64,000 nucleotides of DNA from the IMG/VR virus record IMGVR_UViG_3300027759_000045, positions 186,001 to 250,000 of that record; one strand, given 5' to 3'. The translations under genes were made by a program, and so were the position numbers. Under the pieces are notes generated by a model. That model ran no database searches and was not told the DNA's origin. It saw only the letters and a list, made by a program, of their open reading frames with translations. Shown here piece by piece: positions 1 through 64,000 of the stretch (within the stretch, counting starts at the first letter, position 1; every line of letters starts with the position of its first letter).

Positions 1-2117
1 ATCTTTGTTGGCACATAGGTGGGACTGTTTTGACCAAATGATGCAGGTGCTGGTGGTTTGCTCATGCCACCTTTGGGTAATCCGGCGTTGGCCAAACGGT
101 TGATGGCTCCACCTAGTACATTGCCCAGTATGCCACCACCCCAGGTTGTGCCAGGGCCTGTGGGATTGGTGCTTTGACGTTTGTTCAGCATGTTACTGTT
201 GTTGACATTGGGACTGCGAGCACGTATATAGTCCACATCTACAGGCAGGTCGTAGGTAAAAGACTGCACCACACAGGGATGTTCGTTGAATTGGTATTCA
301 CCCAGTCCGGTTAGATACACCAATGGAGGTGGTGTGCCACGTTGAGGATCTTGACCATAGAACATTTTTGTCACTGATTTAAAAAAGTGTATCACTGCCA
401 ACAGATATTCAGCCTCTGTTGTGCTTTGTGCAGTAAATGGACAACTCAGTGTGACTGGTTCAACTGAACTGCTTTGATAGTAGTAGCCTTTGTAGTTGCT
501 GTGTGTTAGATCATAACTTGCATAGTTGGCCTTGTACGAAGTGCCAATTGTGGGTGTGTAAGGAAATATAATTCCTGTGCCTTTTAGTGGCTGTAATATT
601 CCAGGTTCTGGGGCATTGTACAAATAATCAGCACCTGGTGCTAGTCGTAACTTAACACGCCAATCACCGTTGTTGGGATTTCTGCGCTGGTTGGCAATGG
701 TGTTCTGTGCTCGTGCCTTGTCCAAGGTGCCTTGTTTTATGGCAGCATTGAGATTGGTACGCTCTTCTTCTTCTTCAGGATTGGCGGCAAAGTCTCCAGA
801 AGGTTGTATTGTGACTGGATCGTCGGCACCCACAGCCTCGGGATTGAATACATTTTCAGTAACCCCGGCAGTTCCAGTTGGATCAAAAATATTTTCTGCA
901 TTTGGGTCAACTGTGGGTTCAACTTCTATGGCTTCTGTGGCTAGTATTCGTCGATTCTCTGCTTGTTCTAGTTCCAGTGCGTCTGCTTCCTCATCTGTCA
1001 TTACAGGCACATCTGTGGGTTCAAACTCTGTTGCTTCTTGTTCTGCTAGTGCTTGTTCTGCTTCGAATCTTGCCTGTTCAAATGGATCTGAGTTGGGCTC
1101 AACGTTGGCAGGATCAAATACTGATTCTTCTCCGGCGTTGATTGTCTCTCCTGGATCAAAAACATTCTCACCAGGATCAACTGTGGGGTCAACTTCTATG
1201 GCTTCTGTGGACAAGACACGACGATTTTCAGCTTGTTGTGCATCAAGTGCATCAGCTTCCTCATCTGTTAGAAATGCCACATCTCCAGGATCAAATTCTC
1301 GTGGTTCTCCGTCGAGTTCAAGTCCTGCTTCAAATCTTGCCTGTTCAAATGGATCCGAGTTAGGATCAACATTGTTGGGATCAAATACTGATTCTTCTCC
1401 GGCGTTGAATGTATTGCCTGGATCAAACACATTTTCAACTGCGTCAGCAGTTTTACCTGGTGCGTCGCCTCTGAAATACGTTCCACCGGTTTCTTCATTG
1501 ATTGCAAACCCGGGCTGTAGATTGCCATCGTCGTCATATGCAGGAAATTGACTTGGGTCACTTGCAGGATTTAATTCAGCAGCACTTTTTGGTACTGCTG
1601 TGCTGGCTGGTAAAACATCTTTTGTGCTTTTGAAAATTGAACCAATTGAACTTGCCAAGGATAACGCAGCCAATGGATTGGCTGCCGCTGCCCCCAGTGC
1701 CGCTGCCCCCAGTGTGTTTAGTAATCCAGATGAATTGCTTAATAAACTGCCCGAGCTGGGCGCTGGCGTTGACACATTGTATGGCAGTTGTTTGGCACCA
1801 GGATCAACCAGTGGACTTACGCCGCCATTACGATTGCCAGCTGATGCAACCGAGTCAGGAACACCCAGGCCGGTAGCTGGTGGAGTTTTTCCAGAGGCCG
1901 AAGTCACTGCCGCAGTGGCATTGTTTGTGGCCAACTGTGTAGCTTTTACTGCTGTGGTGGCAGCTTCAACTGCCGCCAGTGCCGCAGGAGACGGTGTTCG
2001 GCCGGCTTTTTGTGCCGCAATCACTGTGTTTTGAGCCGCTGCCAACGTTTTGATTGCCACAGCATTTTCACGTTGTGCTTGTGCGGCTTGTGCGGTTAGT
2101 GATGGGGTGGTTGCCAT
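1..2117 (-). CDS. Baseplate/tail-tube-related protein with long acidic repeat N-terminal region (runs off window start)
   Basis: Absent from the ORF track because there is no stop in the window. Hand-translated from ATG at 2117 (MATTPSLTAQAAQ...); the segments I read are open. C-terminal part DWRVKLRLAPG...IIFPYTP...HSNY...FTAQ...LLAVIHFFKSVTKMFYG...GTPPP...HPCVV resembles T4 gp48/gp54-like tube-fold proteins. TAAATA box upstream on the minus strand (~2137-2142). Confidence 0.6.
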   Translation of the reverse strand, partial: MATTPSLTAQAAQAQRENAVAIKTLAAAQNTVIAAQKAGRTPSPAALAAVEAATTAVKATQLATNNATAAVTSASGKTPPATGLGVPDSVASAGNRNGGVSPLVDPGAKQLPYNVSTPAPSSGSLLSNSSGLLNTLGAAALGAAAANPLAALSLASSIGSIFKSTKDVLPASTAVPKSAAELNPASDPSQFPAYDDDGNLQPGFAINEETGGTYFRGDAPGKTADAVENVFDPGNTFNAGEESVFDPNNVDPNSDPFEQARFEAGLELDGEPREFDPGDVAFLTDEEADALDAQQAENRRVLSTEAIEVDPTVDPGENVFDPGETINAGEESVFDPANVEPNSDPFEQARFEAEQALAEQEATEFEPTDVPVMTDEEADALELEQAENRRILATEAIEVEPTVDPNAENIFDPTGTAGVTENVFNPEAVGADDPVTIQPSGDFAANPEEEEERTNLNAAIKQGTLDKARAQNTIANQRRNPNNGDWRVKLRLAPGADYLYNAPEPGILQPLKGTGIIFPYTPTIGTSYKANYASYDLTHSNYKGYYYQSSSVEPVTLSCPFTAQSTTEAEYLLAVIHFFKSVTKMFYGQDPQRGTPPPLVYLTGLGEYQFNEHPCVVQSFTYDLPVDVDYIRARSPNVNNSNMLNKRQSTNPTGPGTTWGGGILGNVLGGAINRLANAGLPKGGMSKPPAPASFGQNSPTYVPTK
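879..1436 (-). repeat. Two ~90-aa acidic tandem repeats in the 1..2117 ORF
   Basis: EN(V/I)FDP at 1419-1436, 1152-1169 and 879-896 (spacing 267 and 273 nt). Unit contains NAGEESVFDP..NSDPFEQARFEA..TDEEADAL..QAENRR..TEAIEV.PTVDP. Confidence 0.85.
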
Positions 2118-2175
2118 AATGATTTTCCTATACAGTATTTATTGCAGAAATAAACTGGCTATATAATGATAAAGG

Positions 2176-2203
2176 TTGACAATGCAGTAAAAAGTGTTAT
2201 AAT
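2176..2203 (+). promoter_or_regulatory. Sigma70-type promoter upstream of the gp55-like gene
   Basis: TTGACA (2176-2181), 16 nt spacer, TATAAT (2198-2203) with extended TG; immediately followed by a TAAATA box. Confidence 0.75.
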
Positions 2204-2229
2204 AAATACATTACAAGGAGACACTGCCT

Positions 2230-3222
2230 GTGGCAACATCTAAACGAACAGCATCCACACTGGATCCGTCGAAATCAATATCATCAACACCCACTGCACC
2301 AAAAGTAAACTATCTCAACAACAGAGACATTCTCAAAGAGATACACGCCAGTAAAAACACCTACTGCTACTACGCGGATCCCGCAGTAGACAGTCAATAC
2401 GACATTATTTTGCCCGGACTGGACAAAATTAACCAGCGCACCATTGCTGAAGCCCGACGCAATCGTGCTGACCGACTCAAACGTGAAGGCACCATTGTGG
2501 ACCCTGTGAAGATTCCCAATACAGACCTGGTGTTCCGTATCACCTGCTGGGATCATATCCCAATGGCCGAGAAAAAGATTCCCAAGTCTGCACAGAAGAA
2601 AAAACAGAAAATTGAAGATCTGCTGGAGTTTGAAGACGAGCCCATTGATGATTCCCTGGACGAACTGCTGGACGACGTGGTGCTGAACCCGGTGCGTCAG
2701 CGACTGAACTTTCCTCCATTTGAACATTGGCGATTAGATGAAAACAAGGAACGGTTCCGTGTGGGTCGTAGTCACTGGCGGGGTGATTTAGAAACTGGCT
2801 ACTTCAGTCGAGATCACGGCGACATGACACGTAAGTTGGCACACATGTTTATGAAGCTGTGCGAAAGATATGCTACCAGGAGTAATTGGCGTGGATACAC
2901 ATACAACGAAGAAATGCGAGGACAGGCCTTGCTACAACTCAGTCAGATCGGACTACAGTTCGATGAATCAAAATCGCAGAATCCTTTTGCGTATTACACT
3001 GCCGCTATTACTAACAGCTTTACTCGCATCCTTAATTTAGAAAAGAAAAGTCAGAACATCCGTGATGACATCTTGGAGATCAACGGACTCAGTCCGTCAT
3101 GGACCAGACAAAATGCCGGAAAGGCCAGCATGGCCGCATTAAGTGGACCTGTTACCATTACCACTTACATTGTGGATAAGCCGGTAGAAGCAGTTGAATC
3201 GGATTCGGTTAACCCTGTGTAA
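2230..3222 (+). CDS. gp55: T4 gp55-like late-transcription sigma factor
   Basis: VNYLNN N-terminal motif and ...NWRGYTYNEEM...QFDESKSQNPFAYYT...NSFTRILNLEKK match gp55 motifs. GGAG SD before GTG start. Confidence 0.85.
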   Translation: MATSKRTASTLDPSKSISSTPTAPKVNYLNNRDILKEIHASKNTYCYYADPAVDSQYDIILPGLDKINQRTIAEARRNRADRLKREGTIVDPVKIPNTDLVFRITCWDHIPMAEKKIPKSAQKKKQKIEDLLEFEDEPIDDSLDELLDDVVLNPVRQRLNFPPFEHWRLDENKERFRVGRSHWRGDLETGYFSRDHGDMTRKLAHMFMKLCERYATRSNWRGYTYNEEMRGQALLQLSQIGLQFDESKSQNPFAYYTAAITNSFTRILNLEKKSQNIRDDILEINGLSPSWTRQNAGKASMAALSGPVTITTYIVDKPVEAVESDSVNPV

Positions 3223-3234
3223 TTTTACAAACTC

Positions 3235-4122
3235 ATGACCATTGCCATTGCGTTTAACGGCGGGGGGTACGGTACCTATCTTGAGTGGGTACTGACCACC
3301 CTTGCTACCGGCATTCCTATTACGGCTCCGTTTGGCATAAACGGAAACAGTCACCGGTTTTATGGAAATCATGCAAATGACATACATTCCTCTCTGTGGA
3401 AAGCAGTTGCCAGCAAAGAAAAGTCTTGTTTGTTTGTTCGACTCCACCCAAAAACACACCAACACGAAGTACTAGATAATAATTTAAATCAAATTTTGGA
3501 TGTTGCAGAAAAAGTTATCTATTTGTATCCTGATTCAGATTCAGTACTGTTAAATATAAACAACTTCTATTCAAAAATTTGGAAGGAGTGGTGGAGTGTG
3601 CGGTTATCAGATCCAGTATTTGCCGACAACTTGTACAGTAATTGGCCGGTCAATAGAGATACCCCGGTTACTCAGATACCAATCTGGATCAAGAGAGAAA
3701 TACTCAGTTTTAATTTGATGCCATCCTGGTTTGATCAAGTTGAATGGTATCACCCAGGCCGATGGCATCATGCACGATGTCAATTGGTATTGACCAACGA
3801 ACTGCTGTACAATTTTGAATCAACTATACAGAAATTACAGAAGTTTTGCAATTTGGAATTCAAAAAGAACATCGCGGATCTTGTGCCCCTGCATGATACT
3901 ATGCTATCACTACAACCGTATCTCTCCCAAGACCAGTTGTGTCACAACATAGTCAATCACACTTTGACCAATCAACTGTTTGAATGGAGAGACATTCCGT
4001 TACCTAGCCAAAGTTGGGTACAATGGAAATTGAGAAAGTTGGGCTACGAGATTCGTTGCTATGGGCTTGACATGTTCCCAACAAATAGTGTACAATTACG
4101 AGAACTACTATATCCTGTATGA
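3235..4122 (+). CDS. Hypothetical protein, possibly sulfotransferase/P-loop-like; paralog of 9682..10731
   Basis: N-terminal beta-strand plus GGGYGTYLEW loop; C-terminal L.MFPTN..L..LL shared with the 9682 ORF. Confidence 0.55.
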   Translation: MTIAIAFNGGGYGTYLEWVLTTLATGIPITAPFGINGNSHRFYGNHANDIHSSLWKAVASKEKSCLFVRLHPKTHQHEVLDNNLNQILDVAEKVIYLYPDSDSVLLNINNFYSKIWKEWWSVRLSDPVFADNLYSNWPVNRDTPVTQIPIWIKREILSFNLMPSWFDQVEWYHPGRWHHARCQLVLTNELLYNFESTIQKLQKFCNLEFKKNIADLVPLHDTMLSLQPYLSQDQLCHNIVNHTLTNQLFEWRDIPLPSQSWVQWKLRKLGYEIRCYGLDMFPTNSVQLRELLYPV

Positions 4123-5132
4123 ATCTATTTAAAAAAGCTGCGGTCTTTACTGATATCCATTTTGGCCTTAAGTCAAACAGTGTGTTACACAATGAAGACT
4201 GCTTGAACTTTGTGAAATGGGCCACTGCCAAAGCCAAAAGTGAAGGTTGTGAAACCTGTTTGTTCCTAGGCGACTGGCACAACAATCGATCAAGTCTAAA
4301 CATTGTCACACTAAACTACAGCCTGCGGGCACTGGAGCACATGAATGCTAATTTCGACCGTGTGTATTTTATCCCTGGTAATCACGACCTTTATTATCGT
4401 GACAAGCGCGATATACAGTCAGTTGAGTGGGCACGACACCTCCCTAATATTGAGATATGCAATGATTGGGTTTCTAGTGGCGACGTTGTTATCGCCCCTT
4501 GGTTGTGCGGAGATGATTATAAACGGATTCCTAAACTAAAAGGCAAATATATGTTTGGGCACTTTGAGTTGCCCGGCTACCTGATGAATGCCATGGTAGA
4601 AATGCCAGATCATGGTGAAGTACGTAGAGAAGACTTTGTAAACTTTGAGCATGTGTTTACCGGACACTTTCACAAACGACAGACCAAAAAGAATATTACC
4701 TACATCGGCAACTGTTTCCCGCATAACTACGCTGATGCCAGCGATGATGAACGCGGCATGATGATTCTAGAGTGGGGACAGGAGCCAGAGTTTCATGCCT
4801 GGCCTGCGCAGCCAAGATATCGTGTGTTAGGACTCAGCAATGTGATTGACAATGCTGCCACTGTGCTAGCAAAAGACATGCATGTTCGTGTACAATTAGA
4901 CATTGAGATCTCATACGAAGAAGCTAACTTTATCAAAGAAACTTATATTAAAGACTACGGGCTAAGAGAAATGGCTCTTATTCCAAACAAGGCAGCCGGA
5001 GTCGACACAGACATGGCGCCAGGCGAAATAAAGTTTGAATCAGTTGATCAAATTGTAACAGATCAACTCACTAACATTGAATCTGAATTCTACGATCCAA
5101 AACTGTTGTTAAAAATATATCAAAACTTATGA
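4119..5132 (+). CDS. gp47: Mre11/SbcD-like recombination nuclease subunit
   Basis: Metallophosphoesterase motifs DIHFG, LGDWH, GNHD, GHFE, GHFH. Confidence 0.93.
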   Translation: MNLFKKAAVFTDIHFGLKSNSVLHNEDCLNFVKWATAKAKSEGCETCLFLGDWHNNRSSLNIVTLNYSLRALEHMNANFDRVYFIPGNHDLYYRDKRDIQSVEWARHLPNIEICNDWVSSGDVVIAPWLCGDDYKRIPKLKGKYMFGHFELPGYLMNAMVEMPDHGEVRREDFVNFEHVFTGHFHKRQTKKNITYIGNCFPHNYADASDDERGMMILEWGQEPEFHAWPAQPRYRVLGLSNVIDNAATVLAKDMHVRVQLDIEISYEEANFIKETYIKDYGLREMALIPNKAAGVDTDMAPGEIKFESVDQIVTDQLTNIESEFYDPKLLLKIYQNL

Positions 5133-6706
5133 ATCAGTTTGACAAATCTATAGATCGTTTGCAAAAACTTTACGATACTGCGGGACCGTTTTATCTGTCA
5201 GAGTTTTATCAGGCCGACGGAGACAAAAAATTATATAATTTTCTAACTTCTGTTTATCAGATCGAATACACCACTAATTTTCGAATTCTAATAGTCCAAG
5301 ACTGCATAGATGTGTACGATTATGAAGACTTGCCAGGAAAAGCCATATGTACGTTACAACAATACGTTAGTCAGATAGATATTAGCAATTTTTTTGTTGT
5401 AGTTGTAACTGGCAATAAAAACATAGACACCGAACTAGCGCAAGTACAAAAGTTGTATTCTACCGATGATTGTAAAATGCAAAGTCATATTGTCAACAAT
5501 GTCAAATACACTGCAACTCATCAACAACAAGACACATTTTGTGTATTGCCATGGGTGCATTTATACGTTGGTCCCGACGGAAATGTGTTACCATGTTGTG
5601 TTGCTGATCAAAAATTTCCAATGGGTAATATCAATGATGCTTCGGTAGATGACATTTCAAAATCGTCTGTATTTAATCTTCTACGAACAAACATGTTGAC
5701 TGGCAAACGTAGTAAGGAATGCAACCGATGTTATATCCAAGAGGATGCTGGATTGATGAGTGCAAGACGATCTCACAACGCTCAATGGTCTCAAAAAAAA
5801 TTAAATATCGAATCTAGTGGAGTACTTAAAACGTTTGAGCCGGTTTATCTTGATATAAGATTGAACAATATCTGCAATCTCAAATGCAGAATGTGCAATG
5901 GCTATTTTAGCAGTGCTATTGCACAAGAAGAATCGAAGCTTTTTGGTAATCAACAATCATTAGATGCAAGCATGCAATCTGCACAAAAAGCACTAGCACT
6001 TGAAGAGATTATTAAATATTTGCCACAAGCAGAAAAAATATATTTTGCAGGTGGAGAACCATTGCTTGCTCTAGAACATTACAAAATATTAGATGCATTA
6101 ATTGAATGTGGCAATACTGACCTAGAAGTAACTTACAACACCAACTTTACTTCACTTGCATACAAAGATATTTCTGTCTTGGACTTATGGAAAAAATTCA
6201 GTCAAGTAAAAGTTGGAGCAAGTCTCGATGCAATAGGACGTGTAGCCGAATATGTCAGGCACGGAACCAAGTGGCCTACTATTGAATCTAACTTAGCATC
6301 TCTCAAACTACAGTGTCCTCATGTGAATTTTACCGTGACTTCAACTGTGGGATTTTTAAATATTTCCAGTTTAATTGAGTTGCAAACAACATGGCATGAA
6401 AACAAAATTTTAGATATTTCAAAATTCTCAATACAAGCTATGATAGGACCAGATCACTTGACGCTAACAGTATTGCCAACCGAGCACAAAGACCGACTTG
6501 ATTATAAAATAAAAAATCATATCAACTGGTGTTACCAAAATCAAGCAACTACTCTTGCGGCACAGTGGAAAAATGTGTTACAATACATGTGGAGTAAGGA
6601 CTCTTCGCAGTTTCTATCTGAATTTAAAAGATTAACTAGATTAATGGATCAATTTAGAAACGAATCATTAAGTGTAGTATTACCAGAGTTTTCTAGTTTT
6701 ATATGA
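5129..6706 (+). CDS. Radical SAM protein with N-terminal SPASM/twitch-like Fe-S domain
   Basis: CNLKCRMC (CxxxCxxC), FAGGEP, YNTN, ASLD; upstream FCVLPW...PCC...CNRC. Confidence 0.88.
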   Translation: MNQFDKSIDRLQKLYDTAGPFYLSEFYQADGDKKLYNFLTSVYQIEYTTNFRILIVQDCIDVYDYEDLPGKAICTLQQYVSQIDISNFFVVVVTGNKNIDTELAQVQKLYSTDDCKMQSHIVNNVKYTATHQQQDTFCVLPWVHLYVGPDGNVLPCCVADQKFPMGNINDASVDDISKSSVFNLLRTNMLTGKRSKECNRCYIQEDAGLMSARRSHNAQWSQKKLNIESSGVLKTFEPVYLDIRLNNICNLKCRMCNGYFSSAIAQEESKLFGNQQSLDASMQSAQKALALEEIIKYLPQAEKIYFAGGEPLLALEHYKILDALIECGNTDLEVTYNTNFTSLAYKDISVLDLWKKFSQVKVGASLDAIGRVAEYVRHGTKWPTIESNLASLKLQCPHVNFTVTSTVGFLNISSLIELQTTWHENKILDISKFSIQAMIGPDHLTLTVLPTEHKDRLDYKIKNHINWCYQNQATTLAAQWKNVLQYMWSKDSSQFLSEFKRLTRLMDQFRNESLSVVLPEFSSFI

Positions 6707-8784
6707 TCCATATTAAAAATTTAACTGTTAAGAACTTTATGAGTGTGGGCAATGCCACACAGGGTATTGACTTTGACCGTAACGACCTTACATTGGTATT
6801 AGGCGAAAACTTAGACTTAGGTGGAGATGGATCACGCAACGGAACTGGCAAGACCACAATCATCAATGCCCTAAGTTATGCCTTGTATGGCCAAGCACTT
6901 TCAAACATCCGCAAAGACAATCTAGTAAACAAAACCAACGGCAAGAACATGCTTGTGAGTTTGGACTTTGTTGTAAATGGTCAAGAGTACAAGATCGAAC
7001 GTGGTCGTAAACCAAATGTGCTACGATTTTATGTCAACAACGAAGCTCAAGCTGTCACAGATGAAGCACAAGGCGACAGTCGTGAAACACAAGATGCTAT
7101 CGAACGTGTGATGAATATGAGTCATGACATGTTCAAACATGTGTTGGCCTTGAACACCTACACTGAACCGTTCCTGAGTTTAAAAGCCAACGACCAACGC
7201 AACATCATTGAGCAGTTGTTGGGTATTACCCTACTAAGTGAACGTGCTGATGCCATCAAGGAACTCAATCGGCAGACCAAAGACAGTATCTCGCAAGAAG
7301 AATTCCGTATACGGGCAGAACAAGAAGCCAACAAACGCATTGAAGAACAGATTGAAAGTTTGAAACGCAGGCAAGTGCTCTGGCAGAAGAAGTACGACAG
7401 TGATGTAGCGTACCTTGTGGCACAATATGATGATCTAGCCAAGATCAACATCGATGTTGAATTGCTAGCTCACAAAGATCTAGCTGTATGGACCACACGT
7501 AAACAACAACAGGATGCGTATACTGCACTGGTTGGTCGCCAAACTGCTTGGCAACAAAAACAACACCGAGACATTGGCGAGCTGGAACTAACTCTTAACA
7601 CGCTCAGTCATATTGATATTCAAGCAGAACTACAAGCACATGCGGACTTGGCTGCTTACACACAAAAAGCCAAAGACATTGCCGATCTTGAAAAACTGAT
7701 TGCTAGGTGCGTTACAGACGAGGCAAAAGAACAAAAAGTTATTGATAAACTCCGAATCGAAATTGCGGAATTAAAAAATCACAAGTGTTATGCATGTGGA
7801 CAAGACTTCCACGATGCCAATCATGAAACAGTATTGGGCACAAAAGAGAAGGCATTGCAAGAAGCCTCTCTGCAAGCATTGAGTACTAATGGTCAGTGGA
7901 TGGAAAATACAGATGCATTACAAGCATTGGGTGCGCTGGGCACAAAACACACCACACACTACGATACAGAAACACAAGCCATTCGTCATTCAAGCGAACT
8001 AGAAAACATTCAGCACAAGATTGATGCCAAACGTGCGGAAACAGATCCTTACGCTGAACAACTGGCAGAGCATACACTGGTAGAGGTTGGTACACACCCT
8101 GTTACGCATTATGATACAGAAGCACAAGCTGTTGAGCATCGCAGTCGTATGAATACATTACTGACTCAGATTGCTACCAAAGGAGAAGAGAAGGATCCGT
8201 ACACTGAACAGATTGTTGAAATGCAACAACAGGCATTGCAGACTGTGAGTTACGATGCACTCAATGATCTCACAAGATTACAAGAACACCAAGACTTCTT
8301 GCTCAAACTGTTGACATCCAAAGATAGTTTTGTACGTAAAAAGATTATTGATCAGAATTTGAGTTATCTAAACGCACGACTGACGCACTACTTGGATCGT
8401 ATTGGCTTGCCACACACTGTGAAATTCCAAAACGACTTGAGTGTGATGATTGAAGAACTGGGTCGTGAACTAGACTTTGATAACTTGAGTCGTGGCGAAC
8501 GCAATCGTTTGATCTTATCAATGTCATGGGCATTCCGTGATGTATGGGAGAGTCTGTACAGCCCAATTAACTTGTTGTTCATTGATGAACTCATCGACAA
8601 TGGTTTAGATACTCAGGGTGTAGAGAACGCACTAGCACTGCTGAAGAAGATGAGCCGAGAGCGCCACAAGTCAATCTGGCTTGTGAGCCACAGAGATGAA
8701 CTAGCCGGACGTGTGGAGAACATTCTCAAAGTGATAAAAGAGAATGGTTTTACCAGTTACAATACCGACGTAGAACTTGCATAA
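6703..8784 (+). CDS. gp46: Rad50/SbcC-like recombination ATPase subunit
   Basis: KNFMSVG, Walker A NGTGKTT, zinc hook CYAC, signature LSRGE, Walker B LFIDE, H-loop LVSH. Confidence 0.95.
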   Translation: MIHIKNLTVKNFMSVGNATQGIDFDRNDLTLVLGENLDLGGDGSRNGTGKTTIINALSYALYGQALSNIRKDNLVNKTNGKNMLVSLDFVVNGQEYKIERGRKPNVLRFYVNNEAQAVTDEAQGDSRETQDAIERVMNMSHDMFKHVLALNTYTEPFLSLKANDQRNIIEQLLGITLLSERADAIKELNRQTKDSISQEEFRIRAEQEANKRIEEQIESLKRRQVLWQKKYDSDVAYLVAQYDDLAKINIDVELLAHKDLAVWTTRKQQQDAYTALVGRQTAWQQKQHRDIGELELTLNTLSHIDIQAELQAHADLAAYTQKAKDIADLEKLIARCVTDEAKEQKVIDKLRIEIAELKNHKCYACGQDFHDANHETVLGTKEKALQEASLQALSTNGQWMENTDALQALGALGTKHTTHYDTETQAIRHSSELENIQHKIDAKRAETDPYAEQLAEHTLVEVGTHPVTHYDTEAQAVEHRSRMNTLLTQIATKGEEKDPYTEQIVEMQQQALQTVSYDALNDLTRLQEHQDFLLKLLTSKDSFVRKKIIDQNLSYLNARLTHYLDRIGLPHTVKFQNDLSVMIEELGRELDFDNLSRGERNRLILSMSWAFRDVWESLYSPINLLFIDELIDNGLDTQGVENALALLKKMSRERHKSIWLVSHRDELAGRVENILKVIKENGFTSYNTDVELA

Positions 8785-8862
8785 TTTAGCATTGTAGGCA
8801 TATTTTTTAACCAATCAACTTTAAGGCATAACTATAACGCAAGGATAAATCGCACACAACAC

Positions 8863-9291
8863 ATGACATGGCTATATCAAGATACCCCAATTGAGACATT
8901 GCCCGAAGAGTGTGTTGGATTTGTTTACTTGATCACAAATAATCTTTCTGGACGCAAGTACATAGGCAAAAAATTAGCAAAATTTAGTAAAACAACTTAC
9001 AAAACTGTAACACAAAAGAACGGCACAAAGAAGAAGAAAAAGATACGCTCAAAGATCGACAGCGATTGGCGAGAGTACTATGGGTCAAGCCCAGAATTGA
9101 CTTTAGACATCGAAAAACTAGGCACCAAAAACTTCACCAGAGAAATACTTTATTACTGCGGATCAAAATCTGAATGTAGTTATGTCGAAGCAAGAGAACA
9201 ATTTGCAAGACAAGTATTAGAGTCACAAGATTATTACAACGGCCATATTCAAGTTCGTGTGCATGGCTCACACATCATAAACAAAATTTAA
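8863..9291 (+). CDS. Small GIY-YIG family nuclease (catalytic domain only)
   Basis: GFVY...KYIG, DWREYYGS, F.REIL, E and YYN motifs. 142 aa, no NUMOD/HTH tail, Lys-rich insertion. Confidence 0.85.
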   Translation: MTWLYQDTPIETLPEECVGFVYLITNNLSGRKYIGKKLAKFSKTTYKTVTQKNGTKKKKKIRSKIDSDWREYYGSSPELTLDIEKLGTKNFTREILYYCGSKSECSYVEAREQFARQVLESQDYYNGHIQVRVHGSHIINKI

Positions 9292-9299
9292 CAGGCAAC

Positions 9300-9687
9300 A
9301 ATTACGACTCTGTGTTGAGTGTTTGACTCAACCCCATTGAAGAACGGTGAGATACCCGGGCTGGACTTGGGCGTCAAAGGCAATTGCTAACTTAAGGCAA
9401 CAAATGGTCGGGGCTATGTGAAAAAGATACAACCCCAGCTCGTAGGACTTGGATCTATATCGGGTCACTAGGGTTCCGTTGATATGTGAAGCTTGAGTAG
9501 GGGGTACCGGTCAACCGCCTCCGCGTTGGAAACAACAATCTCATTATGATAGATGACTGCTATACTCAGATAATGGCGTTTTTTGTTCACCGTGCATACG
9601 GTGAACTATGACCACGTAATCTAGATAATAGCTAAGAAGAAAAATGTGATTGAGCTCAAGCGAAATCACAGATTAGCGTAGCTAATC
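9300..9687. ncRNA. Candidate large structured non-coding RNA (family not recognised)
   Basis: ~390 nt with no ORF in the track, and many helices including a perfect 9-bp hairpin (9585-9606), a GAAA tetraloop hairpin (9525-9536) and long-range complementarities. See findings. Confidence 0.55.
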
Positions 9688-9690
9688 TTT
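9671..9690. terminator. Hairpin between convergent units, possibly a terminator
   Basis: GATTAGC-GTA-GCTAATC followed by TTT; overlaps the stop of the minus-strand ORF. Confidence 0.5.
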
Positions 9691-10731
9691 CTTAATCAAC
9701 TGATGTATGTTGGGTTCTAACAACTTGTGTAGGTCTTGTGTATTGGTAGGAAATTTTTCCAATTGCCAATTTTTTAAATTAAGATTATGTCTATAAAGCA
9801 ATGCATTTTGTATGATTACTTCTTTGTAGAAATCTAAATTAAATCTTTCAAGACTCAGATATTCGTTATGCACAATAGCATTGATAATGCGATCAAAGTG
9901 TCTTGAAAAGTATTGATCATGTTTTAATCTCCAAACGTTATATATCAACTGCCATTGGCTAATCTGTGTTGAACTAATTGAAATATCAATAAAATGTAAT
10001 ATTTCAGTTGCTACAGAAAATAGATCATTCCATACATCATCTGTGGTGTACAATAAATGTGGTAATTTTTTATTGATGGCAGAATTGTACAACAGTTGGT
10101 TGTGTGGAGTGTAGTCGTAGAACATCAGTGCTAATTTTTCTCTGTTGTCCCATATGGTATCATTGAATTTATCATCCATGCCTGTAAAAAATGTTTCTTT
10201 GTATGTTTCCCATGAGGCATCAATGCTGTCAACACCAACACCATTGCAATTCATTGGATATCGGTCGTTGTAGATAGCATTTAATTGATCCGTTGACTGA
10301 TACTCAAATTGAACCAATGGTAGATCATGTTGTTGAATCCAATCTACTAGCTTTTTTCTATCTTCAAAAATATAATCTATGGCAAGTTGTTGTTGGGCAA
10401 CAGTTGCCTCTGCTATTGTTATTGCAAACAGTTCTTGTAATGCCTGAGTTGTTGACATGCTATTAACATAAAAACACACAACTGGTAATTCACTGTTAAA
10501 ATTCACTGCCTTGCTGTATTTTTGTTTGGTCTCTTCAAACCCCCAGGACAGTAAAATTTTTTGTTGATGAAAATTTTTAGCAGTAGTGTCTGGATTAACT
10601 ACACAATCAATTAACTGATTATCATCAATTAGGTACTGTGTTTGTCCAGATAAAAAATACAAACTCCAGATAACAAAATGTCCACCGGTGTTGTGAGGAA
10701 AAAATAAAAAAACAAATTTAGTTGAATTCAT
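9682..10731 (-). CDS. Hypothetical protein, paralog of 3235..4122 (AT-rich accessory gene)
   Basis: Likely start MNSTKF at 10731, overlapping the upstream stop. TGGHFVIW loop; C-terminal LEKFPTNTQDLHKLL. Confidence 0.6.
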   Translation of the reverse strand: MNSTKFVFLFFPHNTGGHFVIWSLYFLSGQTQYLIDDNQLIDCVVNPDTTAKNFHQQKILLSWGFEETKQKYSKAVNFNSELPVVCFYVNSMSTTQALQELFAITIAEATVAQQQLAIDYIFEDRKKLVDWIQQHDLPLVQFEYQSTDQLNAIYNDRYPMNCNGVGVDSIDASWETYKETFFTGMDDKFNDTIWDNREKLALMFYDYTPHNQLLYNSAINKKLPHLLYTTDDVWNDLFSVATEILHFIDISISSTQISQWQLIYNVWRLKHDQYFSRHFDRIINAIVHNEYLSLERFNLDFYKEVIIQNALLYRHNLNLKNWQLEKFPTNTQDLHKLLEPNIHQLIKKD

Positions 10732-11056
10732 CTGGCCAATCACGGAACAGTGCATGTTGTATCGTGCCGGAAACAAACTGATTGAAACTTCGATGTTTGG
10801 TTTCTAGTTCACCTTCAAGCGGAGCAACACGTCGAAATGCTGAATCCATTTGAGCCATGTCCTTGAACTCCATCAGTATCATCCATTCGGGCATGTCTGC
10901 AATACTTCTGAATCCCATCTTACATCTAGTAATGCGATAGTCTTGCATCTTGCCTTCTGATTTCAAATGATCAAAGAAACTCTTCATGCCGTTGACCCAG
11001 TCTAAGTCTGAGATGTCGCCTTCTTTGTCTGCCCAAATTGTGTAAATGTCTGCCAT
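10718..11056 (-). CDS. Small dimeric alpha/beta-barrel-like protein (DUF6614-like)
   Basis: DIYTIWAD...ISDLDW...HLKSEGK...RITRCKMG...EW.ILMEF..MAQMDSAF...H; family assignment from recall. Confidence 0.5.
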   Translation of the reverse strand: MADIYTIWADKEGDISDLDWVNGMKSFFDHLKSEGKMQDYRITRCKMGFRSIADMPEWMILMEFKDMAQMDSAFRRVAPLEGELETKHRSFNQFVSGTIQHALFRDWPDEFN

Positions 11057-11057
11057 G

Positions 11058-11489
11058 TTATAGTGGTCCTAAAATTTCAAAACCTTCAAGGTCTTGTTTG
11101 TACAGATGTGCCTGATCCAAGTACAAGTACTCAAATCCACGGTCTCTGTAGATTGCACACTCTGTTTGTAAACTTGAGATACCCAGACGTAGTCGAGGTG
11201 TACGGTAGTTCCAAGCAAACTGTGCGGCTAATAAATTTCGATCATCGTAGCGTTTCATCATGGAAAACGCCACCAGTTCACCCGCATCCCTGTAGCCAAT
11301 AAGATCCATGCCGGGCTCTGTAAACTGGCTATCAAACAGTGGCATTACACTGCCAAAGTGTTTGTAGATACAATAGGTTCTGTAGATGTCTTGCAGTTCA
11401 GCAATGTCGGGGTCGGTGATGTAGTACCAGTCCACTCTAGGCTGGTATGTTGTTTTTTTCAAGTTGATTCTAGCAAACTGATAAGTCAT
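11058..11489 (-). CDS. ATE1/Bpt-like aminoacyl-tRNA-protein transferase C-terminal (GNAT) domain
   Basis: YRDAGELVAFS...FAWNY...LRLGISSLQTECAIYRDRGFEYLYLD...YK..L.GFE parallels the ATE_C pattern (LVAV...SLG..S.L.EI......YLYLG...YK). Confidence 0.65.
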   Translation of the reverse strand: MTYQFARINLKKTTYQPRVDWYYITDPDIAELQDIYRTYCIYKHFGSVMPLFDSQFTEPGMDLIGYRDAGELVAFSMMKRYDDRNLLAAQFAWNYRTPRLRLGISSLQTECAIYRDRGFEYLYLDQAHLYKQDLEGFEILGPL

Positions 11490-11992
11490 AGTCTAGGATC
11501 TTTCCTATGTTGGAACAGTGCTGTGAGATAATGGTTGGGCCATGAGTCATAAAATCCTTTTGCAGCCATTTGTGTTGCTTTGGTGTTGAGATCACTTAGG
11601 CTTTGTACCAGGGCCAGTGCGTATGTGCCTTGATTCATGCAGATACCATTGACCATTTCTACATCAGCCGGATGATCTTCTAGCACCAATATATCTGCAT
11701 CTAATAGAAATTCTTGATTGGCCTGGTCTAAACTAGAAGCAAACAGCTCGTGTGGCCATTCTGTAGGATCGTACGCATAGATAATCACTTCTCGATTGCC
11801 CATGCCGTACCTGGCTCTGTTCTTGAGATCAAAGTATGGGTCTGATCCAACGAACACTTCATAACTGCGTTTCAAACGTGCTGATCGTGCATAAGGACAG
11901 GGCGGAAATCCGCCCAACGCAGGATGCGGAACTTCTACAAAGTTCTGAATCCACTGTTCGATATCGTGTTTGACTTGATCTATGTTCAGCAT
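11486..11992 (-). CDS. DUF1415-like protein
   Basis: WIQNFVE....LGGFPPCPYA and later DHP motif typical of DUF1415. Confidence 0.6.
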   Translation of the reverse strand: MLNIDQVKHDIEQWIQNFVEVPHPALGGFPPCPYARSARLKRSYEVFVGSDPYFDLKNRARYGMGNREVIIYAYDPTEWPHELFASSLDQANQEFLLDADILVLEDHPADVEMVNGICMNQGTYALALVQSLSDLNTKATQMAAKGFYDSWPNHYLTALFQHRKDPRL

Positions 11993-11998
11993 GATGTG

Positions 11999-12229
11999 TT
12001 AGAAAAACGGCAGGCCTGATTTTTTAGTGGTCTCTAAGTTGTCTTTGATAATTTCAGAAACAGCATTGCGTTCATCAACACTGAGATTCAGTGCTGCCTC
12101 GTAGGACAGGCCGCCTCGCATGTACCAGACCATTTTTAGTGCTTCGGATTTGATTGATTTTGCCTCTTTGTCCATTTGTTCCACCCAGTTGGAAATTTGG
12201 TCAGAGTCCAGTACTAGGAGGCGTCCGCG
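11999..12229 (-). CDS. gp51-like baseplate/tail assembly chaperone segment, probably the -1 frameshift extension of 12214..13050
   Basis: WYMRGGLSYEAALNLSVDER resembles gp51/G-T type chaperone C-terminal parts. The frame overlaps the upstream stop at a slippery site. An independent start at MDKEAK is also possible. Confidence 0.6.
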   Translation of the reverse strand, partial: RGRLLVLDSDQISNWVEQMDKEAKSIKSEALKMVWYMRGGLSYEAALNLSVDERNAVSEIIKDNLETTKKSGLPFF

Positions 12230-13050
12230 AAAAAACTTGTCATGTCTAGTGTAATGGCCTGCAGGTAATCTCGTGTGCATTCGCCACACACAATTTTCAA
12301 TGGTTGTATTTCTGCACTTAATTTTGTTTCAATAATGTGATCTCTGATTTTACTAAACAGTCTACGATCACAATTCTTCAACATGTCTTCGATGTATTCA
12401 GGTTCGCTTACCAATGCACCGGGAGTTTTCACTGCGGCAATGCTTTGTGCCAACGCACTCACAGTGATTTCAGTAAGTTTCATCAATGCCGCACTGAGTG
12501 CAGACATGCGTTGCTCTTCGGGCATTTCAGTGCCGGGCAACACTTGTAGTATTTTTTGTTCTTCAAACTGACGTTGATTGTTTTCATTGAGATTTTGATA
12601 GGACATTGGTTTGAAATATATTTCAAGATCGCCTTCGGTTACAGGTTTTGAATAGTCAGGTGCTCGCATGTTTTCCAGCATGTTGCGCAGATCAATACCG
12701 TAGTCTGCTTCATTTTTGCAGTGTGGACAAGTGGTGGAAATTTCCATAGTAGTCCCGTAACTGGCCATGCGTATTGCAACCAAAATAGTGTCAACATCCG
12801 TGGCAGGCATGCCCCAGGGATCCTTGATCGCAGGAACACAACTTTTGATAACATTGACCACAGCGTTGCCGTTGAACAAGGCATCAGGAGTCTTGTATGC
12901 AATTTCATCAATGGCTGTCATTGGATAAACTGGAAGTTCTTGGTTGGCTGGCATCACAATTGCGCCATCTGCATAGTATTTTCCTCCGCTGGGCAATTTA
13001 ACATACACAGCCGGCTGTCTAAAATATTGTGTTAATGGGTTATTTGACAT
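12214..13050 (-). CDS. T4 gp26-like baseplate hub assembly chaperone
   Basis: NPL..YFRQP..YVKLPSGG, PMTAIDE, D.DTILVAIRMAS.G, CPHC and CGEC zinc motifs, terminal SFF. Confidence 0.75.
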   Translation of the reverse strand: MSNNPLTQYFRQPAVYVKLPSGGKYYADGAIVMPANQELPVYPMTAIDEIAYKTPDALFNGNAVVNVIKSCVPAIKDPWGMPATDVDTILVAIRMASYGTTMEISTTCPHCKNEADYGIDLRNMLENMRAPDYSKPVTEGDLEIYFKPMSYQNLNENNQRQFEEQKILQVLPGTEMPEEQRMSALSAALMKLTEITVSALAQSIAAVKTPGALVSEPEYIEDMLKNCDRRLFSKIRDHIIETKLSAEIQPLKIVCGECTRDYLQAITLDMTSFFADAS

Positions 13051-13075
13051 GATTTTTTCCTAGGTAAATATAGTT

Positions 13076-15445
13076 ATGGCAACTATGTACACCCCTGAAG
13101 AAAAAGCAGAAATCGAAGCGCGAGCGGCAGATGAAATAAAACGTCTTGGCGCTGTCAGCAATGAAACTAAAATGGCCATGATGGACATGTCTGTTGGTAT
13201 CAAAGGGTTCACTGCTAGTCTAACCAAAGGATTCGGGCAACTGGGGTCTTCTGCGTTAGGTTTGACCAAGCAACTGGCCGGTGGCGAAACTGGCTTATCT
13301 GTATTCAATGATTCAATTGGTGGCGTAACAAATATGTTAGGCGATCTAGCAGGGTTAATTCCTTATGTGGGCGGCGCACTTAAAACAATGATCAAAGGCG
13401 CAGGCGAGTATACACAGGCAGTAAACAAGCAAGCAGATTTACTGAACAAAAATTATCAAGAAATGTCCAAACTTGGTGCCACAGCATCCGACGGCGTTCA
13501 AGGGGTTTATGACAATCTAAAACGCATGAACTACGGCACCGACGAACTGGACAAGTTTGTGAGTATTGTTAGAGAAAACTCAACAACGTTGGCGCATTTT
13601 AGTGGCACAGTCAGTCAAGGACTTGGAGAAATGGCTGCAGTGTCGCAGTCCTTAAAAACCAGCGGCATGAGCCGAGAGTTTGAACTCATGGGCATAAGTG
13701 TTGATGAAATGAACAAAGGCATTGCTGGTTTTTCAAAGATGCAAGCGTTGACAGGATCACGACAAAAACTATCCTCAGAACAGCAGGCCGAGGCAGCTGC
13801 CAAATATATTAAAGAAACAGACTTACTGGCAAAAATGACTGGCCAGAGTAGAGAAAAACAACAGGCGCTGGAAGAAAGCGCCATGGCAGAAGAACGCTTT
13901 GCCGGCTACAAGTCAGAATTGGCAGAACGAGCTAAACTAGGCGATGAAGCGGCGGCAGAACAACTGAAGCAGGTTGAAAGATCACAGAAAATGCTGGCAG
14001 ATGCTTCGCCCGAAACACGCAAAGGGTTCTTAAACATTCTGTCGGGCACAATGGATACTCCTGAAGCACAGAAGTTATTGTTAACTATGCCAGAGGCAGC
14101 AGCAGTAGCAGGTAAAAAGATGTTCGATGCCGGTGAATTGCAGGACGCAATGTTACGGGATCTAACAGCTGGCCAAAAGAATGCTCAACAAATGGCACAA
14201 ATGGGCATCAACGATTCGAGCTATATCAAGTATACCGAGCAAATGAAGTTAAAGGCGCAGTTTGAATCCGGTACACTGGCAGAACGCGAAGCACAGGCTC
14301 TTAAAGAACAAACAATCACAGATCAAAATACCAAAGATATAGTTGATACCAACATTAAAAACCGTGCATCACGCGACAGTTTGCAAGATTTACTCAATGC
14401 CGGGATTGGTCCAGTTTCTACTGCCATGAAGGGAGCAGCATCTGCTACCGAAAGTGTTATCACGGGCTTTGAAAAATTAGCGGCATCTATGGGCGTTCCG
14501 ACTAAAAAACGCGATGCGGCACCAGCGGCAGGTGGAGCAGGAGGTGGAGCCTCTGCGGCAGCCCCAGCGGCAGCTAAGCCAGCGGCAGGTGGAGCAGGAG
14601 GTGGAGCCTCTGCGGCAGCCCCAGCGGCAGCTAAGCCAGCGGCAGGTGGAGCAGGAGGTGGAGCAGGAGGTGGAGCCTCTGCGGCAGCCCCAGCGGCAGC
14701 TAAGCCAGCGGCAGCTAAGCCAGCGGCGGGTGGTGGAGCAGGAGGTGGAGCAGGAGGAGCCGGAGGAGCACCAGCAAAACCCAGCCCTCGACCACCAGAA
14801 GGATCCGGAGCATCAGAATCTGGCTCTGAAAAAGTTGATTTAACAAAAATATTAAAATTTACTGCTAGATCTGGCAGCCAACAAAGTTTTGAAGGACTAA
14901 CCGACACATTTAAAAATTCTGTTATCTCTGCCGCAACTGAGTATAGTAAATTAACCGGCGGTGTGTTGCAGATTAACAGTGCTAAACGAGATCCAGCAGA
15001 CCAGCAAAGAATCTGGGATGAATCAGTAGCAGCCGGCAGAACGGGTGTAACTGCCAGTGGTATGCCTATAGGCAAACCAGGCCGTAGTCTACACGAAAAA
15101 GGCGAAGCAGTTGATATTCAAAATTACAACGATCCAATAGCTGTGACAGCCATGAACAAATATGGATTGACACAAAAAGTGCCCAAAGATCCTGTGCATT
15201 TCCAGGCTGCAGACGGCGGCATAGTTCCTCCGTTGCCAGGGGGAGCAAATGTACTGGCAGGTGAAGCCGGCCAGTCCGAAGCAGTGGTTCCATTGCCGGA
15301 TGGCAAGACAATACCTGTGCAAATGGTGGGCAATGAAGAACAAATGAGCATGATGTCTGCACAGCTGGATAGACTAGACCAAATGGTACGCATAATGCAA
15401 ACTCAAGTGGGTGTGTCAGAGCAATTATTGAAGTATGCACAGTGA
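13076..15445 (+). CDS. Tape-measure/baseplate-hub-like protein with C-terminal M15 (VanY-like) peptidoglycan peptidase
   Basis: ~480 aa Ala/Gln/Glu/Met-rich helical region, Ala/Gly/Pro linker, then INSAKR...Q..IW...SLHEKGEAVDI...DPVHF, then GEAG.SEAVVPL. Confidence 0.7.
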   Translation: MATMYTPEEKAEIEARAADEIKRLGAVSNETKMAMMDMSVGIKGFTASLTKGFGQLGSSALGLTKQLAGGETGLSVFNDSIGGVTNMLGDLAGLIPYVGGALKTMIKGAGEYTQAVNKQADLLNKNYQEMSKLGATASDGVQGVYDNLKRMNYGTDELDKFVSIVRENSTTLAHFSGTVSQGLGEMAAVSQSLKTSGMSREFELMGISVDEMNKGIAGFSKMQALTGSRQKLSSEQQAEAAAKYIKETDLLAKMTGQSREKQQALEESAMAEERFAGYKSELAERAKLGDEAAAEQLKQVERSQKMLADASPETRKGFLNILSGTMDTPEAQKLLLTMPEAAAVAGKKMFDAGELQDAMLRDLTAGQKNAQQMAQMGINDSSYIKYTEQMKLKAQFESGTLAEREAQALKEQTITDQNTKDIVDTNIKNRASRDSLQDLLNAGIGPVSTAMKGAASATESVITGFEKLAASMGVPTKKRDAAPAAGGAGGGASAAAPAAAKPAAGGAGGGASAAAPAAAKPAAGGAGGGAGGGASAAAPAAAKPAAAKPAAGGGAGGGAGGAGGAPAKPSPRPPEGSGASESGSEKVDLTKILKFTARSGSQQSFEGLTDTFKNSVISAATEYSKLTGGVLQINSAKRDPADQQRIWDESVAAGRTGVTASGMPIGKPGRSLHEKGEAVDIQNYNDPIAVTAMNKYGLTQKVPKDPVHFQAADGGIVPPLPGGANVLAGEAGQSEAVVPLPDGKTIPVQMVGNEEQMSMMSAQLDRLDQMVRIMQTQVGVSEQLLKYAQ
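14522..14760 (+). repeat. 57-bp tandem repeat (PAAGGAGGGASAAAPAAAK), ~3 copies plus partial units
   Basis: Identical units at 14522-14578 and 14579-14635; third unit has an internal 12-bp duplication, followed by 15-bp sub-repeats. Confidence 0.92.
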
Positions 15446-15483
15446 TCACGGTAAATATTACAGTATGCAAAAGGAAAATGTAA

Positions 15484-17292
15484 ATGGCTGAAACAGAAAA
15501 TGGTCGTAAGCGCGGTTGGCTCAAGTATTTCAAAGTGGCCGCAGGTGACGCCAACGGCCAACTGAGTCCTATTTCTGGGCGTTATCAAGCAGGCATACCC
15601 GGCTACGATCGCCAAACCGGCTACACTGGCAACACCGGAACCGGAAATGATTTTGCATTTCGTAACTATGCCAGCAGACTGCCTGAAGTGTACTCGGGCC
15701 ATCCCAATCGTGTTGAACGTTACAATCAGTATGAAAACATGGATCTTGATTCGGAAATCAATGCATGTCTAGATATCATTGCAGAGTTCAGCACACAGAA
15801 CAACGAAGACAACAACACACCGTTTGATATCACATTCAAAGACACTCCCACTGATCACGAAGTGGAAATTATTAAAAAACAACTGCAACAGTGGACCAAA
15901 CTGAACAAGCTGGACCAGCGCATGTTCAAACTGTTCCGCAACACCATCAAGTACGGTGACCAGGTGTTTGTGCGTGATCCAGAAACATTTGAAATGTACT
16001 GGGTTGACATGGTCAAGGTCAGCAGAGTCATTGTGAATGAATCAGAAGGCAAGCGTCCTGAACAGTACATCATCCGTGACATCAATCCCAACTTTCAAAA
16101 CCTAAGCATTGCACAAAAGACCACCAGCGACTACTATGTGAGTAGATCAACAGGTAGTACAGGACAAACAAACTATTCCAACAGCAACGGCGGCGCCGGA
16201 GGTGGCGGAGGTGGCACAGTGGGCAACAGCAGATTTGCACAGGCCATGAACGAAACTTGTATTGATGCCAAGCACGTGGTGCACATGAGTTTGAATGAAG
16301 GATTGGATTACTTTTGGCCATTTGGACAAAGTATCTTGGAGAACATCTTTAAAGTTTACAAGCAAAAAGAACTGCTGGAAGACTCTGTGCTGATCTATCG
16401 TGTGAGTCGTGCTCCAGAGCGTAGAGTGTTTAAAATTGATGTGGGTAATATGCCCAGCCACATGGCCATGGCCTTTGTGGAACGTGTTAAAAACGAAATG
16501 CACCAGCGCAGAATTCCCACAGTGAATGGTGGCGGACAAAATCTAATGGATGCCAGTTACAATCCACTCAGCATCAACGAAGATTACTTTTTCCCACAAA
16601 CAGCCGACGGACGTGGTTCCAGTGTAGACACCCTACCAGGCGGCACAGGACTGGGCGAAATTGATGATTTGAAGTATTTCAACAACAAAATGGCCCGTGG
16701 TCTGCGTGTGCCTAGTAGTTACTTGCCCACTGGTCCTGACGACTCAGACCGTGCAATGAACGACGGAAAAGTAGGCACAGCACTGATACAAGAGTACAGA
16801 TTCAATCAATATTGTGAACGTTTACAGCGTTTAATAATGCAGAAACTGGATGACGAATTCAAGATGTTCATGAAATGGCGTGGTTTTAACATTGACAACA
16901 GCATTTTTGATATTGTACTAGGCCCACCACAGAACTTTGCCAGTTACCGTCAAGCAGAAATGGACACCAGCAGAGTTGGTACATTCAGTACACTGGAGCA
17001 GTTGCCCTATATGAGCAAACGTTTCTTAATGGAACGTTACCTAGGGCTGAGTCAAGAAGAGATTGTGGAGAACGAAAAACTCTGGCGTGAAGAACGCGAT
17101 CAGCCTGAGTTAAGCACCACACAAGGACAAGATCTGCGTAGTATTGGTATTACTCCAGCAGGTATGGAAGCAGATATCAACACCGGTGAAGAACTGGCAG
17201 CTATGCCGCCTGCAGGTAGTCCTGATGTTCCTGGTGCCCCAGCTGGTCCTGGAACAGCACCCACAGCCGCTCCTCCGCCAGCGGCAGCATAA
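15484..17292 (+). CDS. gp20: Portal protein
   Basis: LEDSVLIYRVSRAPERRVFKIDVGNMP, EDYFFP..GRGSSVDTLPGG..LGEIDDLKYF..K..RGLRVP. Confidence 0.96.
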   Translation: MAETENGRKRGWLKYFKVAAGDANGQLSPISGRYQAGIPGYDRQTGYTGNTGTGNDFAFRNYASRLPEVYSGHPNRVERYNQYENMDLDSEINACLDIIAEFSTQNNEDNNTPFDITFKDTPTDHEVEIIKKQLQQWTKLNKLDQRMFKLFRNTIKYGDQVFVRDPETFEMYWVDMVKVSRVIVNESEGKRPEQYIIRDINPNFQNLSIAQKTTSDYYVSRSTGSTGQTNYSNSNGGAGGGGGGTVGNSRFAQAMNETCIDAKHVVHMSLNEGLDYFWPFGQSILENIFKVYKQKELLEDSVLIYRVSRAPERRVFKIDVGNMPSHMAMAFVERVKNEMHQRRIPTVNGGGQNLMDASYNPLSINEDYFFPQTADGRGSSVDTLPGGTGLGEIDDLKYFNNKMARGLRVPSSYLPTGPDDSDRAMNDGKVGTALIQEYRFNQYCERLQRLIMQKLDDEFKMFMKWRGFNIDNSIFDIVLGPPQNFASYRQAEMDTSRVGTFSTLEQLPYMSKRFLMERYLGLSQEEIVENEKLWREERDQPELSTTQGQDLRSIGITPAGMEADINTGEELAAMPPAGSPDVPGAPAGPGTAPTAAPPPAAA

Positions 17293-17300
17293 ATACTTGT

Positions 17301-17522
17301 ATGATTTTAAACGAACTTTACCAGCGTGAACCCGAAGGCTATCAAGATGTCGCACAGGACAACAGCCAGCCTCAAAAGAATCAACTGCGTAAAACTCGTT
17401 TGACACTACGACAGTTGAGCAAGCTACGTCAGATGAACGATGTACGAACTTACGAATACAAAGAGAAACTCAAAGATATTCGCAAACAGTATGCTCCCCC
17501 GGCCGCCCCTCCTGGCCTTTGA
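17301..17522 (+). CDS. Small head-module hypothetical protein
   Basis: 73 aa, between portal and core genes; basic RKTRLTLRQLSKLR; preceded by TAAATA. Confidence 0.7.
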   Translation: MILNELYQREPEGYQDVAQDNSQPQKNQLRKTRLTLRQLSKLRQMNDVRTYEYKEKLKDIRKQYAPPAAPPGL

Positions 17523-17630
17523 CCATGTCATAAATTAGTCAAAACTACCAGTTTTGACGTCTAAATATGCTCAGTTTACTGCTTTTGTGTAAGTAGTAAA
17601 CATGAGCCATAACCTTTTGGAGGAAACAAT

Positions 17631-18398
17631 ATGACATCAAAATTTGAACAGTTAATTGAATTTGTAATTAACGATGAAGAAGCAAAAGCTAAAGAACTTT
17701 TTCATGATATCGTTGTTGAGAAATCACGCGAAATCTACGAAAGTCTAATGGAAGAAGAAGAAGGCGAAGAACTAGCCACTGAAGAAGTTGATGAAGGTAT
17801 GGAAAACGACGGCGACGCTGCCGACGATTTGATCACCGACGTGGAAACTGAAGAAGAAGGCATGAACGAAGAAGACGACATGGATGCTGAGTTTGATGAC
17901 GAAGCAGAAGAAGCCGGTGATGATCTAACAAAAGACATGGAAGGTGACCGTGACGCAGGAGAAGGCGATATTGAAGATCGCGTTGTTGACCTAGAAGACA
18001 AACTAGACGAACTAATGGCTGAATTTGAAGCCATGATGGGCGGCGAAGGCGGCGAAGAAGAACAAGAATTTGACATGGATGCTGGCGGCGACGCAATTGA
18101 AATGGATGATACATCCGAAATTATGCCAGAAATGGGCATGATGGAAGCTGTAAGTTTATCCAAAGTAGCTCCTGCTAAAATGGGCGACGACGGTGCCAAC
18201 ACCAAAAGTGTAGTGCCACAGAACTCAGGCGCAAAAGGTATGCAAGGCTCTCCAGTTCGAATGACTGGTGACACTGCACAAGGCCGTCCTGCTCCGTCTG
18301 TGAAAGACATGGGCATGACAACAAGTCCTAAGCAAGGTGCCGCACCCAAGCCAGTGACCACACAGGCCGCAGGCGTAAACACTAAATCTCCAGTATAA
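17631..18398 (+). CDS. Acidic prohead core protein (gp67/gp68-like position)
   Basis: Extremely Asp/Glu-rich, GGAGG SD, lies between portal and protease. Confidence 0.65.
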   Translation: MTSKFEQLIEFVINDEEAKAKELFHDIVVEKSREIYESLMEEEEGEELATEEVDEGMENDGDAADDLITDVETEEEGMNEEDDMDAEFDDEAEEAGDDLTKDMEGDRDAGEGDIEDRVVDLEDKLDELMAEFEAMMGGEGGEEEQEFDMDAGGDAIEMDDTSEIMPEMGMMEAVSLSKVAPAKMGDDGANTKSVVPQNSGAKGMQGSPVRMTGDTAQGRPAPSVKDMGMTTSPKQGAAPKPVTTQAAGVNTKSPV

Positions 18399-18404
18399 GC
18401 GATT

Positions 18405-19052
18405 ATGGCTCGTTACTTACAAGAACACTTGACATTCTCACAAGCGCAGGTAAAACTGCTGAGTGAGGATGCTCCTGACGGTTCTGGTAAAACGCTTTAC
18501 ATGGAAGGCATCTGCATTGAAGGTGATAAACGCAATGCCAATGACAGAATATACCCTGCTCACGAAATTCGCAAAGCAGTTGGCACTATCAATGAACAAC
18601 TGCTTAGTGGCAATTCGGTATTGGGAGAAGTAGATCACCCAGATGATCTTAAAATTAACTTAGACCGTGTGAGTCACATGATTGATAAAATGTGGTGCGA
18701 CGGTGCAATTGGTTATGGAAAATTGAAGATATTACCAACGCCAATGGGTCAACTGGTTAAAACCATGTTGGACAGCGGTGTTAGATTAGGTGTTTCAAGT
18801 CGTGGGTCAGGAAACGTCGACGACAGAACAGGACATGTCAGTGATTTCGAAATAGTCACTGTAGATGTAGTTGCACAACCCAGTGCTCCAAATGCATATC
18901 CCACAGCAATCTACGAAGGCCTCATGAACATGAAGTACGGACATAGACTGTTGGAAGTGGCACGTGAAGCCGGCGCGGACAACAAGGTACAAAGATATTT
19001 GAAAAGTGAAGTAGTAAAACTGATCAAAGATCTTAAAATTAGGGAGGAATAA
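18405..19052 (+). CDS. gp21: Prohead protease
   Basis: N.N.R.Y, LGEVDHP, VSH, TP.G, GVSSRGSG, DVVAQPSAPNA. Confidence 0.95.
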   Translation: MARYLQEHLTFSQAQVKLLSEDAPDGSGKTLYMEGICIEGDKRNANDRIYPAHEIRKAVGTINEQLLSGNSVLGEVDHPDDLKINLDRVSHMIDKMWCDGAIGYGKLKILPTPMGQLVKTMLDSGVRLGVSSRGSGNVDDRTGHVSDFEIVTVDVVAQPSAPNAYPTAIYEGLMNMKYGHRLLEVAREAGADNKVQRYLKSEVVKLIKDLKIREE

Positions 19053-19054
19053 GC

Positions 19055-20155
19055 ATGTTAGATGCTATTAAACCGTTACTAGATAGCGACTTGATCACCG
19101 AGGAAACTCGCCAGGAGATCAACGAAGCTTGGGAAGCCAAGCTGGTTGAAGCTCGTGAACAGGCTCGTGCAGAACTCCGCGAAGAGTTTGCACAACGCTA
19201 TGAACATGACAAAACAGTGATGGTGGAAGCCCTAGATCGTATGGTAACAGATGGTCTTACTGCAGAGATTCAAGCCGTTGCTGCCGAAAAAGCACAACTG
19301 GTAGAAGATCGCGTTCGTTTCCAAAGCAAGATGAATGAAAATGCCACAAAGTTTAACAGCTTTATGGTCACTAAACTTGCTGAAGAAATTAGCGAACTGC
19401 GTCGAGATCGTAAGCAACACAATGAAGGACTAGAAAAACTAGAAGGCTTCATTGTGCATGCATTGGCTCGCGAAATTCAAGAATTCGCCACAGACAAACG
19501 TGATGTTGTAGAAACAAAAGTTCGTCTGGTACGTGAAGCACGTGTCCAATTGGAAGCATTGAAAGCACGATTTGTAACAGAATCTGCACAGAAAATGAGT
19601 CAATCTGTTAGCCGTCATCTAAAGGCTGAACTCAGTCAGTTACAAGAAGACATCCGAGTTGCTCGTGAGAACAATTTTGGTCGTCGTATCTTTGAAGCAT
19701 ACGCAAGTGAATTTGGTGCTACCCATCTCAACGAGAAAGCGGAAGTGCGTAAATTACACGATACAATTGCAAACAAAGATGCAAAATTGTCTGAAGCCAT
19801 CAAACTTATTAGGAACGCAAAAGTTCTTAACGAGTCAAAAGAGCGTGAAATACGAATGATCAAAGAGACCAACCAACGTGCAAACGTTATGGACGAATTG
19901 CTGGCTCCTCTTAACCAAGAGAAGCAAGAAGTCATGCGTAATTTACTCGAAAGCGTACAAACAACACGTTTGAAAAACGCATTTGAAAAGTATCTACCGG
20001 CTGTTCTAACCGACCGCTCTGTAAAAGCCTCCAAAGTGATTACAGAATCCGTGTCTACAGTCACCGGCGATAAATCTGCCCGTAGCCAAATTGAAGACGA
20101 CAGTGCTGACCACAGCAATGTCATTGACATCAAGCGTTTGGCAGGGTTAAATTAA
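19055..20155 (+). CDS. gp22: Prohead scaffolding/core protein
   Basis: Coiled-coil, Glu/Lys-rich, directly between gp21 and gp23. Confidence 0.8.
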   Translation: MLDAIKPLLDSDLITEETRQEINEAWEAKLVEAREQARAELREEFAQRYEHDKTVMVEALDRMVTDGLTAEIQAVAAEKAQLVEDRVRFQSKMNENATKFNSFMVTKLAEEISELRRDRKQHNEGLEKLEGFIVHALAREIQEFATDKRDVVETKVRLVREARVQLEALKARFVTESAQKMSQSVSRHLKAELSQLQEDIRVARENNFGRRIFEAYASEFGATHLNEKAEVRKLHDTIANKDAKLSEAIKLIRNAKVLNESKEREIRMIKETNQRANVMDELLAPLNQEKQEVMRNLLESVQTTRLKNAFEKYLPAVLTDRSVKASKVITESVSTVTGDKSARSQIEDDSADHSNVIDIKRLAGLN

Positions 20156-20173
20156 TTTTAAAGGAGACATTAA

Positions 20174-21370
20174 ATGTCACAACAATTATTAGAAGGTCGC
20201 TGGGACGAGACCAAGGAAGCACTGCTCGAAGGTCTAAACGGCTCCAAGCGCAGTAGTATGAACGTGATTCTTGAGAACACACGCAAGTACTTGAAAGAAA
20301 ACGCAAGTGCTGGTTCCACAGCCGCTGGCAACATCGCTACATTAAACCGTGTGATTCTACCAGTTATCCGTCGTGTAATGCCAACAGTTATCGCTAACGA
20401 GTTGGTAGGCGTTCAGCCAATGACAGGCCCAGTTGGTCAAATTCACACTCTACGTGTGCGTTACGCTGGTAACTTGACTGATAACTCAGCAGCCGCAACC
20501 AGCGTCACAGCCGGTCAAGAAGCATTGAGTCCATTCACTATTGCCACTGCATACTCTACAGTGGGCAAAGACACAACATCAACATCAACTTACACCGGTG
20601 CTAACACAGCAACGCTTGAAGGTAACGGCGGTAAGCAAATTTCCGTTCAAATCTTGAAGCAAGCAGTTGAAGCCAAGACACGTAAGTTGCAAGCACGTTG
20701 GACATTTGAATCTGCACAAGACGCACAGGCCATGCATGGTATTGACGTTGAAGCAGAAATCATGGCCGCACTGGCACAAGAGATCACTGCTGAGATTGAC
20801 CAAGAGATTCTCTTGAGTTTGAGCACATTGGCTGCTGTTGAGTACACATACAACCAAGCTACCGTTAGTGGTACTGCTACGTTTGTGGGTGACGAACATG
20901 CTGCTTTGGCAGTGTTGATCAACCGTACAGCTAACTTGATCGCCCAACGTACACGTCGTGGCGCAGGTAACTGGGCAGTGGTATCTCCAGCCAGTTTGAC
21001 AGTGTTGCAATCAGCAACAACTAGTGCGTTTGCTCGTACTACAGAAGGCACATTTGAAGCACCTACAAACACCAAGTTTGTTGGTACATTGAACGGTGCT
21101 ATGCGTGTGTTTGTTAACAGCTACGCTAGCGACACTGCTAACGTATTGGTTGGCTACAAAGGTACTAGTGAGGCAGATGCTGCCGCATTCTATTGCCCAT
21201 ACATTCCGTTAATGAGTAGTGGTGTGGTTCTTGACCCATCAACATTCGAACCAGTCGTGTCATTTATGACTCGCTACGGATTCGTAGAACTCACGAATAC
21301 TGCAAGTTCGTTTGGTAATGCTGCCGACTATGTCGGGGAAATAGCAGTACAAAATCTATCATTTAGTTGA
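20174..21370 (+). CDS. gp23: Major capsid protein
   Basis: RRVMP..IANELVGVQPMTGPVG, KQAVEAKTRKLQARWT.E.AQD, EI..EIDQE, FYCPYIPL, FMTRYG. Confidence 0.97.
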   Translation: MSQQLLEGRWDETKEALLEGLNGSKRSSMNVILENTRKYLKENASAGSTAAGNIATLNRVILPVIRRVMPTVIANELVGVQPMTGPVGQIHTLRVRYAGNLTDNSAAATSVTAGQEALSPFTIATAYSTVGKDTTSTSTYTGANTATLEGNGGKQISVQILKQAVEAKTRKLQARWTFESAQDAQAMHGIDVEAEIMAALAQEITAEIDQEILLSLSTLAAVEYTYNQATVSGTATFVGDEHAALAVLINRTANLIAQRTRRGAGNWAVVSPASLTVLQSATTSAFARTTEGTFEAPTNTKFVGTLNGAMRVFVNSYASDTANVLVGYKGTSEADAAAFYCPYIPLMSSGVVLDPSTFEPVVSFMTRYGFVELTNTASSFGNAADYVGEIAVQNLSFS

Positions 21371-21403
21371 TATTTTATTCATCTCAGGGATGGGAAGAAA
21401 CAG

Positions 21404-21427
21404 AAAAGCGCCGTAAGGCGCTTTTTT
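21404..21427 (+). terminator. Rho-independent terminator after gp23
   Basis: AAAAGCGCC-GTAA-GGCGCTTTTTT. Confidence 0.9.
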
Positions 21428-21428
21428 G

Positions 21429-21457
21429 TTGACTTTTGCACCTATAAATGTTATTAT
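21429..21457 (+). promoter_or_regulatory. Sigma70-like promoter for the HNH gene
   Basis: TTGACT, 17 nt, TATTAT with extended TG; a TAAATA box also at 21472-21477. Confidence 0.55.
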
Positions 21458-21482
21458 GGAGTTGACAAACATAAATAATCAT

Positions 21483-22235
21483 ATGAACAAATATAAACAA
21501 TGGTACAACAATATTACAGAACGAGCCAAACATCGTGTTCTGGATTCTTACACAGAAAGTCATCATATAGTACCACGCAGTTTAGGAGGCAGTAACAACC
21601 TAGATAATTTGGTCAATCTCACAGCCAGAGAACACTTTGTCTGTCATTGGTTGTTGGTTAAAATGACCACAGGACAAGACCATTACAAAATGCTAAATGC
21701 ACTTAGAATGATGCGAGCAGAAAAGCAAGGACAGAGTAGATATAATACAAAAATTACCGCACGAGTGTATGAAAGCATTAAACAAGAGTATGCAGAATTA
21801 CAAAGCAAACAATTTACCGGAACAGGAAATGGAATGTTTGGCAAACATCATACACAAGAAGCCAAAGATAAAATACGCCAAAAAAATCTAGGAAAAAAAT
21901 TAACTCCAGAACAGATTGAAAAACTTAAAAAAGCAACAACTGGCAAGAAGAAACCACCTATAACAGATGAGCATAGGGCAAAGCTATCAGTTGCACAATC
22001 AGGAAAAAATAATCCACGATATGGTGTAGAAGTATCTGCTGAAACTCGAGCAAAAATATCAGAGAAAGCAAAAGGTCGTAAGCAGTCAGTGGAAACAGTA
22101 CAAAAGAAAGCCAATGCTATACGTGGATTAAAACGTGAAAAAAAGCTGTGTCCGCACTGTGATCAACTGGTAGCAGTGAATGGCCACGCTCGCTGGCACG
22201 GCGATCACTGTGGCCAACTAAATACTAGATCTTAA
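21483..22235 (+). CDS. Free-standing HNH homing endonuclease with NUMOD3 repeats
   Basis: ESHHIVPRSLGGSN...NLVNLTAREHFVCHWLL; NUMOD3-like GKHHTQEAKDKI, TDEHRAKLS, SAETRAKISE; C-terminal CPHC...H..C. Start reassigned to MNKY at 21483. Confidence 0.9.
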   Translation: MNKYKQWYNNITERAKHRVLDSYTESHHIVPRSLGGSNNLDNLVNLTAREHFVCHWLLVKMTTGQDHYKMLNALRMMRAEKQGQSRYNTKITARVYESIKQEYAELQSKQFTGTGNGMFGKHHTQEAKDKIRQKNLGKKLTPEQIEKLKKATTGKKKPPITDEHRAKLSVAQSGKNNPRYGVEVSAETRAKISEKAKGRKQSVETVQKKANAIRGLKREKKLCPHCDQLVAVNGHARWHGDHCGQLNTRS

Positions 22236-22247
22236 AAGGAACTTGAT

Positions 22248-22961
22248 ATGGCAGTCACAATAGGACCAGGATGGTCAATCGGCCCAGGCGTAGCACTAGG
22301 CACTGGCTCGTCAATCTCAAACGGTAGTATATTGTTTGACGGCACAAATTATCTCACCGTGCCCAATAACACAGCATTTGATCAAAACAGCGGTGCTTGG
22401 ACTGTGGAATCTTTTGTGTACCCAACTGCTAACATTGAAGAGTACATCTACATGCAAAACACTGTGGGATTCTTGGGCATTGCCTACTACTATGGTAGCT
22501 TTCGTGTGGACCAAAGAGGTAATTATCGAATAAGCACCCCATTGACTTACGGCATAAACAACTGGTATCATGTGGCCATGACTTACAATGGGGCAGGCAC
22601 TGTGACTTTATGGGTGGACGGAGTATCGGTGGGTACCTGGGCCAGCAGTGGGTTGGTTGCTTCGGCGCTCACAACTGAAATAGGTTCGGTTGCAATGGGG
22701 CTTAACCCTTGGTTCGGTAACATATCAAATCTGCGTGTGGTCAAAGGTGTGGCAGTTTACACCGGTGCATTCACTGTGCCCACAGCACCACTTGCAACCA
22801 CACAGAGTGCAGGAACCAACATCTCGGCTATTACAGGTACACAAACACAGTTATTGTTGAATACCTATCAGGGTGCCGGATTCTTAACAGACGCATCAAC
22901 CAATAACTTTACTGTAACAAACAATGGTAGTGCAACCAGTGCCGCATTAAATCCATTTTAA
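22248..22961 (+). CDS. LamG/concanavalin-like virion protein with N-terminal IGPGWSIG motif
   Basis: WTVESFVYP, WYHVAMT, GNISNLRVVKGVAVYT, T.LLL. Confidence 0.8.
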   Translation: MAVTIGPGWSIGPGVALGTGSSISNGSILFDGTNYLTVPNNTAFDQNSGAWTVESFVYPTANIEEYIYMQNTVGFLGIAYYYGSFRVDQRGNYRISTPLTYGINNWYHVAMTYNGAGTVTLWVDGVSVGTWASSGLVASALTTEIGSVAMGLNPWFGNISNLRVVKGVAVYTGAFTVPTAPLATTQSAGTNISAITGTQTQLLLNTYQGAGFLTDASTNNFTVTNNGSATSAALNPF

Positions 22962-22971
22962 GGAATAAATT

Positions 22972-23742
22972 ATGACAGTATCAATTGGACCAGGATGGAG
23001 CATTGGACCCGGATGGACGATAGATGGTGGCCCTGTTGCCACCGGCAGCATGAATTTTACTCCGGCTGCCGCGTATCTACAGACACCCGTCAGTAGCCCC
23101 GGTTCTACCAACATCAATTTGCTGACCGGTGGTCAACTGACAACTTCAAGTGTATTCACGCTGGAAGCATTCATCAACATCACTTCATTCAATGGAACCA
23201 AGACCGGTCAAACCGGCGAAGAAAGCTGGATCATAGGCAATTACACAGCAGACCTGGCCACAACTCCTTGGGGCTGGAATGTGCAGAGCAATGGTTATTT
23301 GCAATTGTTCATATACAATGGTTCATATAACAAATTGGTGGCAACCACAACACAACTGTCAGAAGGCGTCTGGTACTATGTGGCCATGACCATAAATGGA
23401 ACTAGTGTTTACTTGTTTGTTGATGGTGTGTTGCAAACAAATCAGCCATCGGGCGCCAATATCATTACCACAAATGTAGGTTCATCACAAGTGACCGATC
23501 AATTGACACTGGGATCCAGTTCCGCTGGCAGATATTTCAATGGCTACATGAGCAGTGTGCGTGTGACCAAGTCAGCCCTGTACACTTCAGGATTCTCTGC
23601 TCCGTCGGCACCATTGCCCAACATAGCCAACACTTCGTTGTTGCTACAAGTGAATTCAGCCGGCACGTACCTTGCTGACTCCAGCAACAACAACTTTACC
23701 ATGACCAATAGCGGTGTAATTTACAGCACCTTACACCCATAA
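22972..23742 (+). CDS. LamG/concanavalin-like virion protein, paralog of 22248
   Basis: FTLEAFI, WYYVAMT, FNGYMSSVRVT, TSLLL; same N-terminal motif. Confidence 0.8.
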   Translation: MTVSIGPGWSIGPGWTIDGGPVATGSMNFTPAAAYLQTPVSSPGSTNINLLTGGQLTTSSVFTLEAFINITSFNGTKTGQTGEESWIIGNYTADLATTPWGWNVQSNGYLQLFIYNGSYNKLVATTTQLSEGVWYYVAMTINGTSVYLFVDGVLQTNQPSGANIITTNVGSSQVTDQLTLGSSSAGRYFNGYMSSVRVTKSALYTSGFSAPSAPLPNIANTSLLLQVNSAGTYLADSSNNNFTMTNSGVIYSTLHP

Positions 23743-23748
23743 AATATC

Positions 23749-23883
23749 ATGATCAATCAAATAAAATATTCAGGTTTGTTCCCGGAAAAACATTCTAGTC
23801 CAATTGGTACCACACTGGGATTACCGCAGCCTAAGCCCGCAGCACCTGTTGTGCCTGTGCAACAGCAACCGGTTAAATCTTAA
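23749..23883 (+). CDS. 44-aa hypothetical peptide
   Basis: Hand-translated MINQIKYSGLFPEKHSSPIGTTLGLPQPKPAAPVVPVQQQPVKS*; fills the gap, below the track cut-off. Confidence 0.4.
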   Translation: MINQIKYSGLFPEKHSSPIGTTLGLPQPKPAAPVVPVQQQPVKS

Positions 23884-25033
23884 ACAATCGCAAGTGTAGT
23901 TTGATTCGTTCAACAACACTGGCCCAGTCGCCCATTTGGGGTTGACGGAACAGTCTTGCAGTGGCATACCAAGGCGTGTCGTCTCTGTTCAGCAACCAAC
24001 GCCAGCAAGGTGCATAGTTGTTCAGCATGATCCAAGTGGGCTTGCCCAATGCCGCACTTAAATGGGCTGTGGCAGTGTCAACACTGACCACCACATCAAG
24101 ATTTGCAACCAGAGCGGCAGTGTCTGCAAAGGTGTTTACCCCACCAGGGAAACAGCGTACTCCCACTGACACTAGTTCTTTTTCTTCTTCAGCAGTACAG
24201 TCAGTTTGTAAATTATACCATTCGTAATCTGCGTGTGATCGAATCATGGCCAACATGGTCTCAAACGGCATGGCCTTGTGCTGATTGATCCAACTGTCAC
24301 GTCGCCCTGACCAGGCAAAGCCCACTCGTAATTTATTTTTAATTCCCAAGTTTCTGCGCCAGTCTACAACCAATGCAGGATCAGGATTTAAGTATTGAAT
24401 CACAGTGGGCAAGTTGTCAACCCGAACGTTTAATTTGCCAGGCAAGCTCATTATAGGAAGCCAGTAATCAAATACATCACCTGGCGGTTCGGCATAACTG
24501 ATCACTCGAACTCCACGTCCAATTTCACTAGATTGAATCAAAGGGATTAGGCTGTCTGTGACCTGCACTGTCACAGTGGCACCAATGTTTTTTAAGTTCT
24601 GTATAAATCGCACAAACTGTATAATGTCACCGTGTCCCTGTTCTCCGCGGATAAAAATTGTTTTACCCGTTAAATCTTCGCCATTCCACACAGGCCATGT
24701 ATAGTTGGGAATTGTACCTTTCAAATGTTCAAAATTGTGTCGTGCTTCGTATGCAGGCCAGCCACGCACATAGTCTCCACTCAGCAAGTAGGCCACTGCT
24801 AAATTAAAATGGTGTGTGACATTGGCCGGATCCAACTGTATGGCACGTTGTAAAAACGGAACAGCGCCTACTGGATCGCCTATCTCTCTCAACACATTGC
24901 CGTAGTTGTTGAACGCACCGGATGATCCTCTGTCCGTGGCCATTGCTACAGCGTACTGTTGCAGGGCCTGTTCTGGCAGGTGTTGTTCTCTGTAGGTATT
25001 GCCCTGAGCAATAAGTTGTTCTGTGTTTTGCAT
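23873..25033 (-). CDS. TPR-repeat glycosyltransferase (GT-B, GT9-like C-terminus)
   Basis: TPRs (AFNNYGNVL, HFNLAVAYL), EQGHGDIIQFVRF, DTAALVANLDVVVSVDTATAHLSAALGKPTW, CWRW..W Y. Confidence 0.88.
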   Translation of the reverse strand: MQNTEQLIAQGNTYREQHLPEQALQQYAVAMATDRGSSGAFNNYGNVLREIGDPVGAVPFLQRAIQLDPANVTHHFNLAVAYLLSGDYVRGWPAYEARHNFEHLKGTIPNYTWPVWNGEDLTGKTIFIRGEQGHGDIIQFVRFIQNLKNIGATVTVQVTDSLIPLIQSSEIGRGVRVISYAEPPGDVFDYWLPIMSLPGKLNVRVDNLPTVIQYLNPDPALVVDWRRNLGIKNKLRVGFAWSGRRDSWINQHKAMPFETMLAMIRSHADYEWYNLQTDCTAEEEKELVSVGVRCFPGGVNTFADTAALVANLDVVVSVDTATAHLSAALGKPTWIMLNNYAPCWRWLLNRDDTPWYATARLFRQPQMGDWASVVERIKLHLRLFKI

Positions 25034-25081
25034 GGCAATATTTACATGTTATTTTGGTACTGTAAAAATATCAATCACTCA

Positions 25082-25180
25082 TAAATACTTGTCAACGCAA
25101 TTGGGCGTTTTATGCGGAAGAATAAACCCTACCGCGTAGTGGCTAGAACCCACATCGGACTTCTTTAAGGAGAAAACAAA
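25082..25180 (+). promoter_or_regulatory. Late promoter plus structured 5' leader
   Basis: TAAATA at 25082-25087, three consecutive hairpins, SD AAGGAG at 25167-25172. Confidence 0.55.
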
Positions 25181-26002
25181 ATGGGACGTCCTCTTAAAAT
25201 TAAAAAAATTACCGAAGCTAGTTACAACTCTAGTACCGGTGCAAACCCTGGTGTTGATATTGGTTTCAATGCATTAACAAGTTTAACAGCACCGGTGTAT
25301 CCAAGTAGTACTTGGACTGGCACAGAATATCTTGGTGTAGTTGGCGGTGTACAACCCGCAACCGTTGCCAGTGCAGCTTATCCAATTGTCAAATGCGAAG
25401 TAAATATTACCAACAGCTATAGTGGTCAAACACCTGGATTGATTATTCGCCAAAAAGGTTCACGCAAGTTTATGGTTGCAACCACAGCTGGTATTGATCC
25501 TGCCAACACTGTAATTGGCGGCACACCCACAGTGGCCTTGCGTATTCGTGTAGTTGGTGACACCAACTGGACAGCCATGGGTGCTCCTGAAGGTTACGGC
25601 ATAGGCACAATCTTTACTCCTACAGCAGCCTCTGCAGGCGGCACCACCGGCACAGCGCAAGAAGTTGGTACATGTGTGTTACAAAATGATGTAACTCCCA
25701 CAGCCGGCAACATGAGTATCAGTTATTTCAGCAACGACTCAACTGAAACAGCAGTCAGCAAGTTGACCAACAAGTTCTTACAGAACTTTGCTGGAGGTTG
25801 TGCAGGCGGCGGAGCCAACACCGGTGACGTTTGGAATCCAACTCTAGTTGTTGACAACGTAACATTGGTTGACAACTTCTTCAGCGACGAAGGCACAACA
25901 GCCAAGTCTGGTGCTGAAATTGACACCTGGGGCACAAACGGTTCAGAGCAATTGGCAACAGGTGCACTGGATCTAGCAATTGTAGAGAACTACACAAGCT
26001 AA
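25181..26002 (+). CDS. Putative virion structural protein
   Basis: MGRPLK start, IIRQKGSRKF motif, Thr/Gly-rich, strong SD, followed by a terminator. Confidence 0.65.
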   Translation: MGRPLKIKKITEASYNSSTGANPGVDIGFNALTSLTAPVYPSSTWTGTEYLGVVGGVQPATVASAAYPIVKCEVNITNSYSGQTPGLIIRQKGSRKFMVATTAGIDPANTVIGGTPTVALRIRVVGDTNWTAMGAPEGYGIGTIFTPTAASAGGTTGTAQEVGTCVLQNDVTPTAGNMSISYFSNDSTETAVSKLTNKFLQNFAGGCAGGGANTGDVWNPTLVVDNVTLVDNFFSDEGTTAKSGAEIDTWGTNGSEQLATGALDLAIVENYTS

Positions 26003-26019
26003 TTTTGTTGTAACTCACA

Positions 26020-26049
26020 AATCCCCACTAAGTACTGTGGGGATTTTTT
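26020..26049 (+). terminator. Terminator hairpin with TAAGTA in the loop
   Basis: AATCCCCAC-TAAGTACT-GTGGGGATTTTTT. Confidence 0.8.
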
Positions 26050-26637
26050 ATGACTATAGCATTTGTGTTAGGCAACGGAGTCAGTAGGTCTGGACTGCCG
26101 TTGGAACACATTCAAACATTGGGAAAAGTATATGGCTGTAACGCTCTTTATAGAGAGTTCACACCAGACGTTCTTGTGGCAACAGATCGCCCAATTGCCC
26201 AACTGATACAAGAAACTGGCTATTCTGCCCAACATCGATTCTACACAAGAAAACCCATTCCTGGTCTGGGTGCTGTGGCAGTGCCCAAAGAGTACTACGG
26301 CTTTAGTTCTGGTCCAAATGCTGTGGGAATTGCGGCCAAAAATCAACACGGTAGGATCTACTTGATAGGATTTGACATGGGTCCCAATGTACACAAACAG
26401 TTTAACAACATGTATGCAGGCACAGAGTTTTACAAGCCCACGGATTCACGTCCAACTTTTACTGGAAATTGGGTAAAACAACTCACAACCATTGCCAAAG
26501 ATCATCCCGATACCGAATTTATTCGAGTCTGTGGCAACACCACAGCACGATTACCGGAGTTAGACCGGATCAAAAACTTGGCCCATGAGGATTTGAGTAC
26601 CTTTGTAATGCGGATAAATAATCAAAAGGATCTCTAA
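26050..26637 (+). CDS. DUF115/Maf-like nucleotide-sugar transferase-like protein
   Basis: AFVLGNGVSR, YGCNALYR..PDVLVATD, SSGPNA, IYLIGFD. Confidence 0.55.
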   Translation: MTIAFVLGNGVSRSGLPLEHIQTLGKVYGCNALYREFTPDVLVATDRPIAQLIQETGYSAQHRFYTRKPIPGLGAVAVPKEYYGFSSGPNAVGIAAKNQHGRIYLIGFDMGPNVHKQFNNMYAGTEFYKPTDSRPTFTGNWVKQLTTIAKDHPDTEFIRVCGNTTARLPELDRIKNLAHEDLSTFVMRINNQKDL

Positions 26638-27249
26638 ATGGCTACAGTAAAAACTACCAGCGGCGACTATACCATCACAGTGGCAAATGGTCTTGGCCTC
26701 TTAACCATCAATGCCGATCTTGATGTAGTTGGTAATATTACATATATTGATTCAACAGAACTCAAAGTCACTGACCCATTCATCACTGTGGCTGCCAACA
26801 ACAACGGTGCAATACAAAGCATGGGCTTGGTGGCTCAAAAAACAACCACAACTTTTGCAGGCTTGCGATTTAACACAGTATCGGGCGATTGGGAAATCAG
26901 TGACAGTGTTGACGCCAATGGCGCACCAATATCTGCATATGTAACAATTGCTTCCGGTAATATAAGCACCTCACCAGGTGCACCTGTTAATTCTGTGCAG
27001 TTTAACAATGCTGGTACCTTTGGTGGTAACAGCAAATTTACATTTGATTCTGCAAATACCAAAGTGGGCATAACAGGGCAATTGGTGTTGGGCAACATAG
27101 CCACAACGCCCGCAGCCACAGCAAACTCTGCCGCACTGTACAACAACACCGAAGGCGCTGGCGGAACTGGTGTGTACGTCAGAAGCACAACTGTCGACGA
27201 CGAATTAATTAGCAAACGCAAGGCTCTTGCATACAGTCTTGTACTTTAA
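26638..27249 (+). CDS. Virion structural protein
   Basis: L.V.GN..Y....L.V.DP.I motif and SVQFNNAG.FGG, typical of phage fibre/baseplate proteins. Confidence 0.65.
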   Translation: MATVKTTSGDYTITVANGLGLLTINADLDVVGNITYIDSTELKVTDPFITVAANNNGAIQSMGLVAQKTTTTFAGLRFNTVSGDWEISDSVDANGAPISAYVTIASGNISTSPGAPVNSVQFNNAGTFGGNSKFTFDSANTKVGITGQLVLGNIATTPAATANSAALYNNTEGAGGTGVYVRSTTVDDELISKRKALAYSLVL

Positions 27250-27258
27250 GGAATCAAA

Positions 27259-27591
27259 ATGGCAATCACCAATACACGATTAACAACAACCACACCAACC
27301 ACAGTATTTGAAGCAGTTGGACAACAGGCAATCACCACAATATATTTGTGCAACACAACAGGAACAGATGTTTCTGTCAATGTATTTGCAATCAACAGTG
27401 ATGACAGTGTTGGCGCTGCTTTTGAAAATATGATTTACAATCAGATTTTACTCACTGCTGGCAGCGGCAACATAGGTGACACCTATGTTATATCAACAGA
27501 AAGACTTATACTAGACAACGGCGATCTCATTGATGTTGAAGCAAACATTGCTGATTGTGTCACTGTTACAGTGAGTTCGATCGCAGTGTAA
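27259..27591 (+). CDS. Small virion structural protein
   Basis: Beta-rich 110 aa, AAGGA SD, lies in structural operon. Confidence 0.6.
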   Translation: MAITNTRLTTTTPTTVFEAVGQQAITTIYLCNTTGTDVSVNVFAINSDDSVGAAFENMIYNQILLTAGSGNIGDTYVISTERLILDNGDLIDVEANIADCVTVTVSSIAV

Positions 27592-27592
27592 C

Positions 27593-27991
27593 ATGGGAAA
27601 TTGGGTCAAAAATCGCCGACTAGAATCTGGTAGTACATCAGTGGTCATGCCAACTGGCAGCTCGGCCACTCGCCCGGACGCACCTGTGTTTGGACAATTT
27701 AGATTCAACACTGACATAGGATTGATTGAATTCTACAACGGTGCTGTATGGTCTCCTCTGTCCGCTGGTGGGTCCATTGCTTATACAGTTGATGATTTTG
27801 TGGGCAACGGCATTACCACAGTGTTCACCATGTCCGTACAAGAAGCAACAGCACAACAGATCATTGTGTTTATTGGCAGCGTGTATCAGATACCAGTGAC
27901 AAATTACACAGTTAACGGTGGATTTGATATCACATTTACCAGTGCGCCGCCATTAGGTCTTCCAGTCAACGTGATTCATAGCACAACCTGA
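27593..27991 (+). CDS. Small virion/fibre-associated protein
   Basis: PTGSSATRP..G.FRFN and F.GNG.TT.FT...V.I..VYQ.P..Y...ITF..AP modules shared with 31762 and 33315. Confidence 0.65.
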   Translation: MGNWVKNRRLESGSTSVVMPTGSSATRPDAPVFGQFRFNTDIGLIEFYNGAVWSPLSAGGSIAYTVDDFVGNGITTVFTMSVQEATAQQIIVFIGSVYQIPVTNYTVNGGFDITFTSAPPLGLPVNVIHSTT

Positions 27992-28030
27992 GTGTTGCAT
28001 CAACTAAATACCCTATAAGGGAAAAAATCA

Positions 28031-31000
28031 ATGGCTATTAGCAAAATTGCAGGACAGATGTTAAAGAACACTCTCGAAAGAGATGGTTCTAATCTGGCAA
28101 TTTCTGACACAGTAGCCGACACCCCGGTTGTCTTTGTTGACGTTGTAAATTCCAGAGTTGGTGTTAACAACGCAACTCCTGCTCAAGCACTTGATATTGT
28201 TGGCAATGCTATAGCCAACAATCTTTTTTCGTCCGACACTGTCAGCGCAGTTGGCAACATTATCGGTGGTAACGTCAATACCGCAGGTGTAATGAGTGCT
28301 GTTGGCAATATCATTGCCAACGTTGGTAGTTACTTCATCGGCAACGGTAGCCTATTAACAGGCATTGATGCCACCAGTATTCAGAATGGCAATAGCAATG
28401 TAAAAGTCTATGCCAATGCAAATGTAGCCACCAGTGTAGGCGGCACAGCCAATGTATTTTTAGTCACTGGCACAGGTGCTAACGTTGCTGGCACAGTCAA
28501 CGCCACAGGAAATCTTGTTGCCAATGGTGTAACGCTATCTGGCAATGCTATATCGGCGGCATCTGGAAAGTTGGCGCTCGGATCAAATGCTAATATCTTA
28601 ATCACTGGTGGATCGGCAAATTATGTACTGAGTACTGATGGCAGCGGCAACTTGTCCTGGTCGTCAGCAGGGTCAATTGGGGTCATTGGTAATGTCATTC
28701 CGCTAGGAACACCCACTGATGGTAATCTAGCAGGCAACACTGTGGCATACGATGGCTGGACAACTGCTACTTTTGTAACAGATAGTGTGGATGATCTTAA
28801 TCAAGTAGCACTAAACATTGCCAAAGGAACTTTTGTTGGCCAAGCCAATCTTGTGGCCAATGTAACATCCGGCCCAAGTCCACTAAGTGTAGCCTTCACT
28901 GGCACCTATGTAGGTACAGCCACTAATTTTTTATGGGACTTTGGTGATAGTACCACAGCATCCACACAGAACCCTACAAAAACCTACAGCAATGTATCAG
29001 GCGGACAATTCTCGGTTACATTTACAGCGTGGAATGCCAATGGTACCTATGCTGGCAATGCTGCCGCCGGAGCCAAAGGATCAGTTGATTCCACCACTCG
29101 CACAGATTACATCACTCTGTTTACCCCGTTGCCGATACCATCGTTTACCACAAGTCCAACGACATTAGACACTGGTAGCAGTGTAACACTAACCAACACC
29201 AGTCTGTATGCTACATCTTATTCAATTAACTACGGCGATGGTAATATTGTTAACCCTGGCAATAGTTTTACCACCAACAGTCACACCTACACAAATTCGG
29301 CCAATGTAGACACTATCTATGGAATTAATTTAACTGGCACAAATCAAACAGCAGGAAATGCACCACCATACAGTGTAACATCAGCTAACACCAACGTCAA
29401 GGTGTACACACAGCAAAGTCCTGCAATCACTGCCAACATTGCAACAACCATTAACTATGCATCCACCTCTGGTGGAGTGGTAAGTTTCCGTAACGACACT
29501 CCAGGCACGCCAGGAAACACCGCAAGTTTTGGTGCTCAACAATTGTATAACTTCCAGTGGGGAGACAGCACTGCCAACAGCAATATCAATATTCAAACTG
29601 GCCTAGCAGGCAACCCTGGAGCAGCCAACGTCACACATGCGTTTGCACTGACATCACTGCAACAAAATGCAGCCACCTCAGTAAGTTACACTGCAAATCT
29701 TTGGTTGTATACCGGATTCAGTACCAGCCCGTTTAAGTCTAGCAATGTTACAATTACAATTGAACCAGAAGTTCGTGCCAATTTTATAGGCACCAGCAAC
29801 ACACAGACTGATGCAACTGGATACACATCAAATGCTCAAGTAGGTTACCTGTATACCGATTATAACGGTCTCGATCGTAGTTTGTTTAATTTCAGCAACG
29901 ACACTTCTCCTAATGTAGCATTTACAGGAAACGTGTTCAATTGGACCTGGGGAGATACCACAGCAAACACCGGCATAACTAGTCGAGCCAATATTACTCA
30001 TTCATATCAAAGTGCTGTGGGATCTCCAACCACTGGAACTAAAACAGTGGCATTACAGGCCAACGGCACACCAGGAACTCTTTCACAAACTAACACGCTG
30101 ACACGAACTGCTTACATCACAATATTATCTAATCCTACAGCACCTATTAATCTCAGCGGATTTAGTAATGTGACCATAGCCAACACAAGTCAAGGAACCA
30201 GTCCGTTGTTAGCAGCCGGTGCCACAGACAACACTGGCGGCAATATTGTGGCCAACGGCATATCAGTGACCAGATTTGCCACAACTACTCCTATTGCCAC
30301 TGCTGGTAATGTAACTCTTGCCAACACAGCAACCACTGGCACATTGACTGCTTATGTAAACAATGTAGCCGCTGGCAATGTGACTTTTACCACTGGCGGA
30401 AACACAGTTGGCACAGCGGGAGCATTGGTTGTGTCTGCAGATCGAGACCTGCACATATCCAATGCCGCTGTTCCTACCGGTTTTTACAAGGTATTTTCAG
30501 CCAACATCAGCAATAGTCTAGCAAGTCTGAGCACAGGATACAACAATTATAAATTTGTTCACAGTACCAGTGGTAACACAAACTATGTGGGATTTGTCAA
30601 GGACAATTTAAATTCTGCTCCTACTTTGGTAACCAGCAACGTGGTCATGTCTGGCAATGTTAGTGGAACCTATACGTATATTTCTGGAATACCATACTAC
30701 AGTGCTACTGGAAGTCCCAGCATAACTGTGTCGGCCTTGGAACTGCAAAACTTCACTGGTCAAACTTTCCGCAGTGCTGATCCGTTTACACTGGGTGCTG
30801 GAACAGCACTTGAGGGAACTGGCTCAATCATAGCCACACAAACTAAAACTTTGGTACAGATCAACGGAACATCCAGTATGCTCACCGGTGCCAATGTCAA
30901 CGCCAACGTGGGTATTGCATCAAACTACACCATGGGCAATGTCAATGTGTTGATCAACGGAGCAGTCAATGCTGTGGCAAATGTCACGGCCAATATATTC

Positions 31001-31762
31001 AACGTTGTTGGTACCAGCACCACAGTTCAATTGCCAACCAAGATACAGGTAAATGCTGTGGCCAATACTGGCATCAGTGAAGGCAACATTGCTGTCAGCG
31101 CCACACTGGGATCTGTGTACACTGACAATGGTTTACGCATAACCGGTTTTGGTGCCGGTGCCAACACCCCAGCATTCAGTGGTTCCACAAACAACTACAC
31201 TGCCAACGTTTGGGCCGGAGCACAAACCATTGCAGGCACACAAGAAGCAGTTGATCGATACGGTGTAGTTAAACACTATGTGACTGATTTAAGTACAGGA
31301 TATTTGCCTGTGGGGCCTGATCTTGCCACAGGACGCAGTGGACTACAATATTTTACTTTTGCATTCCGTAGAGCCACCATGGCCAACTTTGACATTAGAC
31401 TAACCACCACTACCGGCATTGCTGGTCTGTGGATTGCGGCGCCCGGAACCACAATAGATACAAATATTTCTGGCACAGGTCCTTCGTCAAGTCTTAACGG
31501 CTGGTTGGTCTGTTCAACACAGTACAATGGATCTGGTGTACCCGGAGCAAACACCGGAGCAGGTGGTGGCAACGGCAGTAACGGAGTAGCACTGACCGGT
31601 GCTGACATTGTGCCACTTAACTCAGCCATTGCCAACGTGAGCTACACTATGACTCTGGGTTCACAAAATTCAAGTAACAGCACAGGTAACAACATTTTAG
31701 TTCGTATAGCATTGAACACTAATCAAACTATCACTGCACTTTCAATAGGAGACGCTGTATAA
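28031..31762 (+). CDS. Large virion protein with PKD/Ig-like domains
   Basis: SGPSPLSVAF...WDFGD....QNPTKTY, YGDG, WGD repeats; 1243 aa, Thr/Asn/Gly-rich. Confidence 0.8.
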   Translation: MAISKIAGQMLKNTLERDGSNLAISDTVADTPVVFVDVVNSRVGVNNATPAQALDIVGNAIANNLFSSDTVSAVGNIIGGNVNTAGVMSAVGNIIANVGSYFIGNGSLLTGIDATSIQNGNSNVKVYANANVATSVGGTANVFLVTGTGANVAGTVNATGNLVANGVTLSGNAISAASGKLALGSNANILITGGSANYVLSTDGSGNLSWSSAGSIGVIGNVIPLGTPTDGNLAGNTVAYDGWTTATFVTDSVDDLNQVALNIAKGTFVGQANLVANVTSGPSPLSVAFTGTYVGTATNFLWDFGDSTTASTQNPTKTYSNVSGGQFSVTFTAWNANGTYAGNAAAGAKGSVDSTTRTDYITLFTPLPIPSFTTSPTTLDTGSSVTLTNTSLYATSYSINYGDGNIVNPGNSFTTNSHTYTNSANVDTIYGINLTGTNQTAGNAPPYSVTSANTNVKVYTQQSPAITANIATTINYASTSGGVVSFRNDTPGTPGNTASFGAQQLYNFQWGDSTANSNINIQTGLAGNPGAANVTHAFALTSLQQNAATSVSYTANLWLYTGFSTSPFKSSNVTITIEPEVRANFIGTSNTQTDATGYTSNAQVGYLYTDYNGLDRSLFNFSNDTSPNVAFTGNVFNWTWGDTTANTGITSRANITHSYQSAVGSPTTGTKTVALQANGTPGTLSQTNTLTRTAYITILSNPTAPINLSGFSNVTIANTSQGTSPLLAAGATDNTGGNIVANGISVTRFATTTPIATAGNVTLANTATTGTLTAYVNNVAAGNVTFTTGGNTVGTAGALVVSADRDLHISNAAVPTGFYKVFSANISNSLASLSTGYNNYKFVHSTSGNTNYVGFVKDNLNSAPTLVTSNVVMSGNVSGTYTYISGIPYYSATGSPSITVSALELQNFTGQTFRSADPFTLGAGTALEGTGSIIATQTKTLVQINGTSSMLTGANVNANVGIASNYTMGNVNVLINGAVNAVANVTANIFNVVGTSTTVQLPTKIQVNAVANTGISEGNIAVSATLGSVYTDNGLRITGFGAGANTPAFSGSTNNYTANVWAGAQTIAGTQEAVDRYGVVKHYVTDLSTGYLPVGPDLATGRSGLQYFTFAFRRATMANFDIRLTTTTGIAGLWIAAPGTTIDTNISGTGPSSSLNGWLVCSTQYNGSGVPGANTGAGGGNGSNGVALTGADIVPLNSAIANVSYTMTLGSQNSSNSTGNNILVRIALNTNQTITALSIGDAV

Positions 31763-33105
31763 TGGCTGCTACATTTGGTGAAAGTCAAAAACTAGATTAT
31801 CTCTGGAAAAAAGTTGGTTACGGTGTAGCTAAGACTTCTATTCCTCCGCCCGGAAGTGGCAGTAAAGAAGCGTTTAACGAAAGCATAGCCAGCCCGTTGT
31901 TGTATCGCGGCGACCTAGTGTGGAAAGACAGCGGCAGTATTCCGAGCAGTCCTCCCAGTGATACCACATCAATAGTACAGGTTTACAAAGATGGTGGAGG
32001 AGTAGGATACAGTGCCACTGTGCAATGTACAGAAGATCTTACAGCACCAGACAACCAAACTTGGAAAACCAATCTTACCAATTGGATACCTACACAATTT
32101 GGCGACAACTATTTGGTGTTGGTTTATGTAGACACCACTGGGTCCACTACTCCACAAACCACTGGCACCAGATTGTTCCAGGCCGGTTCCGGCAGTGACG
32201 ATACTTGGTTTTTTGATTATCAAGCAGGCATTTTAAACTTCAACGGTGCCGCAATTCCGTCGGTTATTGCTGGAGGAGTCGCTGGAAAATCTGTTTTTAT
32301 TGTGGGCTACAGATATGTAGGACCATTTGGTGTGGGCGGCGACACTGGAAACATTACTTTTGCTAATACCACAATCAGCACCAACTTGGCCAATGGAAAC
32401 ATTACCCTAACTGCCACAGGCAACGGACTTGTGACCATATCTGGAACCAGCGGTGTAACAATACCGTTTGGTAACACAGTACAACGTCCTAATCCGGCAG
32501 TAGAAGGCACACTGCGATACAACAACGCCTTAAATCAGACTGAAATTTACACTGGATCTGACTGGGAAAGCGTTGGCGGAACAAGCGCAACTATTACCAA
32601 TCAAACCATCACACCAGATGGATCCAGCGTTACTTACACACTGGATGAGTCAGCCACTGCTGATGGAATTTTGGTCACAATCAACGGTATTAGTCAAACG
32701 CCAAATGTTGCCTACACAGTGTCAACCAATCAAATTACATTTGCTGACGCTCCAGAAACAACAGACATTATACAGATACGATTTATTTCAATTGTCAGCA
32801 CAGTGACATCCATAACAAATTCTGCAGGCACAGCAACTCTGAACACCACTGCCGCGGGCAACATTGATTTTGAAATAAGCAGTGTAACTGCGGCTCAGGT
32901 GACCAGCACTAAAATATTAAATATCAGTGCTGGACACAGTCTGCAACTGCCTGCATACACAGTGACTCAAGCAAATGCATTGGGTAATGTTGCAACTGGT
33001 CAGGTGATCTATGTGTCCAATGGTGCTGCCGGGTCGCCTTGTCTAGCAGTGTACACAAGTGGTGCCTGGAAGCAAGTGGCCATTGGCAGCACTATTACGA
33101 CTTGA
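31762..33105 (+). CDS. Virion fibre/baseplate-associated protein
   Basis: WFFDYQAGILNF; GNTVQRP..G.LRYN and DGS..TYTL modules. Confidence 0.7.
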   Translation: MAATFGESQKLDYLWKKVGYGVAKTSIPPPGSGSKEAFNESIASPLLYRGDLVWKDSGSIPSSPPSDTTSIVQVYKDGGGVGYSATVQCTEDLTAPDNQTWKTNLTNWIPTQFGDNYLVLVYVDTTGSTTPQTTGTRLFQAGSGSDDTWFFDYQAGILNFNGAAIPSVIAGGVAGKSVFIVGYRYVGPFGVGGDTGNITFANTTISTNLANGNITLTATGNGLVTISGTSGVTIPFGNTVQRPNPAVEGTLRYNNALNQTEIYTGSDWESVGGTSATITNQTITPDGSSVTYTLDESATADGILVTINGISQTPNVAYTVSTNQITFADAPETTDIIQIRFISIVSTVTSITNSAGTATLNTTAAGNIDFEISSVTAAQVTSTKILNISAGHSLQLPAYTVTQANALGNVATGQVIYVSNGAAGSPCLAVYTSGAWKQVAIGSTITT

Positions 33106-33314
33106 TCTGCACTGAAATAACGCATAATGTTAGATGTTTTTACCCGATTGGTAAATAATTATACATCTAATAAACACCCAACGCAATAAATTTATTTCAC
33201 ACTGATTGTTAAACTGAGCAGTGTGCTTTGTCACGACTTTGGTAAATACATTATAAATTTAGATTGCTGACATGGTTGTTGGCGATTTTTGAAGTTAAAA
33301 CAGGGGAATTACAA

Positions 33315-36300
33315 ATGGCTGTAACCAGAATTAAGAATAATCAAATCACAGACGCAACCATTGTTGCCAGTTCGAAATTACAGGATTATTCGATCAGTGC
33401 CGCAAAAATCGCAAACAATTTAACCTACGGGTCAAATTTGACAATTGCAGGGAACTTGACTGTTCAAGGCAATAGCACAGCAATTGATACCAACATCACC
33501 ACCATTGAAGATCCAGTTATTTTACTGGCTTCCACTCAGACTGGTGCTCCAGCAGTGGACATTGGTTTCATTGGTCAACGTGGTACCGGCAACAACATTG
33601 CTTTTGTCTGGGACGAAAGCGCACAGACCTTCGTAACAGCATTTACCAGCACTCCTGAGACAGCAACTACAATTGTGGTGTCAGCATATGCCAATCTTAC
33701 CACATTAAATGCCAATGTAACTGCTGGATTAACTGTTGCTGGTCAAAGCAACATTGCCAACTTGACAGTGGCAGCCAACTCTGTTGTGAGTTTTGGTAAT
33801 GTAGTGATCAGCAACGTTGCTAATCCTGTTGCCAACAGTGATGCAGCCACAAAACAGTATGTTACAGATCAATTAGGCAACTCAGCCTTCAGCATCACAG
33901 ACGGTACCACTACAGAAGCAGTCAACGGTGGCGACACAATTGACTTTGATGGAACAACAAATCAAATCACAGTCAATGTAGCATCAGTCAGTGCCAATAC
34001 CAGTAGTATTACTGTTGCATTGGCCAACAATGTTTCAGTGGTTGCCAACGTCACAGTGGGCAACATCTTGGCAGTAACCGGAACAGTCAACAGCAATTTG
34101 ATTCCAACCACAACTGCAACTTATAACCTAGGTGCTGCCGGTTCACTGTGGAAAGATTTATATTTGTCCGGCAACAGTATCTATATTGGTACACAGACTA
34201 TCACATCAAATGCCGAAGGCATTACACTTTCAAATACTGTGGTTGCTGGCAATGTTGCCACATCTGGCACAGTAAGTGCCACAGGAACCGGTACATTTGG
34301 CAATGTCAACACAGGTGGTGCAGTAAGTGCTACCAGTACAGTAACTGGTGGTAATTTGGCCACAGGTGGCACTGTGAGTGCTACCGGAACAGGCACATTT
34401 GGCAACGTTGCTACTGGTGGTACTGTGAGTGCTACTGGTACTGCCACCGTAGGCAATTTAGCCACAGGCGGAACAGTAAGTGCTGTTGGCCTTGGCACAT
34501 TTGGCAACGTAAGTGCAGTTGGCGCAGTTAGTTCTACAACTGTATCTGCTTCTGGTAACATCACAGGTGGCAATTTGGCCACAGGCGGAACAATCAGTTC
34601 AACTGGCGTGGCCACTCTGGGCAATGTCAACACAGGTGGTACTATAAGTGCCACTGGCAACATCACTGGTGGTAACGTATTAACCGGCGGCATTTCAAGT
34701 ACAACAGGAAATGTGCTTGGTGGCAACATCCTAACAGGTGGATTGATCAGTGCAACTGGCAATGGTACATTTGGTAACCTCAGCACAGCAGGTACTTTTG
34801 AAGCTGCAAGTCTAAGTGCTGTTGGTAATGTCACAGGTGGTAACTTAATAAGTTCTGGAATAATCAGTTCAACGGGCACGGCCACATTGGGCAATGTGGC
34901 CACAGGCGGCACGGTAAGTGCTACCAGCACAATCACTGGTGGCAACGTGGCCACAGGTGGCACAATTAGTTCCACAGGCACTGCCACACTGGGCAATGTC
35001 AACACAGGCGGATTGATTTCGGCAACTGGCAACATTACTAGTGCTGGCCTAGGCACATTTGGTAATGTCAATGTAAATGGATTTGTTTCTGCTACCGGTA
35101 ATGTCACCGGTGAGTATGTGATTGCCAACGCAGGATTCCAATCTCCTTCTGTGATTATTACTTCTACTTCTGCCAACAGTGGCATCAGTTTGGTAACCAA
35201 TGGAACAGGTAACATCAATGTCAACACCAGTTTCATCAACGGTGTTAAAGATCCACTGCAAGCACAAGATGCTGCCACCAAGAGTTATGTTGATGCAGTG
35301 GTTCAAGGTCTTGATCCAAAAGCATCTGTACACGCAGCCACATATGTTTCACTGCCTGCTTATGTCTACAACAACGGCACCAGCGGTGTAGGAGCAACTA
35401 TAACTGGTAATGTTGCCGGCAACTTGACTATTGATGGTGAAATAGTTTCATCTGGTCAGCGAGTGCTGGTCAAGAACGAAACCGGCGCATTTGTTAATAA
35501 TTCAACACCATCGGCTGCGTTCAACGGTATCTACGTGGTAACTACAGCAGGTGCTCCTGGTACAGCATATGTATTGACACGTTCTGTAGACTTTGACCTT
35601 GCAGTTGAAATGTACGGTGCGTTCACATTTGTTGAAACTGGTAATATCCAGGCTGACACAGGTTGGATATGTACAAACAACGCCGCAACTGGAATTGTAG
35701 TTGGCACAACATCGATTAACTGGACACAGTTCTCTGGAGCAGGACAGTATACAGCTGGCAATGCACTGTCATTGAATGGCACACAGTTCAACGTCAACAC
35801 TGATGGTTCTGCCAATGCCACAATTGGCATCAACGGTAGTAACCAGTTGATCATCCCGGCCAGTGCTACTCTAACAACACCAAATATTGGTGCGGCAACT
35901 GGCACAAGTTTAACTGCCACAGGCAACGTAGATGCTGGCAATGTGCTAACCGGTGGCTTGGTAAGTGCAACCGGCACCGGCACATTTGGCAACGTAAACA
36001 CAGGTGGTGCAGTCAGTGCAGGTGGCAACGTAACTGGTGTAACATTCGTTGGTAATGTTGCAGCCACTACTGTAAGTGCTTCAGGCAGCATCACAGGTGG
36101 CAATTTGGCCACAGGTGGAACAATCAGTTCCACAGGTACTGCTACATTAGGCAACGTGGCCACAGGCGGTACTATCAGTGCTACCGGTAACATTGACAGC
36201 GGCAATATCAGAACCACCGGCACTGTCAGTGCAACCGGCAATGTTGCTGGCGGCAATATCTTAACAGGCGGATTAGTAAGTGCTACTGGTAACTTGACTG

Positions 36301-38849
36301 CTGGCAACATCACATCCAATGGTAATTTTGACACAGTAAGCATCAGTGCTACTGGCAATATCAAAGGTGGCAATTTACAAACAGGCGGAACTGTGAGTTC
36401 CACAGGAACTGCCACACTGGGCAATGTCAACACAGGCGGATTGATTTCGGCAACTGGCAACATCACCGGCGGCAATATCCTAACCAGTGGCGCAGGCGGT
36501 GACATTTCTGGCACTGGCAACATCACAGGTGGTAACTTAATCACTGGTGGAATAATCAGCAGTACAGGTACTGCTACTGTGGGCAATGTTGCCACAGGTG
36601 GCACAGTAAGTGCTGTTGGTAACATCACTGCCAACGTTGGTAGTTTCTTCATTGGTAACGGTTCACAATTGACCGGCGTGGCAGCCAGCAGTGCAATTGC
36701 ATTGATCAATGGCAATACCAATATCACAACTGCTACAAACGGCAACGCCAATGTCACAATTGGTGGTACAAGCAATGTAGTGGTGTTTACCACAGGTGGC
36801 ATAAATGTAACCGGAACTGTCAGTGCAAACGGTACAGTAACAGGTGGCAACTTGGCCACAGGTGGTACAGTGAGTGCTACGGGCAATGCCACAGCAGGCA
36901 ATGTATTGACCGGCGGTGTAGTAAGTGCAGGCGGCAATGTAACTGGTGTAACATTCATTGGTAATGTTGCGGCTACAACTGTAAGTGCAACTGGCAACGT
37001 AACCGGTGCAACATTTGTTGGTAACGTTGCGGCCACTACTGTGAGTGCTACTGCTAATGTAACAGGCGGCAATGTACTAACAGGTGGATTGATCAGTGCC
37101 ACTGGTAATGTTAATGCAGGCAATGTAATTGCAACATCAGGCAAGTTTGGTAACATTGTAATCTCAGGTGATGACATCACTGATGTGGGTGGTGGTATTG
37201 TTAATATCAACGTTGCGCTGGCAGATGTAAACTTTGCTGTGAACGGTGACACTGTTGCTAACTTGTTGTTTGTGGATGCAGGAACAGACACAATCAGTAT
37301 TGGCAGCAATGTACAGACCACTGGTGCTGTACTAGCAGTTAATACCACAAACTCCATACTGTTCCCAGTTGGTAACACAGCACAACGTCCAACTGGTGTT
37401 GTTGGTATGTTGCGTTACAACACATCAGTTGACAGTGTAGAACAATACAGTACAACAGGTTGGAACACAGTTGGTACTCCAGCATTCACAGTGGTCACTG
37501 ACAACCAGTTCAACGGTGACGGTTCAACTGTGGCATTTACCCTGTCACAAGCCGCAACCACTGCTGGATCTATTATTGCAATCAACGGTGTTCAACAGAT
37601 TCCAACCACAGCATACGCAATCAGTGGCACTACACTGACATTCACTGAAGCACCTGCCACAGGCGACGTGATTGATGTGCGTATGTTTATAATTACAACC
37701 AGTGTCACCAGCATCTCAAATGCTTCTGGCAACGCAGTTGTAGCACCAAGTGAAACGGCTGCACAGGTCAACGTTACAGGTGACCTCAGTGTTAGTGGAA
37801 GCATTCTAGGTGGAAACATCAACAGTACTGCTATCACCAGTGGCACGTCAAACATGGCAATTGTCTCCAGTGGAGGCAACATCCGTGGTAATGTAGCCGG
37901 CACAACAGTGATGACCATTAGCCCAGGACTGGTAGATATCCAAGGCAACTTGACTGTGAGTGGCAACGCAACACTGAGCGGCAACATCCTAGGCGATCGT
38001 ATTCAAAACGGCACAACCAGTTTGGATATTCAGACAGCCAGTGGCAATGCCAACATCACAATTGGTGGCACAAGCAATGTGGCAGTGTTCACTACCGCAG
38101 GAGTGAATGTAACTGGCACTGTGAGTGCAAACGGCACTGTAACAGGTGGCAACATTGCAACAGGCGGCACAATCAGTTCAACTGGCAATGCTACAGTTGG
38201 CAACATCAGTGCTACTAATCATACAGGTACTACTGTAAGTGTAACTGGTGCAATAACAGCCGGCGGCGATCTAAGCCTAACAGGTAACATTGTTGATAGT
38301 GGTGCATTGACTGTTAGTACTTCCAGCAATGGCAACATTACTTTAAGTCCAAATGGATCTGGCGTTATTGTAGCTAACAAAGACATTGTTAATGGTCAAG
38401 GCAATGGCGTTGGTAATATTGGATCTGCAACAACTTACTTCAACACCATATTTGCCAAAGCAACAAGTGCGCAATACGCTGACTTGGCAGAGAAGTACGA
38501 AGCAGACGCAGAGTATGCACCGGGCACTGTGTTGGCATTTGGCGGTGACAAAGAAGTTACGCTGTCCACAGAAGCAGGTTCAACTAGAGTAGCAGGTGTT
38601 GTATCTACAAACCCAAGTTACATCATGAATGCCGGATTAACTGCTGAACACGTGGCAATGGTAGCACTGCAAGGTCGCGTACCATGTAGAGTTGTTGGAC
38701 CAGTTGCCAAAGGTGACATGATGGTGGCTGCCGGCAACGGTGCAGCCCGAGTGGACAACTCAGCTCGTGCAGGCAGTATTATTGGTAAGGCCCTGGAGAA
38801 CTTTAGCGGTGCTGAAGGCACAATTGAAGTGGTAATTGGTCGCAACTAA
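33315..38849 (+). CDS. Long tail-fibre-like protein with GNxxTGG.VSATG repeats and C-terminal autocleaving chaperone-like domain
   Basis: Start reassigned to MAVTRIK at 33315 (GGGG SD). Dozens of ~15-aa repeats, DAATK.YV motifs, C-terminal SAQYADLAEKY...GVVSTNP...ALQGRVPC...IIGKALE. Confidence 0.85.
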   Translation: MAVTRIKNNQITDATIVASSKLQDYSISAAKIANNLTYGSNLTIAGNLTVQGNSTAIDTNITTIEDPVILLASTQTGAPAVDIGFIGQRGTGNNIAFVWDESAQTFVTAFTSTPETATTIVVSAYANLTTLNANVTAGLTVAGQSNIANLTVAANSVVSFGNVVISNVANPVANSDAATKQYVTDQLGNSAFSITDGTTTEAVNGGDTIDFDGTTNQITVNVASVSANTSSITVALANNVSVVANVTVGNILAVTGTVNSNLIPTTTATYNLGAAGSLWKDLYLSGNSIYIGTQTITSNAEGITLSNTVVAGNVATSGTVSATGTGTFGNVNTGGAVSATSTVTGGNLATGGTVSATGTGTFGNVATGGTVSATGTATVGNLATGGTVSAVGLGTFGNVSAVGAVSSTTVSASGNITGGNLATGGTISSTGVATLGNVNTGGTISATGNITGGNVLTGGISSTTGNVLGGNILTGGLISATGNGTFGNLSTAGTFEAASLSAVGNVTGGNLISSGIISSTGTATLGNVATGGTVSATSTITGGNVATGGTISSTGTATLGNVNTGGLISATGNITSAGLGTFGNVNVNGFVSATGNVTGEYVIANAGFQSPSVIITSTSANSGISLVTNGTGNINVNTSFINGVKDPLQAQDAATKSYVDAVVQGLDPKASVHAATYVSLPAYVYNNGTSGVGATITGNVAGNLTIDGEIVSSGQRVLVKNETGAFVNNSTPSAAFNGIYVVTTAGAPGTAYVLTRSVDFDLAVEMYGAFTFVETGNIQADTGWICTNNAATGIVVGTTSINWTQFSGAGQYTAGNALSLNGTQFNVNTDGSANATIGINGSNQLIIPASATLTTPNIGAATGTSLTATGNVDAGNVLTGGLVSATGTGTFGNVNTGGAVSAGGNVTGVTFVGNVAATTVSASGSITGGNLATGGTISSTGTATLGNVATGGTISATGNIDSGNIRTTGTVSATGNVAGGNILTGGLVSATGNLTAGNITSNGNFDTVSISATGNIKGGNLQTGGTVSSTGTATLGNVNTGGLISATGNITGGNILTSGAGGDISGTGNITGGNLITGGIISSTGTATVGNVATGGTVSAVGNITANVGSFFIGNGSQLTGVAASSAIALINGNTNITTATNGNANVTIGGTSNVVVFTTGGINVTGTVSANGTVTGGNLATGGTVSATGNATAGNVLTGGVVSAGGNVTGVTFIGNVAATTVSATGNVTGATFVGNVAATTVSATANVTGGNVLTGGLISATGNVNAGNVIATSGKFGNIVISGDDITDVGGGIVNINVALADVNFAVNGDTVANLLFVDAGTDTISIGSNVQTTGAVLAVNTTNSILFPVGNTAQRPTGVVGMLRYNTSVDSVEQYSTTGWNTVGTPAFTVVTDNQFNGDGSTVAFTLSQAATTAGSIIAINGVQQIPTTAYAISGTTLTFTEAPATGDVIDVRMFIITTSVTSISNASGNAVVAPSETAAQVNVTGDLSVSGSILGGNINSTAITSGTSNMAIVSSGGNIRGNVAGTTVMTISPGLVDIQGNLTVSGNATLSGNILGDRIQNGTTSLDIQTASGNANITIGGTSNVAVFTTAGVNVTGTVSANGTVTGGNIATGGTISSTGNATVGNISATNHTGTTVSVTGAITAGGDLSLTGNIVDSGALTVSTSSNGNITLSPNGSGVIVANKDIVNGQGNGVGNIGSATTYFNTIFAKATSAQYADLAEKYEADAEYAPGTVLAFGGDKEVTLSTEAGSTRVAGVVSTNPSYIMNAGLTAEHVAMVALQGRVPCRVVGPVAKGDMMVAAGNGAARVDNSARAGSIIGKALENFSGAEGTIEVVIGRN

Positions 38850-38868
38850 GCTGATAAGTAAGTGAACA

Positions 38869-38896
38869 AGATAGGGTCTTCGGGCCCTATCTTTTT
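38869..38896 (+). terminator. Rho-independent terminator (UUCG loop)
   Basis: AGATAGGGTC-TTCG-GGCCCTATCTTTTT. Confidence 0.9.
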
Positions 38897-38917
38897 ATAT
38901 AGACAAAGGAATATAAC

Positions 38918-39250
38918 ATGACAGTATCAGTAGGACCAGGATGGTCAATAGGAGCAGGATGGGTGATAGAAGGTGGACCTACTCTTGTCACGACCAACCC
39001 TGGCCAAAACGTTACGGGCAGTCCAAACACTCAAGGATTTTTCTTTTCTGTGTTAAACAGAAGCGAACCGGGTTGGGATTACTTTGCAGCCAATGGCAAC
39101 AACGGAAATTGGACAGCCACCGGCGACTTTGGTAGCGGTACTGCCACTGTTCCTGTGCTCAGCGTGCCACAGGATGCTGACTCAGTTTATCCCATAGTAA
39201 GCGGCGGCCTATTCCAGCCTGGTTTATTTTATACTTTTGAAGGATATTAA
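38918..39250 (+). CDS. Small virion protein with N-terminal VGPGWSIG motif
   Basis: MTVSVGPGWSIGAGW, same leader as 22248 and 22972; AAGGA SD. Confidence 0.7.
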   Translation: MTVSVGPGWSIGAGWVIEGGPTLVTTNPGQNVTGSPNTQGFFFSVLNRSEPGWDYFAANGNNGNWTATGDFGSGTATVPVLSVPQDADSVYPIVSGGLFQPGLFYTFEGY

Positions 39251-39269
39251 GGAATAACATAACTGCTCC

Positions 39270-39299
39270 AAAATAGGACTTTTGCAGTCCTATTTTTTT
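39270..39299 (+). terminator. Rho-independent terminator
   Basis: AAAATAGGACT-TTTGC-AGTCCTATTTTTTT. Confidence 0.88.
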
Positions 39300-39329
39300 G
39301 ACTAAATATCATATAACAATGGAACTACA

Positions 39330-40874
39330 ATGGCCTTAACCAAACCGCGTGCCGCGCAGATTTTTAATTTAGACTATAAACAAGCAACTCGCGTGGTCAC
39401 GGTATCAAATATCACATTGTCAGGTGGAGCACCTGCGGTGGTTGATGGTGTTACACTGGCAGAAGATAATCGCGTATTAGTAACTGCTCAAAGCACAGGA
39501 ACTCAAAACGGTTTATACATTGTATCAACTGTGGGTACTGGATCCAACGGCACCTGGGTCCGTACCAGTGACGGCAACGAAACTGGTGAAATCGAAGCCG
39601 GTATGATTGTGATGGTTACCGAAGGCACTGTCTATGCTGATACGCAGTGGAAACTGATCACAGATAATCCCATTGTTATTGGAACCACAGCATTAACTTT
39701 TACTCAAAACTACTCAGCAAATTCAATATCTGGCGGCACAAGTAATGTGGCAGTGTATTCCAACGCCAATGTTACAATAAGTAGTGCAGGCACAGCCAAT
39801 GTGCTGACAATATCAAGCACAGGTATTGTGGTAGCCGGCACAGTAAGTGCAACTGGCAACATCACAGGCAATTACATCCTAGGCAATGGTAGTCAATTGA
39901 GTGGTATTATCACCACAGTTAACGCAAATACACTTACCGGTACGACGTTATCATCTAATGTAGTAAATTCAAGTTTAACATCAGTTGGAACACTAGGATC
40001 ATTGAGTGTCACTGGTAATGTTGCCGCGGGCAATGTTAGCGGAACAAATATTACTGGTACATTGACCACAGCAAGCCAGCCTAATATCACAAGTGTTGGT
40101 ACACTTGGTAGTTTAAGTGTAAGTGGTAATATAACCGGAAGTCAATTTAACGGATCTGGTGCAGGCTTAACTTCGATCCCCGGTGCCAATGTGTCGGGCA
40201 CAGTGGCCAATGCCACTTATGCAGTATCGGCAGGAAGTGCAACAACATCAGGAACAGTAACAGGAAACGCACAAGCAAACATTACATCTGTAGGAACATT
40301 AACTTCTTTAAGTGTAAGTGGTAATACCACAAATGGTAACTTACTTACAAGTGGATTAATTTCTGCTACCGGCAATATTACCGGAAACTATATATTAGGC
40401 AATGGTAGCCAACTGAGTGGCATTATCACCACAGTTGACGCAAACACGCTCACTGGTACTACCCTAGCAGCCAATGTTGTAACGTCAAGTTTAACGTCAG
40501 TTGGTACATTGGGTAGTTTAAGTGTCACTGGCAACATTACTGGTGGTAATGTATCTGGAACAAATATTACTGGCACAGTGACCACAGCCGCACAACCTAA
40601 TATTACAAGCGTTGGCACACTTACTTCAGTTAGTGTGAGTGGGAATACTACCAGTGGCAACATCCTAACAGGTGGATTGATTTCTGCTACTGGCAACGTT
40701 GCCGGTAATTATTACATTGGTAACGGTAGTCAACTCACTGGGGTGATAGCAAGCAGTGGTGCTGGAAATCTTTGGGTAGTTGGTAGAATTGCAACATTTT
40801 ATGTACCAATTATAAGTGGTATTTTAAACATAGTTGGCCGCGCTGGTAACATCTCAGTAGCAATCAACTCATAA
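39330..40874 (+). CDS. Tail-fibre-like protein
   Basis: N-terminal RVLV..Q....NGLY domain also present in 33315; ITSVGTL and GNGSQL(S/T)G repeats. Confidence 0.8.
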   Translation: MALTKPRAAQIFNLDYKQATRVVTVSNITLSGGAPAVVDGVTLAEDNRVLVTAQSTGTQNGLYIVSTVGTGSNGTWVRTSDGNETGEIEAGMIVMVTEGTVYADTQWKLITDNPIVIGTTALTFTQNYSANSISGGTSNVAVYSNANVTISSAGTANVLTISSTGIVVAGTVSATGNITGNYILGNGSQLSGIITTVNANTLTGTTLSSNVVNSSLTSVGTLGSLSVTGNVAAGNVSGTNITGTLTTASQPNITSVGTLGSLSVSGNITGSQFNGSGAGLTSIPGANVSGTVANATYAVSAGSATTSGTVTGNAQANITSVGTLTSLSVSGNTTNGNLLTSGLISATGNITGNYILGNGSQLSGIITTVDANTLTGTTLAANVVTSSLTSVGTLGSLSVTGNITGGNVSGTNITGTVTTAAQPNITSVGTLTSVSVSGNTTSGNILTGGLISATGNVAGNYYIGNGSQLTGVIASSGAGNLWVVGRIATFYVPIISGILNIVGRAGNISVAINS

Positions 40875-40894
40875 ATACATAATAGGAACATATA

Positions 40895-42301
40895 ATGGCC
40901 AATCGTTTTCCGTTAATCGTTAACACAACAAGTGGAAATAGCGTTCAAGAACTTCCTTTGGGTGATTTTTTAGATCTAAGCAACAGTGGAATTTCCAATA
41001 GCGGTAATATCGCAGTAAGTGGAATAGTCAGTGCCACTGGCAACATTACCGGCGACTACATCTTGGGCAATGGTAGTCAACTGAGTGGAATTATCACCAG
41101 TGTGGCCAACATCAATTCAGGCACATCAAACGTCACTGTGGTGAGTTCGGGTGGCAATGTCACAGTTGGAGTAGGCGGAACTGGTAATGTGGCTGTGTTT
41201 GCAACTACAGGGGTGTTTGTGACAGGAGTTGTATCAGCCACTGGCAACATTACTGGGGGTAATCTAAGCGGCACTAATATTGTGGGCACAATAACCACAG
41301 CGGCTCAAACTAACATCACTTCAGTTGGTACACTTGGTTCATTAAGCGTCACTGGCAACGTTGCCGCTGGCAATGTATCTGGTACTAACTTAACTGGCAC
41401 ATTGACAACAGCCGCACAAACCAACATCACATCAGTTGGTACACTGAGCAGTTTAAGTGTCACTGGCAACATTACTAGTGGCAATATCAGTGCTACTAAC
41501 CACACAGGTACCACAGTAAGCGTCACTGGAACCGTTACTGCAGGTACATTTAGTGGTGCTGGTACTAGTCTAACTGGAACAGCATCAAGTTTAACAGTAG
41601 GCACAGCAACCGTTGCTGGAACAGTAACAACCGCGGCACAACCAAACATTACATCAGTTGGCACACTAACTTCGTTAAATTCTGGTGCAATCAGTTCAAG
41701 TGGAACTGTAACTGCTGCCAATCTTAATACTGGTGGAGCGGTTTCTGCAACTGGCGCTATTACTGGCGCCGCAATTACTGGTAGCAGTTTAACAGTGTCA
41801 ACTGGTAACGTTAGTGCTGGCAATATTGTTAATAATAATGCTAACGGCGTTGGTAATATTGGCAGTTCAACTACGTACTTTAATACTGTTTTTGCCAAGG
41901 CCACCTCAGCACAATACGCTGACTTGGCAGAAAATTATGAAGCAGATGCTGACTACACACCTGGTACTGTGGTTGTGTTTGGCGGCAACAAAGAAATCAC
42001 AATTACCAATAACAGTCACAACACTGCTGTAGCAGGCGTTATATCCACAAATCCAAGTTACCTAATGAATGCTGGACAGTCAGGAGAATGGGTATTGCCT
42101 GTGGCATTGACTGGGCGTGTTCCTTGTCGAGTACAAGGGCCTGTAAACAAAGGAACTGTGTTGGTCACTGGCAGCACACCCGGTACTGCCATTGCATTGG
42201 ATGCATCAAAGTTTGAACCTGGTTGTGTGGTTGGCAAGTCATTGGAAATAATTAACTCCACCGATGTGTTAACCATTGAAATAGCAGTTGGTCGTTTATG
42301 A
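40895..42301 (+). CDS. Tail-fibre-like protein with C-terminal chaperone-like domain
   Basis: ITSVGTL repeats; C-terminal GVGNIGS.TTYFNT.FAKATSAQYADLAE.Y nearly identical to that of 33315. Confidence 0.82.
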   Translation: MANRFPLIVNTTSGNSVQELPLGDFLDLSNSGISNSGNIAVSGIVSATGNITGDYILGNGSQLSGIITSVANINSGTSNVTVVSSGGNVTVGVGGTGNVAVFATTGVFVTGVVSATGNITGGNLSGTNIVGTITTAAQTNITSVGTLGSLSVTGNVAAGNVSGTNLTGTLTTAAQTNITSVGTLSSLSVTGNITSGNISATNHTGTTVSVTGTVTAGTFSGAGTSLTGTASSLTVGTATVAGTVTTAAQPNITSVGTLTSLNSGAISSSGTVTAANLNTGGAVSATGAITGAAITGSSLTVSTGNVSAGNIVNNNANGVGNIGSSTTYFNTVFAKATSAQYADLAENYEADADYTPGTVVVFGGNKEITITNNSHNTAVAGVISTNPSYLMNAGQSGEWVLPVALTGRVPCRVQGPVNKGTVLVTGSTPGTAIALDASKFEPGCVVGKSLEIINSTDVLTIEIAVGRL

Positions 42302-42963
42302 TACAAGAACGATATAGAGCAGACTATGAAGGCGAATTTGTAATTACAGAAAGTCGATGGTCAGGCGGCAAAAAGACACAAAACAGAGAATGGGTAGCCA
42401 ACCCAATTGATAATCAACACATCAGTGGCCGTGCAGCCTGTATTGGCAGCAATGTACACAGAGATCTATTTGACTACACCAGACTACAACGCCATAAAGG
42501 TGGCTTGCTCAGTTCAAAAAAGTTACAGACATACGGAACAGGCACAATTGCCAAGGAAATGCGCTTGAATTTTGCAGTTGACATTGACAAGAATATTCTC
42601 AAAGAACTTGTTGAATCTGGATATGTCACTGATAACATTGTGTATGCCACCACAAGAACCTGTTTGATGCATCCAGGCGATTTTTATCTAATACCTTACA
42701 ACACACTCATGGCCTTAGAAGCTCTGGTGTTATGGATGGCAGCATTTGACGGCCACAAAGAAATTTATGCACTGGGGTACAGCAATGACACAGTTGGCAC
42801 TGTGAGTGAATGGTCTGCGCATGTGAACGGAGTGCTAACAGCATATCCATCAACTCGGTTTACATTTGTTGGTGAAGAGTCTAATGTGCCCAAAGAGTGG
42901 CGTATGAACGCCAATGTCGCCTGCATGGACGTTCGTCCATTTATAAGTCACTGCGATATCTGA
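42298..42963 (+). CDS. Divergent paralog of 26050 (DUF115/Maf-like)
   Basis: AACIGS, QTYG, AAFDGHKEIYALGY, W...V..V...YP...F..V. Confidence 0.5.
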   Translation: MIQERYRADYEGEFVITESRWSGGKKTQNREWVANPIDNQHISGRAACIGSNVHRDLFDYTRLQRHKGGLLSSKKLQTYGTGTIAKEMRLNFAVDIDKNILKELVESGYVTDNIVYATTRTCLMHPGDFYLIPYNTLMALEALVLWMAAFDGHKEIYALGYSNDTVGTVSEWSAHVNGVLTAYPSTRFTFVGEESNVPKEWRMNANVACMDVRPFISHCDI

Positions 42964-43388
42964 ACACTGTGTTCCACAGTGGCCATTTTGTCACGCACAG
43001 CATCAAAGTTCACAGTTGACCATAGTCCAGGGTGCATGGGTCTTGGCCATGTTCCGGATGCAATCCAGGCCCAGCCAATGTGTTCATCATTCAGCACCGG
43101 CACAAACTCCCGAGCAACACTGCAAAAAAATGTGTGATAAGCAAATCCGCCGTCGGCACTGGTGAACTTTTCTATAGGAACCAAGCGTAGGTACTCGGGC
43201 ATATGGCCCAGTTCTTCTGTACACTCGCGTGTCATTGCTTCAATCAGTGTCTCATTGGCTTCAAATTTACCACCAGGCAGTCCCCAGGAGTCTGGATGAC
43301 GTGAGTCGTTGCGCAACAGATACAGATATCGTTGTGTGCTCACACTGTAGAACCAAACGCCCACGGCTGTTACAGTACTATTCTCCAT
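42948..43388 (-). CDS. Nudix hydrolase
   Basis: Nudix box GGKFEANETLIEAMTRECTEELG; start at MENST (43388). Confidence 0.9.
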   Translation of the reverse strand: MENSTVTAVGVWFYSVSTQRYLYLLRNDSRHPDSWGLPGGKFEANETLIEAMTRECTEELGHMPEYLRLVPIEKFTSADGGFAYHTFFCSVAREFVPVLNDEHIGWAWIASGTWPRPMHPGLWSTVNFDAVRDKMATVEHSVQISQ

Positions 43389-44782
43389 TGTCCTCCGGGG
43401 TATAGTCCTTGGTAGCTCTTGACCCATGTTGTGCCTGTCCATTTGTATTGAATTCCAGTTGTTATGTTAGTTACGTATTGTAAATTGTCAGGACTGGACG
43501 TATTTTCAAACACCACTTGCCAACGTTGATCAAAGTATTCAATAATATCGTTTCGTCGGGCAATCAACGGTTGTCCCAACACGCCCTGCCAGGCCACAGC
43601 GTAGCCATTGTCGCTGCCAGTGTCTTCAGTTAACAAATAACGCTGACCATCTGCAGGTGCCGGCAAGCCTTCGTTTGGTCCACTGCGCAACGGATCAATA
43701 ACAGAACGTACCGGAGATAGTGTGTTTTGCGGAACTGTGTCCTCATCTATATTATACAACATAAACCGGTCATCTGAGGGGTCATACGACACTGTTCCGG
43801 CAACTTCGGTGCCATCAGGTTGCTCTAAAAAGATCTGACTGATTCCTGGCCGTATCACTCCGTAAGCACCGACCAAGGCTGGCCATAACAAGTTGCTAGG
43901 TGGTGAATCTGGCGGAGTCAAACTGGTATTAGGCTCGTCAATCACAGCATTGTAACGCAGAGCCTGCAACTTGTTGCCAATCAACAGGGCCTGATAATCC
44001 CATGGTGTGATTATTCTACGTGTGCCTAACAGCAGGTCGTTGTCCAACACAGCGTTTGACGCATCACCATTGGCGTCAAATATGTTGGCAATAATACGCT
44101 CAACCACACCCAGTTTCTTGACCTTGGCTGGGCTACTGATCCAAATTGGCAGGGTAAATGTCATTGTACAAATGTCAATGGGATCTTCTGTGCCAACTGG
44201 AACACTTCGACTAGTCCATTGTGTTGATTCCAGTTCCACAATGCTTAAACTGGTCCAGTCAAGATAGTTGTCTGTGCTTTGAATTTCCAAAGCAGGATTA
44301 AACAACACCACAATCTGTTCTAACAACTGCATTTTTTGATTGGTGTTGCTGGTCCACAGGTCTAGTTTTAGTGTTAGTTTGTATGGCACCGGCATCAATC
44401 GTTCGATAGTAAACGCATTACCCTGTGTGGTTTCGTAAGTGTCAGTGACATCATCGTAGGTGCGTTGACGCACAGCAATGTTGCTCACATAGTATGGCTC
44501 TTGCATACGTGGACGATCATAATCAAATCCTGAAATATAAAAACTCATCATTGGAACAGAAGTCATAAAACTGGCAGAGTTGTTCTGCATGATGGTTTGT
44601 ACTTGTCTGCTAGAATCTCCGTAACGGATGGGCACACGTACCAGTGTGTGTGCTGTACCTTCTTCGTTGCGTCCGTATTCTACTTGAAAGTTTGAAAAGA
44701 TTCTTGTGAACTGTAGCAGGAAACGACGGATTTGTTCGTCGTAAAAAAACATTGGGTTTGCGGCTGAGTTTACTGTTGTCAT
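43370..44782 (-). CDS. gp15: Tail terminator/sheath stabiliser with C-terminal extension
   Basis: FFYDEQIRR...F...VPIRYG...P.MSF...YD..R...PVPY.L...L..W......QLLEQI..LFNP. Confidence 0.8.
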   Translation of the reverse strand: MTTVNSAANPMFFYDEQIRRFLLQFTRIFSNFQVEYGRNEEGTAHTLVRVPIRYGDSSRQVQTIMQNNSASFMTSVPMMSFYISGFDYDRPRMQEPYYVSNIAVRQRTYDDVTDTYETTQGNAFTIERLMPVPYKLTLKLDLWTSNTNQKMQLLEQIVVLFNPALEIQSTDNYLDWTSLSIVELESTQWTSRSVPVGTEDPIDICTMTFTLPIWISSPAKVKKLGVVERIIANIFDANGDASNAVLDNDLLLGTRRIITPWDYQALLIGNKLQALRYNAVIDEPNTSLTPPDSPPSNLLWPALVGAYGVIRPGISQIFLEQPDGTEVAGTVSYDPSDDRFMLYNIDEDTVPQNTLSPVRSVIDPLRSGPNEGLPAPADGQRYLLTEDTGSDNGYAVAWQGVLGQPLIARRNDIIEYFDQRWQVVFENTSSPDNLQYVTNITTGIQYKWTGTTWVKSYQGLYPGGQWRIVL

Positions 44783-44788
44783 TGTTGT

Positions 44789-46093
44789 TTAACCACCGTT
44801 GTCTGCATTGGGCTTGAGTATCTCACTGAGACTCTGACGACTTGGGATAGCGCCACGGTCAGTGGTCTGCACTGTGTTTCTGTTGTTGACAAAACTGGCT
44901 CGCTGTGACGCTGCCGGCCCTTCAGACTCAAACACCGGTTTAATACGCACACTGTCTTCAATCTTGATCCACCTTGCACCATCGTAACGGAACAAGCGAT
45001 TTGGAAAGTAATCCAGTCGTAGTGCATAGTTGCCAACTGCTGGCGTTGCTGGAAAACTAACACCTGCAGTCACAGGCAATCCGTTTGGAGCAATGCCATC
45101 TCCGGTCAAGTAGCCAATTGTGTAGCCGTCTGATCGAGGAGTAGTGCCTTCGCCGCCTTGGGTACCATCCACAGTGGGTGGTGTTTCATCTGCAGTTAGG
45201 CCACTCTGTGCAGGCTGTCCATCCACAGTAGTGGGTAAAATATAAAACTTCACAGTGTCGTATCCGGTCAGTGGAACTTCAACATCGGCTTGTACTAAAA
45301 TTGCATCGTTCAACTCTAGATCTTTTGTGCGAGTAGACGTTTTTTCTGCAATGGTGTCTGGAGTCTTTTCTGCCCAGTAAGTGGTATTGGTTATGTCTGT
45401 GCCTGGCGGAACATTGCCAACAGCAGTGTAGTACTTGTCGCCGTTGTTCACAACAGTACCGGCTGGATAATAGTTGCCTGGATCCCAGATGTTGTTGGGT
45501 TCAAATGCCTGTTTGGTGATGCTGTTGTATTCTTGAGCATTGACCATTGGGGTGGCTTTGACCCGCCACAGGTGTGGCAACCAAGTTTGACTAAATCCTT
45601 CTGAAGCAAAAGATGCATCTTGAATCACATACCAGCGAGGCAATGCTTTGGCTAGGCTCTTGTCCAAGGGATGATAATCTTTTAGGTTGGGAATTTCTAT
45701 CACATCACCTGACATGAGTTTACGCCCAATGGTGTCAATCATGTCATTGTAATGGAACGTAATAAACAGGGTGTCGTTGTTTAAGAACAGACCAAATTGG
45801 GTAAGATCAAAGTCAACGTCGGCCACACGGTACACACCACGTTGTATATACACGTCGGGATCGTACTGTCGATCACGGTTTTCCAGCAACAACAAATCTT
45901 CAATGAATAACGGATTTGAAGTGTCGTAAACAGGTAAGGTAGCATCTGCGTCACCGGGGTCTCCGGTTGACGGACCCATGTACTTGTGGATATAAATGTC
46001 CAATCCGCCAACAGTGTACATTTCTGCAATGGTTCTATCCAGAAACTTGTAGTCAGAGGTGCGATTAGGGCGATAGAGTGACAATCTTGGCAT
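44789..46093 (-). CDS. gp14: Neck protein (gp14-like) with insertions
   Basis: E...GG.DIYIHKY, DLLLLENRDR.Y, LTQFGLFL, GDVIEIP. Confidence 0.7.
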   Translation of the reverse strand: MPRLSLYRPNRTSDYKFLDRTIAEMYTVGGLDIYIHKYMGPSTGDPGDADATLPVYDTSNPLFIEDLLLLENRDRQYDPDVYIQRGVYRVADVDFDLTQFGLFLNNDTLFITFHYNDMIDTIGRKLMSGDVIEIPNLKDYHPLDKSLAKALPRWYVIQDASFASEGFSQTWLPHLWRVKATPMVNAQEYNSITKQAFEPNNIWDPGNYYPAGTVVNNGDKYYTAVGNVPPGTDITNTTYWAEKTPDTIAEKTSTRTKDLELNDAILVQADVEVPLTGYDTVKFYILPTTVDGQPAQSGLTADETPPTVDGTQGGEGTTPRSDGYTIGYLTGDGIAPNGLPVTAGVSFPATPAVGNYALRLDYFPNRLFRYDGARWIKIEDSVRIKPVFESEGPAASQRASFVNNRNTVQTTDRGAIPSRQSLSEILKPNADNGG

Positions 46094-46163
46094 ACGTTAT
46101 TTATGGTGGCTGAACTATCCCAATCTGCAACACTGTGTTCTAAAAACAACACTTTAGAAAAGA

Positions 46164-46192
46164 TTGACACTTAAATGTATCTTTGCTATAAT
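46164..46192 (+). promoter_or_regulatory. Consensus sigma70 (early) promoter
   Basis: TTGACA, 17 nt, TATAAT with extended TG; AGGAG SD downstream. Confidence 0.88.
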
Positions 46193-46220
46193 ACACACTT
46201 AACCACTCCAGGAGTATGTT

Positions 46221-46508
46221 ATGAAAGCTGTTAACTTTTTAGCAAAGTACACAGGCCCAAAAGGCAAACCTTTTTATTCTTCCTATTACAAAGTAAAAGC
46301 TACGGAAAAATGGGTAGAGTACGCATTGGACATTGTGGACATGAGCCGTATAATAATGACAGTGGACTTTGACACTAAATGGAAACTGGTAGAGGCACTG
46401 GAAACAGCAGAACGTAAAAAAGCCTGGATGTACAAGCACAAGAATTTTGACGTTGCTCGTGCCGCTAAACTTTTTGACGCTGTAAAACACTTGCCCAGAA
46501 CTAAGTAA
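46221..46508 (+). CDS. Early hypothetical protein
   Basis: 95 aa basic ORF behind the consensus promoter and SD. Confidence 0.75.
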   Translation: MKAVNFLAKYTGPKGKPFYSSYYKVKATEKWVEYALDIVDMSRIIMTVDFDTKWKLVEALETAERKKAWMYKHKNFDVARAAKLFDAVKHLPRTK

Positions 46509-46516
46509 GGAATATT

Positions 46517-47653
46517 ATGATCGCAACTAAACCCGTTAAACCCTTAAACCCACGCAGTGCAGATACCAATGCCATGGGCATGGAGCCAACTTGGAAAACA
46601 CAGCCCACCGAAGGTCGCATCAGTGCTCTTAGTCATGCATTCAGTTGGTACAATTACTTTTACGGCAAAAAAGACGCACGTGAAATGATTGTGAACTATC
46701 TGGAAACACATGGCCGTAAAAACGATGTACGTACTCTTAAACGCATTCCGGACAGTTCAATCAGACTCACCACAGGCTGGCTGTGTCGCATGAGCCAGGT
46801 AGGACTAGAGCTTACCGAGCATGAGCAGATCAAACTGGATAACTTGCTAAAAGATATCTTAGAATCCAGTCAAGATGCTGTGGCAGAAGAAGCCACAGTG
46901 GATGATTCTGTGCCACGAATTACAATCCAGGACCGACTGCGAGAGAAGGTGTCAGAGTGTGCAGGTGAATTGGACGGATTGTTTGACGACTTTATCGAAG
47001 AAGGCGCCAAACTCACAGCAGACTACAAACCTGTGGTGCTGATGCGTTCAATGAATGTTGCTCCACAAATGGTCAATGACATTAAACAAATTTGGACACG
47101 CAAGTTAGAGGAATTTGATGCCGCAGTGGCAGGCAAGGATGCGGACCTGGTGCAGGGCTACAGTTTCTTGAGCAAGGTGCAGTTACGGAATTGCGTAAAG
47201 TTCTGTGAGCTGGTAATTTCGGACTGTGGTGCCTACGTGCAGATTAAAAAGGTTGAACGCAAGCCACGCAAAGTTCGAGCAGTGCCACCTGAGAAACGTG
47301 CGGCAAAGTTCAAGCATGTGATGGAATTTGCCGAACTCAAACTCAAGGGTTTACCTGCCGCAAGTCTAGTAGACAAAGCAGAAGCCTGGTTGTATGACAC
47401 TAAGAAACGCAAGCTGATCCATCTTGTGGCAGACAGCTATACACAGGCATTCACTGTGAAGTCAAACTCCGTGATTGGATTCAGCACAGTAGAAAGCCTG
47501 CAAAAGACTGTGCGCAAGCCTGCAGATGTTCTTAAGGCCCTGGGAGCCGCAGGCAAGCCCGCTGCCAGGAAGATCTACAAGGACTTGACCACTACAGAAA
47601 CTGCGTTTAACGGACGTGGCACAGAGAACTTGATCATACTCAAGAGCTGGTAA
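46517..47653 (+). CDS. Conserved T4-like phage hypothetical protein
   Basis: AFSWYNY, IQDRL, AW.YDTKKRKL, SLQKTVRKP, NGR.TEN.IILK; motifs I recall from T4-like phage proteins. Confidence 0.7.
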   Translation: MIATKPVKPLNPRSADTNAMGMEPTWKTQPTEGRISALSHAFSWYNYFYGKKDAREMIVNYLETHGRKNDVRTLKRIPDSSIRLTTGWLCRMSQVGLELTEHEQIKLDNLLKDILESSQDAVAEEATVDDSVPRITIQDRLREKVSECAGELDGLFDDFIEEGAKLTADYKPVVLMRSMNVAPQMVNDIKQIWTRKLEEFDAAVAGKDADLVQGYSFLSKVQLRNCVKFCELVISDCGAYVQIKKVERKPRKVRAVPPEKRAAKFKHVMEFAELKLKGLPAASLVDKAEAWLYDTKKRKLIHLVADSYTQAFTVKSNSVIGFSTVESLQKTVRKPADVLKALGAAGKPAARKIYKDLTTTETAFNGRGTENLIILKSW

Positions 47654-47660
47654 GTAATGG

Positions 47661-48683
47661 ATGCGATATCCTACACGTTTTCCAGACGAGCACCCAGATG
47701 ATCCAAGAATATACATTCCAAACATTGAGTTTTACATAACCAATGTTTGCAATTTAACTTGTCCACAATGCAATAGATTCAATGACTACGACTTCAAAGG
47801 TTGGCAACGCTGGAGTGACTATGAATCTCAGTACACTGAATGGGCCACAAAAGTCCGACTGCAACGAGTAACCATATTAGGTGGTGAGCCACTGTTAAAT
47901 CCAACCATATGCGACTGGATCATTGGACTCAATCGCTTGTGGGGTAAAAAAGTAAATGTACTAACCAACGGAACTCGCCTGAACCATGTGCCTGGCCTGT
48001 ACGAAGCACTGTTAAACTACCGAGAAGAAGATGGTAACTGGATAGGTGTCAGTGTGCATAACATCAATGATTTACCACAGTACTTTGAAGAGATACGCAA
48101 GTTTCTCAGAGGCGACATAACATATTATGAAGGCAAAGAGGCACTCAAGTCCGATGGCACCAGAGCAACCTGGGGTGCAGACTATGCGTTTGTTGACAGC
48201 AACGGTGTGCATGTACATGTTTGGGTGTATACCGAGTTTAGTAAATCAGCCATAGTGACCAATGATCAAGGACAGCTCACACTGCATCAAAGTGACCCCA
48301 TTGTGGCACACGAAAACTGTGGTTTTCAAAAGTTTCAAAGTTATCATTTTATCTGGGCCAAGTTATACAAATGTGGTCCTGCCGGACTGTTGCCAGAATT
48401 TGATAAGCAATATCCTCTTGATCTGTCCGAGCACGACCGTTTCTTGCTGAGTGGATTACGCAGATACAAACCACTTACAATTGAGGAGTTTGACACCCGG
48501 GGTCAACAATTCATTGATAGAATTGATGATCCCGTTGAACAGTGCAAGTTTTGTCCAGAAAATGTAGATGCATATACCATAGTGTCGTTTAACAAAGCAA
48601 AGAATTCAACTAGTACATTTAACATTAAAGCAGATTCGATTAAGACCATAAATATAAACAACGGAGTTTATGATGGCAATTGA
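47661..48683 (+). CDS. Radical SAM protein
   Basis: TNVCNLTCPQC, ILGGEPLLNP, LTNG; C-terminal C..LYKC...CKFCP. Confidence 0.88.
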   Translation: MRYPTRFPDEHPDDPRIYIPNIEFYITNVCNLTCPQCNRFNDYDFKGWQRWSDYESQYTEWATKVRLQRVTILGGEPLLNPTICDWIIGLNRLWGKKVNVLTNGTRLNHVPGLYEALLNYREEDGNWIGVSVHNINDLPQYFEEIRKFLRGDITYYEGKEALKSDGTRATWGADYAFVDSNGVHVHVWVYTEFSKSAIVTNDQGQLTLHQSDPIVAHENCGFQKFQSYHFIWAKLYKCGPAGLLPEFDKQYPLDLSEHDRFLLSGLRRYKPLTIEEFDTRGQQFIDRIDDPVEQCKFCPENVDAYTIVSFNKAKNSTSTFNIKADSIKTININNGVYDGN

Positions 48684-49443
48684 AGAACAATCAAGTCTTG
48701 ACACACTGAAACAAAATCTCATTGAATATGTGCAGTTACAACTGGCTTCACAGATCATTGACCTTGAACTGGATGCAGAGCATTACGAAGCTGCATACCA
48801 AAAAACAATAGGTGTGTATCGCCAACGTGCTCAGGGTGCGTATGAAGAAAGCTATACCTTTATGGAGTTGGTCAAAGATGTGAACATCTACACCTTGCCC
48901 CAAGAAACCATACAGGTTCGACAGATTTTCCGTAGAACGTTTGGCGATTCGGCTGGTCCGTTTTCGTCAAATTTTGATCCGTTCTCACAAGCCAGTGTCA
49001 ACGTTTATCTAATGAACTTCAACGTGGCAGGCGGCCTGGCCACTTACGACTTCTACAGCCAATATGTTGAACTGGCCGCACGTATGTTTGGCGGCTACAT
49101 GAACTTTACCTGGAATCCAGTTACCAAGAAATTACAGATTATCCGTGACCCAAAAGGCACTGGCGAGAATGTGCTACTTTGGACCTACAATTTAAAACCC
49201 GAGTTTAACTTGCTGAGTGACTTTCAAATCTCACAATGGATTCGTGACTACATGGTGGCCAACTGCAAAATGATCATTGGTGAAGCACGTGAGAAATTTG
49301 GCACCATTGCTGGTCCACAAGGCGGCGGAACCTTAAACGGTGCCGCAATGAAAAGCGAAGCCACAGCGCAGATGGAAGCACTGCTGTTAGATCTTAAAAA
49401 CTATGTGGATGGCTCGCAACCGTTGAGCTGGGTAATCGGTTAA
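48670..49443 (+). CDS. gp13: Neck protein (head-tail adaptor)
   Basis: YV.LQL...IDLELD, WIRDY..A..K..IGEAR.KF....GPQGG.TLNG. Confidence 0.85.
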   Translation: MMAIEEQSSLDTLKQNLIEYVQLQLASQIIDLELDAEHYEAAYQKTIGVYRQRAQGAYEESYTFMELVKDVNIYTLPQETIQVRQIFRRTFGDSAGPFSSNFDPFSQASVNVYLMNFNVAGGLATYDFYSQYVELAARMFGGYMNFTWNPVTKKLQIIRDPKGTGENVLLWTYNLKPEFNLLSDFQISQWIRDYMVANCKMIIGEAREKFGTIAGPQGGGTLNGAAMKSEATAQMEALLLDLKNYVDGSQPLSWVIG

Positions 49444-49451
49444 CCTGCCTG

Positions 49452-49480
49452 TTGCGCATTACACTGTTGTGTGTTATAAT
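49452..49480 (+). promoter_or_regulatory. Sigma70-like promoter, leaderless arrangement
   Basis: TTGCGC, 17 nt, TATAAT; ATG 5 nt downstream at 49486. Confidence 0.6.
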
Positions 49481-49485
49481 AACAC

Positions 49486-50010
49486 ATGGCAGATTTAATG
49501 ATTGACTTAGAAGGGTTGGGCACTGGCCCCGACACTACAATACTAACTATTGCGGCCCAGAGTTTTGACCCGTTTGGCACAGGTCATCACGACAAGTCTT
49601 ACTATACTAGAGTAACACTGGAAAGCCAAGAAACTCGTAGCATCCAACAAGGCACAATTGACTGGTGGGCAACTCAACCTACTGTGGTTCGGGATGAAGC
49701 ATTTAATGAACAAGATCGAATCCCGTTGGACCAAGCACTGGATGAGTTAGGTAAACTGATTTGGCATTCTAATCGTGTCTGGGCGCAAGGACCCACGTAT
49801 GACATGAACATCCTGGAGCATGCCTACAAGAGCTATAACAAACCCTTGCCTTGGCAGTACTACATGGTACGGGATAGCCGAACTGTGTTTTCGTTATGGC
49901 CTGGCCAGCCTATTCCGCCTACTAGTCACCATGCATTAGAAGACTGCCGTAGACAAATTGGTATGTTACAACGCACACTAAAGCATCTTAATGTTACAGA
50001 GTTGAAATGA
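49486..50010 (+). CDS. DEDDh 3'-5' exonuclease (DexA/Rv2179c-like)
   Basis: MIDLEGL, WW..Q, WAQGPTYD..ILE, RDSRT, HHALED. Confidence 0.85.
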   Translation: MADLMIDLEGLGTGPDTTILTIAAQSFDPFGTGHHDKSYYTRVTLESQETRSIQQGTIDWWATQPTVVRDEAFNEQDRIPLDQALDELGKLIWHSNRVWAQGPTYDMNILEHAYKSYNKPLPWQYYMVRDSRTVFSLWPGQPIPPTSHHALEDCRRQIGMLQRTLKHLNVTELK

Positions 50011-50705
50011 TCATTGGCATATTTGGCGATAGTTTTGCATCGGAAGAATGGCATCCTAATGGATGGAGTTGCTGTCTGCGAACACAATATCAATACAACA
50101 TACAGAATTTTGGTGCCTCGGCTACCAGTTTGTTCTGGTCGTACCAACAGCTAATAAAAAATATTGATAATTTTGATACTATAATATTTGTTGCAACCAG
50201 CCCAGGGCGTCTGTACTGGCCCAACACAGCCCGTAAACTGCATTATATCTCTAGTGTGTTCACCGCACAACAGGCAATCAAATCAAATCCGTCGATAGAT
50301 GACCTAGCTGTATTTAAAGCGGCTGAGCAGTACTATTTAAACTTGGCCAATGATGAGTTTGATGTATTTGTTCATAATCAAATTTTAAAAGAGATTAGCA
50401 AACTATGTACAGATCGCGGAAAAAAACTCATACTGATTCCAGCATTTGATATAAACATTCCTTGCCAATCAGTATTTCGGTGTTCATTAATAGATGTAAC
50501 GATGACAGAATTAGCTACACAATTTGGAACAAATCGTCAATGGCTCGGCGAAAAAAATACACGATTTAATCATCTGAGTGCGGCAAATAATATGATTCTT
50601 GCTGGAATTGTTGATAAACTATTGCATAACGCAGTCTTTTCAGTGGGCCTGGACGATTTTGTATACGAACAAGTGGCTAATCCTGAGTTATATTGGGATA
50701 TTTAA
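50007..50705 (+). CDS. SGNH/GDSL-hydrolase-like protein
   Basis: IFGDSF, N.G..ATS, C-terminal NHLS..NN. Confidence 0.6.
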   Translation: MIIGIFGDSFASEEWHPNGWSCCLRTQYQYNIQNFGASATSLFWSYQQLIKNIDNFDTIIFVATSPGRLYWPNTARKLHYISSVFTAQQAIKSNPSIDDLAVFKAAEQYYLNLANDEFDVFVHNQILKEISKLCTDRGKKLILIPAFDINIPCQSVFRCSLIDVTMTELATQFGTNRQWLGEKNTRFNHLSAANNMILAGIVDKLLHNAVFSVGLDDFVYEQVANPELYWDI

Positions 50706-50719
50706 AATAAAGTAAATTT

Positions 50720-51376
50720 ATGATCATTGGTGTGTGTGGTTTCATTGGTTCTGGTAAAGACACTGTTGCAGATTACTTGGTAAATTTTCACGAGTACAGG
50801 CGTGAAAGTTTTGCTAATAGTTTAAAAGATGCAGTGGCACAGGTGTTTGGGTGGGATCGAACCATGCTGGAAGGTCGTACAAAACAAGCTCGTGATTGGC
50901 GTGAACAAGTGGATCCGTGGTGGAGCGAACGTTTAAACATGCCAGAACTAACTCCAAGGTTAATGCTTCAGTTATGGGGCACAGAAGTGTGTCGTGCTGG
51001 ATTCCATGATGATATTTGGATTGCCAGTTTAGAAAACAAACTGAGAACTAGCCAAGATAACATTGTAATATCTGATTGCCGGTTTCCTAACGAAATTAAA
51101 TCATTGCGAGCTGCCGGTGGTATCATTGTCTGCATCGAGCGCGGCGTCCAGCCGCACTGGTCCACCATTGCTGCCAGAGCAAATCAAGGCGATACCAAAG
51201 CACGGGCCTGGCTAAAGGCGGAAGGTGTCCATGCCAGCGAAACAGCCTGGGTTGGCACTGACTTTGATTTTGTGTTGTACAACAACTCTGATATTGACTC
51301 ACTGTACAAGCAAATACAAACTGTTATAAATCGGGCACCAGGTCGCCCGGCCGCCAGGGCAAATCAGACTTCTTGA
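50720..51376 (+). CDS. Deoxynucleoside monophosphate kinase (T4 gp1-like)
   Basis: GFIGSGKDT, SFA..LK, TPR.MLQ..GTE, ISDCRFPNE, HASE. Confidence 0.92.
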   Translation: MIIGVCGFIGSGKDTVADYLVNFHEYRRESFANSLKDAVAQVFGWDRTMLEGRTKQARDWREQVDPWWSERLNMPELTPRLMLQLWGTEVCRAGFHDDIWIASLENKLRTSQDNIVISDCRFPNEIKSLRAAGGIIVCIERGVQPHWSTIAARANQGDTKARAWLKAEGVHASETAWVGTDFDFVLYNNSDIDSLYKQIQTVINRAPGRPAARANQTS

Positions 51377-51674
51377 TCTCAACTGTGCAGTTTAAACACA
51401 CTGTTTTCAAATTGTTAACACCAGTATTGTGTAAGTTGCCATCCACGTGATACACTGACGTTTGTGCAGAGTACTTGGATTTAAAGCCACATCTATCACA
51501 TGTGGCTTTTTTCTTATAGCCGGCGGATTTCCAACGAGGTTCAGGCGGCTTCGCTCGACGTTGTTTTTTGATACAGTGATCACAGCGTGTTCTATAGTGC
51601 GGAACACCATCACAATAGTAGTTAACAGCACACAATCTCTGTTGGTTACAAGCAGTGCATGAAGGTCTTTGCAT
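51324..51674 (-). CDS. Zinc-finger/HNH-like small protein
   Basis: Start MQRPSCTAC at 51674 (TAAATA 4 nt upstream); CxxC x4; VYHVDGN..N....NL.TVCLNC. Confidence 0.75.
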   Translation of the reverse strand: MQRPSCTACNQQRLCAVNYYCDGVPHYRTRCDHCIKKQRRAKPPEPRWKSAGYKKKATCDRCGFKSKYSAQTSVYHVDGNLHNTGVNNLKTVCLNCTVEIKKSDLPWRPGDLVPDL

Positions 51675-51769
51675 GGAGTATTTAGTGGGAAAACCTTTGC
51701 AAAGGGTGTAATGATTGCGTTTTTTCTGCATAGGTGCTAAATATTAAAACTTAGAAAAAGGATTTAACC

Positions 51770-54700
51770 ATGGCATTAGTATCCCCAGGCGTAGAAGTAA
51801 CGATTATTGACGAAAGTCAATATATCCCTGCAGCTACCAATTCAGTACCATACATTTTAATAGCAACGGCACAGAACAAAGTCAGTGCCGCTGGAGTTGG
51901 CGTTGCACCGGGAACATTGGCAGTAAATGCTAACCGTGTTTATTTAATGACCAGTCAGCGAGATTTGGCCGCTACTTTTGGCAATCCATTCTTCTACAAG
52001 ACCACTGCTGGCACACCAATCAACGGTTACGAACTAAACGAATACGGCCTGTTGGCAGCATACTCTGCACTGGGTGTAAGTAATCGTGCGTATGTGCAAC
52101 GTGTTGACATTGACCTGACAGAACTAACAGCGTCGCTATCACGACCGCTAGGTGCTCCAACTAACAATACCTACTGGTTAGACACTGCAAACACTGAATG
52201 GGGTATTTTCCAATGGAATATCACAACCGGTGTGTTCACTGTTCAAACTCCGATTGTGATCACCAGTACATTACAGTTAGAAACTGGCACAACAGTTCCA
52301 TTACAAACAGTTGGCAGCATTGGTGATTACGCTGTCACTGCAACCAGCACATTTAATCCAGGCTACTACAAACGTGGTGGACCAACATCTGCACAGACCA
52401 GTGCTACTGAACTGTCAGATTTGTACAACACTTGGGTAATAATTGGCAGCGACGAATGGAAAACTGCTTGGCCCACAGTGAGCGGTACATTAGCGCCAAC
52501 CACCTTGACAGCTGGTCAAACTTTTTCTGTCAATGATGTAACAATCACAGTTCCTGCATCACCCAACAACACAGTGGATGGTATTTCTACTGCTATCAAT
52601 ACTGCAGCCATCACTGGTGTTTTTGCAGCCAACATTGGCGGCAAACTGTACATCTATGCTGATTCCACTGCCACAAACGATGGCAGCACAGCTGACACTG
52701 GTGTTGTTTCAATAGCCAACATATCTGGCACTGCGCTGACAACATTGGGTATCACAGCAGACGAGTATTTTGCTCCTACCTATCAGGTAAGTCCAAGTTA
52801 TACAGTTCCACGTTGGGGCTCAACTCAAACACAACCAGCACCAACTGGCAGTGTATGGCAAAAGATTTCTGATGTAAATCAAGGTACTCAGATAGTTGTT
52901 AAAAAATACAGTTCTATTCTTGGTGCATTTGTTGCACAAGCATGTCCAGTATATCTGACTGAAAATGAAGAGTTGTATGCAACTGATCCCAGCGGCGGCG
53001 GAAAAAATATTCCAGCTGGATCTACGTATGCTCATGCAAACATATTAAAAGATAACACATCAAGTTTTACAATATTTGAAAGATATGCCACTGGTGCAAC
53101 AGAAATCACAGGTGATGACACTACCCCTGGACCGTTTGTTTCGGGCAACTCATTTACAATTCTGGCTACTCAACCTGGCACCCTTACGGTTGCTACTGCA
53201 ACAGCCACATTAGAAGGAACCACAGTTGAGGACTTTATTGCCGCAGTCAGTGCTGCCAATGTTCCATATGTTAGTGCCACTGTTAACAGTGCAGGCGCTG
53301 TGGTGTTTACACACTCCGCTGGCGGATCGACAGTATTGACCAATATAACTGGTACACCAGTCACCACAGCTGGATTTAATACCAGCGTAACTGGAGTAAG
53401 AAACAACTATGTCGATGGTGTAGCCACCGGCTTGGGACTAAGTAACTGGGTTACCACACCAACATTTACCTACACTGCAAGCGCAGCCGCACCGGATCAA
53501 GATCCAGCAGACGGTCGTTTATGGTACTACAGTGCAGTTGATGACGTTGACATCTTGATTCAAGACAACGGCGAATGGCAAGGTTATCAGAATGTAACAA
53601 ACGACATCCGTGGTTACGATTTGAGCAACACAAACGCTGCCGGACCAATTATCAGTGCCACTGCGCCTACCACACAAACCAACACAGCAGAATCACCATT
53701 GGTGTACGGTGACTTATGGGTGGACACAAGTGATTTGGAAAACTATCCCAAACTATATCGCTGGCAGCCAGTGAATGGTGTCGATCAATGGGTGGCCATC
53801 GACAACACTGATCAAACCACAGAAAATGGTGTGTTGTTTGCTGATGCACGTTGGGCACCAAACGGTGACACAGATCCTATCACAGCACCGTTCCCAACTA
53901 TCACCAGTTTGTTGGTCAGTGATTACCTGGACCTGGATGCACCAAATCCATCACTGTATCCACAAGGCATGTTGTTGTTCAACTCACGCCGTTCAGGATT
54001 TAATGTCAAGAGTTTCCAGGTTGACTACTTTAACGCAGACACCTATCCAGATGATACACTGCCCGCAGTGACCAATGCTTGGGTAACAGCCAGTGGTCTA
54101 AAAGCCAATGGTTCTCCGTACATGGGACGTCAAGCACAACGTGCTATGATTGTGGCTGCATTGAAGTCGGGTATTGATGTAAACACAGACGTGCGTGAAG
54201 AACAGCGTCAATTCAACTTGATGGCAACTCCGGCCTATCCAGAATTGATGCCAAACATGATTGCACTCAACAACGAGCGCAACAACACAGGCTTTGTGAT
54301 TGGTGACACACCACTACGTTTGGATCCACAAGATATCTTGTTGTGGGCCAGTAACAACAACGGTCTAGGACTAGACACAGGTGACGGTCTAACAGTGGGC
54401 AATCAGTACATGGGTGTATTCTATCCAAGTTGCCAAACAACTGACCTGAGTGGCAGCCCAGTAGTAACAGCACCAAGTCACATGATGATACGTACAATTA
54501 TTCGCAGTGACGAAGTATCATTTCCTTGGTTTGCTCCAGCCGGAACACGTCGTGGTGTGATTGACAACGCTGTACAGCTTGGCTATGTCAACTCTACCAC
54601 AGGTGAATTCCAACCGCTAGGAGTACGTCAAGGCCTGCGTGATGTGCTGTATGAAAATGCAATCAACCCAATTACGTTTATTCCTGGCATTGGTATAACT

Positions 54701-55063
54701 AACTTTGGTAACAAAACAACCACAAGTAACACCACAGCACTGGACCGCATCAATGTGGCACGTTTGGTAGCATTTATTCGTGGACGCCTGGACATCATTG
54801 GCAAGCAGTTCTTGTTTGAACCAAATGATCAGATCACACGCAATCAGATCAAGAACGCAATTGACGGTCTAATGATTGACCTGGTTGCTAAACGTGGTCT
54901 CTATGACTATCTAGTGGTGTGTGATGCGTCAAACAATACTCCTGCACGTATAGATCGTAACGAATTGTATGTTGATATTGCTATTGAGCCAGTCAAGGCA
55001 GTTGAGTTTATCTACATTCCAGTGCGTATCAAGAACACTGGGGAAATTGCTGCCGGCGGCTAA
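51770..55063 (+). CDS. gp18: Tail sheath protein with large insertions
   Basis: LVSPGVEV..IDES N-terminus; WFAPAG..RG, INPI, DRINVARL, FEPND..TR, CD.SNNTP..IDRNEL.VDI.IEP.KAVEFI. Confidence 0.95.
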   Translation: MALVSPGVEVTIIDESQYIPAATNSVPYILIATAQNKVSAAGVGVAPGTLAVNANRVYLMTSQRDLAATFGNPFFYKTTAGTPINGYELNEYGLLAAYSALGVSNRAYVQRVDIDLTELTASLSRPLGAPTNNTYWLDTANTEWGIFQWNITTGVFTVQTPIVITSTLQLETGTTVPLQTVGSIGDYAVTATSTFNPGYYKRGGPTSAQTSATELSDLYNTWVIIGSDEWKTAWPTVSGTLAPTTLTAGQTFSVNDVTITVPASPNNTVDGISTAINTAAITGVFAANIGGKLYIYADSTATNDGSTADTGVVSIANISGTALTTLGITADEYFAPTYQVSPSYTVPRWGSTQTQPAPTGSVWQKISDVNQGTQIVVKKYSSILGAFVAQACPVYLTENEELYATDPSGGGKNIPAGSTYAHANILKDNTSSFTIFERYATGATEITGDDTTPGPFVSGNSFTILATQPGTLTVATATATLEGTTVEDFIAAVSAANVPYVSATVNSAGAVVFTHSAGGSTVLTNITGTPVTTAGFNTSVTGVRNNYVDGVATGLGLSNWVTTPTFTYTASAAAPDQDPADGRLWYYSAVDDVDILIQDNGEWQGYQNVTNDIRGYDLSNTNAAGPIISATAPTTQTNTAESPLVYGDLWVDTSDLENYPKLYRWQPVNGVDQWVAIDNTDQTTENGVLFADARWAPNGDTDPITAPFPTITSLLVSDYLDLDAPNPSLYPQGMLLFNSRRSGFNVKSFQVDYFNADTYPDDTLPAVTNAWVTASGLKANGSPYMGRQAQRAMIVAALKSGIDVNTDVREEQRQFNLMATPAYPELMPNMIALNNERNNTGFVIGDTPLRLDPQDILLWASNNNGLGLDTGDGLTVGNQYMGVFYPSCQTTDLSGSPVVTAPSHMMIRTIIRSDEVSFPWFAPAGTRRGVIDNAVQLGYVNSTTGEFQPLGVRQGLRDVLYENAINPITFIPGIGITNFGNKTTTSNTTALDRINVARLVAFIRGRLDIIGKQFLFEPNDQITRNQIKNAIDGLMIDLVAKRGLYDYLVVCDASNNTPARIDRNELYVDIAIEPVKAVEFIYIPVRIKNTGEIAAGG

Positions 55064-55065
55064 TA

Positions 55066-55090
55066 AAATAGGGACCTGGTCCCTATTTTT
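55066..55090 (+). terminator. Terminator after sheath gene
   Basis: AAAATAGGGACC-T-GGTCCCTATTTTT inverted repeat. Confidence 0.8.
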
Positions 55091-55136
55091 AGTCACGCAT
55101 AGATAACATAAATAACAGTAACAGAGGATAAAAATT

Positions 55137-55781
55137 ATGGCTTCAGCATCGTTAAACAAAATGACAGTACCCTTGGCAAGTGACGCTAGCCAAGGCAGTA
55201 CAGGCATATTAATGCCAAAACTCAAATACCGCTTTCGAGTGATATTTGAAAATTTTGGTGTGCAAGGTGGTCCAGTTACCGAAATGACCAAACAGGTCAT
55301 TGACTTTACACGTCCAACAGTGACATTTGAAAATATTGATTTACCAATTTACAACTCCACTCTTAAAATGGCTGGCAAGCACTCATGGGGCGACGTAAGT
55401 TGTAACTTGCGTGACGATGCCGGCGCTAATGTACAACAACTGGTTGGATCCCAACTACAGAAACAACTGGACTTCTTTGAAATGGCATCTGCGGCCGCAG
55501 GTGCAGATTACAAGTTCACAACCAAGTTTGAAGTACTGGACGGTGGCAACGGTGCTGTTGCTCCAACAGTGTTAGAGTCATGGGAACTGTATGGCTGCTA
55601 CTTGAAAGAAGTAAACTATGGTGATGCCAACTACGCAACCAGTGAAGCAATGACCATTGCACTGAGCATCACATACGACAATGCTAACCAAGTGGTTGGC
55701 GGCGGTGTTGGCGAAACAGGCACTATCCTTGGTACTACGTTAGGCACAGTAACCGGCTTAGGTGGCACCCAAGGCGCCTAA
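55137..55781 (+). CDS. gp19: Tail tube protein
   Basis: PKLKYRFRV.F, RP..TF, AGKHSW, W.LYGC....V.YG...Y, I.YDNA; follows the sheath gene. Confidence 0.88.
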   Translation: MASASLNKMTVPLASDASQGSTGILMPKLKYRFRVIFENFGVQGGPVTEMTKQVIDFTRPTVTFENIDLPIYNSTLKMAGKHSWGDVSCNLRDDAGANVQQLVGSQLQKQLDFFEMASAAAGADYKFTTKFEVLDGGNGAVAPTVLESWELYGCYLKEVNYGDANYATSEAMTIALSITYDNANQVVGGGVGETGTILGTTLGTVTGLGGTQGA

Positions 55782-55789
55782 GTAACTGA

Positions 55790-56929
55790 ATGAGCTTTGG
55801 ACAAAACTTTTTAAAAGGTTTTATTGGCGACAACGGGTTAAGAGATTACACCCACGCCAATAAAACCTTTCGCACAAACGGATACGAACTTGCGCCACGC
55901 TTCAAGTTCAACTTCCACACATTCTTTAATTTAAATTCTGGAGCAATACCATTCTTGCAGGCCATGGTTGGCAATGGCGATGCTGCCAGTATTGGCTTGT
56001 CGGTTAAAACTGTTGACTTGCCCAGCTATCAAATATCAGTTGACACAATGAATCAGTACAATCGTAAGCGATTGGTACAGAGTAAAATTGAATATCAACC
56101 TGTTACCATAACATTCAACGACGATGGCGGCGATCTAATTCGTAATTTATGGTACAACTACTTCAGTTACTACTATAAAGATCCAGTGCAACAGTACGAA
56201 GGTGTGCCAAACACCAACGGAACTAGTGGCAGTTTACAAACAACACCAACCGGATTTGGTTACAACACACGTGACACCTACAGCAACGATAGATTTGTAA
56301 ACGACTGGGGTTATGTGGGTGAAAGTTATACCGATGGAACATTTGCTCCAGAAGGTAAGCCGCCTTTTTTTCGTGACATCAAAATTTACGGACTTAATCA
56401 GCACAAGTTTGCTGCCTATGTGTTGGTGAATCCAATGATCACTGATTGGAAACACGATACCTATGACTACAGTCAAGGCAACGGTATTATGACACACACT
56501 GTGACAATAAAATATGAAACTGTAAAATACTATTCCGGTGCCATTGGTGCTGTGCGTCCCGATACCAATGTGGTTGGGTTTGCTGATCCTAACCATTACG
56601 ATCAGATCCGTAGTTCAATTTCTCGTCCTGGCAGTCAGTCAACTGTGCTGGGACAAGGCGGATTGCTGGATGCTGGTGTGGGCATTTACGAAGACTTGAC
56701 TGCGCTGATGTCTGGTCGTGGTAGTCTTGCCAATGTGATTGGTGGTGTACAAAAAGCACTGAATGTAAATCAAACACTGAAGCGAACACCGCTCTCAAAC
56801 ATCATACGCAATGATGCAAACGCTGTCAAACAAGATGTGTTGCGCAACAGCTTACCGGGCGCAATGCGCAACGCAGCCAACTCTGCCAACAGTATGATAT
56901 TTCCTAAAGCACCGCCTCCTAGACCATGA
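55790..56929 (+). CDS. Tube-fold baseplate protein (gp54/gp19-like)
   Basis: VKTVDLPSY......NQYNRKR..Q.KI.Y.PV.ITF.DD, LVNP.IT...HD. Confidence 0.7.
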   Translation: MSFGQNFLKGFIGDNGLRDYTHANKTFRTNGYELAPRFKFNFHTFFNLNSGAIPFLQAMVGNGDAASIGLSVKTVDLPSYQISVDTMNQYNRKRLVQSKIEYQPVTITFNDDGGDLIRNLWYNYFSYYYKDPVQQYEGVPNTNGTSGSLQTTPTGFGYNTRDTYSNDRFVNDWGYVGESYTDGTFAPEGKPPFFRDIKIYGLNQHKFAAYVLVNPMITDWKHDTYDYSQGNGIMTHTVTIKYETVKYYSGAIGAVRPDTNVVGFADPNHYDQIRSSISRPGSQSTVLGQGGLLDAGVGIYEDLTALMSGRGSLANVIGGVQKALNVNQTLKRTPLSNIIRNDANAVKQDVLRNSLPGAMRNAANSANSMIFPKAPPPRP

Positions 56930-57288
56930 GCTCAATTAACAACACCAACTACAATCTAGATCTCACTGTGAGAGTGTTTGACAGTTTTTACGGATACGAG
57001 CAGTTTGTTGACAGCAATGAATATGATGTGGTGCTCAGTTACTTCAAGACAACATGCACCACTGCGGTAGCAGCGGCCAACTTTGCCACGGCTCTGTTCA
57101 GAGTTGCCAATGAACAAAGTATACCGGTGCTGTCATTGTTACAGCAGATGCAAACAACTTCTAATACTGCAGAACTGAACTTGACTCTGGCATATTATCT
57201 CAATGACCAGCGTAGTAATGCCACCTTGCTTGGCGTATCACAACCTGTGCAGCCAAACTACTATGCGGCACGAAATGCCCGGGCATGA
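56926..57288 (+). CDS. Hypothetical protein
   Basis: 120 aa, ATGA-type overlaps with both neighbours. Confidence 0.65.
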   Translation: MSSINNTNYNLDLTVRVFDSFYGYEQFVDSNEYDVVLSYFKTTCTTAVAAANFATALFRVANEQSIPVLSLLQQMQTTSNTAELNLTLAYYLNDQRSNATLLGVSQPVQPNYYAARNARA

Positions 57289-57716
57289 GCAAGTTTGCAC
57301 AAGGACCCTACACTGTAAAAAACCCTGCCAAGTATGTGGGCAAGGGTACCCCACGTTATAGATCAGGATGGGAATTATCGTTCATGATATTTCTGGACAA
57401 CAACGACAATGTGATGCAGTGGGCCAGTGAAAGCATACAGATCCCTTATCGCAATCCTGTCACAGGAAAACAAAGCATCTACATACCGGATTTTTTGATC
57501 ACATACAGAACACGTCAGAACACCTTGATTGCAGAAGTGATCGAAATCAAACCCAAAAAACAAAGCATCATTGAAAGTAAAATGAACAACAGAGACCGTA
57601 TGGTTGTGGCCATCAACTACGCCAAATGGGCATCTGCAACCAAGTGGTGCAACCGCAACGGCTTAAAATTCAGAGTAATCACAGAAGAAGACATGTTCCG
57701 CAACGGCGGAAAATAA
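57285..57716 (+). CDS. gp4: Head completion nuclease (TnsA-like)
   Basis: NP.KY.G...YRS.WE..FM...D......WASE...IPY......Y.PDF...EIKP...N.AKW..A..WC...G..F.VITE. Confidence 0.9.
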   Translation: MSKFAQGPYTVKNPAKYVGKGTPRYRSGWELSFMIFLDNNDNVMQWASESIQIPYRNPVTGKQSIYIPDFLITYRTRQNTLIAEVIEIKPKKQSIIESKMNNRDRMVVAINYAKWASATKWCNRNGLKFRVITEEDMFRNGGK

Positions 57717-57749
57717 GCCTCACTATGCCGCAAAAGCGGTAAATATGGT

Positions 57750-58253
57750 ATGACTAAAAAATTAGAAGACCTCTTCGACTTACCGTCTAGCACCGCCGAC
57801 ACAGACGAAACTGTGCCGGATATTGCCACCACACAATATGCCATAACTGAAATTGACAATGCCATTGACAAGATTGATGCTGCCTTACCCGGTGTGCGCG
57901 ATCTAGAAGCCAGTGATGGTGACATGGACGAACTAGCACAAAAAGCCACAGAAACATTTGATGATCTAATGGACCTTGGCATGCAAATCGACAGTCGTTA
58001 TGCCAGTGAAATCTTTGCAGTGGCAGGTGCCATGCTGGGCCATGCACTCACTGCCAAAACAGCCAAGATGAACAAGAAACTCAAAATGATTCAGTTGCAG
58101 TTACAAAAAGCCAAACTGGATCTTGACCGAGAAAAACGCACAGATGACGACTATCAAGAATCTACAGAAACTGCCGAAGGTCAAGTGCTGAGTCGCAATG
58201 ATTTGTTGGATCGACTTATTGGCACAAGAGACCAAAAGAATAAACAAGCATAA
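57750..58253 (+). CDS. Putative terminase small subunit-like helical protein
   Basis: Helical, acidic N-terminus, C-terminal SRNDLL; position after gp4. Assignment is tentative. Confidence 0.4.
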   Translation: MTKKLEDLFDLPSSTADTDETVPDIATTQYAITEIDNAIDKIDAALPGVRDLEASDGDMDELAQKATETFDDLMDLGMQIDSRYASEIFAVAGAMLGHALTAKTAKMNKKLKMIQLQLQKAKLDLDREKRTDDDYQESTETAEGQVLSRNDLLDRLIGTRDQKNKQA

Positions 58254-58273
58254 ATATCATATAGGGATCGATT

Positions 58274-58882
58274 ATGAAACATTTTAAAGAATATCTGGCA
58301 GAGAACGAAAGAGTATACAATTACCGCATCAAAATTGCAGGTGATACTCCCAAAGATCTAGTTCGGGCACTGGGAGAAAAACTTCGTCAATTTGACGTGG
58401 TCAAAATGTCTGCCCCAAAAACGTCACCTGTTCAGGTCCGGTTAGCAGACTTTCCGGCCATTGAAAACGAAAGCTGTACACACATGGATGTTGAATTCCG
58501 GTATCCAGCAATTGAACCACAGATTCGTCAGATTGCACAACTGTTGGGCATTGATCCAAATCGTGTGTGCATGTTGACTGTGCCATACGAAAACAACTAT
58601 GACAAAGAGGCCGCAGATGTTGAAAAACAAAATAAAGATCTGTTGACCAACACGGACTATCCGGCACCGGATGCAGAACAGAAAGCCTTATACAAGGACT
58701 ATTCGGCTGCTCCAGAAGACCATGCAGTGCTGAAAAATACCTATCGCAGTGACTTCACAGTGGCCGGCGGTCGGACACCTCCAGCAGTGACCACAAACAG
58801 TTTACCCATGAACAACAAGAGCCCAATGACCAACATCAAGCGTCCACCCCGGCCAGCAACAGGCTACAACCCTAAAGGATAA
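58274..58882 (+). CDS. Putative internal head protein
   Basis: N-terminal MKHFKEYLAE resembles the T4 capsid-targeting sequence (MKTYQEFIAE). Confidence 0.55.
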   Translation: MKHFKEYLAENERVYNYRIKIAGDTPKDLVRALGEKLRQFDVVKMSAPKTSPVQVRLADFPAIENESCTHMDVEFRYPAIEPQIRQIAQLLGIDPNRVCMLTVPYENNYDKEAADVEKQNKDLLTNTDYPAPDAEQKALYKDYSAAPEDHAVLKNTYRSDFTVAGGRTPPAVTTNSLPMNNKSPMTNIKRPPRPATGYNPKG

Positions 58883-58886
58883 TAAA

Positions 58887-60728
58887 ATGAGTTTTTTCCA
58901 CAACCTAAACAAAACACTAGACGGCATTGCTGCCCGACCAGAAGCCGCACCGTTAAACGAGCGTGACGAAGGCAAGCCAGGCAAGAACTTTGAGAAGATT
59001 GCCAAAAGTGCCGCAGAACGTTACGGCTCAAAAGAAGCAGGCGAGCGAGTGGCAGGTGCTGTTCGTGCCAAGTTGGCCAAGGCCGGCAAACTAGAAGAGC
59101 AAGACATGGACGAAGGCCTAGGCGATGTGGTGAAGAAAGTTGGCGGCATGGCCAAGAAAGCCGGCAACGCTGTACTGAACAAAGTTGGCCACGGCAGCGA
59201 CGTAGACATGATTCGTGACCTGCAACGCAAAATGGATATGCCACAAACTGGTATGAAGCCTGGTGCTGAATCTAATCCAAAACAAGTTAAAGAAAAACTG
59301 TCACCTGCCAAGCAAAAATCATTTGCCGCACTGGCACCACCTGTAGACAAAATTACTTTTGCTGACAAAATTGCCGGCGCCAAGAAAGAAGTTGACGAAA
59401 TGCTGGGCGACGTTGCTGCCGAAGCCATGCGTAATGCACTGGGTGGCAGACAACAAGTTGCCGACGAAGGCAATGCGTTTACTGGTGCTTTGGCCAAGAC
59501 GCCAAAGGGCGGCAAGTTCAAAATAGGTGGTAAAGAATTCACAGACACCAGCAGTGTGGACGAAGAGGAAGATCTCAATCCGTTTACAAACTACAAAAAT
59601 CCACGTCGAGACACTCCACGAGTTGGTGATGTTACACATGGTGCCAAACACGATACCAAGCACACGGCCACTGGTCGAGTTGTCACTCGTAGAGTTGATG
59701 CGCAAGGCAACTCAGTTGGATCAGAAACAGACGCAGAAGGTAATACCATTGACAAGCGCGGCCGCGGTCGTCCAAAGGGTCCAGAAAAAGGACCAGAGCG
59801 TACAACTGCCAAAGCATACAAGCACAAAGGCGGTCGCAAAGTCAAAGAAGGCGACATGGAAGAAGGCCATGACCAAGGACAAGCACAACAAATTTATAAC
59901 GACCTTGCTGACATTCGAGCAATAGCAAAGCAAGCACAGCGCGGTGGTGAATTCCCACAAGGGTATGCCAGTCGCTTAGAATCTGTGCTGTATGCGGCAA
60001 TGACAATGATTAAAAATCAACAGTCGGGCGACGCACAAGTTAGAGAAGCAGAGTCTACTGCTAAAAAAGATAGCCATGCAGAACGTGCCGGTAAGAAGGT
60101 TGCCAAAGATATCGAGTATGATGAAAAGAAAAAAGATGGTATCCACGGCAAGAAGCGTGGTGCTGAAGATGATAAGGCCGAAAAAGCCGGTAAAAAAGTA
60201 GCCAAAGACATTGAGTATGATGACAAGAAAGACGAAGTCAAAGAAGACGAGCCTAAAAAGTCCAATAGCAAGTTCAAGTTTGGTGGCAGTGTTTACGAAA
60301 CACTGGATGCACAGCTAGAAACTCTGATCACAGAAGGCATGAGTGTCACTGTGAACATGAGTCAAAACTCAGATGACGGCCATCCTGGCAACAAAAGCAT
60401 CACAGTAAATGCTGATGGCGAAGATGCAGAACGCTTGGCAGAATTGTTACAGATGGCCGGCCTAAGTCAGCAATCTGGATCATGCAGTTCATGCGGCTCA
60501 TCACCATGCGGTTGCAATATGGTTGACGAAAACGATCCTAACTGGCCCAGTAACACTGAAACCAGTGACAACGCACTGCAATACTCGGGTGGATTGAATG
60601 GTCCCAAATCCACAGGCCAATCTACTACTCCGGTGCTGGCAAGTCAACTGCGTAGACAAGTCAGTATGGAAGAAAGTGCAAAAGTTGAACAGAACTTGTT
60701 GAACTTATACCGAACATTTGGAAAGTAA
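58887..60728 (+). CDS. Highly charged modular protein with AT-hook; putative processed internal head polyprotein
   Basis: KRGRGRPKG at 59754-59780; duplicated AE.AGKKVAKDIEYD.KK; many hydrophobic-x-E sites. Confidence 0.55.
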   Translation: MSFFHNLNKTLDGIAARPEAAPLNERDEGKPGKNFEKIAKSAAERYGSKEAGERVAGAVRAKLAKAGKLEEQDMDEGLGDVVKKVGGMAKKAGNAVLNKVGHGSDVDMIRDLQRKMDMPQTGMKPGAESNPKQVKEKLSPAKQKSFAALAPPVDKITFADKIAGAKKEVDEMLGDVAAEAMRNALGGRQQVADEGNAFTGALAKTPKGGKFKIGGKEFTDTSSVDEEEDLNPFTNYKNPRRDTPRVGDVTHGAKHDTKHTATGRVVTRRVDAQGNSVGSETDAEGNTIDKRGRGRPKGPEKGPERTTAKAYKHKGGRKVKEGDMEEGHDQGQAQQIYNDLADIRAIAKQAQRGGEFPQGYASRLESVLYAAMTMIKNQQSGDAQVREAESTAKKDSHAERAGKKVAKDIEYDEKKKDGIHGKKRGAEDDKAEKAGKKVAKDIEYDDKKDEVKEDEPKKSNSKFKFGGSVYETLDAQLETLITEGMSVTVNMSQNSDDGHPGNKSITVNADGEDAERLAELLQMAGLSQQSGSCSSCGSSPCGCNMVDENDPNWPSNTETSDNALQYSGGLNGPKSTGQSTTPVLASQLRRQVSMEESAKVEQNLLNLYRTFGK

Positions 60729-60731
60729 ACT

Positions 60732-61025
60732 ATGGCTATTCAAGTAATCAACGCCGCAGGCAACATTGTGTGGACCACAGACAAAGCATCTATTGCTGCC
60801 AACAGTGCAGATGTCACATACCAAATATATGCCACAGCATTAGGGTCAGCCTCTCCTGTTGGTAACTTGTATGCCAACGTGGTCACTGTTCCAAACGGAA
60901 CTGTACAAGAAGTCTATGTTGGTGCAGGCAACCGACTCATTCTTGCCGGAACCACTGTGACTGCCACAGCCCTGGGCACAGCAAGTTCTGCACAGTCAAG
61001 TGTTTACAACGCTGCCGGTGCATAA
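60732..61025 (+). CDS. Small virion-like hypothetical protein
   Basis: 97 aa, Ala/Thr/Val-rich. Confidence 0.6.
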   Translation: MAIQVINAAGNIVWTTDKASIAANSADVTYQIYATALGSASPVGNLYANVVTVPNGTVQEVYVGAGNRLILAGTTVTATALGTASSAQSSVYNAAGA

Positions 61026-61027
61026 AC

Positions 61028-61399
61028 ATGCGAGCCCACGAGTTTCTCATTGAGAAACATACCGGCAAGATTGGTCAACGAAGAAGTCGAGCCACTGTTG
61101 GACTTAATAAGTTTAGAGACAAAGATCTAGCCGATAGAGTTTACGAACTCAATCGAGTCATGATGGCTGCCGCCTGTACAGATGGCACATTTGTTCCAAA
61201 GATAGATCACGAGTCCTGGGCCGGCCGTTACAATGTGGCCATGCCCTACACTGAGGTTGAACAAGACATGATAGAAAAAGCATTCCAAGCAGTGGGTTCA
61301 GACCATCAAGACCTCAACCACGGTGACCTGCGTAGCCAAGAATTAGAGTCTACCAACAAACAAAGTCCTGTAAAAGGATTCCGAGGGTATCCAAGATGA
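61028..61399 (+). CDS. Putative internal head protein, paralog of 61396
   Basis: MRAHEFLIE leader; C-terminal SPVKGFRGYPR. Confidence 0.6.
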   Translation: MRAHEFLIEKHTGKIGQRRSRATVGLNKFRDKDLADRVYELNRVMMAAACTDGTFVPKIDHESWAGRYNVAMPYTEVEQDMIEKAFQAVGSDHQDLNHGDLRSQELESTNKQSPVKGFRGYPR

Positions 61400-61782
61400 G
61401 AGCCCGTGAATTTCTTCGAGAAGAAGCAACACTGCCACCCGAGCAAGCAGATCCTATGAATCATGTGTTTGTGTTGCCGGGCGTACAGTCCTCGGATCCG
61501 TATCAAATATATCGATTTGGTGTAGCACTAGCTCGGGCACGTAGTGATGCTGGAACAGATGACATTACCAACAACCTACCTGCTTGGAGTGCCAAAGCAG
61601 CATTTGGCGAAGATGCAGTGGTTGCTGGATTCAATGGCAGTGTTGGGCCAGTTATTGACCAAGCATTAAAAATGTCCGGTTTACCTGTTGCAAAAATTCA
61701 AATAAGCACACCAAACAGTCTAGAACCCAGTCTAGTAAATAATACTAGCCCTGTTAAAGGCTTCAAAGGATATCCACGATAA
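61396..61782 (+). CDS. Putative internal head protein, paralog of 61028
   Basis: MRAREFLRE leader; C-terminal SPVKGFKGYPR. Confidence 0.6.
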   Translation: MRAREFLREEATLPPEQADPMNHVFVLPGVQSSDPYQIYRFGVALARARSDAGTDDITNNLPAWSAKAAFGEDAVVAGFNGSVGPVIDQALKMSGLPVAKIQISTPNSLEPSLVNNTSPVKGFKGYPR

Positions 61783-62061
61783 ATGGCCAATCCACCACCA
61801 CCATACGACGACATCACAGGCATCAGCCGTGCTGTGATGAAAGACAACGCACAAGTAACAATAGAAAACTATAACGGCAATGCCAGACCTGGCGAACTGG
61901 TAGTTGACCAAAGCACTGATCAAGTGTTTATCGGCAACAGCTCGGGTGCGTTAACACAGATTGCCGCTGGAATTACCAACGGTGGTAGTGCAGGACTTCC
62001 TGCAGGATTTTTGCAATTGGCCTACAATCCCACCACTGGCGAAATTGTATATTACACCTAA
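61783..62061 (+). CDS. Small virion protein
   Basis: RPGELVVD......FIG and YNPTTGEI.Y, fibre-associated motifs. Confidence 0.55.
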   Translation: MANPPPPYDDITGISRAVMKDNAQVTIENYNGNARPGELVVDQSTDQVFIGNSSGALTQIAAGITNGGSAGLPAGFLQLAYNPTTGEIVYYT

Positions 62062-62072
62062 TAAATATCTAC

Positions 62073-62888
62073 ATGAAACAACTATTATTTGCGCTGTTGA
62101 TCGCAGCCACTAACTTATCATATGCGTGGGAACAAAGAGCCCCACTGCCGCCACAGGCCTGCGTGGCACACAGCCCATATGGATTTGCACAAACGCAACG
62201 TCCAGCACAGCCAATTTGCCGCGAAGCATACCTGGTAGGATACGACGCTACTGTTAAGATTCCTGCGTATGTTGCATACACATTACTACCACAAAACGCA
62301 ATAGGTTGCTGGCCACGTACAAATGCTTTTGTAGCAGACAGAAGTATTGTTGGTGGCGCCAAGCCAGATGACTATGCTGGCACAGGCTATGACAAAGGAC
62401 ATGCGGCACCAGATGGTGATTTAAGTTGGAGTGAGATTGTGGAATACGAAAGTTTTTTAATGACAAACATGTATCCTCAACACGGCTCTTTAAATCGGGG
62501 AATATGGAAGTTATTAGAGACGTCCATCAGAGGATGGGCAGTACAGCGAAACCAGGCTTTTACCATATACGTTGGCGCATTTTATGGCGCTGGTGATGAG
62601 TTTATCGGTAACGGTGTTATTGTACCGCACGGCTATTATAAAATTGTAATCAATGATGCCACTGGTGAAATTGCCGGATGGGCATTTCCGCACACTAAAC
62701 CTTATGTTAACTTAGGCAACGATCTAACTAAATTCCGTATGATGATTTCCAGCATTGAAAGCCGAGCAGGCGTTAAGTTTAGTTACCCACCTAAAGCACG
62801 TGAAGTAAGTCCAGGCGCAGAATGGCCTGTTGATTACGGTGCATTAACTAATGCTAAACGTGCCCGCTGCGGCAAGAACGCAGAATAA
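62073..62888 (+). CDS. DNA/RNA non-specific endonuclease (NucA/EndA family) with signal peptide
   Basis: YDKGHAAP, ESFLMTNMYPQ...LNRG.W..LE, VP..YYKI; N-terminal MKQLLFALLIAATNLSYA. Confidence 0.9.
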   Translation: MKQLLFALLIAATNLSYAWEQRAPLPPQACVAHSPYGFAQTQRPAQPICREAYLVGYDATVKIPAYVAYTLLPQNAIGCWPRTNAFVADRSIVGGAKPDDYAGTGYDKGHAAPDGDLSWSEIVEYESFLMTNMYPQHGSLNRGIWKLLETSIRGWAVQRNQAFTIYVGAFYGAGDEFIGNGVIVPHGYYKIVINDATGEIAGWAFPHTKPYVNLGNDLTKFRMMISSIESRAGVKFSYPPKAREVSPGAEWPVDYGALTNAKRARCGKNAE

Positions 62889-62920
62889 TCTATCTCTAGC
62901 CGTGGACATGTAAATACTGC

Positions 62921-64000
62921 ATGTCCAATTTCTACTGTGCCGCACCCTGGCGTGGCCTACATATAAACCCACGTGGTGATGTTAAAACCTGTTGTGCAGG
63001 TAATCCCAACATGCTGGGAAACTTAAACACTCAAAACATTGTTGAAATACTCAATAGTGATCTTATGTCTGAAATACGGTCAAGTTTGTCCCAGGGTATT
63101 CCTCATGAGTATTGTTCAAATTGTGTAAAAGCAGAACGCTTTGGTGCAGACTCTGAGCGGGCCTGGCACAACAATGTAAATCCTGGGTTTGATTATGCCA
63201 CTGCTGGCAGTGAATATCATTATCCTGTTATTGTAGATGTACGGTGGAATACAACATGTAATTTAAGTTGTAACTATTGCGGCGAAGCCTGCAGTTCAAA
63301 GTGGGCTGGCCTAAAAGGTATTCCAGTCAAGTCAGGCACAAGACCTTACTATGATGCAGTGTGTGATTTTATTGAACAACACTATGAACACATACACGAA
63401 GTGGCATTGGTTGGCGGCGAGCCACTGTTACTGCCAGAGAATAATCGACTGCTAGATGTAATACCAAAAGATGCAATTGTTACACTGATTACAAATCTCA
63501 GTGGCGAACTTGAAAACAACAAAATATTTCAAAAGTTAGCAACACGAAATCGAGTTGGCTGGAGCATGAGCTTTGACAACATTGGTGAAAGATTGGAATA
63601 TGTGCGTCACGGCGCCGAGTGGTCGCAGATCAAACACAATCTTGGGTTGATCAAAGGATTAATGACCGCACAGGGCCAGTGGGGAGGCATACATGCTGTG
63701 TACAACATCTACAATGCCACACGTATTTGTGAACTGCGACAGTTTGCAGAAGACACTGGAACTACAGTGCTGTGGCAGAACCTATTTCAGCCTGAATACC
63801 TAGATCCGTTCTTGCATGGTCCAGTAGTTGCGGCCGAAGCCATTGCCGAGATTGAACGTTTCTATGCAATGGGCATTGCTACCACTGCTGAAAAAATGTT
63901 CTTTGACAATGCACTAGACATGTATCACAAGGTCACACAAGCCCGCCCTGGAATTGAACAACAATTCCGTGATCATATTTTTCTAAACGAAACCAAGTAT
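62921..64000 (+). CDS. Radical SAM protein with N-terminal SPASM/twitch-like domain (runs off window end)
   Basis: Not in the track. Hand-translated MSNFYCAAPWRGLHINPRGDVKTCC...CSNC...DVRWNTTCNLSCNYC...SSKW...LVGGEPLL...ITNL...SFD...EYVRHG..W. Confidence 0.88.
   Translation, partial: MSNFYCAAPWRGLHINPRGDVKTCCAGNPNMLGNLNTQNIVEILNSDLMSEIRSSLSQGIPHEYCSNCVKAERFGADSERAWHNNVNPGFDYATAGSEYHYPVIVDVRWNTTCNLSCNYCGEACSSKWAGLKGIPVKSGTRPYYDAVCDFIEQHYEHIHEVALVGGEPLLLPENNRLLDVIPKDAIVTLITNLSGELENNKIFQKLATRNRVGWSMSFDNIGERLEYVRHGAEWSQIKHNLGLIKGLMTAQGQWGGIHAVYNIYNATRICELRQFAEDTGTTVLWQNLFQPEYLDPFLHGPVVAAEAIAEIERFYAMGIATTAEKMFFDNALDMYHKVTQARPGIEQQFRDHIFLNETKY

What the first reader, a model, noticed from the sequence alone, without database searches (positions are those of the whole stretch)
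13065..62921. Window-wide leaderless late transcription: TAAATA box 4-5 nt before the ATG
Seen: TAAATA (once TAAGTA) is followed by exactly 4-5 nt and then the start codon, leaving no room for a Shine-Dalgarno. Sites: 13076 (gap 5), 17301 (5), 21483 (5), 25033 minus (5), 46093 minus (4), 47661 (TAAGTA, 4), 51674 minus (4), 57750 (4), 62073 (5), 62921 (4). A sigma70-type promoter has the same spacing at 49486. Other TAAATA boxes (e.g. 25082, 28005, 39303, 40872, 51738, 55109) sit further upstream, most ahead of an SD-like sequence. Established: T4 gp55 recognises TATAAATA as a -10-only promoter and starts a few nt downstream. Inference: this phage uses a shortened late box and makes two classes of late mRNA, leaderless and SD-led, possibly to tier expression. 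It also hints at a host that translates leaderless mRNA efficiently.
Basis: partly seen in the sequence, partly recalled or inferred. Interest (0 to 1): 0.65.

Follow-up and report, generated by a model that had tools for sequence, protein, structure and literature searches.

The report
Promoters fused to start codons
In this 347-kb freshwater jumbo phage and its uncultured relatives, a T4-like late-promoter box (TAAATA), and also ordinary TATAAT promoters, sit so close to the ATG of about one gene in nine that transcription should begin at the start codon, which predicts leaderless mRNAs; no transcript ends have been mapped.

Summary
All ten sites are as described.

- **Enrichment.** Genome-wide (346,856 bp), TAAATA-Nk-ATG peaks at k=4, 5 and 7 (12, 18, 12; background about 2.6). 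At k=4-5 there are 30 sites against 9.1 in Markov-3 simulations (maximum 17).
- **Unbiased test.** 4-7 nt before gene starts, only Shine-Dalgarno hexamers and TAAATA are enriched (30 observed, 0.43 expected).
- **Conservation.** Before the gene after portal, TAAATA is invariant in 70 distinct relatives while its flanks vary. Orthologues in two other full genomes mostly keep the arrangement.
- **Sigma factor.** A gp55-like late sigma lies at 2230-3222.
- **Geometry.** T4 geometry (TATAAATA at -13 to -6) puts +1 on the A of the ATG at k=5. An initiating-A signal at +5/+6 is also seen in the SD-led class.
- **Second promoter type.** Canonical TTGACC-N17-TATAAT promoters peak at N6-ATG, their own +1 spacing.
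- **Distribution.** T4, PA5oct, GAP32, XbC2 and Atu_ph07 show no such enrichment.

No transcript 5' ends could be obtained, because only contigs were available. Leaderless transcription is therefore inferred, not shown. This is a new variant of known kinds (T4-type late promoters; leaderless phage mRNAs as in phiYS40).

The parts
2230..3222 (+). gp55-like late sigma factor gene (330 aa). It is the presumed reader of the TAAATA box. About 155 aa are inserted relative to T4 gp55.
   Evidence: phrog_12791 'sigma factor for late transcription' at 5.5e-73 and phrog_234 at 8.9e-23. T4 gp55 matches at E 3e-6. PDB 7d7c chain F (gp55) aligns in two blocks, residues 21-51 and 207-274.
13065..13078 (+). 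TAAATA + TAGTT + ATG of a 789-aa protein with a weak VanY/endolysin-like domain. Only 25 nt separate it from the divergent gene start at 13050.
   Evidence: Spacing k=5 is kept in 10 of 21 distinct relatives despite 24-69% protein identity.
17290..17303 (+). TAAATA + CTTGT + ATG of a 73-aa gene placed like T4 gene 67 (position only). It is the first gene of the run that ends in the major head protein gene. The TAA of the box is the portal stop codon.
   Evidence: TAAATA is 100% conserved in 70 distinct upstream sequences, while flanking columns are 36-79% conserved. Spacings are 4/5/6/7 = 15/44/1/10. Synonymous variation starts right after the ATG.
21472..21485 (+). TAAATA + ATCAT + ATG of a homing endonuclease (250 aa).
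   Evidence: phrog_655 at 2e-53. All five distinct homologues, at 38-84% identity and in different loci, carry TAAATA-N5-ATGAACAAATA.
25031..25044 (-). TAAATA + TTGCC + ATG of an isolated minus-strand 386-aa gene.
   Evidence: All 13 distinct relatives have k=4 or 5.
46091..46103 (-). TAAATA + ACGT + ATG of a 434-aa virion structural protein, which heads a minus-strand unit.
   Evidence: phrog_11591 at 5e-82. The orthologues keep the box at k=7 (G001) and k=5 (G002).
47651..47663 (+). TAAGTA variant + ATGG + ATG of a radical-SAM protein (340 aa). This is the weakest site. Its TAA is the stop codon of the upstream gene.
   Evidence: TAAGTA replaces TAAATA at two orthologous sites in G001 but is only weakly enriched overall. 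No orthologue was available to test this site.
51672..51684 (-). TAAATA + CTCC + ATG of an HNH endonuclease (116 aa from this ATG).
   Evidence: Orthologues in G001 (k=5) and G002 (k=4) start at this ATG, not at the upstream ATG at 51731. phrog_2255 match is weak.
57740..57752 (+). TAAATA + TGGT + ATG of a 167-aa protein of unknown function.
   Evidence: Orthologues have k=4 (G001) and k=5 (G002).
62062..62075 (+). TAAATA + TCTAC + ATG of a nuclease (271 aa).
   Evidence: phrog_14168 at 9e-33. The G002 orthologue has k=4.
62911..62923 (+). TAAATA + CTGC + ATG of a 378-aa gene that runs past the window end.
   Evidence: The G002 orthologue has TAAATA at k=5 and the G001 orthologue has TAAGTA at k=4.
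49472..49488 (+). Extended -10 sigma70-type promoter, TGTTATAAT + AACAC + ATG, of an exonuclease (174 aa).
   Evidence: Orthologues have TATAAT-N6-ATG (G001) and TGTTATACT-N6-ATG (G002).
15452..15486 (+). SD-led late promoter of the portal gene: TAAATA, 26 nt containing AAGGAA, then ATG.
   Evidence: In 22 of 31 distinct relatives the portal instead has TAAATA-N7-ATG.
51738..51772 (+). SD-led late promoter of the tail sheath gene (k=26, AAGGA).
55109..55139 (+). SD-led late promoter of the tail tube gene (k=22, GAGGA).
28005..28033 (+). SD-led late promoter of a 1243-aa PKD-domain virion protein (k=20).
39303..39332 (+). SD-led late promoter (k=21) of a 514-aa head-decoration or fibre-like protein. 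It follows a hairpin plus T-run.
40872..40897 (+). SD-led late promoter (k=17, AGGAA) of a 468-aa protein.

Best explanation
**What it is.** TAAATA is the -10-only late promoter read by host RNA polymerase carrying the phage's gp55-like sigma (gene at window 2230-3222). Transcription starts at an A five or six nucleotides after the box.

**Two classes of late gene.**
- In roughly half of the gene-proximal boxes, an SD-containing leader of about 13-22 nt follows. These include the major virion proteins.
- In the other half, the start codon itself occupies the start position (spacing 4 or 5) or lies 1-3 nt after it (spacing 6 or 7, usually ACY-ATG). The mRNA then begins at or next to its AUG and has no ribosome-binding site.

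The same architecture is used with host-type TTGACC-N17-TATAAT promoters, where the ATG sits 6 nt after TATAAT. About 40-48 of roughly 379 genes (11-13%) are of this kind.

**How it would work (inferred).** Established work on leaderless mRNA shows that translation of such messages depends on a 5'-terminal AUG. An AUG without an SD inside a longer read-through transcript should therefore be largely silent. Each such gene would be expressed only when its own promoter fires. That is a very compact, promoter-gated expression unit of 13-14 bp. It suits minor virion proteins, enzymes, isolated opposite-strand genes and mobile homing-endonuclease cassettes.

**Shown versus inferred.**
- Shown: the motif, its spacing statistics, its conservation, and the presence of a gp55 homologue.
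- Inferred: the promoter function of TAAATA, the exact transcription start, and leaderless translation.
For: 1. **Spacing peak.** It stands far above Markov and permutation controls. It is restricted to ATG.
2. **Unbiased enrichment.** TAAATA is the only non-SD hexamer enriched 4-7 nt before gene starts, about 70-fold, in three genomes.
3. **Conservation.**
   - At the 73-aa gene, TAAATA is 100% conserved in 70 distinct relatives while flanks and spacer vary. Spacings are 4, 5 or 7.
   - By my reading, roughly 19 of 22 G001 orthologues with an aligned start keep a box at k=4-7.
   - Orthologues switch among 4, 5 and 7, or to the SD-led form.
4. **Same box in SD-led genes.** It lies 17-26 nt upstream of the SD-led portal, sheath, tube and other virion genes.
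5. **Sigma factor.** A gp55 homologue is present.
6. **T4 geometry.** TATAAATA lies at -13 to -6 (PMC1524935). TAAATA + 5 nt therefore puts +1 on the A of the ATG.
7. **Independent start-site signal**.
   - SD-led boxes have A at +5 and at +6 in 54% of cases, against about 29% at control boxes.
   - The k=5 class has a pyrimidine at -1 in 31 of 31 sites.
   - The k=7 class has A at +5 in 14 of 17 sites.
8. **Second promoter type.** Unmistakable bipartite sigma70-type promoters (48 in the genome) are also bimodal. They have a sharp class at TATAAT-N6-ATG, their own canonical +1 spacing, one nucleotide longer than for TAAATA. Orthologues conserve this.
9. **Genes that need their own promoter.** Genes heading a strand run carry the abutting box in 14 of 50 cases, against 25 of 329 for other genes (Fisher p = 1e-4). 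The gene at 13076 has only 25 nt of intergenic space.
10. **Avoidance elsewhere.** TAAATA is rarer than its one-mismatch neighbours: 538 against 594-894 over three genomes. This fits avoidance of spurious promoters.
Against: - **No 5' ends.** No transcript 5' end was observed. The lake metatranscriptomes that hold this phage are available only as contigs, which cannot show starts.
- **T4 partners missing.** No gp45-type clamp was detected. gp33 was not searched here; the CBB authors report none for that relative. The T4 geometry is therefore borrowed from a distantly related system.
- **Same place as an SD.** The box occupies the position an SD would, so a translational role cannot be excluded by position alone.
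- **Coupling possible at three sites.** At 17301, 47661 and 62073 the ATG lies within 12 nt of the upstream stop codon. Termination-reinitiation could contribute there.
- **Unexplained spacing.** The dip at spacing 6 and the conserved ACY at spacing 7 are not explained.
- **Crude gene calls.** They come from a simple codon-usage caller of my own. The raw spacing histograms do not depend on it.
Confidence: 0.7

Rival explanations
1. TAAATA 4-7 nt before the ATG is a non-Shine-Dalgarno translation signal, for example an A/U-rich ribosome or S1 binding element. The mRNAs start further upstream and are not leaderless.
For: The box occupies the same distance window as the SD in other genes. A/U-rich enhancers of translation are established in Gram-negative bacteria (general knowledge).
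Against: - The identical hexamer lies 17-26 nt upstream of SD-led virion genes with the SD in between, where it cannot be the ribosome site.
- All six positions are invariant in 70 relatives. That is stricter than an A/U-rich enhancer would need.
- Bipartite -35/-10 promoters show the same start-abutting class at their own +1 spacing.
- The pyrimidine at -1 and A at +1 pattern is a transcription-initiation feature.
- A gp55 homologue is present.
- Divergent genes such as 13076 have only 25 nt in which to fit a promoter and leader.
Confidence: 0.1
2. The promoters are real, but the abutting ATGs are not the true starts. Translation would begin at a downstream SD-led codon, so the mRNAs have ordinary leaders.
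For: Start codons were assigned by a crude caller. Some ORFs have alternative starts, for example at 21426, 21483, 51731 and 51674.
Against: - tblastn alignments to relatives begin at residue 1 at these ATGs.
- Conservation with synonymous third-position variation begins immediately after the ATG, for example ATG-ATy-yTn-AAy at the 73-aa gene.
- The peak is specific to ATG and to in-frame first ATGs of long ORFs.
Confidence: 0.05
3. For same-strand neighbours, the ATG is reached by termination-reinitiation from the upstream gene. TAAATA would be conserved partly because it supplies the TAA stop codon.
For: At 17301 and 47661 the TAA of the box is the upstream stop codon. At 62073 the stop lies 12 nt upstream.
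Against: - In many relatives the portal stop lies well upstream, yet TAAATA is still present at k=4-7.
- The ATA half is equally invariant.
- Many sites head divergent or isolated units with no upstream same-strand gene, such as 13076, 25033(-), 46093(-) and 51674(-).
Confidence: 0.05
4. The pattern is a chance product of A+T-rich intergenic sequence.
For: TAAATA is A+T-only, and intergenic DNA is A+T-richer than coding DNA.
Against: - Markov-3 simulations never reach the observed count.
- Fourteen same-composition permutations lack the peak.
- Reversed-pattern controls are about 3-fold lower in five related genomes.
- The orthologous sites are conserved.
Confidence: 0.01

Closest known systems
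Bacteriophage T4 late promoters (TATAAATA read by gp55, with gp33 and the gp45 clamp)
   Same: - Both are -10-only promoters with the same TAAATA core.
- A gp55 homologue is present.
- The box-to-start distance deduced here (+5/+6) matches T4's -13 to -6 placement.
- The box precedes virion genes.
   Different: - Only 6 bp are conserved (7 with a frequent preceding A).
- No gp45-type clamp was detected.
- The sigma carries an insertion of about 155 aa.
- T4 shows no enrichment of TAAATA-N4-7-ATG: 16 against 20 in the reversed control. Abutting the start codon is therefore not a T4 trait.
Proposed ATAAATA late promoter of the Rak2-like jumbo phages CBB and GAP32 (PMC5259590)
   Same: - They belong to the same broad phage group (portal about 50% identical).
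- The motif precedes structural genes.
- A gp55-like sigma is present, with no gp33 or gp45 reported.
   Different: - In GAP32, XbC2, PA5oct and Atu_ph07 the N4-7-ATG class is not enriched.
- In those phages the gene after portal either is SD-led, with the box about 40 nt upstream or no box, or (PA5oct) overlaps the portal stop codon with no box or evident SD.
Leaderless middle and late transcripts of Thermus phage phiYS40
   Same: It is a virulent phage that makes most middle and late mRNAs without a leader. Their translation is thought to be favoured by a shifted IF2/IF3 balance (review PMC3594737).
   Different: - The host phylum differs (Deinococcus-Thermus), where leaderless genes are common (PMC12340547).
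- The promoter type differs and there is no gp55.
- phiYS40 starts were mapped experimentally, whereas here they are inferred.
- No phage IF3, S21 or S1 homologue was found here.
Cellular leaderless genes with a -10 box adjacent to the ORF (Deinococcus-Thermus, Actinobacteria; lambda cI from PRM)
   Same: A -10 element a few bp upstream of an ATG, with no SD. The TATAAT-N6-ATG class here is exactly this architecture.
   Different: Here the architecture is combined with a phage-specific sigma and a phage-specific box. It coexists with strong AAGGAG SDs in most genes of the same genome.
T4 late-promoter-gated translation of gene e, soc and I-TevI (ribosome site sequestered in read-through transcripts)
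   Same: The outcome would be the same: the gene is translated only from transcripts that begin at its own late promoter. Homing endonucleases are among the clients (PMC3014915).
   Different: T4 achieves this with an RNA hairpin that the shorter late transcript lacks. Here the proposed gate is the 5'-terminal position of the AUG itself.

Membership tests
T4-type late transcription system | gp55-family sigma factor encoded by the phage | tested here: met
   Window 2230-3222 matches phrog_12791 at 5.5e-73 and phrog_234 at 8.9e-23. It matches T4 gp55 at E 3e-6 and PDB 7d7c chain F at E 2e-6 in two collinear blocks. There is no Pfam hit.
T4-type late transcription system | -10-only promoter with a TATAAATA-like box upstream of late (virion) genes | tested here: met
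   TAAATA precedes the portal, sheath, tube and other virion genes. It is about 70-fold enriched next to starts. No conserved upstream element was found. Promoter activity itself was not tested.
T4-type late transcription system | Box at -13 to -6, so that the start lies 6 nt after the box | tested here: inconclusive
   The A enrichment at +5/+6, the pyrimidine at -1 and the position of the ATG fit. No 5' ends could be obtained.
T4-type late transcription system | gp45 sliding clamp as activator | tested here: not met
   T4 gp45 found no match at E <= 10. Pfam PF02916 found no match. A very divergent clamp cannot be excluded.
T4-type late transcription system | gp33 co-activator | not tested
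   It was not searched here, because gp33 is small and poorly conserved. It is reported absent from the relative CBB (PMC5259590).
Leaderless mRNA genes | Transcription start at, or within a few nt of, the start codon | not testable with these tools
   Only assembled metatranscriptome contigs were available. The start is inferred from promoter geometry for two promoter types.
Leaderless mRNA genes | No Shine-Dalgarno sequence, with a promoter -10 box occupying its place | tested here: met
   There are 4-7 nt between box and ATG at 31 to 39 genes in G000, depending on criteria (31 for TAAATA at the first candidate start; 39 when TAAGTA and any of the first ATGs are allowed). TATAAT-N5-6-ATG occurs at 7 of 48 bipartite promoters.
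Leaderless mRNA genes | AUG as start codon (leaderless translation depends strongly on a 5'-terminal AUG) | tested here: met
   Over three genomes the peak at k=4-7 is 37/46/17/31 for ATG. There is none for GTG (8/7/3/1), TTG or CTG.
Rak2-like / PA5oct-like jumbo myoviruses | T4-like portal and head module; genome above 280 kb | tested here: met
   - Portal_T4 matches at 3.5e-102.
- The portal is about 50% identical to PA5oct, Atu_ph07, BF and GAP32.
- The major head protein matches phrog_138 at 5e-99.
- The genome is 346,856 bp with terminal repeats.
- No nucleotide-level match was found in the phage collection.

The most novel reading that the evidence does not exclude
A widespread, uncultured clade of freshwater and marine jumbo phages may use 'start-site-gated translation' as a general regulatory layer. 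Both host-type (TATAAT) and phage-sigma (TAAATA) promoters are fused to start codons, so that about 12% of genes are translatable only from transcripts that begin at their own AUG and are silent in read-through RNA. That would make a 13-bp promoter-plus-start cassette the smallest known self-contained phage expression unit, one that also travels with homing endonucleases. It would further imply that the still unknown host, or the infected cell, translates 5'-AUG mRNAs efficiently, possibly through a phage-induced shift in initiation as in phiYS40.
Probability: 0.35. Interest if true: 0.75.

Novelty: new variant of a known kind. Interest (0 to 1): 0.6.

Why it matters
**Gene calling.** If confirmed, gene finders that look for a Shine-Dalgarno sequence will mis-start roughly one gene in nine in this phage clade. 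Two examples in the window are 21426 versus 21483 and 51731 versus 51674.

**Reach of gp55-type promoters.** It would extend T4-type late promoters to leaderless messages, which the paper library searched here does not describe. The jumbo phages studied so far showed either long leaders (AR9) or no leaderless transcripts (phiKZ early phase).

**Compact timing control.** The design offers a very short way to tie translation to one promoter. That is useful for understanding the timing of toxic or low-copy phage proteins such as nucleases and homing endonucleases. It could also serve as a minimal expression part.

**A testable sigma-promoter pair.** The work yields a concrete pair, the gene at 2230-3222 and TAAATA, from an abundant lake phage group that has no cultured member.

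Tried and rejected
- **Nucleotide search for a known phage.** Megablast of 10.8 kb against the phage collection found no match. Only protein-level relatives exist.
- **Direct RNA evidence.**
  - 24 lake and freshwater metatranscriptome runs hold parts of the region. All are stored as assembled contigs.
  - Laying four of them showed exact-match pieces. The deepest coverage lay over the major head gene.
  - No table of molecule starts was produced, so nothing can be said about 5' ends.
- **Host identification through relatives of the major head protein in bacterial assemblies.** Hits fall in MAGs labelled Haliscomenobacter, Thiotrichaceae, Polynucleobacter, Legionellales, Neomarinimicrobiota and others.
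  - I read this as inconsistent binning of phage contigs.
  - A Bacteroidota host also fits poorly with the canonical TTGACC-N17-TATAAT promoters and strong AAGGAG sites.
  - Counting the pattern over those whole MAGs was uninformative.
- **Phage-encoded factors that could favour leaderless translation.** No S21, IF3 or S1 homologue was found. IF1 and IF2 were not searched.
- **gp45 clamp.** None was found.
- **Pfam on the sigma.** No family matched.
- **The idea that leaderless genes are simply the late genes.** Rejected, because sigma70-type promoters show the same class.
- **The idea that the trait is general to T4-like or Rak2-like phages.** Rejected.
- **A first Markov simulation script** timed out and was rewritten.

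Full report
**Setting.** The window is bases 186,001-250,000 of a 346,856-bp virus record with direct terminal repeats and 43.6% G+C.
- It encodes a T4-like portal (Pfam Portal_T4, 3.5e-102), a major head protein, a tail sheath and a tail tube.
- At nucleotide level it has no match in the phage collection.
- The nearest cultured phages, at about 50% portal identity, are the PA5oct, Atu_ph07, Serratia BF and GAP32 group of jumbo myoviruses.
- IMG/VR holds hundreds of uncultured relatives. The best 80 have 74-96% portal identity and include near-complete genomes of 337, 332 and 320 kb.
- Lake and freshwater metatranscriptomes contain exact-match contigs.

All ten sites are present with the stated spacing. 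The site at 49486 is TGTTATAAT-N5-ATG.
- The genome contains 204 TAAATA on both strands. The number followed by ATG after k nucleotides is 12, 18, 7 and 12 for k=4, 5, 6 and 7, against about 2.6 elsewhere. A second broad hump lies at k=17-26.
- In 100 third-order Markov genomes, k=4-5 averaged 9.1 (maximum 17) against 30 observed. None of the other same-composition hexamers shows the peak, except shifted readings of the same motif.
- The peak is confined to ATG.
- Without choosing a motif in advance, the only hexamers enriched 4-7 nt before gene-start ATGs are Shine-Dalgarno (SD) variants and TAAATA. TAAATA was seen 30 times against 0.43 expected. Two related genomes gave the same result.
- By a simple codon-usage gene call of my own, 31 genes have TAAATA at k=4-7 before their first or nearly first ATG.
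- About 33 genes have the box at k=12-32 with an AGGA/GGAG site in between.

**Comparative evidence.**
- Before the 73-aa gene that follows portal (window 17301), all six TAAATA columns are 100% conserved in 70 distinct upstream sequences. Neighbouring columns are 36-79% conserved, apart from a frequent A just before the box. Spacings are 4 (15), 5 (44), 6 (1) and 7 (10).
- Codons after that ATG vary synonymously (ATG-ATy-yTn-AAy), so coding starts at the ATG.
- The genes at 13076, 21483 and 25033(-) behave alike.
- I fetched two full related genomes, G001 and G002. Both show the same 4/5/7 spectrum.
- Most orthologues of the G000 genes keep a box at k=4-7, often with a different spacing. Twice the box is TAAGTA in place of TAAATA.
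- Orthologues can also switch class. The portal is SD-led (k=26) here but TAAATA-N7-ATG in 22 of 31 distinct relatives.
- Five related genomes have about three times more TAAATA-N4-7-ATG than the reversed-pattern control.
- T4, PA5oct, Atu_ph07, GAP32 and XbC2 have no excess. In the four cultured relatives the gene after portal has no box abutting its ATG. It is SD-led in GAP32, XbC2 and Atu_ph07 and overlaps the portal stop codon in PA5oct.
- The arrangement is therefore a trait of this uncultured clade.

**Why TAAATA is a promoter.**
- The window encodes a gp55 homologue at 2230-3222. It matches phrog_12791 at 5.5e-73 and phrog_234 at 8.9e-23, T4 gp55 at E 3e-6, and PDB 7d7c chain F in two collinear blocks with about 155 aa inserted.
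- The same box stands 17-26 nt upstream of SD-led virion genes.
- An ATAAATA motif was already proposed as the late promoter of the relatives CBB and GAP32. These have a gp55-like sigma but no recognisable gp33 or gp45 (PMC5259590).
- I likewise found no gp45-type clamp.
- TAAATA is rarer in these genomes than any one-mismatch neighbour tested, as expected if stray promoters are avoided.

**Why the mRNAs should be leaderless.**
- In T4 the box TATAAATA occupies -13 to -6 (PMC1524935). The sixth nucleotide after TAAATA is therefore +1. With five spacer nucleotides, that is the A of the ATG.
- The sequences carry an independent start-site signal:
  - In the SD-led class, A is found at +5 and at +6 after the box in 54% of sites, against about 29% at TAAATA copies unrelated to genes.
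  - In the k=5 class, the nucleotide before the ATG is a pyrimidine in 31 of 31 sites.
  - In the k=7 class, +5 is A in 14 of 17 sites and +6 is C in 11 of 17 (ACY-ATG).
- A start at +5 or +6 therefore gives a 0-nt leader at k=4-5 and a leader of 1-3 nt at k=6-7.

**A second, unambiguous promoter type does the same.**
- The genome has 48 bipartite TTGAC-N16-18-TATAAT-like promoters, many with a conserved spacer. Their distance to the next ORF-opening ATG is bimodal. It is 5-6 nt in 7 cases and about 19-31 nt, mostly 25-31, with AAGGAG in most others. G001 and G002 are alike.
- Over three genomes, TATAAT-N6-ATG occurs 33 times against about 12 at neighbouring spacings.
- Six nucleotides after TATAAT is the canonical sigma70 +1. 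This is one nucleotide more than for TAAATA, matching the one-nucleotide difference in where the two boxes sit.
- This is hard to reconcile with a purely translational role for the boxes. It also shows that the design is not restricted to late genes.

**Which genes.**
- SD-led late genes in the window include the portal, sheath, tube and a PKD-domain virion protein. The major head gene is also SD-led but has no box of its own and lies in the run headed by 17301.
- The abutting class in the window includes the small gene after portal, a virion structural protein, a VanY-like 789-aa protein, two homing endonucleases, a nuclease and a radical-SAM protein.
- Elsewhere in the genome it includes a baseplate-wedge-like protein, other virion proteins, a kinase, nucleotidyltransferases, a phosphoesterase and many proteins of unknown function.
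- Genes that head a strand run, and so need their own promoter, carry the abutting box in 14 of 50 cases against 25 of 329 for other genes (p = 1e-4).
- The homing-endonuclease family keeps TAAATA-N5-ATG in all copies, even at 38% identity and in different loci. The box appears to travel with the cassette.

**Mechanism proposed.**
- Shown: the motif, spacing, conservation and sigma homologue.
- Inferred: TAAATA is read by the gp55-like sigma, initiation occurs at +5/+6, and translation starts from a 5'-terminal AUG.
- An AUG without an SD inside read-through RNA should be poorly used. The arrangement would then restrict translation to transcripts started at the gene's own promoter. T4 achieves the same outcome for gene e and I-TevI by hiding the ribosome site in a hairpin (PMC3014915).

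**Comparison with what is known.**
- Leaderless middle and late mRNAs are described for Thermus phage phiYS40, with a proposed IF2/IF3 shift (PMC3594737).
- A -10 box adjacent to ORFs is common in Deinococcus-Thermus (PMC12340547).
- AR9 transcripts have 26-491-nt leaders, and no leaderless transcripts were found in the early phase of phiKZ.
- No paper in the library combined 'leaderless' with gp55.
- I file this as a new variant of known kinds.

**Limits.**
- No 5' ends were available.
- The host is unknown.
- No phage S21, IF3 or S1 homologue was found.
- The TAAGTA site at 47661 is weak.
- Termination-reinitiation could contribute at 17301, 47661 and 62073.
- The dip at spacing 6 and the ACY of the spacing-7 class are unexplained.

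Noticed in passing
Whole genome G000, e.g. G000:C1:12006, 31945, 270429, 305065, 342099; in the window 2181-2208, 4075-4096 and 46170-46192: There is a family of 48 canonical sigma70-type promoters (TTGACC-N17-TATAAT, often with the spacer aattcccaatttgc). They are clustered in regions of small genes and are presumably early promoters. Their spacing to the ATG is bimodal: 6 nt, or about 30 nt with AAAAAGGAG.
   Followed up: yes
window 2181-3222: The gp55-like sigma gene has about 155 aa inserted relative to T4 gp55. It is preceded by TTGACA-N16-TATAAT whose -10 box overlaps a late box (TATAATAAATA). This suggests early or middle expression plus possible late self-reinforcement. The apparent start codon is GTG.
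   Followed up: partly
window 21483-22235 (+) and 51324-51674 (-): Two homing or HNH endonuclease genes are inserted in the head and tail modules. One lies right after the major head gene and one just before the sheath gene. Each has its own TAAATA-N4/5-ATG.
   Followed up: partly
window 5129-6706 and 47661-48683; G000:C1:281962-283035: The genome holds several radical-SAM genes (one with a SPASM domain). Two of them have start-abutting boxes. Their function is unknown.
   Followed up: no
window 13051-13075: Only 25 nt separate the divergent starts at 13050(-) and 13076(+). The promoter of the minus-strand gene must therefore lie inside the 789-aa gene's coding sequence.
   Followed up: no
window 15401-21400 (runs X1-X4): Lake-water metatranscriptome assemblies contain exact or near-exact contigs of this phage and its relatives. 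By far the deepest coverage lies over the major head gene (20174-21370). The clade is therefore present, and probably active, in lakes.
   Followed up: partly
L149, L150 (Haliscomenobacter MAG contigs of 148 and 183 kb); L157 (335-kb contig in a Neomarinimicrobiota MAG): Large contigs of related jumbo phages sit inside public bacterial MAGs of many unrelated phyla. This is probably a binning artefact and is worth flagging for those assemblies.
   Followed up: partly
window 39262-39308: A G+C-rich hairpin followed by a T-run (AGGACTTTTGCAGTCCTATTTTTTT) lies immediately before a TAAATA box. This is a terminator-then-late-promoter junction.
   Followed up: no
window 33243-33266: The 1861-aa ORF (33264-38849) has TAAATA 15 nt before a TTG, with no evident SD. 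Its true start is unclear.
   Followed up: no
G000:C1:37-46 and 346759-346768: The terminal repeat contains the palindrome TAAATATTTA, which reads as a late box on both strands.
   Followed up: no

What the first reader, a model, noticed from the sequence alone, without database searches (positions are those of the whole stretch)
21267..22235. Codon-usage break in the last ~35 codons of gp23 next to a free-standing HNH endonuclease
Seen: by eye, upstream gp23 uses AAC for Asn, ATT/ATC for Ile and GGT/GGC for Gly. The end reads CGC TAC GGA TTC GTA GAA CTC ACG AAT ACT GCA AGT TCG TTT GGT AAT GCT GCC GAC TAT GTC GGG GAA ATA GCA GTA CAA AAT CTA TCA TTT AGT TGA, with three AAT plus GGA, GGG and ATA, while the protein remains capsid-like. 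An HNH-NUMOD3 gene with its own promoters follows. Established: free-standing T4 homing endonucleases cut neighbouring conserved genes of competing phages and carry a resistant allele with them (intronless homing). Inference: the nuclease targets the gp23 3' end, and this stretch is the synonymously recoded immunity allele.
Basis: partly seen in the sequence, partly recalled or inferred. Interest (0 to 1): 0.6.

Follow-up and report, generated by a model that had tools for sequence, protein, structure and literature searches.

The report
Recoded capsid-gene tail beside homing endonuclease
In this jumbo phage the last 32 codons of the major capsid gene are rewritten with synonymous, otherwise avoided codons right next to a selfish HNH nuclease gene, and about 100 related phages show the same link, so the stretch is most likely the nuclease's target made uncuttable in its own genome.

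Summary
In the capsid gene (20174..21370) codons 1-366 use only AAC, GGT/GGC and ATT/ATC. Codons 367-398 (21272..21367) use AAT three times, plus GGA, GGG and ATA. Codon fitness in this tail lies about 10 SD below any other part of the gene.

A free-standing HNH-NUMOD3 gene follows (21483..22235). It comes after a terminator and has its own sigma-70-like promoter.

The closest HNH-less relative, L001 (99% aa capsid), has native codons in the tail. There, 22 of 32 codons differ, all synonymously, against 57 of 366 in the body.

Among 70 related loci, 26 carry an HNH or GIY-YIG endonuclease at this spot. Of these, 25 have a recoded tail, against 7 of 44 loci without one (p = 1e-11). Twelve phylogenetically independent pairs give about 9 in the expected direction and 0 against it. 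Recoding starts at codon 367 in all of them.

All 18 HNH homologues of 53-84% identity that retain upstream sequence sit behind a capsid gene.

Best reading: intronless homing that targets the capsid 3' end, with immunity by synonymous recoding. Cleavage itself is untested.

One caveat: three HEG-less relatives share the first half of the window's recoded tract.

This is a new member of a known kind, with unusually clear comparative support.

The parts
20174..21370 (+). Major capsid protein gene (gp23-like, 398 aa), the host gene of the element.
   Evidence: Pfam PF07068 Gp23, E = 9e-97. It is 62-67% aa identical to the capsids of jumbo phages such as PA5oct, GAP32 and Vibrio phage 2.275.O.
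21272..21370 (+). Synonymously recoded tract: codons 367-398 plus a TGA stop. This is the inferred endonuclease target region in its resistant form.
   Evidence: Codon break. 22 of 32 codons differ from HNH-less L001, all synonymously. The excess of codons that are rare in HEG-less relatives is confined to these columns in HEG-bearing loci.
21272..21298 (+). Cluster A of recoded sites (codons 367-375: CGC TAC GGA ... CTC ACG AAT).
   Evidence: Sites 21274, 21280 and 21298 are among the sites most strongly associated with HEG presence (p = 1e-8 to 7e-8). The haplotype CGC-TAC-GGA is shared by 13 of 18 closer HNH loci, and AAT at codon 375 by 17 of 18. The same allele also occurs in HEG-less L146, L148 and L151.
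21317..21349 (+). Cluster B of recoded sites (codons 382-392: AAT GCT GCC ... GTC GGG GAA ATA GCA GTA).
   Evidence: Sites 21325, 21337 and 21343 are the strongest associations (p = 7e-11, 2e-9 and 4e-6). Within the window's own clade this half separates HEG-bearing genomes from HEG-less ones.
21385..21397 (+). Conserved motif CAGGGATGGGAAG in the capsid 3' untranslated region. It is not specific to the endonuclease.
   Evidence: Unique in the window. Present in many relatives with or without a HEG.
21404..21428 (+). Intrinsic terminator of the capsid transcript.
   Evidence: Stem-loop followed by a T run. Folding energy -27.1 kcal/mol, z = -6.3. Every relative has one at this position.
21429..21457 (+). 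Sigma-70-like promoter of the endonuclease cassette (TTGACT, 17 nt, TATTAT, with TG).
   Evidence: 10 of 12 consensus matches. The same arrangement is conserved in front of most HNH and GIY-YIG genes at this locus.
21470..21478 (+). Late-promoter-like motif CATAAATAA, 4 nt before the ATG.
   Evidence: Conserved as (A)ACATAAATAA before the HEG start codon in most cassettes. Similar TAAATA motifs precede other genes downstream of capsid genes.
21483..22235 (+). Free-standing HNH-NUMOD3 homing endonuclease gene (250 aa) with a C-terminal Cys/His zinc-finger-like module.
   Evidence: Pfam HNH and NUMOD3, and phrog_655. Invariant residues are H27, H28, N42, H51 and H55 in the catalytic part, and C223, H225, C226, H239 and C243 in the C-terminal module. 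The gene is absent from L001, where 47 nt stand in for window 21401-23748.

Best explanation
The HNH gene is a free-standing homing endonuclease that spreads by intronless homing, and its target is the 3' end of the neighbouring capsid gene.

Proposed steps:
1. A phage carrying the gene co-infects a cell with a relative that lacks it.
2. The enzyme is made from its own promoter. It binds through its NUMOD3 repeats and C-terminal zinc-finger-like module to the native sequence of capsid codons about 367-392, and nicks or cuts there. That sequence is codon-optimal and therefore conserved among relatives.
3. Recombinational repair from the carrier genome copies the capsid tail, the terminator and the endonuclease gene into the victim.
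4. The carrier itself is spared because third-codon positions of the target have been changed while the protein stays the same.

Several HNH and GIY-YIG lineages with a related DNA-binding end compete for the same site. This keeps selecting for further synonymous change and makes the tail a recombination hot spot.

Shown here: the codon break; its restriction to codons 367-398; its purely synonymous nature; its association with an endonuclease at this locus across many independent lineages; the domain make-up; the presence/absence polymorphism.

Inferred: cleavage, the exact site, and resistance.
For: 1. Window against HNH-less L001: 22 of 32 tail codons differ, all synonymously, against 57 of 366 in the body. 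L001 has native codons.

2. Rate of codons rare in HEG-less relatives:
- HEG-bearing loci: tail 0.286, body 0.081.
- HEG-less loci: tail 0.066, body 0.054.
- Fisher p = 1e-11.
- 12 independent pairs: about 9 in the expected direction, 0 against, sign test p of about 0.004. The body control is not significant.

3. Presence or absence of the endonuclease needs at least 16 changes on the capsid-body tree.

4. Near-isogenic pairs, body divergence against tail divergence:
- L003/L004: 1.0% against 17.7%.
- L048/L043: 2.4% against 19.8%.
- L021 (HNH)/L024 (GIY-YIG): 2.9% against 21.9%.
- L058/L059: 1.1% against 17.7%.

5. In L003/L004 the 226 nt upstream of the tail are identical, and the terminator between tail and endonuclease is almost identical. 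The recoding is therefore a patch, not simply contiguous donor DNA.

6. All 18 HNH homologues of 53-84% identity that retain upstream sequence sit directly behind a capsid gene. Of these, 17 have AAT at codon 375 and 13 have CGC-TAC-GGA at codons 367-369. In HEG-less loci the figures are 3 of 50 and 1 of 50.

7. The changes are not compositionally directed. The window's tail has 11 GC-to-AT and 8 AT-to-GC changes. HEG-bearing tails are on average richer in GC.

8. HNH and GIY-YIG proteins at this locus share the NUMOD3 plus Cys/His C-terminal region.

9. No intron RNA is present.

10. Established knowledge: free-standing T4 endonucleases cut neighbouring conserved genes and are inherited with flanking markers (PMC2988022). 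T2 and T4 nrdB differ at the MobE nicking site (PMC2790892).
Against: - No biochemical or genetic test exists. The cut site could lie elsewhere, with the tail merely near it.
- L146, L148 and L151 lack any endonuclease yet carry the window's cluster A exactly. Seven of 44 HEG-less loci have partly recoded tails. These fit resistant relics or partial conversion tracts, but they weaken a one-to-one link.
- L049 and L087 carry an HNH with an almost native tail.
- Tail similarity does not track endonuclease similarity in the first set of loci.
- The site-wise p values are not corrected for phylogeny, and that set was enriched by searching with the HNH.
- The structure model gave no significant match to solved homing endonucleases.
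Confidence: 0.7

Rival explanations
1. Passive hitch-hiking. The tail is simply flanking donor DNA that was co-converted when the endonuclease gene moved in from a diverged phage. It marks a recombination junction but has no role in immunity, and the nuclease may cut somewhere else (for example in the intergenic region).
For: - Co-conversion of flanks is established for T4 endonucleases (PMC2988022).
- The window's terminator and promoter region is about 90% identical to that of L010 and L087-L091, although the capsid bodies are only about 83% identical. Some flank therefore does travel with the gene.
- Mosaic relatives show crossovers inside the tail.
Against: - Donor capsid tails should carry the codon preferences seen in all 44 HEG-less lineages. 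Instead HEG-linked tails are enriched four- to five-fold in codons that are rare everywhere else.
- In L003/L004 the DNA between tail and endonuclease is not diverged.
- Pairs with near-identical capsid bodies but different endonucleases have different tails.
Confidence: 0.15
2. A local mutational effect. Either repeated nicking and repair, or compositional bleed from the AT-rich insert, makes the last 100 nt mutate faster. Purifying selection leaves only the synonymous changes. No selection for resistance is involved.
For: - In the window, GC3 falls from 0.41 in the body to 0.31 in the tail, next to an HNH gene with GC3 of 0.27.
- HEG-linked tails are hyper-diverse among themselves: synonymous codon identity is 0.39, against 0.58 in the body.
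Against: - The changes are compositionally balanced in the isogenic pairs.
- Across loci, HEG-bearing tails are richer in GC than HEG-less ones (0.458 against 0.419).
- The tract has the same sharp start at codon 367 in many lineages.
- The intergenic DNA closer to the insert is unchanged in L003/L004.
- Repeated self-nicking would itself imply that the target lies here.
Confidence: 0.08
3. Regulatory recoding. The synonymous changes adjust an RNA structure or a signal at the capsid mRNA 3' end that controls the downstream endonuclease or capsid expression.
For: T4 endonuclease genes are often controlled by upstream RNA structures, and by promoters embedded in the 3' end of the preceding gene (PMC2988022).
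Against: - The recoded sequences differ from locus to locus, so no common motif is created.
- Predicted folding energy of the tail does not differ between HEG-bearing and HEG-less loci (p = 0.14). The window gives -21.5 and L001 gives -21.2 kcal/mol.
- A strong terminator and a separate promoter stand between the tail and the gene.
Confidence: 0.04
4. Chance fluctuation of codon use at the end of a gene.
For: The tract has only 32 codons.
Against: - The tail lies about 10 SD below the body windows.
- The pattern is replicated in 25 further loci and is absent from 37 of 44 loci without an endonuclease.
Confidence: 0.01

Closest known systems
Intronless homing by free-standing T4 endonucleases (SegF/gene 56, SegG/gene 32, MobE/nrdB)
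   Same: - An endonuclease gene sits between conserved genes.
- It is present in some relatives and absent in others.
- It cuts a neighbouring essential gene of the competitor and is inherited together with flanking markers.
- The carrier differs from the victim by nucleotide polymorphisms at the site (PMC2988022 and PMC2790892).
- MobE is likewise an HNH domain with a distinct C-terminal DNA-binding part.
   Different: - The host gene here is the major capsid gene of an uncultured 347-kb phage.
- The inferred target lies only about 110-210 nt from the endonuclease gene.
- The cassette has an early-type sigma-70-like promoter, whereas the review reports none for T4 endonuclease-specific promoters.
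- Nothing has been tested experimentally.
- The evidence is a population-wide synonymous signature rather than crosses.
T4 segD (GIY-YIG gene between genes 23 and 24)
   Same: A free-standing homing-endonuclease gene directly downstream of the gp23 capsid gene (PMC2988022, Table 1). GIY-YIG genes occupy the same position in 11 of the relatives found here.
   Different: - segD is antisense to genes 23 and 24 and has no promoter of its own. The gene here is co-directional and has promoters.
- The window's enzyme is HNH, not GIY-YIG.
- That review lists the segD target as unknown.
WHO elements of Torulaspora yeasts (endonuclease gene plus an alternative 3' half of FBA1)
   Same: - The endonuclease gene lies downstream of an essential host gene.
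- The element brings a cleavage-resistant version of the gene's 3' part.
- Diverse endonucleases cluster at one locus.
- The target region diversifies in an arms race (bioRxiv 10.64898/2026.08.13.744650, abstract).
   Different: - WHO elements are eukaryotic, and their enzymes are LAGLIDADG proteins.
- Here no second copy of the capsid 3' end exists anywhere in the genome.
- The changes here are purely synonymous.
HEGs near essential phage genes (ICP1 and other phages)
   Same: Homing endonuclease genes cluster beside capsid, terminase and replication genes, mark boundaries of genetic exchange, and shuffle nuclease and DNA-binding domains (PMC10055350).
   Different: As far as the passages I searched show, that work does not describe localized synonymous recoding of the neighbouring gene.

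Membership tests
HNH homing endonucleases of the Mob / I-HmuI type | HNH (beta-beta-alpha-metal) catalytic motif | tested here: met
   PF01844 scores 21.9 bits against a cut-off of 21.4. H27, H28, N42, H51 and H55 are invariant in 12 homologues. The motif aligns with the HNH of a group II intron maturase and of pyocin AP41.
HNH homing endonucleases of the Mob / I-HmuI type | Modular DNA-binding region (NUMOD repeats, or a C-terminal zinc finger or helix-turn-helix) | tested here: met
   PF07460 NUMOD3 scores 74.6 bits, with three matches in the frame. A C-terminal C-x-HC...H-G-x-x-C module is invariant.
HNH homing endonucleases of the Mob / I-HmuI type | Overall fold similar to solved I-HmuI-like enzymes | tested here: inconclusive
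   AlphaFold model: mean pLDDT 73, pTM 0.44. Foldseek against the PDB gave no match with E <= 0.001. The protein is elongated and multi-module, so a whole-chain search is a weak test.
Free-standing homing endonuclease gene (intronless homing) | Not inside an intron or intein; the host gene is intact | tested here: met
   No group I or group II intron match in 19000-25500. The capsid ORF is complete and 99% identical to that of L001. The endonuclease is a separate ORF behind a terminator and a promoter.
Free-standing homing endonuclease gene (intronless homing) | Presence/absence polymorphism at the same site among close relatives | tested here: met
   L001 lacks window 21401-23748. L004 against L003 and L010 shows a clean insertion between the terminator and the next ORF. 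At least 16 gains or losses are needed on the capsid tree.
Free-standing homing endonuclease gene (intronless homing) | The enzyme cleaves or nicks the endonuclease-less allele at a defined site in a neighbouring gene | not testable with these tools
   Indirect only: the synonymous divergence is localized to codons 367-398.
Free-standing homing endonuclease gene (intronless homing) | The carrier's own allele is resistant | not testable with these tools
   Indirect only: 25 of 26 carriers have a recoded tail, against 7 of 44 non-carriers.
Free-standing homing endonuclease gene (intronless homing) | Preferential inheritance with co-conversion of flanks in mixed infection | not testable with these tools
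   Consistent signs only: the terminator-promoter region is shared among HNH loci with diverged capsids, and mosaic tails occur in L146-L151.
WHO-like element (endonuclease plus replacement 3' part of the host gene) | The displaced old 3' part of the host gene is retained as a fragment | tested here: not met
   Only one match to capsid residues 330-398 exists in the 346,856-bp genome.

The most novel reading that the evidence does not exclude
The 3' end of the capsid gene in this group of freshwater jumbo phages is the arena of a synonymous-site arms race.
- Several HNH and GIY-YIG endonuclease lineages reuse one NUMOD3/zinc-finger DNA-binding end.
- All of them aim at the codon-optimal, and therefore conserved, native sequence.
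- Carriers and survivors escape by scrambling third codon positions at a cost in codon fitness.
- The 100-nt tract thereby becomes a hypervariable silent immunity barcode and a recombination hot spot.
- HEG-less recoded alleles would be resistant relics.

This would be a phage counterpart of the yeast WHO/FBA1 conflict, played out entirely at silent sites.
Probability: 0.45. Interest if true: 0.7.

Novelty: new member of a known kind. Interest (0 to 1): 0.55.

Why it matters
Free-standing homing endonucleases shape which markers survive when related phages co-infect, but targets are known for only a handful of T4 enzymes.

Here the target of a whole set of uncultured-phage endonucleases can be read from sequence alone, to within about 100 nt, with candidate critical bases at 21274, 21280, 21298, 21325, 21337 and 21343.

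Nature has also provided the alleles needed for a clean test:
- native in both halves (L001);
- half-recoded (L146);
- fully recoded (the window).

The case also shows that strong codon bias in a highly expressed gene can create the conserved silent sites that a selfish nuclease exploits. Escape then overrides codon optimisation.

A local codon-usage break next to a nuclease gene may therefore be a usable general signature for finding homing targets in metagenomes.

Tried and rejected
- megablast of the region against GenBank phages: no match. By protein, the closest cultured phages are only 62-67% identical, so they were useless for codon-level comparison.
- Rfam scan for a group I or group II intron around the gene: none found. 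The intron-encoded reading was dropped.
- PDB sequence search: only the short HNH motif matched.
- AlphaFold model plus Foldseek against the PDB: no significant match, so there is no structural support for or against I-HmuI likeness.
- Test whether tails co-vary with endonuclease identity or with capsid-body identity in the first 24 HEG loci: no significant correlation. The idea of one stable tail allele carried by each endonuclease lineage was weakened. It was partly rescued only for cluster A within the window's own HNH clade.
- Search for a donor of the window's tail among the 74 complete capsid genes: the best match is only 79% identical.
- RNA-structure explanation: no difference in folding energy.
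- AT-bias explanation: rejected.
- Search for a leftover native capsid 3' fragment, as in WHO elements: none found.
- Downstream ORFs of the HEG-less loci: unrelated genes (a desaturase, a radical SAM enzyme, a GDSL lipase, and unknowns). L055 and L060 were first scored as HEG-less and turned out to carry a GIY-YIG gene.
- The 308-aa ORF of L043, which has a partly recoded tail, stayed unassigned.
Full report
**What is there**

The window is part of a 346,856-bp virus record with direct terminal repeats. It carries T4-like head genes: a portal gene (15484..17292), a prohead protease gene (18405..19052), a scaffold-like gene (19055..20155), and a gp23-family major capsid gene at 20174..21370.

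Behind the capsid stop codon lie, in order:
- a conserved motif, CAGGGATGGGAAG (21385-21397);
- a strong terminator (21404-21428);
- a near-consensus sigma-70-type promoter with a TG extension (21429-21457);
- a late-type CATAAATAA motif (21470-21478);
- a 250-aa ORF (21483..22235) with an N-terminal HNH motif, NUMOD3 repeats and a C-terminal Cys/His module.

No intron RNA is detected, so the gene is free-standing.

**The observation**

The codon break is real and far beyond chance. Codons 1-366 use AAC 19 times out of 19, GGT/GGC 26 out of 26, and ATT/ATC 17 out of 17. Codons 367-398 use AAT 3 out of 3, plus GGA, GGG and ATA.

The Fisher p values are 6.5e-4 for Asn and 7e-3 for Gly. The mean log codon weight of the tail is -1.24, against -0.29 with sd 0.09 for body windows of 32 codons.

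GenBank phages were too distant to help. IMG/VR gave 80 loci with capsids of 81-99% aa identity.

The closest locus, L001, has a capsid 99% identical in protein and no endonuclease. In L001, 47 nt stand where the window has 21401-23748, which holds the HNH gene and two Laminin_G_3 genes.

L001 uses the native codons in the tail: CGT TAT GGC ... AAC ... GGC GAG ATT ... TAA. Against L001, 22 of the 32 tail codons differ, all synonymously. In the body 57 of 366 differ. The direction of change is compositionally balanced.

**The pattern across the group**

Of 74 complete capsid genes, 26 are followed directly by a homing-endonuclease gene. Fifteen of these are HNH and eleven are GIY-YIG, and most share the NUMOD3 plus Cys/His C-terminal region. 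The other loci have unrelated genes there.

I scored each codon as rare if fewer than 10% of endonuclease-less loci use it at that column for that amino acid:

| Loci | Tail (codons 367-398) | Body |
|---|---|---|
| With endonuclease | 0.286 | 0.081 |
| Without endonuclease | 0.066 | 0.054 |

Using a cut-off of 0.15 for the tail, 25 of 26 carriers are recoded, against 7 of 44 non-carriers (p = 1e-11).

The excess is confined to the last four 10-codon bins and starts sharply at codon 367. Stop codons follow the same split. TGA or TAG is used in 13 of 24 carriers as first scored. It is used in only 4 of 50 others, two of which proved to carry a GIY-YIG gene.

Presence of an endonuclease is scattered over the capsid-body tree, needing at least 16 changes. 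In 12 phylogenetically independent pairs, the tail is recoded in the carrier in about 9, never the reverse, and tied in 3 (sign test p of about 0.004). The same test on the body shows nothing.

**Near-isogenic pairs**

Four pairs of near-identical capsid genes are especially clear:

| Pair | Body divergence | Tail divergence |
|---|---|---|
| L003 (GIY-YIG) / L004 (none) | 1.0% | 17.7% |
| L048 / L043 | 2.4% | 19.8% |
| L021 (HNH) / L024 (GIY-YIG) | 2.9% | 21.9% |
| L058 / L059 (two HNH types) | 1.1% | 17.7% |

In L003/L004 all the tail changes are silent third-position changes. They fall in codons 367-373 and 382-392. The 226 nt upstream are identical, and the terminator between the tail and the endonuclease is almost unchanged.

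**The HNH lineage of the window**

Searching with the HNH protein gave 18 loci with 53-84% identical homologues and enough upstream DNA. Every one sits directly behind a capsid gene.

Seventeen of them have AAT at codon 375 and thirteen have CGC-TAC-GGA at codons 367-369, like the window. Among endonuclease-less loci these occur 3 and 1 times in 50.

The terminator-promoter stretch in front of the gene is also shared among these loci, even where the capsid bodies are only about 83% identical. Some flank therefore moves with the gene.

**Complications**

- Tails beside endonucleases are hyper-diverse among themselves. Synonymous codon identity is 0.39 in the tail against 0.58 in the body. Endonuclease-less loci give 0.54 and 0.59. 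In the first set of loci, tail similarity follows neither endonuclease similarity nor capsid-body similarity.
- An exact-match search with the window's cluster A found six contigs. They form a mosaic series:
  - L146, L148 and L151 have capsids 99-100% aa identical to the window's and no endonuclease. They carry the window's first 47 recoded nucleotides exactly, followed by an L001-type native second half.
  - L147 has a capsid 100% aa identical to the window's and the same cluster A. Its second half differs, and it carries a GIY-YIG gene in place of the HNH.
  - L149 has a more distant capsid, the same cluster A, and a different HNH type.
- So crossovers fall inside the tail. In the window's own clade it is cluster B and the last codons (21317-21370) that go with having an endonuclease. 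Cluster A also persists without one.
- L049 and L087 have an HNH with a nearly native tail.

**Interpretation**

The gene is a free-standing homing endonuclease that attacks the native 3' end of the capsid gene of competitors. The carrier's copy is protected by silent substitutions.

This follows the established T4 model of intronless homing (PMC2988022 and PMC2790892).

The main rival is passive co-conversion of donor polymorphisms. It does not explain why endonuclease-linked tails use codons that are rare in every endonuclease-less lineage. Nor does it explain why the DNA between tail and gene is unchanged in L003/L004.

Mutational or compositional bias is contradicted. A regulatory RNA role is contradicted by the lack of any common motif or folding difference.

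What remains inferred is the cleavage itself, its exact position, and which of the two clusters confers immunity.

**Comparison with known systems**

- T4 itself has a GIY-YIG gene, segD, between genes 23 and 24, with target unknown in the 2010 review.
- Endonuclease genes beside capsid genes, and shuffling of nuclease and DNA-binding domains, are documented in other phages (PMC10055350).
- The closest conceptual parallel is the yeast WHO element: an endonuclease gene plus a resistant replacement 3' part of the essential FBA1 gene, locked in an arms race. Here, however, no displaced fragment remains and the changes are purely silent.

I therefore file this as a new member of a known kind. Its unusual value is that the target and its candidate critical bases can be read directly from natural variation.

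**Limits**

- The comparison loci are metagenomic contigs.
- Four loci had too little downstream DNA to classify.
- The second set of loci was selected with the HNH as query, so the site-wise p values are biased and not corrected for phylogeny.
- The structural test was uninformative.

Noticed in passing
window 25093-25183 (+): Rfam freshwater-2 RNA (RF02980) match of 68.6 bits (gathering score 49.9, E = 2e-9), ending at the start of ORF 25181..26002. It suggests a freshwater origin and a cis-regulatory leader for that gene.
   Followed up: no
window 21385-21397 (+): Motif CAGGGATGGGAAG between the capsid stop and the terminator. It is unique in the 64-kb window and conserved at this position in many relatives, with or without an endonuclease. 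Its function is unknown; it may be a 3' UTR element of the capsid mRNA.
   Followed up: partly
window 22248-23742 (+); L149 8560-8754: Two tandem paralogous Laminin_G_3 (concanavalin-like) genes lie between the HNH gene and the small ORF 23749..23883, and are absent from L001. L149 has a capsid only 85% nt identical to the window's. Yet the start of its lam2-like gene is 97% aa identical to the window's and sits directly after its own, different HNH. This looks like recent exchange of cargo next to endonuclease genes.
   Followed up: partly
L147 2130-2870; L146, L148 and L151 downstream of the capsid gene: The window's nearest relatives form a mosaic series at this locus. L147 has a capsid identical in protein but a GIY-YIG gene instead of the HNH. 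L146, L148 and L151 have no endonuclease, with half of the recoded tract and an unrelated 186-aa ORF downstream.
   Followed up: yes
L021/L024 and L058/L059 (capsid 3' ends and downstream genes): Pairs with 97-99% identical capsid bodies carry different endonuclease classes or subtypes and different recoded tails. This indicates rapid replacement of one endonuclease by another at the same site.
   Followed up: partly
the region downstream of the capsid gene in L001-L080: The slot behind the capsid terminator is hypervariable. Besides endonucleases it holds a fatty-acid desaturase (L045 group), a radical SAM protein (L011), a GDSL-like lipase (L073) and many unknown ORFs.
   Followed up: partly
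G000:C1:317274-317378 (-), outside the window: The only other NUMOD3-containing open frame in the genome (207 aa). No GIY-YIG domain was detected anywhere in the genome.
   Followed up: no
L075 2330-2806: A GIY-YIG-like endonuclease homologue lies upstream of the capsid region in this relative. This suggests further endonuclease insertion sites in the head-gene cluster.
   Followed up: no
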